DNA of 64,000 nucleotides from positions 9,302,001-9,366,000 of the forward strand of contig NC_087250.1 of NCBI RefSeq assembly GCF_037042905.1, given 5' to 3'. The notes under the pieces are model-generated. The model made no database searches. It was not told the DNA's origin and saw only the letters and a list, made by a program, of their open reading frames with translations. The DNA comes from Lytechinus pictus (lineage: Eukaryota). The position numbers and the translations under genes were made by a program. Shown here in pieces: positions 1 through 64,000 of this stretch; the first letter of the stretch is position 1; the number at the start of each line of letters is the position of its first letter.

Positions 1-2246
1 CTGTGTATTTCCTAAAGGATGCATCGTAAACAACATCACCATAATCAAAGTAGGGGAGGATCAATGAACTATATATTAATTTCAGGATCGATTCACTTAA
101 GGATCGCCGCAATCTTCCCAGAAAGCCGACTAATTGACCTATTTTTTGCAACATGTTGTCTATATGCAAGTTAAAATTCAAATAATCATCAACTATGATG
201 CCTAGGTATTTGACATGATGAACTTGTTCTAATGGGGTATTATTTAAGGAAACATGAAGGACATTTTGTTTAGAAATCATATTCTTGCTTCCGATGAGCA
301 TACAGACCGTTTTTTGACAGTTAACACTTAACTTATTCTGGCACATCCATTGGTACATATTTTCTAAATCTGAGTTTAGGGCCTCGTTGATTCTATCTAT
401 GGAGGGGTGTGAAAAATACAAAACGGTGTCATCCGCATACAATTGGATATGACATGTATTAATACATTTCACTAGATCATTGACATATAATATAAAGAGC
501 AGTGGCCCCAGGAGTGATCCCTGGGGCACACCGCAGTTAATAACTGATTCATAAGAGAGTTCCGAATTGATAAGAGTCCTACAAACCCGGTTTGACATGT
601 AACTTCGAAACCATAAGGATGGTGTGCCAGAAATACCTAAGTTATTCATTTTTTTTCAAAAGAATATCACAGTTCACGGTGTCAAATGCTTTTTTTAAAT
701 CGACGAAGACGGCCCCAATGTAATGTTTAAGATCGATTGAGTGAAACCAGTCATTGGTTACCTTTAGGAAAGTGGTAATGGTTGAGTGCCTTGGCCGAAA
801 ACCGGATTGGGCAGGTGTCAGAATATCATTATTTCGCAAAAAATCTAAAACTTGCCGTTGGACAACCCTTTCCAGTATTTTAGATACGCAGGGCAAAATT
901 GAGATGGGCCTATAATTCGAAGGAGAATTTTTATCGCCACCTTTGTGAATTGGGATAATCTTAGCTTGTTTCCATTGTTGCGGAAATATACCACTTGACA
1001 AAGATAAATTAATCAACTTAGCAATACTCATTGATATCTCCATAGAGCATGCCTTCAAGACAAAGACAGATATCTTATCAACACCGACAGACTTAGTGTT
1101 TTTAAGATTTCTTATGATTTTCAAAACATCATGTTCGTTCACCTGAGTGAATGCAAAAGTCTCATTTGTATAATTACCATCTTCTGTATGGAGGTTCATA
1201 TCGGGTATTTCACTGGCTAATTGTCTCCCTACATTTGCAAAGTAAGTGTTGAATAGGTTAGCAGTTTCAGTATTACAATCCGAATTAGACGAAACTGTGA
1301 GATTTTCACGTTTTTTATTCGGAATAATGGACTTTAAGGTTTTCCAAGTCTGTTTTGGGTTTACCTTAAGATTTGTAAATTTATCAGAGTAATACCGTTT
1401 CTTTGATTTCCTTACTTCATTTGTTACCTTATTTCGTAATATTCTGTACTCGCACATAAGTTTATCATCTTTCAGTTTGCAAGCTTTTCTTTTAAGTTTG
1501 TCACGTTTTTTCATGAGTTTACAAATATTTGCATTCATCCAAGGAGAACCCTTTGTACTTATTCTTTTTGAACGATTTGGCATGTGTTTGTCAACAACTT
1601 GTAAAAACATATTTTGCCATAAATCGACAGCATCATCAACTGAATTACATTGATCTATACTTTCCCAATTCTAGTTACGAATATCATTTCTAAAGTCATC
1701 AATATTGAGCTTGCTGCAACTTCTGAAAGTGATAAATTTTGGCTGAGCACAAATCTTAGAGTTCCAGGTCAGGAAGCTAATCGAATGGTCACTCATTCCG
1801 TTATGAATTACACCATGATTCACTACGTTTTTGGTGTTGTTTGTTAATAGATGATCAATCAATGTAGCAGAAATATTAGTGATTCTTGTTGCTTCTTTGG
1901 TATTAACTTGGACCAGAGAATAAACATTATTTATATCAATATATTTCTTGGTCATGCTTGATAAGGGTTTAGCTAGGATATCACAGTTTACGTCACCTGC
2001 TATAACTATATCACAATTCATTGTGCCAATAACGCTTAGAAATCTTTCATACAAATTAAAGATTCCAATATCTGAGGATGGTGGTCTATACCAAGTTGAT
2101 ACGATGAGAGGTTTTGAAAACTTGAGATAAATCTTAATAACAAGTGCTTCTAAATCATCAAGGAATTCATGAATCATTTTTTCAAAATGTAATGATTTGT
2201 GGAGATAAATGGCTACTCCACCACCCTGTCGAACTCTGTCTTTAAT
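1..2246 (-). mobile_element. CR1/L2-group LINE ORF2 (partial endonuclease plus reverse transcriptase), 5'-truncated, disrupted, runs off the window edge
   Basis: APE-type endonuclease motifs (DRVRQGGGVAIY near 2205-2246, YRPP, GDVN, IDH, SDH). RT motifs NYRPISILP, QSGFRP, DLKKAFDTV, then CGVPQGSLLGP (~504-535) and LYADDT (~426-443). One in-frame TAG at 1671-1673 and a +1 indel in the T8 run at 649-656. Confidence 0.93.
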
Positions 2247-3402
2247 CAGCTGTAGGTATGAGCTGATTTTCTCCTATTCTGCACTAACTGCAGATCCGAT
2301 GTGTTATTTTATGAAGCTAATAAACTGGAATTATTCCATGGACCATTTTTTAATCCTCTACAGTACAAAATACTTTACTCTGTAGTGCTACAAAGTATGA
2401 CAAATTATGACCCCGAGTAAGAATAAATGGTAGAGTGGTTTGGATTTTTTTCCTCACAGAGATACAAAGTTTTTGGGGTGTTTAAAAAAGAAATTCTCTA
2501 ATAAAAGTGCTGTTAGTTTGAAAACAAGCACATGAACCCATGTTTAAATGTTTGCACCTCTTAGGTATACCTTCCTCTCCAACTTTGCAAAGTTTAGTGA
2601 AAATGACATGGGTTTTGAATAAAGTGCAGGTATTTCTAAAGTCTGTTATTGAAAGTTCATATTTTTGAGGTTTTTGTTATCTTTCGCGCAACTTCTAAGA
2701 ACTGGGAGTGCTGTTAGACTTAAAAGAGGTAACAATTGATAGCAATATAAATAGATTATCCATCTTGAGGATATAATTACTAATTATATTGCGAAAGTTG
2801 AAGAAATTTTCATGGATTTTGACTGAGTGATATAGATCTTTAAATTCATTGTGATCTCGTGAGGCCACATTCTTTTGAATGCGCAGTTCTTAAGAACATC
2901 CATTTGGGTTAATTTTGAAGCTCAATAGCCAAATATCAAGCACATGGACCGTGTTTATTTCTGCATATTTGGAATATTTAGGTGCTTAAGTATCTATGTG
3001 CAAAGTATGATAAAAATTATAAGGATTTTTAATGTTGGGAGCAAGACTACGGAACCATTTGCATTTTAGACGGTATTAACAGACTTTTGCTTATTTTCGG
3101 CGCATTTTGGGCTGTTTCAAGCCAACTCGCAATAATTTGGACACTAATAATTTGAAAACGAGCACATGGACCCCATACGTTAAATGTTATAACGCCATCA
3201 GAATAAATTCCTCAACAAATCTAGAGAGTATTATGAAAATTATATGGGTTTTGGTTGTTTGGGAGCAGAACTAAGGAACCATTCGTATTTTAGACATTTT
3301 TGACGGTATAGACTTTTGCCCGTTTAAGCACATTTTATACTGTTTGAAGCCAACTCGCAACACTTTGGACCCGGCTAATATGAGGTTACGGAAGACAGTG
3401 TG
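2247..3402. repeat. Probable end of a non-autonomous DNA transposon with diverged ~200-220 bp subterminal repeats
   Basis: AGCACATG(G/A)ACC motif recurs at ~2527, 2939 and 3161. 3020-3160 aligns with 3240-3380. Ends in ...GAAGACAGTGTG (CAC-type terminus on the minus strand). Confidence 0.45.
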
Positions 3403-3636
3403 ATCCCCCCCCCCCAAAAAAAAAAAAAAAAAAAAAAAAAATTATAATAATAATAATAAAATAAATAAATAAATAAAAATAAAAATAAAAAAATTAATTA
3501 ATTAAAAAAAAAAATAAAAGACTACTTAAGAGGCTTTCTTTTCATTTTTTTCTAGTTTCTGTATATCCCTTTTCCTACTTGTATGTATCCAAACAATTAA
3601 ATTAAATAAAAGTGCATTTTCCACCAATGACTTATA

Positions 3637-3840
3637 CACTGCAAAAACGTCGGTGTTGATTTAACACCAGCCCGGAATCTTTATATGTATATCCACACCA
3701 GAGAAGTATTAAAACAACACCAGTTTGGAATCAAACCGATGCTGTTTTTATACTAATTGGTGTTGTATTAACATCTTTCTGGTGTTAAACCAAAACGAAA
3801 CAGGTGTTGTTAAACACTTCTCTGGTGTGGACATATATAG
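3637..3840. mobile_element. CACTA/EnSpm-like palindromic MITE, right end missing
   Basis: Starts CACTGCAAAAA. Internal inverted repeat ccacaccagagaagt / acttctctggtgtgg. Same family as 60592-60800. Confidence 0.75.
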
Positions 3841-4699
3841 TGGTTAACACCGGCGCATAATACATGGGCCGTGGCGAGACCAAAGTGCGCTAAAAGTCAT
3901 TTTGGTAAATTTGAGAATTTTATTTATTTTCATGCCCAGTTGAAAGACACTTTGAAGAACACTTCTGTGAAATATTTCATCCCAATTCAATTCAGTTCAA
4001 TATTGGTTTATTGAAACATGCTTGGCAGCCAAATACTGAATATTAACACCTGTACAGTTCACAGAATAATACTTTAAGTACAAACATGAAATTATATAAA
4101 TTGAATAAATTAGTACATCTTATTATAATACAAGGATATAAATTTTTGAAAATAAAATAAAATCATACATTGTATTGAACATTATAAGTATTAAGTACGA
4201 TAACCACCACAATGAATGTTAGAAAAGAAGAGATGGGAAGGATATAAAGGGAGACATACAGAGATAAGGTGAGTAAAGCGAAAGGGTAATTAAAAGGAGA
4301 TATAGATAGAAAGTACAGAGGACAAATTGGGCCAGAAAGCTGAAGGAAGTAGTGGCAAAGATTGAAAGAAAAAAAATGAGGAATGTGCATCAAGGTTGTC
4401 AATTTCCTATTTCAAATAGCAAAATGTGACATTTCGCGAGTTTTCGCAAAAATGATGACCGAGTTGTCAAAAAAGAGTCATTTCACGAGAGGTTCTTTCA
4501 TGGGTCTGAAATTGCTACAACCGTACGCAATCAAGTCGTTCGGCTCGCGCGTTCACTCGGGTATCGCCAGTTATCTTCGTAGGCCGTTAGTCTCGTTTCA
4601 GCCACCACCTGACTAGGATAGAGCCAAGTCGCGAGGGCCTTGACAACAGCTAGCCCCCCGTATACATCCGAGACAAAAATAACAATGTTTACACCATAT

Positions 4700-5045
4700 C
4701 AGTGGCGTACCAAGGATTTTTTTCAAAGGGGGGGGGGGCAAATTCGTCCGCCAAAAAATTTGACAAGCCAAAAAAAAGGTCTTCAAACCACAAATAAAGG
4801 ATTTCGTACCGGAAAAAAAAATTGACAAGCAAAAAAAAGTTCTTCAACCACAATTAAAATATTTCGTACGAGAAAAAAAAATTGACAAGCCCCCCAAAAA
4901 ATGTTTTAACGCAAATAAAGGACATTTCGCACCAAATAAAAAAAAATAAAAAAAATAAAAATAAAACTCTTAGACCGCAAATAAAGGAAATTTTTGGCTC
5001 GTCAGGGATCAGTTGTGACTCGCCCCCGACTTAAGTACGCTAGTG
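4700..5045 (+). mobile_element. hAT-like MITE (CAGTGGCGTAC...GTACGCTAGTG)
   Basis: 8-bp TSD CACCATAT at 4692-4699 and 5046-5053. Internal ~60 bp repeats containing aaatttgacaagc. Inverted copy at 43763-44011. Confidence 0.88.
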
Positions 5046-5837
5046 CACCATATGATGAAATTTCCAGTGTCATGCTTGCTTGTTTCTAAAAGAAAATGTT
5101 CATGCTTCATGCTTAAATAGTAAACTCCCACCCCTTAGCCGTCAATACGTCGCCAAAGAAAAAAAAATGAATTTTGAGAATTGAATTGATCTTGAAAAGG
5201 CACATCAACTTTTAATAACTTGTACAAGTGTTATCGACAATAAACAACACAATTCTTTCATGAATATATAATAAATAAAAGAGAGAATTTCAATACAGTA
5301 TATAAGGAGACAGCATGGTTTGCAATCTTGATGAAACTTTCCAACAATCTTTAAAAAAAATTGGTTCCATAAAAACTCTTTTATCTCATGTCTCAGTTAA
5401 CTTTTAAAGTTCATAGTTTAAAGGTATGAAAAAGAACAATTATTATTTTAGACAAGTCAATTCTCTTTATTTTTTTCCTTCAAAGACCAATTTACTTTTT
5501 TCTTGCATATCCTGGCGACTTATTGTTTTTTTATGGTGGCAGGTTACGTTTGATTGATTGATTTATTTATTTATTTATTGATATTTATTTAATTTTCATA
5601 CAAAAATATTAACACTATTATTAGAATATGGATGAAAAACCTTCGGGAAAGCCTGATATATATTTGCAAAATAAAAGTTTTCACGAAAAATATATTATTC
5701 AAAATATATTATTTAGAACATACACATATTATACATAAGAAGAATTGTATGAGAAATTGCATTCATTCATTTACTTGTTTTGTTGTAAGGATATTCCGGA
5801 TTGTCTCAATAAAGTTTTGTTGTGTAGGCATATTTAA

Positions 5838-6436
5838 AGGACAAGTCCATCCCGACATAAAAGTGATTGGAATAAAAGCATAAAAATTCAACAAGCATAA
5901 CACTGAAAATTTCATCAAAATCGGATGTAAAATAAGAAAGTTATGGCATTTTGAAAATTTGCTTAATTTCACACAACAGTTACATGCACATCCTGGTTGG
6001 TATGCAAATGAGGTGACAGATGACATCACACACTCACTATTTCTTTTGTATTCTATTATATGAAATGTGAAATATTCTTATTTTCTCCCCCTTGTCATGT
6101 GAAATCAAGTTTTATTCCTCCCTGAACATGTGGAATTATCATTCGTCTAACATTTTGTGGTTCAGTCATGTTTTACATTTTTGTCGATTCTGTAAAAATA
6201 TAAATATTGTATAATGTAAACAATAAAAAAACAAAAGAAATAGTGATGGACATCATCGACTCTCTAATTTGCATATCACTGAGTTGTGCATATAACTGTT
6301 TAAAGAAAAATAAGCGAAACTTAAAAATGTCATAACTTACTTATTTTCATCCGATTTTGATGAATTTTTCAGCGTTGTGCTTGTTAAATTCTTCTATATT
6401 TATTCAAATCAGCATTTTCTGGGGTGGACTTTACCT
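5838..6436. mobile_element. Kolobok-like MITE, family 1
   Basis: TTAA flanks at 5834-5837 and 6437-6440, termini AGGACAAGTCC / GGACTTTACCT, long imperfect TIRs. Second copy at 47757-48335. Confidence 0.85.
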
Positions 6437-7529
6437 TTAATGGGACAGAGTAATGCTTGGTATTTTGTAAAAATGACCTTGTGTTGACTCCTGAAGACAA
6501 TAGGGGTTGCTGGTAAAAAAAGGGGGAATAGAATGGGGTATGTTGTTTACATTGTTAATTTCACTGAGGTCATTCAAGAGTCTTTTAGGACATGTAGAAT
6601 TGGACTGCTCAAAGAAGAAGCAGGATTTTTTTTCTTAAGACAGTACTATTAGCTTTCAGTATATTGGAAGTATATATGAAAAAGGCTGGCAGTTTCTTCA
6701 AGGAGATCAGAACTCGGAGTCTCAAGCCAGTTTTTTTTTATTATATGTTTTATTAGGAAATCAATATCAAATCACAAAATTTACAATTTGTCTGATTGGC
6801 AACAGATACAAAAGTTACAACATCAACAAATACTGAACGAGCAGCAGATTTACATATAAAATAAACGAATAGAAGGCCATAAATATTATGAAGAATAAAT
6901 ACATACTAACAGTGATTGCATAGTAGACAAGCATAACCGTATAACAATAGTAGGCAAAGTATTATTGAGACTGGTATATAATCTCAACTATCGAAAGTTG
7001 CGTAAGTCTTTAACAAGGGAGATAAAGACGATGAACAAGATGTATGCCAAATGCACAAAGTAAAGAACAAATAAATATATGTGTATAAATACATATAAAA
7101 AATTAAGGAATACACAGAATATGGGTGAAACCCCATTTCTTAAAGTGAATTGGCAATATATTTCACTTTTTTTTGGCTGACATATAGTCAATCTCCCTTT
7201 GTTTTATGTCAGTGCATAGTTCACCTCTGTTGGAATACAACATTAACTTCCGTGGAGTTGCTTCCACATCATCAATGAACTGTTTGCAGTTATTTTGAGA
7301 GATGAATCCTCAGTTCTTATCAAGATCATCAACTACTCTGCTGTACAAACCTTTCATTCGAGTTAAGGGTCTGAATGTGCAGCCTACTCGTGTCTTGTGC
7401 ACTGAAGGCCCTCTCACTCAGAAATCTATTTAAAACGACAAGTTTTGTGTGTGTGCTAGACTTTGCGTGGAGACACACTTGTTGATCAAAGTTTCAATCA
7501 GGGTCTGTCCCTGCAGAGTAATCATCAAC

Positions 7530-7692
7530 CAGGGGAGCGTTTCATGAAAGGACTTGTCAGACGTTTTATCCGACAAGTCCCATTTTATCCGACAGTTACC
7601 ATAGTAACAGTACCTCTCAGCCAATCAACATCAGAGAAAGATGTCAGATCTGACAACTTGTCGGATGAAAATGTTGATGAAACACTCCCCTG
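7530..7692. mobile_element. Short MITE (CAGGGGAGCGTTTCAT...ATGAAACACTCCCCTG)
   Basis: Terminal inverted repeats. Second copy at ~14858-15007. Confidence 0.8.
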
Positions 7693-8770
7693 TTCTCGAG
7701 ACCAATCTTTAACTCATGGATTGCTGAAATCGACTGTTTTACATCATCAACTCTGTCTTCATGGACAATTTATCTCACTACATTGACTTTAACAATTTAG
7801 ATTTAGATTTATTGATTTTCCGTTCACAAAGCACAACAAAATCAAAATAACAATACATAGTCAAATTTAAAGTACAATATCAATCGGAAGAATGCATAAC
7901 AATTAGAAGTTATAAACAATGAGAACTGATGAGAACTAAAGTAACTTTGACTAATAACTATATAAAACAGAACGGTGGGGATTGCCAAGAAAAGCAAAGC
8001 TTGTATGGGAGGCAAGCCCCTGTAACTTAGTTTCAATACCTAACTTAGAGACAACATTACAAAACTATAGTATAAAGGAGAGACGGAAGACAGTTTAAAA
8101 GGAGGCTATACAAAATATTGAAGGTAACAACGAAAGAGTGACACAAATTAGAATAAATGATGATAGTAATAATAAAAAAAAAATACAAAATAATAATATG
8201 GTTACAATCATCAATCAATTGTCAACATCACCTTTCCAATCGCTAGAATTGTGGAATTTAGCATAAGTAATCGTTGCTGGCCAATGTTTGATAATTATTT
8301 GGACTTAATACAGGATTACATAATACTACGAATAACAACATAACTGACTCTTCAAGACATGTATGAAAATTTGTTGTTTTTCTTTTGCTCCAATTCTTGT
8401 AATAAAAAAGGATATAACCTAATTACATTCACTAATAAATATTTGATACAGTTCTTCTTCTACCGTGGCATAGATTATACATTACAATTTTAAAGGGATT
8501 TAAAAAGAGCAAAAAAAATTATGATAACAATAAATGGGTGGGTGGGTTGTCATTAATAGTTTAAATAGGCCCAATAACAAAAATAAGAAGTGTTGGATTC
8601 TATTAAACGTGCCATTAGTGAGATTTTTGTTCCGAATTATTGGCAATGTGGCGAGATGATTTTTTAGTTTCCACTAATGAAATAACTACAGAGTCTAGTT
8701 TTATGAGAATGAATTTGATTATTAATTGAGGATATCGATAATGTATCATCAATATTATGGTTAATTCATC

Positions 8771-9012
8771 CAGTGGCGTAAGAAGCTAGATGTGTATCGG
8801 CATGATCGGGCAAAATTTATCAAAACGTTGCGAGCGAGCAAAAATGTCTACATTTTTATTACAAATAGGCCTACCAAATTTTGTGATAGATTTTGACATA
8901 AGAAGAATTATAATATTTCATCCTTTTTCATTTTTTTTTCTTGGTGTTTTTTTTTTTTTTTGGGGGGGGGGGTGGGGGGAACTGCCCCAAGTCCCCTATG
9001 TGTACGCCACTG
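8771..9012. mobile_element. hAT-like MITE
   Basis: TIR CAGTGGCGTA / TACGCCACTG. Perfect 8-bp TSD AATTCATC at 8763-8770 and 9013-9020. Confidence 0.88.
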
Positions 9013-9031
9013 AATTCATCCATCATTTATA

Positions 9032-11713
9032 CTAATAGTCGATGACAAGTGGCTGATTGGGAGCTAACCGTAACTGTGAACATAAAGAGAGAGAGAAAAA
9101 AAAGGTCCAAAATAAATCAGTATGGCATGATAACATTTTATACATAATTTCTCCTCTTTCTACTACCTGATCCTCATAAATTGATTAATCAATTTGATGG
9201 TACACTCAAAGTTAATCTTCAGGATCAAATAACCCATTTTTGCATGACCATATTTATCATTAACTGATGATTCAGAACATAAAATTTAGGATATTTAGAG
9301 GTCTTTGACCTTAAAGTCATTGACCTCTAAATGTCAGCAGAAGTCAAAACTGACGTAAACTGTACATCTCAATTTAAAAACGAAGCCTTTGGTTAGGTAT
9401 AAGACTGGTGAAAATTTAACGCTTTGATACTAATTCTTAAAAGGGTTATAATCACACCAGTGTTAGTAGTTTTGTATTATCAATCATGAAAAAGATCTCA
9501 TGATGACAGCCATTTTGGATATATGCAAGTTAGAGGTCTTTCTACCACTCGGATTTTTCTGGACTTTTAGTATGTCATTTTGTAGACCTCATGAAAATGC
9601 ATGGCGGTAAAAATTAAATAAAAATATTGCAATTTGTTTAAGGGAAAACCTTATTTTCCTGGACTATGAAGCCTAAAGGAAAATCCATCAAAGATTCATA
9701 AAGTTTTTAATATTTCAATATTTTAATTAGTGACGTGATAGACGGGCAACTGCCCATATGTTATGAGATAAAAAAGGTATACATTTCATTTGTTTATGGG
9801 CCACGATGACAATTTTTTTTCTGTCAGGAGCAGGGGTAAAATGATTTTCCATTTGTTGTAATGAAGGTACGGTAAACTTTATTTTCAATTTTGGAGAAAA
9901 TTACATTTCATTGATCTTTTAAATCCATGCATATAAAGCTGCAATTGACGTCACAAATAAAAAAAAAACTACTCATAACATTGATGGGTTTCTTCAAACC
10001 TTTACCAATATATTTTACTATTGTTCATCTGTTTTTACATTATACTCTTCTGGCACGGTGAACTGGCTCTTTGAAGTAAAATTATGATTATTAAGTAGCC
10101 GAACTATACCGGTAGAAAAAAATAGATTTATCGGAGAAGTATATCTTTCCTCCTTGCGTTTTGATTTTTTTTTTTGGGGGGGGGGTGATATTCCATTGAC
10201 ACTACAATTCTCCTATTCGTATGTTCTATACAGTTTGTCCTCATCTGATATACACTATTCTTTTTTTAATGTAATAGTTGCGTCATTCAATTTTCGTATG
10301 AAAAATTACGAGTTGTGTGTACCCCGGGAAGTGATTAATATTACACAAGCGTGGTTTCCTTCTGGTTTTCTCTTCTTTCGTGCTGTCACTTAGCCTTGCA
10401 CTAGTTGCTTTCAATGTTTGTAATTATTTTAATGCACATCATATATCATTATTATTACGTCATTATTTTAGCTGTATTATGTTTACTTGTATAACAGTCG
10501 CCATTTTACCGGCATGACTTACCCATTGAGACGCTATTCTGTTACTGGGGGAGGACATGCCCTTGCAGCAGTAGATAGACCCGGCCAGAGCAGTGAAGAA
10601 ACCGATAATACTCAAAAAAGCCGAGACACAATTAGGGATGAAGAAATACTGCAAATGCAAATTAATAATGGTAATTGCAACAACATCATTAACTACAACA
10701 TTGATGATAGCAATAATGATGAGTTTTTACTGCTGATAAGATTGCCCATCTCACATGTACATGGAATGTTGTTTGTCTTGTTAACTGTTCAAAGCATTGA
10801 ATCATTTTTTTTTGGGGGGGGGGCGGGGTCAGACATGGCGTTTATGGCCGAATTTTATGAAAAATCTGCGAGAAAAAAAATTAATTTTGTGAAAGATTCT
10901 TTAGTAATATTCAGAAGATCATGTAAAATTTCTCCCCTTTTCATTTACTTCTTTTACTTTTCCTTCATTATTTTATTTTCTTGGTCGTGATTTGTTTTAT
11001 TTATCTACTTATTTTATTTTATTTTTCATTTTATTTTATTAATTTATTTTTCTTTTTTATGTCTCCTCTTTGATTTATTTCATCATTTGTATTATATTTA
11101 AGTTTATTTTGTTTCTTTTTTCTTTTTTTCTTTTATTTATTATTTTTTTCTTTTATTTTTCCCTTTTCTTGTTATTTATTTTCATCTTTTACTAGGGGAT
11201 CAGGGTGGTCCATCTGTACGCCCGCAATGGAAAGTTCATACCTCTTATTTATCATGTTTATAAGTACAGTCACAACAACGAAACTGACTCCAAACCGAAC
11301 GATATTATGTCATTGGAATTTGTTCAGTCTGGTTTTCGACTAGATCAGTGTGAGTTTTGCATTATTCGTCAAATGAGGGCCGTTGTACCACTGGCAGTGG
11401 ACTTAGTAAACATAGGAAATTGTTTTATCAAATATTTGCAGATATCATAGCTATAATCATTATTAGTAGGCCCTAGTATCATGAGTATTATTTTCCATTA
11501 TTATCGTTTCTAGTTTATAGCAATAGTAGTACTCGTAGTTTTAGTAGTAGTAATACAAATAGTAGTACTAGTATTAATATAGTAGTCGTACATGTAGTAG
11601 TATCGTGGTTTTAGTAGAAGTAGCCATAGTAGTAGTATGATTAGTAGTAGCAGAAGCATAATTACATGTATAGTAAAAATAATAGTAGTAATACCTGTAG
11701 TAGTAGTAGTAGT

Positions 11714-11744
<31 letters not shown>

Positions 11745-11745
11745 T

Positions 11746-11799
<54 letters not shown>

Positions 11800-11803
11800 G
11801 AGT

Positions 11804-11839
<36 letters not shown>

Positions 11840-14800
11840 TAGTAGTAGCAGTAGTATCATATAGGACCCAATGAAATAGAATTTACCAAACACACTGCAT
11901 AACACTGCCGCAAATCTGTCTCTATGTCTACAAACCAGTAGATGCAGTAGAAGAAGTACCCGCAAGCTGATAAACTTCCCACCATTGACAAGATACACGT
12001 TATCAGGAAGAACACAATCTGAAATAGCGAGAAAAAAAATATACCAGGTTCTCTGTGGTATATCTTGAACTTGTTCGACTTTAGGCATGTTAGGAACACA
12101 GTGGCCCGTATTCTGAAGTCGGGTTTAATCTAAACTCAGGTTTAAAGTTATGGATTAAGTATGAGAAGCCAAAAATATAAAAAAAAAATATTAAGTTGTA
12201 TGTTTCTTATGTTTACTGTGCTCTTTCCTGATGCATCGATGGTGAAGACAATAATCTTTTCATATTTCCTAGACAATTATGAATGATTTGAGAGCCAAAT
12301 GAGCTGAAGTATGATATCTCTACTGTTAGTGATTTATGTAACAATTGGCTGTCCATACTTAAACCACAACTTTAAAGCTGAGTTTAAGTTAAACCCAACT
12401 TCAGAATACGGGCCAGTAAGAAGATCGGTTTGCTGGTGTTTGTATCCATCTCCTGCTCATGAACTGGTAAGTACAATACTTTAAAGGAGAAATAGATTGA
12501 TTATGAATATGGTCTTATTATATATATCAATGGAAAGGTAATCAAATATTTGAGATAAATTAAAATAAGACTCAAACTGAAAGATCAACCAGCTAGCTAG
12601 AATGTTAACAAGAGCTGCACGTCCCAGCTAAATGGTTAATCTGTTAGGTTTACGTCTCATGTTACGTCTCATGTGGAAAAATAATGCTTTTGACAACTCT
12701 ATATCTCGAGGCATGATAAAATATGTGTTTTACATATAATTTGCATACAATTTGTATAAATTTACATTGAAGATTTATTCATACTCACCAATTCTCAAAA
12801 ATCGACCTACAAGTAAATATTAAGTAAAATAAGACCCAAATAAAAAAAAAGGCCTTTAAACATTATTCAGAGTGAGATATGGTGAATTATTATATTATTT
12901 TTAGCTTATTTTGGATTTTAATTATGAAATAAGAATGATATTTTTGTGTAGATAGACTGTTTAACCACAGCACATGTATACACTCATACTATACATCATA
13001 AGATGGTAAAATGGTCTATCTTCGAGATAGACCATTTTACCATCTTACCCCAATGCACAACATTCTTCAGCGATTTTCGAGATAGACCGTTTTACCATCT
13101 GACGGCCGTTTGACGTGGCGGTAAACTGGTCCAACTTGAAGATACACCATTTTACCATCAAATCTGAAGGAAAAATACAAAAAAGTACCAAGATAGCGGA
13201 AATTATTTATAAATCAAGACATGATGGGATTTTCTCGATAACACCATTGGAAAGAGCGCCCTCACATTACAAGGAAAGTGAATTTACATCAAAAAGTCAA
13301 ATTTTCGAGTTAGACCGCTTTACCATCTGACGGCCGTGCCAGACAGGATTTCAGAAAATCATATCGTCATGTCTACAACTCTTAAAGATGGCAAGGTCTC
13401 GGATCTCTTCATGTCTGCATCCCATGGGAGAGATAGTCAGATGGCATTCCACCAAACAGGTTTCCACTAAACTAGCTTTAGGACTGTAATAAAAACGGGG
13501 AGTTGCACCACAAATTATCATCCCAACACAAATTTTCACCCCTCACAACTGGGCGAGAATTCGTGCGAAAACTGACACCACAAATTATCACCCCTGCTCA
13601 AATTGTCGCCTAAGTTTTGACGACATTTTGTGGAGGAGGGGACACCACAAATTGTCGCCCATATCACTTAACTTACTGTCTCCATGAACACACACACACA
13701 GAATAGGTCATGTAGACTTCGTAAGAAACCATGTTTCTCTGGGTGTGAGGGTATGTGTATGTGTGTTAATTAACAACACATCAGTGAAACTGACAGTCAC
13801 TGTGGTATCTCACGTTTGTGACGGATTTTGGACTACTTTAAAACGGGTTTGAGACGATTTTGAAACTACCTTTTGGTCTATGTAGCATTTCACCTATGCA
13901 CACTTCGTTTACCGTCCATTTGAGCTATCACCACTTGGTCGCTCTCAGTAACAAACTGGTAATAGACTAAATATTCATTTGGGCATTACACGAAAATGCA
14001 ATTTGACCATTTGGCTATTAGAGGAATTGGTCAAATTAGACCAAATCATTAGCAGACCAAAATGGTTCAGCCCATGTGCTATTAGACAAACAGAGAATGT
14101 TGGACCAAGTGGATAAAAGCTGAATTTTCCACGGGCTTTGCTGCTGTTCTCTGTATTAGCCTCCCGCCCTCCCCCAAAGGTAAATTTCCAGTTGGTCTAA
14201 ACCCGATTTGACTAATGGCTGTTTAGCTTTATCCTATAAACGGTCTATTTCCATTTCATCTACAACCAGTTTACCTCTTGGTCTAATTGTCGTTTTGCCT
14301 ATTTACCATTCCGTCTAATTTACATTTGGTCTACATGCAATTTTTATTTGCTCTAATATCTAATTGGTCTAATACCACTTGGTCAAATTCTGTAACAGAC
14401 TGGAAATATTCATTTGGGATTTAGACGAAAAGTTGATTAGACCATTTGGCTATTCGACGATTCTGCAATTTTACCGAGTGGTCATGAGACCAAGCAAGAA
14501 TTCGACCAAGTCCTATGCATCAGATCAAGTGGAAGTTACTTGAGCAAATGAGTTTAGCTCATATGGTATAAGGTATGGTAGAGGTGTTATGGATAAGTCT
14601 CTGGAATTGCACAGCAAGGTCCGGGGTTCAAAATCCACCTTACCACTAGCGTCCTTTGGCAAGGCGTTTATCTACATTTGCCAGTCTTCACCCAGGTGTA
14701 GTAAATGGACACCCGGTAGGAAATAATTCCTTGAATGCTCGAGTGCCCCGATCAGGATAGCCATGCTAAAGCCAGGGTAATAGTATTCAGTGCTAAGAAA

Positions 14801-15201
14801 AATGTGTATTAAGCGCTATATAAATATTGCATATTATTATTAATATCATTAGACGATCAGGGGAGCGATTCATGAAAGGACTTATCGAACAAAACGTCCG
14901 ACAGGTTCAGTTTTACCCGACAGTTACCATAGTAATGTTGGCTCATAGCCAATCAAAATCAAGTAAGGTTGTCAGATCTGACAAAATGTTGATGAAACGC
15001 TCCCCAGAGAGGGAACTACAGCGTAGGGGCTGTCACATGTGTCTCTGTGATGTAATTGCTCCCCAGTTTGAACCACTGCTACTGCTAGGCAAAGTAGATT
15101 TAACTCCCCCCCCCAAAAAAAAAAAATAATAATAATAATAATAAATAAATAAAATAAAATAAAATAAAATAAAAATAAATAAATAAATCAATAAAATAAA
15201 A

Positions 15202-15237
<36 letters not shown>

Positions 15238-18200
15238 AATCATAATGATAAATCAATAAATAATAATAAAAACAATACACACATAAACACCCACCCACCC
15301 ATACCAACACAACAATCACCTCTAACACAATGCACAAAACCATATTTACCACAAACGACACACGCCAGGACGCACATACGCTACACACCAGACTGGTGGT
15401 TGAAGACAATTTGTGTAATGGGGACAAAAATATGTGGTTCTAAGTTTCTTTTTGCCGGCACAAAATGGCACAATATGCTTAATAAATGAGACCGGTATAT
15501 GTGCAGCACATATTGTCGCGAGTCGACAATTTGTGCATGGGTGGCAACTTGCGGTGTCAGTTTTTGGCCAAAAAGTCCAGACTAGAAGAGACATAACCTC
15601 GTTCTTTTATATATACAATATTTTTCTATGGTTTCTTGTCGATTCGAGGGTGCTGATTACGATTCTGAATGATGGCACGCGTGTATAAACCTTGACCATT
15701 TCCCGCAAATTGGCAAAATCCAATATGGCCGCCAAAATATGCAAATTAAACATGGAAATCATAAAATTGCCCTCGCATTAGCCATAAATGCATGTAATCG
15801 TGAGACAGGAGTTAAATACCCTCTGAAAAAAAATGATTTTTGACAAAACGTTTATTTTCTTGATATTCAAAAGTGCTACCAGTGTTAGAATTGCAAAGAG
15901 ATTATTACAACCATATTGAATTAGTTGTGCTCAACCAGTACTCATTGCAATATACCAAATTATGTGTGTTATTCTATCAGTACCGACGGGTGTCAATTGT
16001 AGCACCAAGAACGTCGCCATTTCAAGACGAGATATAAATGATGCATAATTGTATATCCTTCGCAATCTGGCATGGATGGAGTTGATGTCGTCCGCTTCAC
16101 ATACGTTCTAATCTCACTGTTCGTACAAAGTAATGAGTCCGACTTAAAAAAAAATCTTTCTCAAGGCATTATGAAAAACGAAATGATTTTCGATTATACA
16201 ATGACCCTAGATCGTATACATGTACGTTCTCCGTAAGAATTCTTTCGTATTCTTTCGTAAAACTTACCGCCATCCTACGATTGATATTGTCACAAGATTG
16301 CCGTACGTGAAACTCACGATAGTCATGAGCAGGGGCCGCGGAGCGGGGGGGGGGGCTGGGGGGCGTCATCCCCCCCAGTTTTTTCCAAAATCGTGTAGAA
16401 AAACGTAAAGATTACCATATGATTGTGTGATTTTTTGCATGGTCAGCCCCCCCCCCCCCACTTTGAAAACCGTTCCGCGGGCCCTGATGAGAGAATTTAA
16501 CTCAATAGTTGTTAATTGTGTACCCACTACTAACGAGTTTTTGCGAACACCTTACAAGGGATCGTTTGTAAGAGTGCCGAACGATTCTTCGTAAAGCCTA
16601 AGTTTTTTATAACGCCGTAAAAGCCCTCTATACACATCAACCGAAGGCGTTTTTACGATCATTTAAAGAGTTAAAGGCTGTAAGAATTAGTATAGACTCT
16701 CAAACCTACAAAAGCTCGGGTGGTTATTTGGTTATTACTGCTGGCGTACGTTTACCGGAAAAAAATATTGGATAGGGACCATTGATCAAGCTGCGAAGTT
16801 ACGAACAATCTACGAATGGTCTGCGAACGCTGGTTTCGTGTAGCATTCTTGAGAATATCTTCAGAAGTGGTCTAATAATCATTTTTACGGCGTTCGCAGC
16901 GGTTTCTAATGGTATCTGTGACCAAACAATTAAGAAAAGATAAAAGAAACATAATTACCATGCACATGTTCCTACACGCTGTTCCAAATCCGATGACTGA
17001 AGTTAAAAGATAAAGCTGGATAGAACGAAGAAAACATTGATTTATAAAAGAGTCGGAAAAAAATACGACCTTGAAAACTTTTAGGGAACTTTAATGTCGG
17101 TTCCTTTCGCATGTACTTCCAATAAAAACGAGAGGGTCGTTGATAGTAGAAATGTGGACATTGATGATATAGAAACAATGACACATGATGATCGTGATGG
17201 AGATACAGATATCAACAACAGCAATAATAACAGTAATAATACTGGGTAATAATAATGATTAATTTGATAATAAAAATAACAATACTTCTTTCCCCGGGGG
17301 GGGGGGGGGGGGGGCAGTCGAATATATTGCTGTACACACGCGTAACCAAAACAACGCGTTTAAAGGGGATTTTTTTCAGTTTTGGACGCGGTCCGCGCGT
17401 GGACTCGTTAAGGGTATCAAAAACACCGATTTTCAAGGAAAAATTGTGGTTTTGAAAGACTGGTCAATGGTCAATCGCGGGGTCAGACTTATTTAGGGTA
17501 CGTTTTCCCCTAAAACTTTGTTTTAAAGACTTGCCAAACTTGTTTAGGGTATGGTTTTTTTCCCAAGCTTGTTCCCCGAGGTCATATTTTGGCGACAACT
17601 TGTTTAGGGGCCAAAAGGTGTAAATAAAGCCCGCGAAAAACTTGTTCAGGGGGTCACTTTGCACACAGGGAAAAACTCGTTTAGGGGGTGTTTGGAAATT
17701 CATCAGTCACGCGTGTGTACAGCAATATATTTGACTGCCCCCCGGGCTTCTTTCAATACTGCTACCGTTACTAATAAGAATAACGTTGATAATGATAATG
17801 AAGATGATAATGATAATTGATGAAGATGATGATGATGATGCTGATCACGATGAAGGTTATGACGACGATGGTGATGATGATGATGATAATAACAATAATA
17901 ATATTATTATATTTGATACCGATTATTGCGATAAACTATCATTATCAAGGGAGGTGGGGGAATACCCATTTGCTCCAAGTCGTGTATATATATTAGCAAC
18001 ATCTTGTAAAAGGGCTCAAAAAAAATAATTTGACTTGAACTTACACGTGAAATTTCATAAAATGCATTAGACTTCTATTATATTATTAAAATAAGTTTTG
18101 CAGGGAGCAAAATATTGTCGTAGGTACCGTAAGGAATAATAAAATTCGAATACAATAATTGTCGTATAACACCAGATTATGGTTCGGGGTACAATAAAAA

Positions 18201-20743
18201 AAAACAGCTTAGGTTTGAGCATAAAAATATTAAAGGGAATTTAGTATAGCAAATTAACATTGCATCGAGACAACGTCGGAATAAATCAAAAATGTATACG
18301 CTATTGAAATCATATACATGTAGGTATGGAATAAAAACATAAGAATGCATTGTGGAACAATTCATCTAAAATATGTTAAGGAAACAATGAGGGGAGAAGA
18401 AGGTGAAGGAGGAGAAAGAAGAAGAAGAAGAAGAAGGAGGAGGAGAAGAAACAAACGAAGAAGACGAAGAAGAATAAAACGTCAGTCTTCAGTTAAGAAT
18501 AGCCCCTAAAAAATCATCTTTTAGCGGCAAATTAAGGATGTCGATGAGAATATCCCCCCCCCCTTATTGGCGAAAGCAAGATCCGCCCCTGTACCCCCCC
18601 CCCCCCCGTAAGCTAAGGATTGAGGGAGAAATGGGAGGGGGAGGGGGTAGTTGGTATACTAACTTACCCCTCCGAGAGCGAAGGCGCAGATCTGATAGTA
18701 TAATATGGTAGATGGGGGTATCGCACCTGCGATATATCCAACACCTCCACAAACCGCCACCCCTATGGCGTATAGCAATAGCATCACAGAGACACATGTG
18801 ACAGCCCCTACTCTGTAGTTCCCGGCATAGCCCTCCCGCTGGTAAAATTGTCACGAAATGAAGGTGAAAAAAAATTAAAAGTTAAAAAGGCAAAAGATTA
18901 GATTATTTTTTTTTGGGGGGGGGGGAGACTTTGGGGGTAATATTGATATTATGTTTCAGACAGCACATACATGCTTGACTGCCGATTGGATGAATGCGCT
19001 TCACGTGGCATTCGGAGGAATCAGCTATAGCACACACTCAGAAACGTGTACGAGACCCGTGCAATAGTCGAGCAATAGATCCGGTGTAGCTGCAGATTTT
19101 GTTACACCCGCGGATACTTCGGTTTTGTAGAAATCTTAATTGTTCATTTACTTCAAATGAAATTCATACATAGGCCCTACATAATATAGAAAATATCATA
19201 CAAAATAATAGTAATACTACTATTACTATTATAATAATAACAATAATACTAACAAAGCGCCTCGGAATAGACATGTCTAGATAGATGGCGATATGCAAAT
19301 GCCTATCATTATCATTATTATTTTCATTCAAAATAATGTAACAAATTAATTGCCGCTGTGAATACAAAAATCAAATAAAATTGTAGACAAACATAGCAGA
19401 TAAATTGTATCAGGACAGAGACATAATCCAAAATCGTACAAAATATCATTTTTAGTGTAGATTAGTCTAGTCCAGCAACAAATCGTGTGTTGTAGGCCTA
19501 TACAACAAAATCAATATTTTGTCATTCATGCGACCGCTCGAATTTTGATTGCAAGGACAACCAAGGATTATTAATTCCCACTATACTTTTACAGGAAACG
19601 CCTGGTATATTTTGTTTTAAATCCCTAGTTATATAAAATGTAGACCCATTTCTTGATGATGTGTAACCAATCTAGACCAATTATAATGTTCCCGGACCTA
19701 ATCTTAGGGCTAGGCCTGTTCAGCCAATGTTAACCAATTCCAGGGTTGGCTGCGCGCGGTTTCTACCCAACTCCAGTAAATGAGGAGTCCACTGCGCTGC
19801 GCCGCTGCATTTTCACCCAAGATGTAAATTGTAACGCGTATAGGCGAACAGAATCGGATCGTGACTCACTTTGCAAAGTATGCTTATTCACAATTTATTA
19901 ATCCTATATGAATGGCCGTCATGGAATTTTATTTTCTGCATGATAATCTAGACCTAATTCCATACTGACTTTCCAGATTCTAGGTAATTTGAGCGAGAGC
20001 TGGTATTTTTTATAATTGTTATTTATGCTGCGGATAAACGGAACGGATCTGGATCCGGTTAAGTTAGGGGACATGCGCAGTTCAACGTTGAGATAACATA
20101 TCGAGCATGAGCATGCCCAGTTCTCCCCATGAAAGTGTATGAACGGAGCTAAAAGAAAACTATACGGAGCTATTTGGAGTGATGCGTTTTCCTATTGAAA
20201 GTATACTCTGTCACATGATAACGAACTGACCAATCGTTTACCCAGAATATTCATGAATATTCATAAGAGGGATACGGTTAATTTTATTCCGTGTTTTATT
20301 GCTATCACATTTCATACCATGTTTTGGGTAATATTGATATTAGGGCCTACATTTCATTTCATGTTTTGAGTATTATTGATTTGAAATTTCATATCATGAT
20401 TTGTGTATTGTTGATATCAAATTTTTATTACATATTTTGTGTAAAATTGACATATAATACTTTTCCATGTTTTTTGTATCATTGATATGAAATTTTATTT
20501 CATCATTTGTGTATTATTGATATTAAATCTTATTCCATGATTTGTGTTTTATTGATGATACAAATTATCACATGATCTACGCATAATTGATTTTAAGTTC
20601 ATGTTATGATTAGGTCTTGTTGATGCTAAAATTTATTCCATGTTCTATATTTTACTTAGATATTTTATGTTTTGTGTATTATTGATATTAAATATAAAAA
20701 CACTCACCTGAGGATTATCTTCCACTATTGTAACAGGCTGCAT
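9032..20743 (-). CDS. Gene A: spliced four-transmembrane MS4A/CD20-like protein, ~187 aa
   Basis: Exons (minus): 20743-20708 MQPVTIVEDNPQ (context gtcgccATG); 18838-18668 REGYAGNY...YQICAFALGG; 17015-16959 LYLLTSVIGFGTACRNMCM; 12018-11887 IVFFLITCILS...RQCYAVCL; 10648-10523 YFFIPNCVS...GSIYCCKG...SQW; probable last exon 9073-9032 LRLAPNQPLVIDY*. All introns GT-AG and phase 0; exon sizes match genes B and C. The last exon is less certain. Confidence 0.85.
9670..10075. mobile_element. Decayed copy of Kolobok-like MITE family 2
   Basis: Shares gaaaatccat, tgacgtcacaaat, caaacctt and ggtgaact segments with 36741-37243. Confidence 0.55.
11520..11860. repeat. (TAG/CAG)n compound microsatellite in an intron of gene A
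   Basis: Visible tandem triplets. Confidence 0.95.
12103..12414. mobile_element. PIF/Harbinger-like MITE
   Basis: TIR GGCCCGTATTCTGAAGT.., 3-bp TSD AGT. Near-identical copy at 34857-35167. Confidence 0.88.
12950..13337. mobile_element. End fragment of a CAC-terminus (CMC/Chapaev-like) element with repeated TAGACC.TTTTACCATCT motifs
   Basis: Motif at ~13028, 13083, 13143 and 13312. Ends ...CATCTGACGGCCGTG. Perfect hairpin at 12999-13047. Confidence 0.55.
13870..14540. repeat. Degenerate short-period TTGGTCTA / TAGACCAA arrays (decayed foldback-type MITEs, two copies)
   Basis: Runs of ttggtcta-like units followed by inverted tagaccaa-like units. 13930-14040 resembles 14370-14480. Related fragment at ~11270-11405. 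Confidence 0.55.
14575..14842 (+). mobile_element. tRNA-derived SINE, decayed
   Basis: B-box-like ggttcaaaatcc, core tcctttggcaaggc, cacccaggtgtagtaaatgg, tail aagcgctatataaat...tattattatt. Confidence 0.7.
14858..15007. mobile_element. Short MITE, second copy of 7530-7692
   Basis: caggggagcgattcatgaaagga ... gatgaaacgctcccc. Confidence 0.78.
16330..16486. mobile_element. Short GC-rich MITE
   Basis: TIR CAGGGGCCGCGGAGCGG / CCGTTCCGCGGGCCCTG. ATGAG direct repeat on both flanks. Confidence 0.75.
17293..17746. mobile_element. MITE with CCCGGG termini and 8-bp TSD
   Basis: TIR cccggg(g)n-cagtc(g/a)aatatattgctgtacacacgcgt. TSD CTTCTTTC at 17285-17292 and 17747-17754. Internal ttgtttaggg repeats. 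Confidence 0.88.
20290..20695. repeat. AT-rich ~35-40 bp minisatellite
   Basis: About 10 diverged units with core tgtgtattattgatattaaattt..tttcatg. Confidence 0.8.
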
Positions 20744-23367
20744 GGCGACCAATCGTATTCTACCGCTTTAAGATAAAACATAAAGACAATTAAACGTTCA
20801 TGGAGATTAAACAGATAGGCCTAATGATCAATGGTTCAGTTCAAAATTGAAAGGCCGTCCCAAAGGGTCTATCTTGGGGCCCCTCTTTTCCTCAATTATG
20901 GTGAACGTTATTACTCTCTATCTCTCCACTACTCTCATCTCTTCCCGATCTTTGTCATTATCCGTCATTTTATATGTGCCTCTCGTCATCAACTATTCTC
21001 TTAATTTATCGTTTACTTTTTCTCTCGAGCTATTCCTTAATATGTTTTCCATTCGTCCCTTTCCATCCTTGATCTTCTCTCTCTTCCCTTTTAACCTTTC
21101 TTTTCTTCCCCTCTCCCGTGTCCTTCGTCTACTTATCTTTCCCTCTATTCAATCTTTACCTCCTCTCTCTTTCCCTTCCTATCCTTCATTTCCTCCGTTC
21201 CCATTTTCTCTCTCATTTATCCTCCTCCGTTGTTCAATTTCAATCTGTATATGTTTAGGATTTGTGTTTTACATTTTGTATTGTATATATGCTTGCATTT
21301 TGTTTTGTTTTATGTTATACAGGGCCCCAAGTAAAACAGTATTTGACTATTGACGGGGCTGCCCTCTTTAAATAATTCTTTATAAATAAATGAATAAATA
21401 AATAAATGAAATAAATAAATGTATGAATGAATGAATGAATGAATGAGTGAGTGAGTGAGAGAATGAATGAATACATGGATGAATGAAATTAATGAATAAA
21501 TAAATAAATAAGAAATATAATAAATATATAAATGAAATACTACTAATAATCAAAATAATAATAACAATAAAATATATTTTTAAAAAATACAATTTTTTTA
21601 CATAATGTTTCTTATATCTTTTTTAATGATGAAGAGATCAATTTCAGTCATTATTCCAAGTCAATTAGGAACTTAATGAATCGATTAACAAAGGGGCAGA
21701 CACTTTGAACGCGTGCAGTTAGCAAGTTATAATGTCTAACCCCCTAAAATTTTAGACCCGTACCAACTGCCACTGACCCCCTCCCCTTCAAACTAAATGG
21801 AAAAAAAAAACAATACCTCACAGAGAAACTACTTGAATCATCCACCCCAGTCATGAACACAGATAAGGACCCATGATATAAAATGCATAAATTTCATTTT
21901 CAATGGTCCGTGATGGTATGTTTTTATTAATTTATTTTTAGTAGAGCGTGTAAAATATATTAAAATAGAAGAGCGTGTAAAAGATATTGAAACAAAAATG
22001 TTGTGGATTTTTGTGTGTGCTGATGACAATGGTGTTTTGAGAGAATTTCATTTTATCATATCACCCCAAAATGGTATTCTCATTTGAAATATAAAAAACA
22101 AGTTTATCAAGGACTTTGAAATAGAAACAGCGTGATTATATATAAAACCAAAGATTGTTGACTTAGCTCTCGCTGTTATCGCGGAAGTGTGACGTCACAA
22201 TAAGAAATCAAGCAAAACTTATTCGTACGAACCAAACAGGGGAAAATCCCAGCATCATCCATAATTTTGGTCCTCTTCCTTTTCATTGTGATAGAAGTAG
22301 GCATGTAATGGATGGCATTAAAACAGAGGTTGATCCTGAAGATAAGTTAACTTACATAACTGCAGAAAAAAAAAATAATCCATCAAAGAATATGAGCGTT
22401 GTTTATTGGTTGATATTCACAGGTTGTAAGTTGTAACGTCGTATGCGAGCAGCTAGCTCTAAAGTATATTTAATTAAGCTACAAAATTAGCTATTGCGCG
22501 CTTCACCCTAAATCCCCCTTTTGGGTGTAAAAATCAATATTTATCCTCAAGATGTGACATGTTTTAATCAGTATGTACTAAGTTCAGTTCAGTTTTCATT
22601 TTGGATTTCATTTCATTTCCCACAAAAAACAAAGTCGCATTGAAGACCATAAAAATATAAAATCTACATATTCAAACAAGTTTTCTGCTTATTCAGAGTT
22701 GAGTATTTTTATAACAACTCAAAATGACGGGTCCCGACAATCGGCTTTATTGTGCTATTGACGGGCTTGTCACCATTCCGAAGACCATGACATCATTCCG
22801 TGTTAGAAGCGTTATTGTGATCCTATAGGTTTGTACACAGGAAACGAGGTTGATATAATTTTTTGTTTTGCTTTCAAATCTGATTTCCATTGTTTTTTTT
22901 TTTTACAATATAAAATGGCATTGACGATTATTCAGTGCTCAAATAACTGGAAGCGTACAACTCTTCACTAGTTCGTGTATGTGTGTTTGTGTGAGTTTTT
23001 TTGTTTTGCTATGTCAGGAAAATTCGTTACACATAATCTGAATGCAGATGAAATTCGAAGGCTGCGTCAATTAAGCGGGAAATGAAATATGGCAAAAAAA
23101 TGTAGATTTCATCAAATTAAGCCTGCAGGAAAAGATTTTTATGATATATTTATGTGCCTTTTCCACGTGAATCTTTAATCATCATTGTATTGATGATTGC
23201 AATTCGTCTCTAGAATCGTCGGACCTTTCACACGCTCACTCGAAAACTGTGATTTGAATTCGATTTCCCGAGCGAAGGCGGTATGTAGCCTTGGTGACTT
23301 GGTCAATCAAAGCACTGAATCGATACGATGAGTGCACTTCTACGGAAGTGCTAAAAAGGACGCGTAA

Positions 23368-24542
23368 AGCCCCTTTCACAATTGACGTACGACCTGTTTA
23401 CGACCGCCTGCAACAGATTTTTCTTGTTCTTGCACGATCGATCTCTTGGTGTCTTGCGAGCACTCGCAGTGGTTGTAGACGAACGCACGAATTTGAGGTG
23501 GTCGGAGGTGGTCGTGACTGGTCGCATCTGAATCTGAACATGTTCAAAATCCAAACGCGATCAAATACGATTGGTTTACTCGCATCAGGTCGTACCATCG
23601 GTCGGGCGATCATCGTGTGAGTGTTGTTCAACGTTGTACGACTTGGTGCGAGAGGTGACACAACTACGTATAGTCGCATTTAGTCGACTGGAGGTCGTAC
23701 AACACTTGCACATGCGCTAGATACCTACAGAGACCAGTCTTGCGACTGGTTGCGATAATATAAGACTGTTGCAAGACCGATCGAAATTACGGCTTACAAC
23801 ATTCCACTACCGTTGCATTCGCATGTATGCGACCGTACAGCCCCTTTCACAATTGACATCCGACCAGTTTACGACCGCCTGCAACAGTTTTTTTCTGCTG
23901 TTGCACGATCGATCTCTTGGTGACTTGCGAGCACTCGCAGTCGTTGTAGACGGTCGCACGAACTCGAGGTGGTCGTGACTGGTCACATCTGAACTTTGAA
24001 CATGTTCAAAATCCGAACGCGATCAAATACGACCGATTCACTCGCATCAGCTCGTATCCGGGGTCGTACCATCGGTCGGGCGATCATCGTGGGAGTGTTG
24101 TTCAACGTTGCACGACTTGGTGCGAGAGGTGGCACAACTAAGTAGTCGCATTTACTCGACTGGAGGTCGTACAACACTTGCACATGTGCTAGCGACCTAC
24201 ATGTACAGAGACCTGTCTTGCGACTGGGTGCGATAATATGATGTGCCATAAGACTGTTGCAAGACCGATCGCAACGGCTTACAACATTGCACTACCGTTG
24301 TGTGCGACCGTTCCCCTCGCAATCCCTCGTGCAACACTCGCATGTGATCGCACGAGCACAATAGGATCATAATCGACTTACTCGTGCAACGGGTTTTACT
24401 GGTTGTTTTTGTTGTACGACAACTGTTGCAACTGTGAAAGCCTATGTGCGATATTATGAGATGACTGGCGATTGATGCCTGTTGCAGCCTGTCGCACGAC
24501 CAAAAGGTCGCAAGTGGTCGTACGTCAATTGTGAAAGGGGCT
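23368..24542. mobile_element. PIF/Harbinger-like MITE with an internal ~470 bp tandem duplication
   Basis: TIR AGCCCCTTTCACAATTGACGTACGACC / GGTCGTACGTCAATTGTGAAAGGGGCT, TSD TAA. The left end is repeated at 23839. Confidence 0.9.
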
Positions 24543-24894
24543 TAAGCTCCGCTCCCACAAGATTGTTTGGTGGTCAAGCCTTGCAGACGTAAAATTCGTG
24601 CCGTAATTTGAGTGAAACGTAAACTGGGATTCAACTCCGGAGTTGAATTTGAATCCGTGATTGTGATTGGCGCTCGTGGTTCTAGTTTGGTTTCACAGAT
24701 GCTGAAAATTCGTCATTAGCCTTATTTTCACTTGAATCACCACTCAAATAAGGATTTTTTTACCGCGTGAAAGGGTGGTAAGTGACAGAAGTTAAGAAAA
24801 TAAAATGCGTAATCCGAAAAAGCTGAATAAAAAATCACTCAGTCTTTTGTGTATCTATGGATTCGCAACGTTTTAAACAGAGAAGGCATAAAAT

Positions 24895-25182
24895 AATTAG
24901 TAGAGCGTTTGGACTCATATCTATGTCTCTCGCCTTTGAAACAGAGGGTCGTGCATGAGTTCCAATTCGAATCTCATCCATGGCAATACCATTCAGCAAT
25001 AGATTGATCCACATTCTGCTGCACTCAACCTAGGAGCGGTGAATGGGTACTTGGCAGGATTAATTCCCTGAAAACACCAAAGCCCCTTTTAGCAGCCGAG
25101 GCTGTAACCTGGGTAATACATAGTGCACCGTTATAACGCCTAGATAATCAGTGTCTCATAAATGCTGGGTCTTGTTATTATC
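24895..25182 (+). mobile_element. Decayed tRNA-derived SINE
   Basis: gcactcaacctagg..gtgaatgggtacttggcagga core shared with 14575-14842 and 51450-51705. Confidence 0.6.
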
Positions 25183-27063
25183 ATAAATGGAAAATCATAA
25201 TATTCAGTAGAAAAGTAGGTGATATAACCAAATCACTCATCAACCTTATGCACTCAGACAGAGTACATGTTTATCACATCGAATATTGATATATAGGCCC
25301 TATCAATATTTCGCATTGTTTGATTTTACTTGATTATTATTTTATTCGGCCACACAAATGCAATAAAACATGCAGATCGCACGATGTTAATACAAAAACA
25401 CAATTTGAACAATTAGATATAAATAAGTAAAATGGCAGGAAAGGGGAGAGTAAAAATGGTTTCCACAGCCAGGATTCAAAATAGAAAAAATATAGAAAAA
25501 AACTTACAGATTTAACAATGAATTGGACACAGGATAACTGCGATGTGTACTCAAACTAACATTTTCTCGTAGAAATTCTTTTTTTTTTCAGTTCTCATCG
25601 GGGAAAATCAGAACGAAAAGTTAATCATAAACAACATATATCACGGAACAATGACGAATAACATTTCGTTTCAAAGGTGACTACACTTTGATGATATTAT
25701 GTTAATATAAATAGGCGTAAACTGGCACTTCAAACATAGATAGAGCGTCAAAGTCCGATGTGATTGTCAGCTTACTCATAAGCATAACATTTCATGAATA
25801 ATATTTCAAAAGCCCCGTTATTATCACCGAACAATCCCTTTTTTTTGGGGGGGGGGGGCCAATTTAATATTTATTCTCACAGTTCAAATTTATCTATTCT
25901 TGGGGAACTTGTCCTTTAATCAAAAATAGTTTAAGAGAAAGGCAAGTGGAAAACGAATTTTTGATACATACCCCAGGTAAATAAATTGGTATTTGTATGA
26001 TTCATTATCTTTATTCGGCGAATTTTCTAATCCGTGAATTCTTTCAGAAGTTCTTAAAATGTTTGTGCTATTTCCCCCCCTTGATCATTCGTTCTAAGGT
26101 ATCCACTCTTTTCCACTTGCTCTCTCTTATTTCGCTTTCATTTTCTATCCCCCCCCCCCCCCCCCCTCAAGAAGCCGCCCCTGGACTCTACAATCTATTT
26201 TGATAAATATGCGCTGTAATAAATTATTTTAATCAGCCAAAACCAGTGGCAACGGGTTATGGGATCATGGGGAGTTTGCCAGACCCAGGGGGGAGAAGAC
26301 ATAAGAAAGAAGAACTTAGAAAGAATTTGGGTTGCTAAAGTTAACCATGTCCCTATTTTTAAATTTGGTAACCATTTGGTCATCTCCCCCCCCCCCCCCC
26401 CCCATGGAAATACATTGACGTCGCCAAAGGTCAGTAAGTATATAGGAATATGTTTCATTTCATAACAATCTATTCCACAATACAGTTCTCTTAGTGCGCA
26501 TTTGCACATGTTTCTTTCTTGATAAGTCTGAAAAATAAATAATAGCTAGTTTCTAGCAAACACTTCGCAGACGCTTTCTGAAACGTAGAAAAGTTATTGT
26601 CAAAAGGCCTTCATGACGTTGAACCATTTATTACTATTATATGTATATATATATATATAAATATATATTTATATTTTTTTAATTAGAAAAATACATCAAT
26701 TTTGTTTTCTTTTCATAATTATTATCCAAACCATGATGTTCTTAGAAGGAACACATTCGCATAATGGAGTAAAGAATTTAAACAGAAAGTTTTGGGCATC
26801 AGGGTTTTTTCCGCCCATGTTGATAGTGATTTAATGTGCAAATGTGTAAGGAATATAGTGTGATTCTGGTTAATTCTAAATTGGTAGAATGTTAATGGTT
26901 TGAATCATAACAATACGAAACAAAAACTACATGATAAACTATCCTGTCTGAAAGCTTTCAAACATGGTGTCCCCCAAGGATTAACTGCAGGGCCACTGCT
27001 GGTTATTGTGTCTGGTATCAAACGCAAAATTGATAAACACGCTTGTGAAGTAGGCTTGTCTTA

Positions 27064-27483
27064 AGGCCACCGCACACCTTACGACCCGACTGGTCGGCGA
27101 CTGGCTTGCGACTGAGAGAGGGCAGATGAATCGCAAGGCAGTCATAAGCCTCAACACCGCACACCTTGCGATCCGATCTGCGACTCACGCATGCGCTTTT
27201 TGCTTTTTGGCATAGCAACTGAGAAAGTGTGCTTACTATTGCGTATGCGCGTTGTCTATCATATACGCGTCGTGCAACTCTACTGTCTGATTGGCTGGAA
27301 GTTGGATTGAGCTTGCGATCCAGTCATAAGGATTCGACATGTCAAATCCTTCCGATTTTCCTTGCGACTTGTCTCTGACCGGTCTGCGACGCGCAAGCTG
27401 ACAAGAGCCGTGACGTCACATCTCCCCTCACTCAGTCGCAAGCCAGTCGCCGACCAGTCGGGTCGTAAGGTGTGCGGTGGCCT
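27064..27483. mobile_element. PIF/Harbinger-like MITE with ~50 bp perfect TIRs
   Basis: AGGCCACCGCACACCTTACGACCCGACTGGTCGGCGACTGGCTTGCGACTGAG and its reverse complement at the right end. TSD TTA. Confidence 0.92.
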
Positions 27484-28158
27484 TTATACAGCATGGATAT
27501 TTCATGAATTTGATTCAAAGTTTAAAGGTGGCTTAAAACAAGGCAATTTGCTAGTAAAACATTAAACATTAGCAGAGCAATATATACGATTCCTTGACTG
27601 TATTTCCAGAGGGACTACCTGAACCGTAACAGTTATATATACAGTCAATGCTTGACTGGAGAATGTAATGTATCTCTCCTAAGATTGGTTGTATAAGCAG
27701 TCACCATATCAGTAAAACTTGCCTTCGATTTCCTAACAGAGTGTGTTTGATCTGCACGATGCCTCAGTTTCTTCAATGTGTAGGTTCTCTGTTAGATAAT
27801 TTTGAAGTGTAACTCCTAGTGGTTTGATAATTTGGACAACATTGAGTGAAGTTGAGTTAAAAGTCGAAATCAATACGGGGTACATAGTTTCCTAGGAAGG
27901 ACATGGGTATCATACAAATCAGGCTTTGAGAAAGTATAGTGAGAATTATTTATCCGAGGTTGGACTGGCAATTACTATTTTTTCCCGAGGGGCGAAGCCC
28001 CTCGGGAAAAATAGTTACAATGCTTTATTTGTTAATTGTTACTATTTGGTATTTTTTGTATGCATTGTGTGGGTATATTAACCTGACTTTGTCTGTCGAT
28101 TTCAAAAGTTCACTCGCCTTTGACTGATGCCGCTCTAAGTAGTGGACGCAAACACTGA

Positions 28159-28863
28159 AGGCCCCCTCACACCTAACCGAATTGCCTGAAAAATGCCTTG
28201 CGATGGCTGGCGAAGGGCATATTTTAAAAATACGTTTTCAATGGTAACTGATAGTAAATCATATTTGCCCTTCGTGATTTGGTTCGTACAATCTTCTGAA
28301 CTAACAGCTGCGATTATTCATGTTCGCGCGGAAATTTTGAACATGTTGAAAATTTCCCGACGAATTGAAAAATCATTGGTCATCTGTTTGAATTCGCATC
28401 TCTTATTTAGTCTGCGGTAATCGTTCGTTTACCGCTCGTGTGTTTTTTGTCGCGCATAGTCCCTCTTCGCGCTTTTGCCAAAGTTGACCGATCTCGAAAG
28501 AACCCGTAACGAAGCAAACGATGACACAACGGACAAGATTGCCTGATCTATTCCCTCGTCTTCGTTTCTAATCGCACGCCATATAAAACCATTGCTCACT
28601 GTTCCTTCGTCTTATTGGGTTATATTAACCATTCGCTCGCCTTCGGCCGCAATTTTCTCAAAGAGGTGAACCGAAAAATCGATATACTTTGCATGTCATA
28701 TTCATTCTTCGCTTACCGTTTGTTGATAAAATTTGACAATAGTTACCGATCGCATGATTTGACGGAAATGATATATGAATTCGTTGAATTCGCGTGCATT
28801 TCGTTCATTTTTCCCATTCGTCAGCCTTTGTCCGCCTACATTCGGTCAGGTGTGAGTGGGCTT
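28159..28863. mobile_element. Harbinger-like MITE, older
   Basis: aggccccctcacacctaaccgaat / attcggtcaggtgtgagtgggctt. Flanks TGA and TAA. Confidence 0.7.
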
Positions 28864-29614
28864 TAAGAAAGCTGAGGTCCACTGCTCAATACCGGCGAAG
28901 AGTTGGATCCTCGTCCGAGGCCGCAAAAGCACTGAGGCCCCGGAAGCAGCTACGGAAAAAGTCTGATTATCACCCCCTCTTTGGCAAGATAAAAATCGAC
29001 CTAACTCTACAAATTTCCCCTTCCAAATATTTTTTTTTAAGGTTCCCTGACTTGAAAATACAGAAAACTTTATGTAAATGTGTATGGGTCTTTACTTTAA
29101 GTCAAGAAAAGGGATGTAAAAAAAATATTGAAATTATATGATGCACATTAAAACCTAGCAGGACATGACTTGGTGAAGTAGAGACTCATACACTCGAACA
29201 GAAAGTATTTTGTATTTTCATGTCAGGGGACCTTTAAGCGTCGAAAAAAAAACTGTACACGATGACCTTCCAGTAGATTCCAGTTAGCATGATATGTTGC
29301 TATGTCGGGAAAGAATTATCAAAGCAATCAGGGTGTGAATTTCAACCTTCTGGTCAAAATGTATGCACAAACTTCGGGGAATGCAGAACAAAGCATCGGG
29401 GAATGTACAGCAAAGCACATGCCTGACATATTTCTCTTATGAAGTTTTCGTGCATGGCTCAGTCCAATGCTACAGTCACATCGATCCGCAAAGCTTTCTC
29501 AAGACTGACCAACGCCATTGGGTTGTTTGTTTTCAATGACATACTACCGATCGGTTTGGAGTCGGCTTTGTTGGTGTGACCGGTATCTTAATTGGAAATA
29601 AAGATAATGAATTT

Positions 29615-29781
29615 ATGGCACAGTGACATTTCCCCCTACGATCGTGGTACGGCGAGTCGAAAACAGCCGTTTTAACATTTTTGGAGCAGCTATACATACG
29701 AATGGCTTGAATAAAAATGAATAAATCGGCTGTTTTTGACTCGCCGTACGGCGACCGTATGGGAAATGTGACTGCAGCATA
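29615..29781. mobile_element. Short palindromic MITE
   Basis: gtacggcgagtcgaaaacagccg / cggctgtttttgactcgccgtac. Same family as 35790-35951. Confidence 0.78.
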
Positions 29782-29843
29782 GGCTTTCAAAAGATAAAGC
29801 CGACTTTAGATCACTGCAACTTATGGCGGCTGGAAATGAGGGT

Positions 29844-30056
29844 AGAGGTGGATCCAGAACTGTTAAAAAGGGGTGGGGGCACATTTTCTCGAGGAAAAAT
29901 TTAAGACATTTCGGTCTTCACTTTGAATAGAGAGGGGCACACTTCTGTTTTAACGGCCTTTTTACATTACACATTTCAATTGTGCCTTTCAAAAGGGGGG
30001 GGGGGCACGGGCCGGCTGTGCCCCGCCCCCCCCCCCCCCCCTTGGATCCGCCAGTG
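29844..30056. mobile_element. hAT-like MITE of the ..GGCGGATCCA.. type
   Basis: agaggtggatcca / tggatccgccagtg. Related inverted copy at ~40113-40336. Confidence 0.62.
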
Positions 30057-31650
30057 ACTGGGAGGGGGCTCCCAAAGAAGAATAAAAAGTACTTTTCATT
30101 GGGTTATGCAACGAGCCAGCTGCGTTGCTATGTCATTGCATGCGTTATCTTTTGTTGGGTATACTTGAAGCCCTCCGGTTAGAAATTACCGTAGAAAACA
30201 ACAACCAATAAGCTCAATTGGTCTAAACACGGTATCTTGATCGAGTCAGCGGTAGGGTTTCGAAATCGAAGATCTTGATGACCGATTAAACCGAATTGTT
30301 AATTTCTAAAATAGTACATTTTCATCGGAGATAGCTTGTCTTCTTTGAGGTTTAACAGTCTTTATCCATATAGTGGTGTGGGACCGTTTCTTCAAGAGCT
30401 AGAGAAACGTGAAAAGGGTATCACGGGAGCAAGGAGAAACGTTTGGACCGGAATATTAATGGAATCGTAATCTGTGGACTCGGTATCCTTTCGCGAAAGG
30501 TAAGGGTAATGTAATTTATATGATGAAGTTATATCAAGGAGGTTTAAATGAGATGGAGTAACAGCAAACAAAATCCCTTTGAACAAGGTTCGAAGCCGCC
30601 AGCACAAAGTATGTCAGGCATGCACTTTGCTCAACATATCTTGCAATTGTGTAGACAAATGATTCCCGCATGACTCCGCACCTATAGGTCATACAGAAAG
30701 GGAAATATGCTTTTGTGATGATAATTACTTTTTCGCCGCATCTTGGTCTGGTTATATGTGTAGTACATAATTCGGAGGCATGCGAAAATAAACTATGCAA
30801 TATATCCTGAATTGCCCGACTGGGCATGTGCGGGCACTCATCTGGCATATACAGTAATAAACAACAATATTCCACCGACCACATATGAAATTTTCATTCG
30901 CCGCAAACGATCGGAAAAGTGTTAAAATCTGGTTTCAGTAAAGGTCAAAGTCTTTCTTTTTTCACTAATTAAAGGTTTTTCTTGATATAATCTGGGCAAA
31001 TATCTCGTCTTAGTAGTGCTTGGTTAGTAATGTTTTGTCATGCATTCAAATTTCAATTTGGTTATTAATATGAAAGATGGAAAATCGTTACAAATGAATA
31101 TTCGTAAAATTTCACTCCTCGGATTTCTTCAATGACACTGGCGGCTTCGAAGCTGGACATTAAAAGGGTCCTTACTGCCGTTCTTTCTTTTGTGCTTCTT
31201 TAGAAATGCTGCTTGTATAAATTTGTTGACTGTTGGAACTCCAGTCATAGAATCTCCTTGGTTATATTAACCATTTATCTCATGCAGTGTTCGACCGAGG
31301 TGGGCCTAATATAAAAGAAAATATGTGCTGTCAAAGCATAAAAGGTAGGCCTATTGAACTTAAGGGCAATGTTCGGTAAATTACTTATTTCGCCGTCCCT
31401 CTGACATGACTTAAGCACAGAAGTAACAAATTTTAGTTGATCGCCAGGGCCATCCTTGCCATTTAGAAGGCTGATAAATGTTTCAAAAATCTATCAAGGA
31501 GGTCAAGAAAACAATTTGATCTAACTTCTTTAATTATGGCATGATTAAAAGTGGTTAAGAAGGTCATTTTGAATGTAAAGGCATAGCGGATCTTCTGGGG
31601 AACTCGTGTTTTTTTGTATATCTGCCTTAATAGCATTATGATCTTTATGT

Positions 31651-31903
31651 GTGTTGGCTCAATTGGTAGAGCGTCCGTCTCACAACCGGGAGGTCGGGGG
31701 TTCAAACCCCGGCCGCGTCAGACCAAAAGACGTTAAAAGAGTTGCTGCTACCCTGTTTGGCGTTCAACGACTAAAGGGATAGAGCCTCGTCAATCTGGCG
31801 CTGCACAGCGGCTGCCGGGCCCACGATCAAATGGGCAAAGCAAATTTTCGGAGTATTTCATTTCATGTCTATTTCGAACAATAAAATATGGATTGGATTG
31901 GAT
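31651..31903 (+). mobile_element. tRNA-derived SINE (Val-CAC-like head)
   Basis: A box tggctcaattgg, loop ctCACaa, B box ggttcaaacc, ~180 bp non-tRNA body, AATAAA and (GGATT)n tail. Confidence 0.82.
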
Positions 31904-32691
31904 ATCCCTAGCGTGTGTGATACTAGACATCAAAATTAGGTACTTTAATTTTGTTACCGTTTCAACTTTCTTTTTTTTTGAAAGAGAGAAAGAAACACAT
32001 CTGTCTTTTCGAGTTATGCAGTAGACGTTTTGGACCCCAAGTCGTATATTTTGTTCTGCCAATGTTAGTGTTTTATCAGCCATATTCCTTATTCTAACTC
32101 ACCTTTCAACGTTGATTCGCATAAATTAGATATCCTGGCTCTATAAGGCAAGCCTACATCAAATGCGTTTGCTTTAATATTGCTTTCGATACAAGATATA
32201 ATAAACAGCAGTGACCCTAAAGCTAAGCTTTAGGGGATCCCATGTTTCGTTTGTTTTGTTTCCAAAAACATAAAAAAATCACAAAACAACCTACACAATA
32301 CCAACAAAAAAAAATGTTAATAATAGTATGATACGATTGATAGCCCATTTCATAGCTGTTATAGCTTACCAGTTGTGTTCTCCCATGAGGTCTAAGGTCT
32401 ATTCTCCCATGAAAGCTTTCAGACTGGATAGTTAACAATGCATTTAATATTTCCATAGTAGTATGATTTAATCCATTCACGTGCAAGCTTTCCCTCACTC
32501 CTGTTATAAGGATTAACTTAATTTATTAGTTCTCACACATTCGCTTATTAAATTGCCTTATGTGGGAAGAAAGATAGATGGTGACACAACTAGGTATATA
32601 TTCCCAATGACAATTTAGTTCTTTAACTTTAATATCATGTTCCCTTATCGTTTCATTCTTCCAAGCAGGTTCCATGTGAAGTTGAAACAGA

Positions 32692-35600
32692 ATGGAACCA
32701 GTTTGCATAGAAGAGGGTGCTTCGGTAAGTGAAAAACGGGAAATATTGAATATTTGGAAAGTTTGTCAAATATGTAGAAAAGGGGGAGTACAGCAAGGAT
32801 GTTAATGATCATGATGTCTGTAAAATCATGATTTTTTTTTATTTGCCCAAAGTACTATGTAAAAAAAGTATGTTTGCCAGTGTTTACTTGTATAGTGATA
32901 AATTCAATTAAATTCAATGATGGCAAGGGTCGTTAAAGAGCCAGTTTGTGCATTGCACACATGCAAAGAAACTATTCATTTCCCTGAAAATGTACTGTAA
33001 ACATCAATGTTGTTTTTATTTTCCCCACATGCAGCATTCACGGGATGCAACAAAATACAGTGTCTGTGTGGCTATCACAACAGCAGTCATTCTGATCCTC
33101 TCTGCGATAGGTGCTGCCCTCTGCGGTGGGATAGTATACATTCCGCTCAAGATGCTGTATCCGCCCAGTGTTTATCAGATCATTGCTTTCATTGAAAGTG
33201 GGGTGAGTAACAGAGACGTTTTAATGCTACCAAAAATGCAGGCAAAATAAAACATTATTGCTATTACTGCAAGTGAGAGTTCTAGTTGCAATATGTAGCA
33301 TATTACTCCACTCCAAATAATACAGGCTAAAGCAATAAAGTTCACATTCTAAATGTATACATAAATGCATATCCACACACACAACGAGAGGGAGAGAGAA
33401 AAAAAGAAAAATGTAATTTGAGACTTGGGCGTATACAGAAATATGTGTTGAATTTGATGGATATTTTGAAAGAAATGACCACTTCCCTTTTAAACCCTCT
33501 TTTCTCTCTGTATGTATAATGCCACAGGTGTACCTAATAACTGCCCTTCTCGGATTTGCCTCGATAACGAAATTAAGATGCATGGTAAGGTTTGTCAAAA
33601 ACTGTTTTCTATCATATTTCTTTCATATTTCCACCGTCTCTTCACCCACTCCGCAGTCCACACAGTGGGGATATAAATGAACATAAGCATAGAGCTGTAG
33701 AAGTAAAACAGATGATGCAATAATATCGACTCGAAAACGAAAAATGGAAACTCCACGATTAAATAAACAGCAGTGGTCCTAAAGCTAAGCCTTAGGGAAC
33801 CCCTTATTGGAAAGCTTTGACATCGTTTACAATGCAGTTTTGTTTCATATTAGTATAATATTATTTAGCCACTCACAATTTAATCTCACTCCTCACAATT
33901 TTTCTCACTCCTACGTCATTCTAAAGATCGCTACTAAGGCTAGAGATACAAATGTCAATATGCATAAAGTTACATTTAAACAACGCATTACTTGAACATA
34001 TCAGTCTAAGATCTACCTTCCTCATTCACTATGGTGGAGAACCCTTGGGGAGTTTCGAAAAGAGTTAAATACGACTTATACTCGCACTGAAATTCCAAGG
34101 TGCGCAGTGGCGTAAGGCGGTAAAAATTTGGGGTGAACATGGCGTATTGCGTAAAATCAATTTTAAAAAATGAGAGCGAGCGAGCAAAACGTGAGAGGAA
34201 AAAATACATTTTTTAAAGACATATTTTGACTTAATATTCAGGAAATAATTTCACTCTTCTCTCTTTCCTTTTCTGTCTGTCATTTTTTCTTGCTCGTAAT
34301 TTTTTTTTGAGAGGGGGGGGGGGGGAGAGCCACTCTATCTGTACGCCTGAGCAGGTGCGTGCTGAATAAAAGCTACCATCTCACTAGTCAAATATTAAAT
34401 GGTAATAGGAATTGCGATGCATCAGATGCGCAACACCACTAGACATGACTTCAAGTCACACTTACACTTTGTGAAACACCTCTGGATCCCAGGAACTTGT
34501 ATTGCTCGTTTAGTTTAGGTGAAGAAAATAATCAGCAGTGATGCATATTACAATGCGGGTTGAATTCTCGACAATGTTGGGAATCAGTACTGTCACAGAG
34601 CCTTGTTTAGGACACTCATAATAAACTACTAAGATACCTTTCGCATTCTTGAAACTGTTTTTAATCCCTGATATTTATTCTCCCTTCTAGATTCTGGCTT
34701 ATATGATTTCCTGCGTCTTATGCATCTGTGTCAGCCTGGCAGGACTGGGAAGGTATTGCTACGACATATTTATGTTTTCACAGCTTGGACTCTTTGGAGA
34801 TTGCGGTGGAGGGTGTTTGGTAAGAATATAATATTAATTTATGTATTGGAGATCAAGGCCCGTATTCTGAAGTCGGGTTTAAGTTAAACTCAGGTTTAAA
34901 GTTGTGGTTTAAGTATTGGAAGCCAAAAGTATAACATTTTTTATTAAGTTGTATGTTTCTTATGTTTACTGTGCTCTTTCCTGATTCATCGATGGTGAAG
35001 CCAATAATCTTTTTATACTTCCTAGACAATTATGAATGATTTGAGAGCCAAATGAGCTGAAGTATGATATCCCTACTGTTAGTGATTTATGTAACAATTG
35101 GCTCGCCATACTTAAACCACAACTTTAAACCTGAGTTTTAGTTAAACCCGACTTCAGAATACGGGCCCAAGGGTGTAGGCTGGGGGAGTGCACCCTCCCG
35201 CTGAGGCAGAAGAGTTCCGACGCTGGCAAGCAAAACGAAATTTGTAACCCTTCTTCTGCTATCAGTAGCTGATTTTCCAAACTACTTTAACATGACTTGT
35301 TTAGTTCCACCTCCCCAATATTCATGCACCCCTCCCCCATAGCATTTTAGTTCCATCTCCCCATGCTCAAACCAGCCTACGACCTTGGAGATCATGTTTG
35401 AGGAGGGCAAGATTGCGAGATGCTCTGTAGACTACCCAAATAGCTGGCATAAAAAAAAACGGAAAGTGCCTATGGGTATCCTTCACATCAAGTTTTGTTT
35501 CACAAACCACGTTTTCTCATTCGCTTTACCTAGATTTTGCGAATATAATTGCGGTAATACTTACTGTTCATAACAATAAAAAAATAGCAGGACTAACAGC

Positions 35601-38211
35601 AAATAAGGATGAGAATGATAAATCATGATGAAAAACATTTACACCAGGATAACTATGTCAGTAGTAACAGTGGTAGAAATAACAGTGATAGTAATGGTAT
35701 GCCTGCCGCTGTCATTTTAAACGGTGCAACATTTTCTGTTGATTTTTATTTCAATCAAGGCTCAGGAATAGGCATATCAACAAATGTAATACCTTGGTCA
35801 CATTTGCTCTACGGCGGCCGCACGTCGAGTCTAAAACAGCCTTTTTAACGTTTGTTGTACCAGCTACATATAGGTGATTTGAATAAAAATGAATAAAACG
35901 GCTGTTTTCGACTCGCCGTACGGCCGCCGTAGGTCATATGTGACCAAGGTATAAGAATGTAAAATAACCTAAATGTTTCAATGGGACGCACTGATCAATG
36001 TCGAACAAACAATGTAAATTATACATCAGAGTAAAATGGGGTCATCTATGTACACCGATTAGCATGGTGTATAAATTCCTATGAATACATTCATGACAAC
36101 TGAAGTAAGGAGATTCGAATTTATTGTGCTTTGGTGACACTTATTACACCATTACAAGTCTTTTTATATCGTTTCTCGGGGTCTGTGTAAACTGGCTTAA
36201 GTCGACATAAAAGAGAGACATTCATGAAAAACTGTTCAAGAATATTCATAAGAAATAAGTATACTTTATACACATTCTGTTGAATTATTTCACAATATCT
36301 ATTTTGATTTACCCGAGTTTTGTTTTCAGGCTGTCTTCACATTTTATTTTTCAGTTCGTCACCATACCTATTTGCGTGCTAGCCGTTGTTAGTCTGATCG
36401 GATTCGTCACCTCACTTGTTGGATCGATCTATTGTTGCAAAGGGGTGTGCTCACAGTCAGATAAAATGACGTCATCAAATATGGTACATAATAATAATAA
36501 TGATAACAATAATAATAATGGGTAATGATGATGATCATGATGATAATTATAATCTTGATAATGACAATAATCATAATAATACTTATGATAATAATAATAA
36601 TAATAATAATAGTAATAATCACCATCATCATATTCATCATCATCATCATCATCATCATCATAATCATCATCATCACCATCATCATCATCATTGTCATCAT
36701 TATTATCATCATCATCATCATCATCATCATCACCATTTAAAGGGGAAGTTCACCCTGACGAAAACTCTGTCGGTTGTAAAAGTAGCTGAAGAAACAATAC
36801 ATAAATATTGATGAAGATCTGAGGAAAATCCATTTAAGATTAAGAGAGTCATTAGAATCTCAGGTTTTTTTTTATTTGTGACGTCATAAACAAGCAGCTT
36901 GGCCATGTGATATGTAATACAAAATGCATAAATTTAATTTATGAATGGTTCGTGATGATTTATTTTTTATTTTCTATTTACTGGGAGCGGGTTTGAAATA
37001 ATTTGTGCATTTATACACTGAAGGTACAATAAAAAACATTTTTAATTTTCCGAGAAAATGACATTGATTTTTTTTACCATACGATATGTAGGAAAGCTGC
37101 TCGCAGATGACGTCACAAATCAAATGATTACAATTCGAATCACTTGTATATTCTTTGATAGATTTTCCTCAAACCTTCGCATATATGATTCATTTTTGTC
37201 TGCTATTTGTACTATAAACTTTTTGTCAGGGTGAACTTTTCCTTTTATATGCGCCTTCTATTTAGAAGAAATCTATTCCCATGCACAGTAGAGCCATCTG
37301 ATTACTAGTGGGCAGAAATGTGTAATTTATAAGACAAGTCCATCCAAGCAAAAATTGTATTGGACAAAAAGTGAGGAAAAATTGAAACGAGAATAAAATC
37401 CACCGCAATGGGGATGTCAAATAGAAAAGTAATGATATTGTAAAGTTTTGCCAGAATTCACGAAACATATATATTTGCAACATGACTGTGTTTGATGCAA
37501 ACGAAGATCGAAAAATAGTGAAGTCATTAATGCTCTGACCTTCGATTTTCCACTGAGCGGTGTTAATACTGGTCCGATTATCCGCTATGGTGCTCGTCGT
37601 ATGCAATATCATCAGCATCGCCATCTTAATCATTAGCATCATCATAATGGACGTTGTTATTATTCTTTTGACATATGATCAATTAATCAATCATTCTTTT
37701 ATATATTAATTAATTATGTTCAGAAATGATAATGAGTAAAATCGTATTTCGTTTGTATTGATATTACCTATTTACAAGTGTAAGCTTATTGTTTTCCTTG
37801 TGTGGTTTTTTTGTTCTTCTTTTGTGATTTTTTTTTTTTTGGAGGGGGGTATCCTTGATTTGTATTTCTGCTTTATATGTCGAAAATTTATAAGGGTAAA
37901 CCAAAAAATTCAATTTCTAATTGAAATTCTAGAGCAACGACACTGATGGAAAAAAACGTATTACATTGACCAGTCAAACTGTCAGATCAATTTATATTTT
38001 ATGTGTGCGCACGCGCGCGTGCGTATGTGTGTGAGGGTGGGTGTATGTGTGTGCGTGAATCTCAGAATCCAATAATAACGGGATAAGATACTACAGTTAG
38101 TACGCAATTAAATATTCGAAATTAACGTTGTATTTACCTTTTCTTTTCACTTTCCCTTTTTTGTAGACGGGCATGGACCAAGTTCGAATTCCGCGGCCTC
38201 ATACGTCATAG
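32692..38211 (+). CDS. Gene B: spliced four-transmembrane MS4A/CD20-like protein, ~186 aa, closest paralogue of gene A
   Basis: Exons: 32692-32724 MEPVCIEEGAS; 33035-33202 HSRDATKY...YQIIAFIESG; 33528-33584 VYLITALLGFASITKLRCM; 34691-34819 ILAYMISCVL...GDCGGGCL; 36355-36483 FVTIPICV...GSIYCCKG...SNM; probable last exon 38167-38211 TGMDQVRIPRPHTS*. All GT-AG, phase 0. Candidate 5'UTR exon donor at 30500. Confidence 0.86.
34105..34351. mobile_element. hAT-like MITE related to 8771-9012
   Basis: CAGTGGCGTA start. Flanks AAGGTGCG and CAGGTGCG match at 7 of 8 positions. Confidence 0.7.
34857..35167. mobile_element. PIF/Harbinger-like MITE, copy of 12103-12414
   Basis: TIR GGCCCGTATTCTGAAGTCGGGTTTAA, TSD CAA. 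Confidence 0.9.
35790..35951. mobile_element. Short Harbinger-like MITE
   Basis: TACCTTGGTCACAT / ATGTGACCAAGGTA, TSD TAA. Confidence 0.85.
36488..36735. repeat. (ATA/ATC)n compound microsatellite
   Basis: Visible tandem triplets directly after the donor of gene B exon 5. Confidence 0.95.
36741..37243. mobile_element. Kolobok-like MITE, family 2
   Basis: TTAA then AGGGGAAGTTCACCCTGAC ... GTCAGGGTGAACTTTTCCT. Related copies at 61052-61392, ~9670-10075 and ~51770-51870. Confidence 0.83.
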
Positions 38212-38526
38212 CAACTTTGTTCACCGATTTTCGTGCTAACTGTGTAAATGGCGGGGGGGGGGGGGTCATATGACTGCTTCGATTTCAAAGGTTAATCGAT
38301 GAGTTGAAAATCAAGTACATTTTGATATCAAGTTTGTTATGATAATACAGAGACATTTAGAAAAAAAAGTTGATGACTGCTTGAATGAAATCTACGTAAT
38401 AGTAACACTGCGATGGATTTGTATTGAGTGATATCACGGGTAAGCAGCTGCTCCTCTTGTCATTAATATAAAGTCCAGAAATTACCATGTTTGTAATCAC
38501 TCTTGGTGCTGCAAATATTTCCCCCA

Positions 38527-39382
38527 CACTGTAAAAAAATTCTGAATCAGTAGTTTACACTTAATTTATATAAGTATAATTTATAATTTGTAACTATTTT
38601 TGTTTTTTTAAAGTAGTTTAAACTTGCCTTTTAATTTACTTGATTTGGTTGATTTATTTGGGTTCATTATACATTTAAGACAATTCACGTATTGCTAGCT
38701 TGCTTCGATTGAGTAAATCTTAGTCAATTAGGAAAAGATGATTATTACCTATAAAATCATGTTGAATTTACTTATATTTTTCAAATAACGCCTTATTTAA
38801 ATAATGCATGAATATTCATTAGAACAAGTAAATGTTTTTTATTTGTTTTAATGACTGTCATATCTATTTGTGTTTTAATTGTTTGGATAAGGGTGTGCTA
38901 ACTATTTTATTCTTTTGTTGAATCAAAGAAAGAGCAACATTAAAGAGTCATTTAGCAGAAAATTTCACATTTCTTTAAGGTTTTCGGAAAATGCTTATAT
39001 TATTCGCACTTTTTTATTTGTAAGAATGAAACGATCGCGTATAAATATCAATGTTAGTACCTATACATGTACAGGTAAGTGACAATGCACAAAATCTAGT
39101 ATTTGGATAAGAGATGTCTGAAAATGATGCTAAAGTTGGGACGATGTGGAGCGGACTTTCGAATCACATATAGTCCACTCCCCCATTTTATTTTTTTCAA
39201 ATATTTTAGCGATTGTTTTACTTAATTGAATTAAGTTGTTACTTAATTTTCTTGAGTAAAATAGATGCAAAGAAAATAAGTAAATTTTACTTAAATCTGC
39301 CAAACTCATAAATACTCGAAAAAATTAAGGCAACTTTTCGCCACAATTTAATTGACTAATTTCAATCAATTTTTTTACAGTG
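38527..39382. mobile_element. CACTA/EnSpm-like non-autonomous element
   Basis: CACTGTAAAAAAATT / AATTTTTTTACAGTG with 2-bp TSD CA. Confidence 0.75.
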
Positions 39383-41432
39383 CAGGAAGCATTTATAAAG
39401 CAATATGTCTGATGTTACATGGATACCAAAACTATACGGTGTCGCAAATTGTACAGTTTGTTTTAAAAGTCCACTTTGTATTTTTTTTTTAGTTGATGAA
39501 TATGCGAAAAACCACAAATATATTTGTTTCGTTGGTTATTATTGCTTATACGAAAAATAACTTAAAATCTAGTCCAATCCTAATATATGGATGATTTGCA
39601 ATTTTATATTGTTTTAATTGTTCTCAATGCTCCAAGTGTCTATAAAGCCAAGTTCTCAATCGAGTGTAATTATTAAAATAAACACAAATTTCAAGGCAAA
39701 CCATCGATGATTGACATCTATATAAATAGATTAAAGAATTAAATGAATAAATGGTCAAAGGCCTACATTGTTCTTAAAAATGGCATTACTGGTAATTAAT
39801 TATTATTTTCAATGCCTACTTACATTGTTTTTCCAACATACCAAGAGTCCGTGCAGCGTTCTTTAACAGGAATCACGCTATAATGTTTATGATACCATTT
39901 CCAAGTGCAAATTAATTTTCAGAAACTTTTCAAAAGTAAGCGGTGCTCGCTCAAGCGGAAAGATTTTTCGACAATGTTTAAATGTGTTAAAAGCGTCTGG
40001 ATATTACAAATATATAATTATGCAGGATTATGAATAAATGGAAGAATGTATGTTTATTTCGTGATTGCTTATTTTTTTTGCCAAGTGGCTTCACTAACAT
40101 AATCTAAACCAGTAGGGGCACATCCGGTCCGTGCCCCCTCCCTCTTTGAAAGGGCCCTGGATGGGGAATACGTTGTGAATTCGCAGGTGATTTTTTTTTG
40201 GCTTGTCCAATTTTTTCTGACATAAATCAACATTGGCAGTGTGAAGACTTCTTATTTTTTCCCTTTTTGGGGGTGGCTTTTTACTCTTTCTGTAAAAAAA
40301 TGCCCCCCTTTTGGAAAATCCTGGATCCGCCTCTGATCTAGAAGGAATAGACTAGGCCTATCTAATTTCAAGTCATGGTGAACATTCAGAAGTGGTGTGG
40401 TTACCCCCCCCCCCCCCACATAGTTTTTGAGATGGGTGCATTTTCCTTCATTCGAACCACCGCCTCCGCTATTACAATAATATCGAAAAGAATAACGTGT
40501 TAATGAGAACTCGTAGAAGAAAGAAATACGATAGACGTTTTCTATGCCACGGTCACAAACGTTTTCTTGCCTATTGTTGTGTGGAAAACTCATGGGCGAA
40601 AATGAAAACAATTTGCCAAGCAAAATATAATATCATGAACACTGTTCTGATTTCGAAGACATCTCCAACGTGGACTCTTCTTGCATATTGGCTGACTTGA
40701 TGACATTGAATCTCACTTGTAATTCACAGGTAAGTGCATTTCTTTTTAATAGGTTTCATCTCATTTTTTCATTTTTATACGGAAAAAATGGTATGCTTTC
40801 TTTAAAAAGAAGCACCTACGCAAAATTCATTTACCATTATATTGTTCGTGTCTTTGTTTTCCTTCTTCCGACTATCGCAAGGCCTCACTTCTAATTCATG
40901 CATGTAGGCTTGCAGAAGAGAGTTAATAGTTCTCTTATTCATGTTTTTATTTTGGTAACAGTTGGTAATATACCTGCTAACACAGGGTGATTTCAAGTTC
41001 AGTGTTCACATTTAGGTGTTGGAGTACACGATTATAACTCCAAACATAAAATGAAGATGGTCCCGAAAAGTCACTCACTGGTTGTTGAGATGTCAATAAT
41101 GTGATCTGGATCAGTTTTACAAGCTCTGAATAAGTTTTGGAGCAAGGGGAAGCAATCCGAATATCAACACCAAGACCAAGGCCAACACCGGACTTGAAAT
41201 CACCCAGCGTATACTAGGTTCGTGGACAACAAGCATGGCAATACGCCGCTGATGGGGGAGTTCTCCGTGCTCAAAATAATAACAATTGCCACACGTGTTT
41301 TTATAGTGTATTCACATGCAAGATTATACGATTGCTTTTGAAAATATTGAAATCTTTATTATGTAAAGTTAAGTACACAATGTGAGGCTTGTACAGTGTT
41401 CGCGCGTGTGTGTTTGTGTGTGTTCAAAGTCA

Positions 41433-41593
41433 GGAGGTGCCGTGGCCGAGTGGTGTAGACTAAGGCGCCTAGTTATACATGGGAAGTCCGGGGTTCGATC
41501 CCAGGCCGCGGCACCTATGCCCGTGAGCAAGGCAATTAACTACATTGCTCTTTTATCCTGCTTTCATATAAATTGAAATGCTATATGCATTAT
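41433..41593 (+). mobile_element. Short tRNA-derived SINE
   Basis: A box tggccgagtgg, B box ggttcgatcc, core gcccgtgagcaaggca, AT-rich tail. Confidence 0.78.
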
Positions 41594-41819
41594 TAAAAAA
41601 AAAGTGTTCACATGATGGAATCTCTTACTGCGATTCACAATGTTAAATTTGAAAAAAAGTCAAGTGTGATCTTCGCACTGTGAAGATACATTCAATACGT
41701 AATTTGCATTGTGAGCACACTATGTTATTTCCATTTTTTTTAAATATTTATATATCTATTTGTTTATCAATGTATTCACTTTTATCTTCTTTTTTTTTTT
41801 TGGGGGGGGGGGGGGGACG

Positions 41820-42660
41820 TCGACCTAAAGGTGATGCCTAATTTGAAGACCTTAGGTCCATTTTTCATCAAATTTGATTTTTTTTTTCTTTGTCTCAGTG
41901 TATAGATTTTTAATAGCTCTATAAGATGATACCAAAGAAAAGTTGAAATTCCCATTAAAAAGTGATTTAAAATGGCAAAGAAAATCACTTTTTTTTCGAA
42001 AGGGGTTAGGTCCATTCCAGTTTAGTTGCAAAAGGGGTTAGGTCCACACAGAATTTTTTGGAAAAGAATATCTAAAAAAATATGAAGACAGGTAGATTTA
42101 TTTTATACCCAATTTTATGTTCTCATGGTAGGGTATCATGAAAATTTAGTTTCGCATTAGAATATTGCAATATAGGAGAATAAAAAAATGATTTTCTTGG
42201 AATGGACCTAACCCCTTTTGCAAACAAACTCTTCTAAAGAGCTCATTTGTCAAAAGGGGTTAGGTCCATTTTCATAAATTTTATTGTTTTCTGTCTCAAA
42301 ACTTCTAAATTTTTAGTCGCTGTGATGAAAACAAAGAAAATTATAAATTTACATGAAAATGTAAATAAAAGTGGCAAAGAAAAATCACTTTTTTAATCAA
42401 AATAGATTTGATTCATTTCAGTTTACTTGCAAAAGGGGTTAGGTCCAACAATGATAATATTTAAAAGAATACAAAGAAAAAAAATGAAGATAGGTAGATT
42501 TCTTTTATACCCAATTTTATGTTCACATGATAGGGTATTACATCATGACAATTTAGTTTCTCATAAGAATACTGCAGTTAAATAAGTGAGAATAAAAAAC
42601 ATGGGTTTTCTCGGAATAGTCTAATGTGGGCCCAACCCCTTTTGCAACTAAACTCTTCAT
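41820..42660. repeat. Tandem dimer (~410 bp period) of a TIR-like element with AAAAGGGGTTAGGTCCA motifs
   Basis: Motif at ~41999, 42031, 42252 and 42432; inverted at ~42203 and 42633. 42030-42235 aligns with 42430-42658. Confidence 0.75.
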
Positions 42661-42875
42661 TTATGGGCAACGTAATTATTAAAAAAAATAAAGTAGGTAA
42701 CAAATTTGCAAGCCCCTGCCATCGTCGACTCACACCCACCCACACTCTCCCGTGAACATATAGGTCTACACAATGTTCATTTAACAGACTTTATCTTTGA
42801 TTTATTATAATCTTCTGATGAATAATATACACCTATTTTCTTTTAATATAGATCCGCAACACAAAGGAGTATATC

Positions 42876-45800
42876 ATGACATCGCCACAAGTGCGCATCG
42901 TACGCGTGACGTCATCACCGAGGGAGGTAATTCAAAATTCATGTTACATTAATTCAACCAATCACGGAACAGGGATCATCTTCTGGGGATATTAATCAAT
43001 CCTGAACAGTATAATTTGTATCTTTCGTTTGTGTCGTATTCTGTTTTTTTTTCGTGGAGTCCCAATCCACTGGGAAAATGTCGAATTTTGATTTGATTTG
43101 ATTTGATTTATTTATTTCCACATTCCAATAACAAAAAGTATATACAAGTGTAATCCTTTTTTCTTAGCATAACATAACAATAAGCAAATGACATAATTAA
43201 TAACATATGCATATATACAATCTCACAATCTAATTGGAATATATTTATACCTGATAAATTTCTTTTTTTTTATCATTAAAACAAATAGCAGAAAAAAATT
43301 ATAGATATACGTATATCGACATAATACATTTTGAAATATGGGAGACCTTCATCTTAAGCTTAGAGCTTGAAAATTATAAAGGCCTCAAAAGGAAAGGGGA
43401 AGGAAAATCAGACAAACAGTGCAATAAAAGAGACTTATCTTTTATTGCACAAAATAATAGGAATATTACCAAAAAAGTAGATAGGGAAAGAAAAATTAAA
43501 ATGAGGAAGTTATAATCATGTTTTCAATAATGCTGTTGATCCATGACCATGCATTTATCTTCCCTCCAATATAATGTATGCGTTTGTTCTTCTTACTCTT
43601 CCTATACATCATCTGTACGTATTTTTTTTTCGTTCGGTAGGCGAGTGATAGAGGCTTAACATCATAACAATCACATGGCCTTGTCCAAAGGCTAATTTTG
43701 GGCGTTAGTATGTTACGCGATAACCACCAATATGACGTACTACTACTAGTACTACTACTACTCACTAGCGTACCTACGGGGGGGGGGGGGGGGGGCAGAG
43801 TCACAACCCATGCAAGGGACATATCCCTGCCCCCCCCCCCCCTGACGATTCTTGAAGACCTTCTTTTTTTTTTGGGGGGGGGGCTTGTCAATTTTTTTTC
43901 TGGTACGAAATCCTTTATTTGTGGTTGAAGACCCTTTTTTTTTTTTGCTTGTCAATTTTTTTGGCGGACGAATTTGCCCCCCCCCTGTGGAAAACCCTAG
44001 GTACGCCACTGCTACTACTACTACTACTACCACCACTACCGCTTCTGCTACCTACTACCACCACTACCGCTTCTGCTACTGCTGCTGCTGCTTCTACTAA
44101 TAATACTACTATTACATCTGATACTCTGCACTCTAAAAACATATTGGGTGAAAGTGCTCCAAGAGGGTAATTGTGTGTCCAACCAACATTCGGCATTTAT
44201 ATTTATCAAGTGTGATGAAAATGTTGCTCATTCTAAAGTAATTGCTGCTTATTTTTTAACCTTACTGGACGATATGCTTCCCGCATTGGCCAAAATACTG
44301 CTCCAAATTGGTAGGACACATAATTACCCCCGTGGTGGTACAAATTTTACCCAATATTTTTTTACAGTGTAGTATTGCCTTAATTTTCCCTTGCATATTA
44401 CATAAAGGACAATTATCACAATCAATACTACAATTTCCGACATATTTTTTTGTCAGAAATCATTTCAAACATTTTTTTTTTATTCAGAACTCATGCTGTC
44501 CCGGACGGTATCCACAATACAACGCGAGTTTGGGTTTCTCTTCCGGGGTGGTGCAGGTCATTTGTGGAGTGTGTACACTTCTGCTTGGGGGCATCTTTTT
44601 CGCATTGGTCTTGCACGTCATCGACACAGGTGCAGGAGTTTGGTGTGGGGCGTTCGTAAGTACTTCCTTTCAAGCTAATTGGAAATCCCTGCAACACCCT
44701 TTCCTCCCCCAATGTTCATATTTGTGTTTTCAGTGTAAATTAGTTACTTGTGCAATACGACGCCACAATGGGTTACTGTGGTTAAAAAAACACCACATAG
44801 GAAACTGCTGGCTGCACAGTGCACAACATTTTGCAAACGATGACCTCACCAAATATCCTGAATATCATCGCATTTTATTATGCAGGATCCCTCTTGTCCT
44901 TCTTGTGGGGCGAACCCTGGCTGTAAGATAATCGTCCGAATCCATCCGCAGCCTTTACGGCCATTTTAACCTCTACGATAATTCATATGTGTGAACCCCC
45001 CCCCCCCTTAAAAGAATAAAAATAATAAAGCTGTAGGCCCATTCGAATGGACTTTGTTGTGCTATTAGACTGCGGTGTAAATACAGTGAATAGGTGTTGT
45101 GTGCTGGAAATGCAGGGCAAAGAATTCCTTTACGAAGAAGATCGCAAGGCCACTGTACGAAATTGTATGATCTCTGTACGATTTCATACGATATATGTCA
45201 AGAGACCAAGAAAATTACAAGGTGACTGCACGATTCCCGTATGATTTCCCCACAAGCTCGTTGCGGCCTGTCCCTAAGGCCCTCGGTTAGGTAGAGACCA
45301 TGGCACGATGCTCGTTGCGAATACGTACACCGTCGATAGAAGTCAACATGTGTTTCAGGAACTTGAAATATGTGTAAACCAATCGCAACATGCTTCTATC
45401 CTTTTAACATCTGTTAAAGGGGAAAATGGGGGAAAACTATTAGGACAGCTTTTAGAAAATAATTTTTGATATTTTTTTTAACTAGATATTCATTCCAACT
45501 GGAGTTATCGGCATCTTCACCAAAGGGAAACGAACGGGATTGGTATGTATTACAAAGTTTAAACCTAAAATTGTAGAGAACGAACAAAAAAATGTGACGA
45601 ATAATTCTGATATTAAAGAGAAACAGAAATTGATCTACACTGAACAGATACACACAAAAGCAAACAAACATAAAAAGACATACTCTTCGAAAAAAAAACA
45701 TTTTGTGGGTAGATTCGTTTTTCCTACGCAATAGTCTATTATTATCACCCTCTTATAAAACTAATCATTAGTCATAAAGAAAAAAGAATAATACCAATTT

Positions 45801-48800
45801 AACATCAAAATACTTTTTCCTTACAATTTCTAGTAAAGATGATTTAAACAGTTTTGTTTATTTATTCGTCTATCCATAAATTTTTATATTCATTCATTTA
45901 CCTTTTTGTTTATTCATGTTTCACCAAGAAAGCTTTAAAGGTTGATCTTTCATGAGGCCCTGGATAATGAACAATACAATAATACAAAATTAAGAACAGT
46001 GAATGGGGGATAGCCTAATACAAAAATTAACCAGACTATTAAATTTCGATAAAATTATGTATAAAATGAACTTTATCAACACCTGTTATTAATATTATTA
46101 TCTAAGTCACCATACTAATAGTATACAAATAATGAATGTTTATGAGTGCAATGGACATAATACTTCATGGGGTGACAGAATACATGAGTTGAATGGATCA
46201 TTATTTCATCTTTCACCGAATGATTAATTCTGTCCATTGCACGAATGAAAAAACATTCATTATTTGGTTTATGACACCTAAAAAATTTTTTTTTTTTGTT
46301 TTCATATGAAATTTATGAATTTCAATGCAAAACATGCTCATATGCAGTCATTAACATGCGCACTGCTGGTGCCCGCAGCTGCAGTTTCGGCGCTCGCGTG
46401 CAATGGACAAAATCGTATGGATCCAAAATTGCACGATGAATGAATCCAAAATTGCACGGTTGTTGACGTCATTGCCAAATGGGCTGAATGAACAAAATCA
46501 AAGAACCAATCAAATCACAAGGATCTATCTAGGTGTCATATAATTTTGTTTAATTTTTCTTTTTGGTTCAGATCATCGCTTACCTTGTTATGTGCATCAT
46601 CTCCTGCTTTGCAAGTCTAGTAATGGCTGCCTTTATATTCTACTGGACCTGGTATTGGGGTGTGGAATGTTCGAGACCTTTAGCATCCTGTTCAAACGTC
46701 ACAGTAAGAACTCGTTGCCAATTTAAGGAGTACCCCGCGCTGAAATGAAAAATATGTAATTTGAACAGAAAGAGTAAAATCAGACAAACAAAGCACTGAG
46801 TATTCCATCAAAATTGGACAAAAGATAACAAAGTTATATGTCACATTCATTATTTTGTTTTAACATTTTTTTTAATTAGTTTTTTGGACGTGATATTGGG
46901 GATTAGAATGTGCGAGACTTTCAACCTCCTGCTCCAACGTCACAGTAAGAACTCGTTGCCGATTTAAGGAGTACGCCGGGCTGAAAACTATGATATGAAC
47001 ACAAAGAGTAAAATCAGACAAACAAAACACTGGAAATTCCATCAAAACTGGACATAAGATAACAAAGTTATGATTGTCACATTCACTATTTTGTTTAAAC
47101 AGTTGGTTTTTTTTTATTAGTTTTGTTACTTTTTTTCTCTCTGCATGCCCTGATGAATGTGCAGTGAGTAAGCGCGTGGTGTCTCATTCCCATTTTTTAA
47201 ATGAAATTTTAATTTTGTCCTCCCAAAATTCATATAAATTATATAATTGATCACTGTATGAGATAATGCTGAAAGGTATTTTTTATAACTTACAGCATAT
47301 ACATTAGAAGGGAGACTTTTTTCATACATAATTTTGATTTCATGTAATAGAAATAACAAATTACATAACGCAAGAATGTGTATGATAAGGACCATTTGGA
47401 TGACCACGATGCGAGGACATCCTAGGTTCGTTGTGTGTCCTCAATTCGAATGCAGAATTCGTGTGTATAAATCATCGGTTGCTAGCGTGGCAAAGCGCCC
47501 TCACACGCCCAATTATCCCCCTTATTTATACTATCCATTGTTTGTAATATTGTGTTTTCAGATCTACCAAGCTATTCAAGCTCTCATTGGGATTCTGATG
47601 ATCATTGATTTTGTGGGGGCTGTTATGGGGGCACATGTATGTTGCCAGGTAGTCCCGTCAAGTAAGCCAGCGACACGCAGGAACAACGCGGTAAGCTACA
47701 ACTGTGTTTTTTTTTTCTTGGTATATTCTGACGTATAGGCATAGACATAAACTTAAAGGACAAGTTCAACCCAACAAAAAGTTGATTTGAATAAAAGAGA
47801 AAATCCAACAAGTATAACACTGAAAATTTCATCAAAATCGGATGTAAAATAAGAAAGTTATGACATTTTAAAATTTCGCTTAATTTCACAAAACAGTTAT
47901 ATGCACATCCTGGCTGGTATGCAAATGGGGAGAAAATGACATCATCCACTCACTATTTATTTTGTATTTTTATTATATAAAATATTCTCCACGTTGTCAA
48001 GTGATACAACGATTGATTCATCCCTGAGCATGTGTAATTAGCATTGTTTAATACTATATGGTTCAGTCAAGTTGGTCCTTATTGTCAAATTTATAGAAAA
48101 AAATGAAATATTGTATAATTCTAACTATAAAAAAAACAAAAGAAATAGTGAGTGATGGACATCATCGACTGACTCACCTAGTTGTGCATATCACTGTTTT
48201 GTGAAAAATAAGCGAAACTTTAATATGTCATAATTATCATATTTTAAATCCGATTTCGATGAAATTTTCAGCATTATGCTAATTTGATTTTCCTTTATTA
48301 TTCAAGTCAGCATTTTTCTGGGGTGGACTTGACCTTTAAAATGTTTTAGGCAAGACGAGCTAGTCACCATGATATTGTTTGAAATATTTATCATGATTAT
48401 TCTAGTTTAAAGAAAAGGAGTATTGTCATGCTTAACCTTTCCCCATCGGCATAAATTTAGGGATTTCTTAATATACACAGATACAACTTTTTAATGGAAG
48501 CGACGACGACGATGATAATCATCAAATAACAATGACGATCATCATCATAATTATAATGATAATGATGGTGATAAGATAATGGTCGTAATTTTTAATGATA
48601 ATAAGTCTGCTATTAGTACCAGCAAAAAGCGATTAATATGATTATGACGCTAATCATAATCACGACAAAGAATGACTTGTACACTATTAAGACAACATCC
48701 ATTATAACATTAATAAAACTACCCAATGATAACCTATAGAAAGAACCAGAAACAACACGACCATACCATATATATGTTTCGTAATTCGAATGCATATTTC

Positions 48801-50114
48801 CTCAAAATTTGATAACCAGTCCACTTGATTAAGACCTCTGTTACTATAATTATCGTATCCAACTCGTTAGCAGACCTACAATTCTTTTTAAAAAGTTCGT
48901 ACTTTTTGTAGTTATTTCCATACAAAAAGAATAAAACATATACATGATCAAATTTTAACAAATCGTCAGACAAAAACATGGAGGATGGCCCATGTCAGCG
49001 GTATTAGCAGAATACCACTGTTTCTCCAAGGGGTCCTTTGAATAAACTCTTCGAAAAGAATAATTCTTCTTCTTCTTCTTTTATACTGTAAAAAAGTTAA
49101 GATCTAAACTTGAATATAAACACAATTTTTCACTGAGATCACACAGTGGACACATTTCATGTTTCAGTTAACCCTGAACTTCAAATCTTGTCTTCCCTTT
49201 ATTATATATATAAACCCTATCCACCCTCTCTAGTAAAAACCCTATCCACTCTCTCTAGTTTTAAAAAAGAACTCAAATCATATATAATGTCCATCAAATG
49301 TTAAAATGTCAATGGTTCCTGTGTTACAAATATTTTAATGACTCGAATTTTGCATGCCTTCTGTGTTCTAATATGTATGATTTATGTAATGTCTTTACTT
49401 TGTATGTTTTTATCACTAGTATACACATGTTTTGTTTTTATGCTTTTTACGGCCCCTTTTGTTACCAGCTTTTGCTGAAAGGGCACCCTATTGAAATATT
49501 GTTTAATAAATAATAAATAAATAAATATTCCACATTCATGCTGCAACTCGATTTTCACAAGTTGTGTATCACTTCGAAGCTTAGCATGTGCTTTTCAAGC
49601 TCAAAAATCTCAATATTGATTTGGATCGACATACTTTTTTTTGGAGGGCGGGGGGGGGGCAGGTCACAGTTCGTATTCTACTAATTACGTATTGTCATCA
49701 TTATTGTTGATATCATTTTATATACGCAGGTGCATTATGAACGGCGGCAACAGCCAACAAGCAAGAAAGGTAGGTTTATAGTCTACGGATATGCTATGCT
49801 TGTTTGCAGTTAAAATTAAATAATTCATGTTGTGTTTGAGGGACAGAGTGCTTATTATTATTTTTATTATTATTATCATCATGGTATTGATATTATAAAA
49901 AAAAAAAAAAAACAATATAAAGATATTATTTCGAATTTTTCATTATTTGATATTTTTTTTTTTTAATGTTGGAAGTGAATCCAAGAGAGGAATAACAAGG
50001 TAAGGACTAGTTGATATTTTGTTTTACCTGTTAAGTTATCGTTTCAAAATGGAAGAGAATGTGAAATATAGCAAACACGTGTATCTCCCTCCAGAAATGG
50101 AGGCAAATGAATGA
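42876..50114 (+). CDS. Gene C: spliced MS4A/CD20-family four-transmembrane protein, ~198 aa
   Basis: Exons: 42876-42926 MTSPQVRIVRVTSSPRE; 44488-44655 NSCC...GVVQVICG...TGAGVWCGAF (CD20-type G..Q...G and G.W.G motifs); 45486-45542 IFIPTGVIGIFTKGKRTGL; 46572-46703 IIAYLVMCIISCFAS...ECSRPLASCSNVT; 47562-47690 IYQAIQAL...VCC...NNA. Probable tail exons 49730-49769 and 50095-50114 (VHYERRQQPTSKK-EMEANE*). Candidate 5'UTR donor at 40730. Confidence 0.88.
43763..44011 (-). mobile_element. hAT-like MITE, inverted copy of 4700-5045, inserted in a (CTA)n tract
   Basis: CACTAGCGTAC ... GTACGCCACTG with CTACTACT on both sides. Confidence 0.85.
44129..44369. mobile_element. CACTA-like MITE
   Basis: cactctaaaaacatattgggtgaaa / tttacccaatatttttttacagtg, plus inner inverted repeat gggtaattgtgtgtcc / ggacacataattaccc. 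Confidence 0.78.
47757..48335. mobile_element. Kolobok-like MITE family 1, second copy
   Basis: TTAA flanks at 47753-47756 and 48336-48339. Colinear with 5838-6436. Confidence 0.86.
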
Positions 50115-51449
50115 TGTACCGTAAGTGCATATATTACGTTGAAATTAAATGACATGAAATGAATAGAAAAGGCTAGTAATGGTTGTTTTACAAAAAGATG
50201 TAATTATATTTATTATCATAATTATTATTATTATTATTATCATTATTATTATCATCATTATTATCATCTTTATTCAACAGGTCCATCGTCTAACAGACAA
50301 TACTGAATAGAGGGGCGTCACACGCACGACAACAATGTCAGCAAGATGAATTGGTTCATAGAATAAATAAATCATTTTCAAGCTCAATTGAAAAAAAAAG
50401 AGTAGTTATATTTTACACTTCGCACAGTGAATAAATTCTGATCAGAAAAAATATATATAGCATTAAAACTAAGAATCTGAAGATTTACGCCCTGCAAGGA
50501 AATCCCTGTTAGAATTACGCTTTCACACAAAGACAAATTTGGGAATTTGGGAATGCACAGGGTTGAATTAAAAAGGGCGGAAGAGGAAATATGGGGATGA
50601 AAACAGAGATTATTAGTGAATATTATTTGATTTGATTTCATGGTTAAAAAAAGGTCAAGGTGGGTGTTCCATAAAGCTGTTCGTGGGTCCAGAGCGACTA
50701 TAAGCATTGTTTAGAACGACTGTTGAACCTTTCTTACGAGCTAAGCAATGGACGTATCATTTACCACAAGAAAGGATCACAAAACGTCCTTAAAGTCACT
50801 TTAAACTTAGAACAGCTTGTATGATTCAAAGTATACCCTAACAAATCAAGGAGGTTTAAGAGCCGTACTGACAACGAAATGCAAATTCATGTAGCATTCA
50901 ATTTCTAAATTACAAAAGAAGACACGGGTGCACTGTAGCCTTTGGTGGCGACCTGATATGCCGCCAAGTGTCGGGGAAAACAGAAAAAAAAAAGTGATTT
51001 GTGTTGAAAATAGATTATTGCGAATGTTTCCCATTTTATTTGATCACAAAGTGTGAATATTAAACTCATGACGAAATAAATTATCGTAAGCCTAGGTTAT
51101 TGTGAAATTAGACGAAATAGTGTCAAAAAGTGAAAAAACCCTCAGAATTTGACTTTTTTTTTTTTATCAACATTAATTTTAAAAATCACATGCGGCCGGT
51201 CAAATAACTTCATATTTCAATCAATATTAATTTTGCTTTTCCCTGTAGAAGTTAGCAATGTGTCTGCTCATAGTACCCGACCAGAGACAGCAAAACGTAA
51301 TTATTATTGTTAAGCATATTTCCTTTTATATCTGGCCTGTAAGTTTGTATTTAAGTAGGTATCTTTAGTGTACAATCTGCACGCAAGTCAATTGAAGAAC
51401 ATGTTTTATCATCGGCATCAAAATTGCTTTAAAGGGAATGTGTTGAATG

Positions 51450-51705
51450 GGGGTGTCTTGGTCTAGTGCTTAAGACTCTCGTCTTTCAATCTAAAACACG
51501 TGGGTTCGATTTCAACCATGGTGTGTTTTCCTTTAGCAAGAAATGTACCTACATCGTGCTGCGCTCAACCCAGGTGAGGTAAATGGGTACCGGCAGGAAG
51601 TAATTCCTCAAAAAGCTGTGCGCACCGGAAGCCGGGGTAATACAGGAGCGCCTTGAGCATCTAGCAAGGTGGATACGTGCGCTATACAAATATTTCATTA
51701 TTATT
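51450..51705 (+). mobile_element. tRNA-derived SINE
   Basis: A box tggtctagtg, B box ggttcgattt, caacccaggtgaggtaaatgggtacc core, tail gcgctatacaaat...tattatt. Confidence 0.78.
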
Positions 51706-52708
51706 TCTTCATCACTTAAGACTCCTTGAACAAAATAATGTACCAAATGATAATTTATTTAAACAGTGAATTCGATAGATTTTTTTCTCAAACCTTCTCC
51801 AATATGTTTTTTTTTTCTTTTTTTTTTCTTTTATTTAATACAATAAACTTTTGTCAGGGTGAACTTCCCATTTAAAAGTCTAAATCCAGTGTTCAGCTGG
51901 CCATTATTCACAGTCTATTTTGACTAATTTTTTAAATCCGTAATTATAGAGTGTAATGATTATTTTTTTTAAATCAAGTACTGAAAACAAAGATATACAA
52001 TTGGTTTTGAAATTAAAATTGCGAGAATATGCTGCATGATTTTGTACCATACATGGTTAATACATGTATAATAACAATAATAATAATAATAAAAATATTA
52101 ATAATACATAGAATCGATACAGCGTCGTTTCCATTTTGATTAAATGCTCAAGGCGCTTACGTTAGAACTCGCATATCTAGCATTTGTTTATGCTTTGACA
52201 AACAAACGCAATTGTTCGCAACGGGGACAGAAGATCGTCAGTATTGTCATATTCGTAATATCGTCACAGAAAAATACATTGCATGGGTATTTCCAGGGCT
52301 TTTTGGACAATTTTTTGAGTGGTGGTGCAAAGGCAATTTGACAAGCAAAAAGTTTTCAATCCTAAATGAAGGGGGATTCGGTCCAGAGAAATTTGCCAAG
52401 CAAAAACAAAAAATTAAAATATAAACAAAACAACAAAACAAAACAAAATCAAGGTTTTCAATAAAAAAAGCAGGCGGTTTCCGTCCGGAGAATTTGACAA
52501 GCAATGATTTAAGGGTTTTCCTTAAAAAAATTACTTTCATTACATTTATTATACCTGCCTATGGAAAATTACACACGCAGCACCCATGGAAAATTTTGGG
52601 GTTGCTTCAGCGCCCCCGCTTCCCATGGCCATGAGTATTGCCAATAGACAAGTTGTCTCTTTTGTGACATCACGATCCAATATTTCATCATTTGGCTTAG
52701 TATGACCA

Positions 52709-52867
52709 GGGACCCGTAACACAAAGGTTAGCGAGTAATCCCACAATGAAACGGCCTATCAAGATCGTCGTTGCACGCGCACTTAGCTCAGTAGACTGAT
52801 TAGGAACCAATCAGAATCGCTCTTTCAAATTAACGATTATTTGTAAATATTTGTGTTACGGAGCTCC
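52709..52867. mobile_element. Short MITE
   Basis: gggacccgtaacacaaa / tttgtgttacggagctcc. Confidence 0.65.
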
Positions 52868-53683
52868 GAACGGTACTTTTTATGGGATCTTCCCCTTCAT
52901 GCCCCTTGTACAAACTTAGCAGTAAATATTTGTTTGTTCATGGCAATGGAAATGAACAAAAAAAACCCTCAATAATGCGCATGATGTCCATGATATAGTA
53001 GCACATGCACTTTAATTATTATTTCACATTTACACGGTTAATACCCTTTTATGCAGTTTATCGGATTTCAAAAATTATTATTGTATATGCTTGGCATCTG
53101 TCATAAAATCGCAAGCCAGGTCGCAATCCTATTCATGTCCATTTATTGATTTGAAAAGAAAAGAAGCACGGATTTATAATTTTGACTTAGTTATTGTGTG
53201 TGTTTTTTTTTTGGTCATGTTTAGTTTTGTAGCACTACCTATCTCATTTAATATCCAGAGGTGCACAATGTATTCATTAGCGAAATATGATGATAAAATC
53301 ACGGTAGATGATCGTAGTGTTTGAAAGTGAACTGTTACTTCAGTGTTCTTACCTGAAATGAACATGAAAATAAGAGGGAATTATAACACATTATTAAGAA
53401 TATTTTCTTACTTTCTTACTTACTTTGCATTTTCTTGTCTAGATACTTATTTATGAAAAATGTTGCAATAAATGAAACTAAATAAAATGATATCATAGCC
53501 AGTCAGTGGAAATGTCTTTGTTTAATGAAATTACAGAAATACAATCAATATTACACAGAAATAGATCTTTGTCATGTGTTACAATCTTTCATCGACTTGT
53601 CTTATATAGTAAAGATTAGATGTATACATTTGTGTGTGGGTGCGTGCGTTGAGGGTGCACTTGTGTGTGTAAGAATGATACAG

Positions 53684-53812
<129 letters not shown>

Positions 53813-53946
53813 CTTTGACTTTTCAAATGAAAACTTTATTTACAAATTATAATCACAAAAGTCAGGTATATAATAAAAGAATAGTTTGACATAAACATTC
53901 AAATGAGATCAGGTTGATTACAAGCACAGAGTTATAAAACCAAATG

Positions 53947-56900
53947 TTAAATGAGCCATGCAATGCTGCCCTCGTTAATTGTAAAAAGTAATCTATTCAT
54001 ACACCATTTACGTAAAAAGGCATCAATATTAGAACATAATTTGTAATAAGTAAATTCATAGAGTATTCTGTTTTTGAGACGATGTAACCAAATAATAAGT
54101 GGATCGGTGAAATTTGAGGTACGGTACATAAAATAAATGGTACTTTTTAAACTAATAATAAGAAAATTAGCAAGGCGGATAACCTTTCCGTCACGCCCTC
54201 TGGCATGCGGAATGAGTGCCCAGTATAGGTCAAAATTAAGTTTGAGAGAGGGGAGGAGATTGTTCAACAGTCTATGAAGAAGATTGAGAGAAGGTTGGAT
54301 TCCTTTACATTCGATGAACAGATGTTGAATGGTTCCTAGTTCTCCGCACCATCCGCAAAAAGAAGAAATGTCTGTATTAAGATGATGGAGTATAGTGAGC
54401 GACGGTAAAATATTGTGAAGGAGTCTGTATTGAATATCAGCCTCTTTTTTAGGTGTTGGTAATTGATAGATAGATAGCCAGTTCACTTTTGTAGATGGAT
54501 CGAGAAATCCAGTATCATGCCAATGTGAGCTTGATAAGATTGTCGTATTATCTAGTTCTTTCCTGTAGATTCTGTAGATAGCTTTAGAAGAAGCAATAAG
54601 TCCATTTTCGTAAGAAGCCAGAGTGAAGTTGATCGGAGTAACTGGAGCAGACAATAGATCAGAGTATTTGTGTTGACAGCCTGAGTCATTAAAATATGTA
54701 GGGAAAACTTTAGAGAGTGCAGTTCGAATGAGTAATGTTTCACGTTCGATGAGACGCGATGATGGTTGTCGAAGTCCTCTTGGAAAGTTCTTTTGGAGAC
54801 AGCTACTCTCAATCCAATGACCAGTTGAGTGGTTTATCAAATGGCGAACTAGTTTCACTCCGCATGCCATCAGGCGCGTCGGAAAAAAATTATCAACATC
54901 AATTGCATCAATAATATGAAAACTATTTAAGGGCATGTTAATTGCATGGCTGAAAGAGAGGGATTGTGTCACAATTCGAGCTCCAGATGTCAACCAAGCT
55001 CGCAGAACTTCACTATAGTAAACTGGAAGACTTGTGTAAAACTTAGGATCAATTCTTGTAAAGAACAATTGGTAATCAAATCCTAATTTACAATACTGTC
55101 TCAAAAAATGAGCCATAAAGTCGTTTACTGGATGAGAATTTAAGGAAAGAAACCGTTGAATAATCGAAAATCTGTAAGTTAGAACACGAGCTTGGAGACA
55201 AGCTAGCCCCAGCCCTCCTTCGTCAGGTTTTTCATACAACACTTCTTTCTTTAACCAGTGCCGCTTATTTGACCAGATAAAATTCACAATTAAATTCTGA
55301 AGTTCGTTTAATACATTTTCAGGAGGAGAAAGAACTGCAAGAACATGAAATATTTTTGATGCAGCGAGCTGGTTTGCAATCAATACCTTGCCTTTAAATG
55401 AGAGTAAGTTCGATAAACGAGACCACGAAATGAAAGTCTTATTAAGTCTTTCTTTACATTTAATCCAGTTTTGTTTAGAATAATTAAACGTGTTCCCTAA
55501 ATGAACTCCTAAAAAGGGGAGACCTTCACTATTCCAAGAAAAGTTGAGGGGTTTATCATTCCGCCCTTTCCAACGGCCGACCCAAAGGCCTTGTGATTTT
55601 TTTGTATTTAAACATGCAGCAGAGGCCAGACTAAACATATTGTAAGTTTGTTCAACTAATTCAAAGCCAGCATCGGCTGTGACAAATATCGATACATCGT
55701 CTGCATATGCAGATACTACACAAGGTTTGTTAATAGCAGGGATATTTAATGCATGATTTGACACGTTCTCTCTTAGTGAGTTCAGGAGAGGCTCAATGGC
55801 GAGAGTATATAGCAACCCTGATAGAGGGCATCCCTGTCGTATTCCTTTCTCAAAGGGGAAAGGAGCCGTCAGGGATCCACACACTTTAATGAGGCTTTCA
55901 GCCCCTTCATACAAAATTCGTATATAGGATATAAAATGATTTCCAAAGCCCATGCGTTTCATAACATTGAATAAATAAACGTGATCTACATTATCAAATG
56001 CCTTTTTCTGGTCCAAGTTCAATACAGCCAAAGAAATATTATCAGTGTTTGCATAGAACAAAATATCTCTAATGAGATTAATGTTGTCATAAATAGAACG
56101 ACCGGGGATACAATAACTTTGGTCTCTTCCAATAACATGATCAATGCATGATTTTAGCCTACTGGCAAGCAGCCTAGCAAAAATTTTATAGTCTGTGTTG
56201 AGGAGGGAGACGGGACGCCAATTTGAAATATCAGCGAGGTCTCCTTTTTTGGGGAGTAAAGTAATGACCGCCCTCCTAAAGGAGTATGGTAAAAATCCAG
56301 ATTCAAGAGAGGAGGTAAGAACTTCGAGAAAATCATCTTTGAGCATGGGCCAAAAGACATGATAAAATTCAGAGGTAAGTCCATCGATACCAGGAGACTT
56401 ATTTTTACCTAGCTGCTTGACAGCATTATCAAGTTCTTCTACAGATATTGGATTCTCAAGGTCCTTTGATAAGGACGGATCAAGCGTTTTGATATTTACA
56501 AGTAAACTATTGATGGCGCTTTTGTCAGTTGGCTTTCGAGTGTAAAGAGATTCATAAAAATCCCGAACATGATTTTTTTATCTCAGAAGGGTTCTCCGAA
56601 ATACGTCCCGAAGCGAGCCGAATGCGGGATATACTTTTTGATAAGGAATTCGTTTTTTCTAAGTTGAAGAAAAAATTGGAGCATGAGTCTGTTTCATTTG
56701 TGTATTTAAAGCGAGACCTCACAAGAGCTCCGCGTGCTTCATTTTTCAGTAACGAGTTTAATGCATTTCTATGCTCGTCGAGAGTATATTTATCTTGTGG
56801 GCTAGATTCTTTTGCGCTCTGAAGTTTATCAATCTCCTTGTTAATTTCTATGAGAGCTTGCCTTTTCCTTTGTACTATTTTTTTACTATACATTTGAGTA

Positions 56901-57804
56901 ATTGATTTTATATGAACCTTTCCGAAATCCCACCAAGATGCAAGATTCGGGAAGTCATTTTTTTCTTTTTGCCAATCTGACCAAAAAGGACGAATAATAT
57001 CAATGTAACTTTCGTCTTCCAAAAGGGTGTTATTGAAAATCCAATATGCACTTTTTCCTTTAGCTCGTATTGGGAATTTCAAAGTAAGAGAAACTGCAGA
57101 GTGGTCAGATAAGGAACAAGGTATAATTTCACACGTATGAATAGAAGAAACTAGACACGATGGTACATAAAATCGATCTAATCTAGACTTTGAAAAGCCA
57201 TGTGCACTGGCTGGATTGTGCCGTTGCCAGGTAAATTTCTTTTCATTTGGATTTAGAAAACGCCATGCATCGCAAAGAGAAGATTTATTCAGAACATTTT
57301 GCAAAGCCGTAACAAGTTTAGGTCTGCGTTCTGTGAGCGTGCACAAACGATCAATAGCAGGATTTTCAGTGCAATTAAAATCACCCACAATCACAATATT
57401 ATCTTCGCAACAGGTGGAGATATGACAATTAAGGGCATTGATAGCTTTAATTGCCATTTCATCAGATTGAGGAATGAGTGTGTTGTATACATGATAAATA
57501 CAGTTATTATGGGAGAGCTTGTTATACAATATATAGCCATCAAAACAATAAAAGTAGATAAAATATCGACTTGAGAATTATTGACCAAAGTTGTCACTCC
57601 TGACCCTCGAGTAATGCCGGGTGAGCAAAAAGGTTTATGGGACCAGTTGCTCCAGCAAGGATTGCTATCTTTAAGGTGGTAAGTTTCCTGTAAAAATACA
57701 ACGAGCGGGTTGCATGCAATTTGCTCAACATAAACTCGGAAGGAGGCGTTTTGAGTTTGGGAGGAGCATCCTCCGGTGTTGAGGGTCAGCATTGACAGTG
57801 CCAT
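53947..57804 (-). pseudogene. Tx1 ORF2 (endonuclease plus reverse transcriptase, 1285 aa once repaired), two frameshifts in this assembly
   Basis: TLNTGG, FLQET, SGV, GDFN, SRLDRFY, SDH; KSPGIDGL, NWRPVSLLNTDYKI, LDQKKAFD, GIRQGCPLS, YADD; CGWC..H..C. A 1-nt deletion in the run at 57542-57545 and a 1-nt insertion in the T7 run at 56573-56579. Confidence 0.9.
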
Positions 57805-57858
57805 TATGGCTATAGCAACTTGAGCGTACGTAATGAATGAAGAGAAGGTAAAAAGGAA

Positions 57859-59403
57859 TTAGCTCTCCAGAGTGCTGATCAATTTGTATATCCTCTGCTG
57901 CATGTTACGTTTTACTAGGGGGCTGTTTTTCAGGGGCTTTAATTGTTTAACTAGCCCTGGAATATTTGATGTATATTTCCGTGCAATGTGGGCAGGCTTT
58001 TTCCGCCCTTTCACGTTTGATAGAAATTTCACAATTTGGCCTTGGGAGAGGGGGCCTTGAGTCAATGGGAGTGCATCTTCCTTCGGGATATCTTCATCCG
58101 TTTGGGCATCTTCCCAAGTCATGGAGTCAGTGTCTGTAGATGAATCTCCAACTGTGGAGGATGGGGTAGGAGGGATATTGGGGGTTTGGGAGTCAAGGAC
58201 TTGTGTTAGGGTTGGAGAGTCTACGGTTTCGGTTTGGGAGGAGGGAGCTTTCCTGGCCACTTTCCGAAGAGGAGAGGGGGCCTTCAGTGTAGTAAGAGTA
58301 GTATTGTTTTCGTTTGATTCGGGTGTTAGTTGCTTACGTTTTGAAACAACTTCAGAGAAGGTTCGGACAGGTGATGGGGGAGTTTTCCACACAGGCAAAG
58401 GGCACGCAGAAATAGATTTGGGGGGAGGGGACTTGGAGGACACGACTATGGGCGTGGTAGTTGAATTGCTGGACGGTTGAGCAGGTGATGTCAGAGGTAT
58501 GTGCAGTGGGGAGGATTGAGGCTTCCTAATGCGCGAGGGGGTGGCTGAGGTTGAAAGGGGCCCACGATCACGAGGTGGTAAACTAGGGAAGTCAGAGGAG
58601 GTGGGTACAGGTGGGGGCATTGTAGTTGCCGCCAAGGGGGGAGGTGATGGTGGCATGGGGTCCGAAACCGTAGTGAGAGGCGGGGAGGATCCGCGCTGGC
58701 GCACTCTCGTGTCATTTGAAACTGGGGCAGCGTTTGTCTTTGACTGATTAATATTTGTGCTTGTTTGAGGTTTCTTACAATTGCGGGAAATATGACCAAA
58801 TTCACCACAGTTAAAACATCTAACTGACTCAGTTGAAATAAATACACGATAGTTCATACCTGAAAACACGAAATTAATGTTATCTGGAAGTGTTGTGTTA
58901 GGTTTCACTAACACTTGAACGTGCCTTCTAAAACTCATAATATGGTTTAGACGCTTGTCTTTAAATCCTAGAGGTATTGGTTTGCAGTCGGACATAACTT
59001 TGCAAAAAGGTGCTAGATTTTCAGTCAAGACAGAATTCGGTAGTTCTGGGTATACATTAGATAAAATGACTCGAGTAGTGGGCCGTACAAGGGGGGTTAG
59101 TTCAAGAAAGGCCCCCTCATACTCAAGGCCTTGTTGTACAGCATTGATAACAGCTTCTTTGGATTTTAGGTACACAGCTATGCGACCATTAGAGATGCGA
59201 GAGGCAGATATTACGTCATTAGCGGGTATCGTTGTAGTAAAGACATTGATATAAGATTGTATCGTTACATTTTCAATAGCTTGAAAGCTTACACCATTGT
59301 GACGGGTGACATTTTTAAAATGTCCTACATTGTTTAACAAAGGGCCAGCTGCACTTGTGGTACGCTGGCCCTGTACACTACGTTGGTTTGCTTGACTGGC
59401 CAT
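57859..59403 (-). CDS. Tx1 ORF1: gag-like nucleic-acid-binding protein with CCHC zinc knuckle, 514 aa
   Basis: Intact ORF. TRHNG, SASRISN, LSNVYP and MSFRRHVQV blocks resemble Tx1 ORF1. CFNCGEFGHISRNC knuckle followed by a Pro/Ser/Thr-rich region. Confidence 0.92.
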   Translation of the reverse strand: MASQANQRSVQGQRTTSAAGPLLNNVGHFKNVTRHNGVSFQAIENVTIQSYINVFTTTIPANDVISASRISNGRIAVYLKSKEAVINAVQQGLEYEGAFLELTPLVRPTTRVILSNVYPELPNSVLTENLAPFCKVMSDCKPIPLGFKDKRLNHIMSFRRHVQVLVKPNTTLPDNINFVFSGMNYRVFISTESVRCFNCGEFGHISRNCKKPQTSTNINQSKTNAAPVSNDTRVRQRGSSPPLTTVSDPMPPSPPPLAATTMPPPVPTSSDFPSLPPRDRGPLSTSATPSRIRKPQSSPLHIPLTSPAQPSSNSTTTPIVVSSKSPPPKSISACPLPVWKTPPSPVRTFSEVVSKRKQLTPESNENNTTLTTLKAPSPLRKVARKAPSSQTETVDSPTLTQVLDSQTPNIPPTPSSTVGDSSTDTDSMTWEDAQTDEDIPKEDALPLTQGPLSQGQIVKFLSNVKGRKKPAHIARKYTSNIPGLVKQLKPLKNSPLVKRNMQQRIYKLISTLES

Positions 59404-59611
59404 GTACGAACCAGTCTAGAAACCTTACAAAAAATAACAGAAAATGTGTTAAAAAAACACTAAAACTGGTAAACCTGACGAAGGAGGATCGAGTCTATAT
59501 TAATCTATAACCCAACACAATTTTAATGGTACAAAATCAAGGACCAAATGGTCATATAAATCAGTGAAAAACCAGAAAAACCGGAGCTCGAAAAAAACAC
59601 AACTACCTCAT

Positions 59612-59753
59612 GAAAGAAAGAAAGAAAGAAAAAAAGAAAGAAAGAAAGAAAAGAATAAAGAAAGGAAGAAAGAAAGAAAGGAATGAAGAAAGGGAGAAAG
59701 GAAGGAAGAAAGAAAGAAAGAAGGAAAGAAAGAAAGAGAGAATGAGAGAGAGA
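59612..59753. repeat. Degenerate (GAAA)n / (GA)n tract at the 5' end of the Tx1 element
   Basis: Visible purine-rich tandem repeat. Confidence 0.92.
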
Positions 59754-60280
59754 GTTTGTGTGTTTATACATGTATAATAAGTGCTGTAAGCTTTATCTGT
59801 TATTTGAGCGCCATTTTCGATGGTTATGGTACGTCTTGTCGCTATTACGATTATATTTTGTCTATGTTTTGTCTTGTTTATTCAAATGATTATAATTAAA
59901 AAAGAAAATATTCCTCCCTAATCATGTCCATGGACCGTCAAAACTACATCCCAAATGTATTTCTAAATACAATTTCTTCCAATTTGCCCTCAAAATATAT
60001 GGAGTTGGAGAAATGAGATTTTAAGAGCCCTGCGACGAAAGAAATTGTCATTTTGTACCATTGTTTTATTTATTCTTATTTTTTGCCAAATATATAATAG
60101 TTAAATATCATATTAGTCTTGTTTTAAAATAGAATAGATTTAGTGAGTACGTGACATCTATTTCCGCCACCCTTTTCTACATTCTTTCCTCTCTCATGAC
60201 GCTTTCAGTATGGTCGATCTACTCCAACAGCCACACCTATACCAAATAACTCAAATGTGCAATTATATTTTTTTTAATCT

Positions 60281-60546
60281 GAGCCCCGTCTTACACAGAG
60301 TTACGATTGATCCAATCAATCGTATCTCTATATGGAAATCCATCAGTGTCATATTTTTTTCTATAGGAAATTTACAAAATATCCATTGTAAACAAAGTGA
60401 ACACCCCAAACTGTCAAAATCAATGAATTTATGGATTATACATTCATATCTAGAAAAAAATGAACAAACATGTATAATTTGACTTTGCTGGCTTTCCATA
60501 GTTGCGATTGGTCGGATCAATCGCAACCTCTTTGCAAGACGGGCCC
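60281..60546. mobile_element. MITE
   Basis: gagccccgtcttacacagagttacgattgatcc / ggatcaatcgcaacctctttgcaagacgggccc. Confidence 0.78.
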
Positions 60547-60591
60547 CTCGATTAAGTTATTCCGTCACCTGATTTATGTATATAAGTGCTG

Positions 60592-60800
60592 TCCGGAATC
60601 TATATATGTCCACACCAGAGAAGTATTGAAACAACACCAGTTTGAAATCAAACCGATGCTGTGTTTATACTTATTGGTGTTGCATAAACACCTATCTGGT
60701 GTTAGACTAATACCAAAGCTGGTGTTGTTTAACACTTCTCTGGTGTGGACATATATAGATTCCGGGCTGGTGTTAAATCAACACCGGAGTTTTTGCAGTG
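60592..60800. mobile_element. CACTA-like palindromic MITE, left end missing
   Basis: Ends TTTTTGCAGTG. Colinear with 3637-3840. Confidence 0.78.
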
Positions 60801-61051
60801 TAATTACTATAATTGTTTCTAGGGGGCCGGGTTACGTGAATCAAACGTCAATATGAAATAAATGAAATGAGAGAGGGGTGACAGATTAAAACGGAAACGA
60901 GCACACATTATGATATTTGTTTTTATGAAGTTCGAAAGGGGTATACGAACCTTCCCTTTTGTCTTCCGAGCATGGGGAGTGGGGGGGGGGGTAAATATCT
61001 CAGTGAACCTTTTGTCAATATCAAGTAATTTACAACGTATATATTATTTAA

Positions 61052-61392
61052 AGGGGCGGTTCATCCTAAAGAAAAGTTTGTTCTAAAAAATCGCAGAAAA
61101 GTAAAATAAAAATATTGTCGAAGGTTTGAGGAAAATCCATTAAAGATTAAGAAAGTTAAGTTTTAAATTTTTGACGTCGTAAACGAGCAATGCATAAATT
61201 ATATTTTTTAAGGTTCGTGATTACTTATTTTTGTTTTCTCTTTAGGAACGGGTGTGAAGTAGTTTACAATTCTAATAAGTTGTTTTTTATTCTTTTGATG
61301 GATTTTCCTTAAACCTTTGGCGATATTTTTATTTTTATTTGTTTGCTATTTATACAATAAACTTTTTGTCAGGGAACTTTTGAACTTCCCCT
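61052..61392. mobile_element. Kolobok-like MITE family 2, internally deleted
   Basis: TTAA flanks at 61048-61051 and 61393-61396. aggggcggttca / tgaacttcccct. Confidence 0.8.
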
Positions 61393-62484
61393 TTAAAGCT
61401 TCCCCATGCAGTAGCCGCCTTTGTCACAGATGTGTGTTTGCTTATAGATGTTAGAGATATAACTTTGTATGTGTGCAATATCTCCACGATTCTATATTGA
61501 CACATATCTGCATGTTGGCTGGTGAACGTATTGTGAACTACCAACGCGTGGTCATACAATGCCAGGCTCGAACTGAGCGACAATACAAAAAAGGAACATC
61601 GAACTCAAAAATAATACCATAATTGCATGTTTTATGTAACCGGTGTATTAAGCTCGATGAGATTTCAGGGGCTTTATATCAGATCCTCGGATAGTAAGGA
61701 GGCAATACTCTGAGGGGTGATCGTGATGGTCCATGGGGCAAATATCTATATGAAAAACAACAAAAACACGAGAGCCCCCCCCAAAAAAAAAAAAAAAAAA
61801 AAAAAAAAAGACCTCTTTAATACAAAAATCTAATTTTGCGATAGATTTGTACCTAATACTCATAAAACGATAGTCGTATTTCCCTAATCATGCTAAATGA
61901 CCAGATATGAAACCAAAATCAACAAATTTCAAAATCATTTTTCCGTCATCACCAATGCCGTCCGAATATTTATTATTTCCGTCGAAATTTGATGACTGTT
62001 ATCTCAAAATGGTAACACTGCGGTGAACGCCTTCCCATTTAGGACTTTTAGAAAATAGGAAAAGGAAACAATTAAACAAGAAAGGCTGGCCTTGAAATTG
62101 AATCATTTATACGATGGTGTCAGGATAAATGGGGAACGTGATACAATATGATTACCTATACCTAATTCCATTTTATAAATTGCAAACAAACTAATTAATT
62201 TCAAGTTATATTACTTGTATGCTATATAGAATATCACTCTCAACGGCCGAAAGTCCAACAGGTTAAGACGAAAATGTATTTTCGTTGGCTCCGATTCTGC
62301 TACTTCACTACGTTATTACTACCATTTCCAGTTCTTTGTATATTAGTCAGCGAATTAATCATCAATCCGAAAAGGCCCATGATGAAATTTATCAATGTAA
62401 CGAAGCACATGGAAAAAAAAGTACACGAATACGGGAAGAGGGTTGTGGACCTAAATGTCCAGCAAAAAAAATTAAGGGAATCAA

Positions 62485-62547
<63 letters not shown>

Positions 62548-62959
62548 CAGTCCTCTAAACCATGTTTTAATGAAAAACTGAGAATATAAAATCATTACGA
62601 TTCAAAACTAAATCACAATCGATCTCTACGAACTCCAGACAATTTCTGCTTGATCATTCATCGGGCATTCACGCGTGCCGCCATACAATGAATTCAGAAG
62701 ATTATTTGCTGAACAATAACAATGTGGATTTCGCAAATAACGGACAGGTTGGGGGAAACCATACAATATACTTGCCTTATATTTATGAAAATCAAACTTC
62801 CTCTTATAGTGCTGTTGCGTGAGCGCTTACAGCGTGCAGCGTATCCTCATTATAAAACACGGAAATTTCTTATACATATTTGAATGTATATTACCGCTTT
62901 GCTCTTTATTCGTTGTGTGTTGAGTTGATTGGGAAATCGCTTAATGACTTATTTCGGAT

Positions 62960-63860
62960 TATGACCTGTTCACACTGCGATATGTTTACAACGTCATTGA
63001 GAGCCGGGGCAGGAATCATTGCTAACATCTGAATGATCTCCGTACCATGTGATCCGGTACGTTAACAACAGTGCATATTACTTTATATTGACCCCTCTTG
63101 ATCAACTTGATTCTCCATCAATGGTTACATCCTTGGGAAACACTGGAAATGCATAACAAAGCAAACTAATCAAAAGATAAAACGGATCAAGACTTGAGTA
63201 CTCTGATATATGTCATAACTTCGTGTGTTCTGGCCTGGAATCGTTGCTCTATACCATATTGGCACCGTTGTCATTTGGTACTTTGACAAAGACAGTGCAT
63301 AATGTATATTGACTCATTTTGCTTAACTTGAATGCTTATCAATCGGCGTTTTGACAAAGACAGTGTATATTACTTCATATTGACTCATCCCGCTCCACTT
63401 GATTCAAGTGCGAACGGTCGATGACGGTACTTTGGCAAAGATATTACTTTATATTAACTCAATCTTGCTTAACTTGATGTATGATCAATCGATGTCGGGC
63501 TGGGGGAATTTCAGAATAGCATAAAACAAGCAAACTAATCTATTGATAATTTGGCTACTTGACTGCAACTTAAGTTCTGCGACATGTTCATGACATGGCA
63601 TCGTATGACCATGCCTGGAATCATTGCTCTACCAGAACGATATCTTCTCTGACCCTCCCATTTGGCAGTTACACAGAACATATCACTTTATATTGACCAG
63701 TCTTGCAAAACCCATGGTTAATCAATGACGGTACTTTGGTAAAGACCGTGCGTAGTACTTTATATTGACTCGTCCTACTCAATTTAATTCATGATCAAGC
63801 GATCAGGCAATGCATATTTAACAGGCAGGCTAATCAATGTAGGAAAATAACACGGCTAGG
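62960..63860. repeat. Complex diverged tandem array with long and short units
   Basis: Core (cagtgca)tattactttatattgactc at ~63069, 63293, 63361, 63443, 63679 and 63746. ggaatcattgct at ~63012, 63237 and 63617. Confidence 0.75.
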
Positions 63861-64000
63861 CCTATCTACGATCCTATTGGCTGAACGGATTGCACCGGTT
63901 TACTTTTCCTGAACTTTTCTGGAGCTACAAATTCGAAAGTGATGAAACACATCGCAAGCACCGAATTATCACCTAATCACAATTAGAAGAGAGCAAGAAG

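Follow-up and report, generated by a model that had tools for sequence, protein, structure and literature searches.

A 64,000-nt stretch of Lytechinus pictus DNA (GCF_037042905.1, contig NC_087250.1, forward strand, positions 9,302,001 to 9,366,000; hereafter the window) contains three intact paralogs that belong to the CD20-like (MS4A) superfamily. They are labeled A on the minus strand and B and C on the plus strand, and D denotes a related gene upstream of the window. Each of the three has six or seven small exons and encodes a protein of 186-200 residues, and AF2 models of A and C are those of four-helix membrane proteins. Our preferred reading, to which we assign a probability of roughly 0.6, is that these superfamily members most likely serve as non-enzymatic auxiliary membrane subunits and that A, B, and D form a divergent branch confined to sea urchins.

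Gene models and exon plan

A scan for AG/GT borders recovers all twelve core exons of A, B, and C at canonical AG...GT sites in phase 0. Their lengths of 171/168/168, 57/57/57, 132/129/132, and 126/129/129 nt agree exactly with those claimed in an earlier sequence-only reading of this DNA. Each gene also has a short exon that carries the ATG and one or two short 3' coding exons. All internal acceptors in the three genes are AG and all donors are GT, and the frame is open in 25 of 25 coding exons of A, B, C, and D. The joined coding sequences of A and C are identical, letter for letter, to the L. pictus RefSeq proteins P0007 (LOC129263404) and P0002 (LOC129263403), both annotated as 'uncharacterized', and the intact open frame of gene B encodes 186 residues, of which 12 differ from its L. 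variegatus ortholog P0006. The models are therefore not chance assemblies. The features are listed below in window coordinates.

Gene A
20708..20743, minus strand: coding exon 1, ATG plus 11 codons (MQPVTIVEDNPQ), GT donor (tblastn 100% to P0007; splice table)
18668..18838, minus strand: exon 2, 171 nt, phase 0, end of the N-terminal tail, TM1, short outer loop, and first half of TM2 (splice table; tblastn; AF2 helices)
16959..17015, minus strand: exon 3, 57 nt, phase 0, encoding the second half of TM2 plus the inner loop (tblastn; splice table)
14996..15085, plus strand: inverted broken fragment like the 171-nt exon, with an in-frame stop, inside a gene A intron (tblastn 56% to P0007 residues 9-42)
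11887..12018, minus strand: exon 4, 132 nt, phase 0, encoding TM3 plus outer loop 2, which contains C-x3-C (tblastn; splice table)
10523..10648, minus strand: exon 5, 126 nt, phase 0, TM4, juxtamembrane CC, and start of the C-terminal tail (tblastn; splice table)
9032..9073, minus strand: last coding exon, LRLAPNQPLVIDY plus the stop at 9032-9034 (tblastn; splice table)

Gene B
32692..32724, plus strand: coding exon 1, ATG plus 10 codons, GT donor (tblastn; splice table)
33035..33202, plus strand: exon 2, 168 nt, phase 0, from TM1 through the first half of TM2 (tblastn; splice table)
33528..33584, plus strand: exon 3, 57 nt, phase 0 (tblastn; splice table)
34691..34819, plus strand: exon 4, 129 nt, phase 0, TM3 and loop with C-x3-C (tblastn; splice table)
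36355..36483, plus strand: exon 5, 129 nt, phase 0, TM4 and CC (tblastn; splice table)
38167..38211, plus strand: last coding exon, 14 codons plus stop (tblastn; splice table)

Gene C
42876..42926, plus strand: coding exon 1, ATG plus 16 codons (splice table)
44488..44655, plus strand: exon 2, 168 nt, phase 0, from TM1 through the first half of TM2, carrying the part that matches Pfam CD20 (AG/GT scan; Pfam)
45486..45542, plus strand: exon 3, 57 nt, phase 0 (AG/GT scan; splice table)
46572..46703, plus strand: exon 4, 132 nt, phase 0, TM3 and loop with C-x6-C (AG/GT scan; splice table)
46885..46953, plus strand: broken copy of the 3' half of the 132-nt exon, with an in-frame TGA, from a 241-bp tandem duplication (46644-47101)
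47562..47690, plus strand: exon 5, 129 nt, phase 0, TM4 and CC (AG/GT scan; splice table)
49730..49769, plus strand: exon 6, 40 nt, AG/GT (splice borders)
50281..50306, plus strand: last coding exon, 26 nt including the stop (splice borders)

The interval originally marked for the cluster begins at 9032, within the gene A stop codon, and ends at 50114, which is 192 nt before the end of the gene C stop at 50306, so that the last coding exon of C lies past it. The genes had been described as hidden. This does not hold for A and C, which have RefSeq models named 'uncharacterized protein'; only for B did the collection searched yield L. variegatus orthologs and no L. pictus protein, and B appears to be without a protein model in this species. 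The statement that no single open reading frame reveals the genes is fair, since eight ORF pieces searched against Pfam gave a sole CD20 match at E = 0.35 (11.4 bits). The assignment of one TM helix to each exon holds only approximately, because the second half of TM2 in the A model falls on the 57-nt exon.

Pairwise comparisons link the three proteins. BLASTP aligns A with B at 41% identity (E = 3e-38), A with C at 31% over 105 aa (E = 1e-10), and the B ortholog with C at 23% (E = 9e-7), and hhalign joins the A/B clade to the C clade with a probability of 94% (E = 1.2e-7). The analysis confirms that A, B, and C are real genes with one common exon plan. Another CD20-like gene, on L. pictus contig C19, has TM2-TM4 within one exon; the plan is therefore not universal.

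The RNA check covered B and C with about 6 in 100 of each of three rRNA-depleted runs (X7-X9). None of the 15 joints listed, of 110 read joints, is a predicted intron of either gene, and the RNA-seq confirmation of junctions that had been proposed was not obtained from these runs. Read depth is 0 to ~0.3 in bins made up only of exons and unique intron. The bins that are covered are repeat-derived, with reads 95-99% alike and ~0.9 of the aligned reads continuing into unlike sequence.

Assignment to the CD20-like superfamily

The proposal that these are divergent CD20/MS4A-like tetraspan genes in an invertebrate is supported by profiles, predicted folds, and language-model neighbors. Against the Pfam CD20 model (PF04103, 'CD20-like'; gathering score 27.9 bits), the gene C protein reaches 27.4 bits (E = 4.1e-6), 0.5 bit below the cut-off, and both its L. 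variegatus ortholog P0001 and another L. pictus model, P0004, reach 28.5 bits, above it. Gene C and its orthologs lie close to this cut-off (27.4-28.5 bits), and the family profile matches CD20 at 5e-11 to 6e-10. A and B fall below Pfam detection, none of six A/B-clade proteins matching even at E <= 10.

A profile of A, B, and C retrieves 72 proteins at E <= 1e-3 among 1.84 billion representatives, and 55 of the 70 relatives scanned against Pfam CD20 match at E <= 0.01, 35 of the 70 at the cut-off. In hhalign comparisons, the A/B-clade profile aligns with 24 Pfam-positive invertebrate relatives at a probability of 99.1% (E = 4.9e-19, 145 columns), and the C clade aligns with the same 24 at E = 1.4e-29. 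Among PDB sequences, these 24 relatives alone reach Fc-epsilon-RI beta at E = 9.5e-17 and CD20 at 6e-10, and a 59-sequence family profile reaches them at 7e-16 and 5e-11. The link from A and B to vertebrate proteins is transitive, through the Pfam-positive invertebrate relatives. Because a profile of A and B alone has no match among PDB sequences at E <= 10 and neither protein matches Pfam, their membership rests on profile-profile and fold evidence; they are a divergent branch of the superfamily on that evidence, not Pfam-defined members. Among the 30 ESM Atlas clusters nearest to A, 26 carry PF04103.

CD20 has a disulfide in the TM3-TM4 loop. Like CD20, the urchin proteins have two cysteines in this loop, as first noted, spaced C-x3-C in A and B and C-x6-C in C, and a CC motif is likewise present after TM4 in all three. 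The loop cysteines occur in 43 of 59 aligned relatives and the CC motif in 45. Unlike in the aligned CD20 chains, the urchin loop is very short, at ~9-19 residues.

Relatives found with the A/B/C profile already bear MS4A names in public annotation, including 'membrane-spanning 4-domains subfamily A member 8' in Ciona and, in hemichordates, '8-like' (Saccoglossus) and '4A-like' (Ptychodera), whereas the urchin genes are all named 'uncharacterized'. A 2022 Ciona preprint (bioRxiv 10.1101/2022.08.15.492342) also treats invertebrate relatives as MS4A, and its accessible text describes clustered Ciona genes that have undergone lineage-specific duplication and vary in their outer loops. Our literature search found only PMC2826416 on sea-urchin CD20-like genes, a 2010 survey whose accessible part uses a sea-urchin sequence only as an outgroup. 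The genes described here add to a family already recognized in other invertebrates and do not constitute a novel type of system. The profile and fold results place echinoderms firmly among the invertebrates with MS4A relatives, and the branch of A, B, and D is so divergent that Pfam misses it.

Predicted fold

The AF2 models of A (pLDDT 85.3) and C (81.7) each contain four long helices, and in both the first outer loop (helices 1-2) spans ~5 residues and the second (helices 3-4) ~9. Foldseek places Fc-epsilon-RI beta chains in the top three positions for both models (TM 0.66-0.72 by target length; for the best chain 0.70-0.72, with E 6e-4 to 8e-4), with sarcospan and CD20 next. VIA-align against Fc-epsilon-RI beta gives Z = 16.7 for A and 16.9 for C over 142-147 residues, and sarcospan follows at 14.6-15.8 (rmsd 2.5-2.9 over 140-144 residues). 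CD20 is a weaker structural match than Fc-epsilon-RI beta (MS4A2), with TM 0.31-0.48 and Z 10.2-12.9. Unrelated bundles score Z = 14.9 (TTYH1), 14.4 (a designed maquette), and 13.6-14.1 (a uroplakin tetraspanin). Four-helix bundles score high generally, and with a margin of 2-3 Z units over unrelated bundles the fold evidence is not decisive by itself.

Two other tetraspan families were considered and rejected as candidates. Two truncated A-like models give the only Pfam Tetraspanin (PF00335) matches, with E = 0.13 and 4.3, and a tetraspanin PDB chain reaches only E = 0.065 with invertebrate-relative profiles. Foldseek TM scores to CD81 and CD53 are 0.25-0.41, versus 0.66-0.72 for Fc-epsilon-RI beta, and the urchin proteins have no large second loop and no CCG in the helix 3-4 loop. 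Claudin/PMP22 proteins are defined by outer loops that form a beta-sheet ectodomain. Neither urchin model has a strand of three or more residues, the first loop is only ~5 residues, and the scores of Claudin-15 (Z = 11.3) and TARP chains (10.7-12.1) fall below the MS4A2 matches.

The broader alternative, that the proteins belong to a different tetraspan family (tetraspanin, claudin/PMP22, or synaptogyrin/MARVEL) and resemble CD20 in composition only, is largely refuted and has a negligible probability. It would accord with the accessible part of the 2010 survey (Zuccolo et al. 2010, PMC2826416), which took this view of invertebrate 'MS4A-like' sequences and held that invertebrates are without MS4A genes, with the weak Pfam Tetraspanin matches, and with the uroplakin Z score. 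However, the invertebrate-relative profiles match Fc-epsilon-RI beta with E = 1e-16 and CD20 with 6e-10, far beyond the 0.065 of the tetraspanin chain, and the low CD81, CD53, and Claudin-15 scores, the small second loop, and the lack of beta strands also argue against it. The sequence-only reading had named claudin and tetraspanin as competing folds; the best solved match is MS4A2, followed by sarcospan.

Genomic clustering and divergence

The genes are clustered as claimed, although their number is not three. Gene D is a fourth intact gene with six exons at C6:9260432-9289808, and D, A, B, and C all lie inside 92 kb. Further related loci occur at 9.68, 10.05, and 10.11 Mb of the same contig. 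This makes a run of at least four genes, and 0.85 Mb of the chromosome carries seven or more related loci. The core-exon borders and ATG-exon donor of D were checked, and its last exon is placed by peptide match only. The RefSeq model of D is truncated, and those of the relatives P0010 and P0005 are truncated or skip an exon. Clustering of paralogs, a trait of the MS4A superfamily, thus occurs in L. pictus, and the cluster offers a small, genetically approachable MS4A-like gene set in a laboratory sea urchin.

The A/B/D branch contains only Lytechinus and Strongylocentrotus members in an NJ tree of 24 sequences (99% bootstrap) and is a clade separate from the MS4A-like genes of other invertebrate deuterostomes (Ciona, amphioxus, and hemichordates). 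The proposed lineage-specific expansion stands for this branch; gene C has a 76%-identical S. purpuratus ortholog, which indicates long-term conservation. Between A and D, dN is 0.120 and dS is 0.094 (dN/dS 1.28), with 0.150 in the intron flanks, and pN/pS is 1.26, which is not significantly above 1 (bootstrap 0.75-2.64). Amino-acid changes affect 13 of 31 outer-loop codons versus 15 of 96 TM codons (Fisher p = 0.005), and pN/pS in the outer loops is 1.77. TM2 and the inner loop have 2 changes in 29 codons. Recent duplicates in this divergent, sea-urchin-only branch appear to accumulate protein changes roughly as fast as neutral sequence would, and fastest in the outer loops.

A pN/pS of 1.26 with pN close to pS even in the TM helices is also the pattern of a decaying duplicate. 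Some copies, above all the young pair A/D, could be drifting into pseudogenes that have open frames and no current function, which we regard as improbable. The A-D dN/dS would fit such drift, as would the lack of RNA reads on the B and C exons in three runs, the broken exon copies in introns (14996-15085 and 46885-46953), and the truncated or exon-skipping RefSeq models of P0010 and P0005. Arguing against it are the open frames of all 25 coding exons, the AG/GT internal borders of A, B, and C, the 174 of 186 residues that B keeps relative to L. variegatus, the S. purpuratus ortholog of C, and the nearly unchanged TM2 and inner loop of A/D.

Mammalian MS4A proteins of necklace olfactory neurons are non-GPCR chemoreceptors, and sea urchins are known for expanded innate-immune and chemosensory gene families. 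The urchin proteins might themselves be ligand-binding receptors, either non-GPCR chemoreceptors or immune recognition molecules, whose fast-changing outer loops contact the ligand. This alternative is unlikely, even though the genes are clustered and recently duplicated and the A-D changes are enriched in outer loops. The accessible text of the Ciona preprint (bioRxiv 10.1101/2022.08.15.492342) describes the same pattern together with palp expression for 29 MS4A genes, and that of PMC11026480 reports CD20 as an olfactory receptor. However, both models have very small outer loops, the A-D pN/pS does not exceed 1 significantly, loops are under less constraint than any other part of a membrane protein, and the B and C exons drew no reads in the three RNA runs. 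It is similarly doubtful that the A/B/D outer loops are under diversifying selection for recognition, as chemoreceptors or as specificity-conferring partners of immune receptors; if they were, MS4A-type sensing would move back to the base of the deuterostomes.

Proposed role

An auxiliary-subunit role is most likely because the proteins have short tails without a recognizable signaling motif and tiny outer loops; a stand-alone receptor role seems less likely. Reading of the tail sequences revealed neither an ITAM nor any other motif. By eye, K and R residues occur in the tails and in the TM2-TM3 loop, and this charge pattern suggests that both termini are cytosolic. A disulfide between the two loop cysteines may pin the short TM3-TM4 outer loop, and the CC at the cytosolic end of TM4 could be a lipid-anchoring (palmitoylation) site. 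The proteins would pack against other receptors or complexes in the membrane and modulate how these assemble, traffic, or signal, in the manner of Fc-epsilon-RI beta, CD20, and sarcospan.

A channel role is an old proposal for CD20. Homo-oligomeric pores or channels are a very improbable alternative here, suggested by the general four-helix bundle architecture only; channel subunits, some of them de novo and some natural, do appear further down the fold matches. Against them, the entry titles of the best structural relatives, Fc-epsilon-RI beta and sarcospan, describe subunits of hetero-complexes, and no polar or charged TM lining was seen on reading the sequences by eye.

Sarcospan, of the dystrophin-glycoprotein complex, is the second-best structural match and is a small tetraspan that is a subunit of a larger membrane complex. 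Its likeness to the urchin proteins is structural, as the 59-sequence profile finds no sarcospan sequence match in the PDB at E <= 1. Mammalian MS4A2 is both the best solved structural match and the best PDB sequence match, and it shares the four helices, short outer loops, and subunit-like build. The urchin proteins are only 13-20% identical to it. They are also shorter, with 186-200 residues versus chains of 243-245, and their predicted cytosolic tails of ~20-35 residues have no ITAM-like Y-x-x-L pair that could be seen. The urchin CC after TM4 lies outside the stretch that aligns with the solved MS4A2 chains.

Gene models and exon structure

The window has the base composition of AT-rich eukaryotic DNA (GC 0.31-0.41), and stop-to-stop ORFs combined with a hydrophobicity scan show that both strands hold short open stretches containing transmembrane-like segments. 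The sequence-only reading described three CD20/MS4A-like tetraspan genes (A, B and C) that no single ORF reveals. This description holds: the sole CD20 match among eight ORF pieces scanned against Pfam is not significant (E = 0.35), and the genes consequently had to be assembled first. A scan for open in-frame pieces with AG and GT borders recovers exactly the exon sets that had been proposed.

Core exons of genes A, B and C recovered by the AG/GT scan (window coordinates)
18668-18838, minus strand: gene A, 171 nt
16959-17015, minus strand: gene A, 57 nt
11887-12018, minus strand: gene A, 132 nt
10523-10648, minus strand: gene A, 126 nt
33035-33202, plus strand: gene B, 168 nt
33528-33584, plus strand: gene B, 57 nt
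34691-34819, plus strand: gene B, 129 nt
36355-36483, plus strand: gene B, 129 nt
44488-44655, plus strand: gene C, 168 nt
45486-45542, plus strand: gene C, 57 nt
46572-46703, plus strand: gene C, 132 nt
47562-47690, plus strand: gene C, 129 nt

The first and last coding exons of all three genes were located by tblastn, and in the splice table all internal exons begin in phase 0 and are flanked by AG and GT. Once joined, the coding sequences of A and C translate with zero differences into the proteins P0007 and P0002, and gene B is an open frame of 186 codons that differs at 12 residues from its L. variegatus orthologue P0006. The span first reported for the cluster begins at the stop codon of gene A (9032) and ends at 50114, before the last exon of gene C (26 nt, 50281-50306). 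A tRNA scan across the window found none.

In a search of the protein collection that used a single translated exon from each gene as query, the gene A exon is a 100% match to 'uncharacterized protein LOC129263404 [Lytechinus pictus]' (P0007). The gene C exon leads to a 200-aa protein cluster that includes an L. variegatus orthologue and XP_063956615.1 (P0002), publicly named 'uncharacterized protein LOC129263403 [Lytechinus pictus]'. The gene B exon retrieves only two L. variegatus proteins (95-96%), P0006 (186 aa) and P0005 (168 aa), and no L. pictus protein for gene B was found in the collection by this exon search. The genes had been called hidden, but two of the three are already annotated, though nameless; only gene B appears to lack an L. 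pictus protein model. Given the identity of A and C to RefSeq proteins and an open gene B close to P0006, the three are, as judged from sequence, real gene models conserved between two species. The P0005 model (L. variegatus LOC121416600) is without the 57-nt exon. Loss of this exon would delete half of TM2, and P0005 may reflect an annotation error or an isoform that is not productive.

RNA reads and repeats

Spliced reads had been proposed as confirmation of the predicted junctions. Reads from three rRNA-depleted RNA runs labelled as this species, and from one further run of unknown kind, were compared with positions 32500-50500, which cover genes B and C; roughly 6% of each run was sampled. 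This confirmation was not obtained for B and C: none of their predicted introns is among the 15 joints listed out of 110, and at this sampling no RNA reads were found on their exons in the three runs. Depth is 0-0.3 in bins that hold only exons and unique intron. Covered bins contain repeat-like reads that are 95-99% alike, and about 0.9 of the placed reads run on into unlike sequence. The predicted junctions of A, B and C are based on splice signals together with RefSeq identity or conservation, not on reads.

A repeat family within a gene C intron (47750-48340) is very abundant in these runs, with a depth of up to about 89 per 600-nt bin, a strong strand bias and numerous loose ends at positions 47813, 48298-48301 and 48338-48340. 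Copies of part of this repeat are recognizable at the peptide level at 5763-6077 and 46872-47183. On the minus strand, ORFs as long as 876 aa at 2-2273 and 53947-59415 resemble, by eye, the endonuclease and reverse-transcriptase genes of non-LTR retrotransposons.

Family assignment

Pairwise BLASTP relates A to B (41% identity, E = 3e-38), A to C (31% over 105 residues, E = 1e-10) and the gene B orthologue to C (23% over 172 residues, E = 9e-7). The Pfam CD20 model, which had been suggested as a check, gives a divided answer. Gene C scores 27.4 bits on PF04103 (CD20-like), just under the gathering score of 27.9, and its L. variegatus orthologue lies above it at 28.5 bits, but six A/B-type proteins have no CD20 match even at E <= 10. 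A profile built from A, B and C finds 72 proteins at E <= 1e-3 in a search space of 1.84 billion cluster representatives (13 at <= 1e-10 and 5 at <= 1e-30). The Pfam scan of these matches took 70 of the 72, the remaining two having been scanned beforehand with the A/B-type proteins; 55 of the 70 match CD20 at E <= 0.01 and 35 reach the gathering score.

Because this profile includes C, the A/B-type proteins were tested separately. In hhalign, an eight-sequence A/B-clade profile aligns over 145 columns with 24 Pfam-positive relatives, none of them taken from A, B or C, at a probability of 99.1% (E = 4.9e-19). The C clade aligns with the same relatives at E = 1.4e-29, and the A/B and C clades align with each other at 94% (E = 1.2e-7). 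Against PDB sequences, a five-sequence A/B/C profile reaches CD20 at only E = 3.6-6, and larger profiles were therefore needed. With the 24-relative profile, E values are 9.5e-17 for Fc-epsilon-RI beta (MS4A2) and 6e-10 for CD20; with a 59-sequence profile they are 7e-16 and 5e-11. Since an A/B-only profile finds nothing among PDB sequences at E <= 10, the link of A and B to the vertebrate MS4A proteins is transitive. An ESM Atlas feature search with gene A, which we treat as a lead, agrees with a CD20-like family (PF04103 on 26 of the 30 nearest clusters, top score 0.91). Assignment of A, B and C to the CD20/MS4A-like family is supported.

Relatives in Strongylocentrotus and Diadema are named 'uncharacterized', and those in Lingula and Owenia are proteins without a name. 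The Ciona relative is called 'Membrane-spanning 4-domains subfamily A member 8', and the Saccoglossus and Ptychodera ones are labelled '8-like' and '4A-like'. In a neighbour-joining tree, a weaker method than maximum likelihood (24 sequences, 171 columns, 200 bootstraps), A, B and their relatives form a clade (99%) to which only Lytechinus and Strongylocentrotus contribute, and gene C groups with its S. purpuratus orthologue (100%). The three genes add new members, in part unannotated, to a known family, with a divergent urchin-only branch among them.

Zuccolo et al. 2010 (PMC2826416) describe MS4A or MS4A-like genes as absent from invertebrates and use an S. purpuratus sequence as outgroup. 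In a survey of metazoan membrane proteomes (PMC5620054), the CD20-like family is one of the clusters found metazoan-wide, and a 2022 preprint on Ciona (10.1101/2022.08.15.492342) reports 29 clustered MS4A genes that vary in their outer loops and are expressed in the palps. Our literature search on sea-urchin or echinoderm MS4A/CD20 found nothing besides PMC2826416, and searches on MS4A exon structure and on sarcospan with MS4A found nothing usable.

Predicted fold

AlphaFold2 confidently models four-helix bundles for gene A (pLDDT 85.3, pTM 0.77) and gene C (pLDDT 81.7, pTM 0.74) from 59-sequence alignments. A claudin or tetraspanin fold had been named as the alternative for these proteins, and the best matches of the predicted models are MS4A-type and neither of these. 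For each of the two models, the first three Foldseek hits in the PDB are Fc-epsilon-RI beta chains (E = 6e-4 to 2e-2, TM 0.66-0.72 by target length), followed by sarcospan and CD20, and the tetraspanins CD81 and CD53 reach a TM of 0.25-0.41. In a Foldseek-independent search of 48,161 representative chains, Fc-epsilon-RI beta has Z scores of 16.7 (A) and 16.9 (C), compared with 14.6-15.8 for sarcospan, 13.6-14.1 for a uroplakin tetraspanin, 11.3 for claudin-15 and 11.2-12.9 for CD20. Unrelated bundles also score high here (TTYH1, Z = 14.9; a designed maquette, Z = 14.4). Because long helical bundles give high scores with many proteins unrelated to them, the predicted fold of A and C is supportive of the MS4A family, not decisive.

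Extent of the cluster

Genome searches, which were run exon by exon and thus give lower bounds for paralogue counts, extend the cluster beyond the window.

CD20-like loci outside the window (contigs C6 and C19 of the assembly that holds it, G000)
C6:9260432-9289808 (loci L006, L002-L004), plus strand, upstream of the window: gene D, A-like, intact
C6 9.677-9.683, 10.050-10.057 and 10.108-10.115 Mb: further A/B-clade loci, from the genome search
C19:5473041-5473535 (L005 2041-2535), plus strand: distant CD20-like gene, from the genome search

The genes had been described as a cluster of three. The clustering stands, but the number does not, given the fourth gene D and the three additional loci on C6. 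Gene D has exons of 36, 186, 57, 129 and 126 nt plus a last exon, all open. In its RefSeq model, P0010 (111 aa), translation runs past the donor of the 57-nt exon, which truncates the protein. D (plus) and A (minus) lie tail to tail, A and B (plus) are head to head with about 12 kb between them, and B and C (plus) are in tandem. More distant CD20-like matches occur on other contigs. In the C19 gene, a single unbroken exon encodes TM2-TM4 together with a Cys-rich segment behind TM4, an exon plan thus different from that of the C6 cluster.

Rate of change and broken exon copies

Synonymous sites are saturated between A and B, A and C, and B and C (pS 0.78-0.85), so no ratio is given for these pairs. 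For the young pair A and D, the Nei-Gojobori method over 161 codons gives dN = 0.120, dS = 0.094 and a ratio of 1.28, with a bootstrap interval of 0.75-2.64 for pN/pS. Of the 31 outer-loop codons, 13 carry amino-acid changes, compared with 15 of the 96 TM codons (Fisher p = 0.005), with loop and TM borders chosen by us from the predicted model. Protein change between A and D thus proceeds at about the neutral rate and is fastest in the loops, a pattern that fits diversifying selection on the loops and weak constraint on a young duplicate equally well. Simple decay of the gene copies is opposed by the coding exons of A, B, C and D, which are all open with canonical AG/GT at every checked splice border, by the 174 of 186 residues that gene B shares with L. 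variegatus, and by the 76% identity of gene C to its S. purpuratus orthologue.

The A-D synonymous divergence, which in the 171/186-nt exon falls to 0.022, does not reach the substitution-only divergence of the flanking introns (0.150 over 1257 nt of 300-nt flanks). Gene conversion limited to the exons, or constraint at the synonymous positions of these short exons, could account for this.

Two broken exon copies lie in the window. An inverted fragment similar to gene A's 171-nt exon occurs within an intron of that gene (14996-15085, plus strand), with 56% identity to P0007 residues 9-42 and an in-frame stop. The other arises from a 241-bp tandem duplication (46644-47101, plus strand; 1.9 copies, 84% matches) that takes in the 3' half of the 132-nt exon of gene C, the donor of this exon and the beginning of the intron. 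At 46885-46953, the copied exon part reads TGA where the gene C exon encodes Trp, and its peptide matches the L. variegatus exon (81%) better than the L. pictus exon (67%).

Conserved features and possible role

The paired Cys of the TM3-TM4 loop and the CC after TM4, originally noticed in A, B and C, prove to be family-wide. Among 59 aligned relatives, 45 have CC at the end of TM4 and 12 more a single C, and 43 have exactly two Cys in the TM3-TM4 loop columns. The loop residues may form a disulfide and the CC may be palmitoylated. By analogy with the closest solved relatives, A, B and C would most likely serve as small palmitoylated tetraspan subunits that partner other membrane proteins. No ITAM-like motif was seen on reading the short tails of A and C.

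The last residue is Tyr in A, C and D and Phe in the L. variegatus gene C orthologue; Tyr is also the commonest C-terminal residue among the 59 relatives (12/59). The N-termini of A, C, D and relatives have a common M-x-P-V-x-I motif. Both the terminal Tyr and this motif could be candidate sorting signals. The relatives retrieved by the A/B/C profile include P0080 (567 aa), in which a CD20-like part (27.7 bits) precedes a tyrosine-kinase domain (228 bits); this hints that the CD20-like fold might serve as a membrane anchor for signalling modules.
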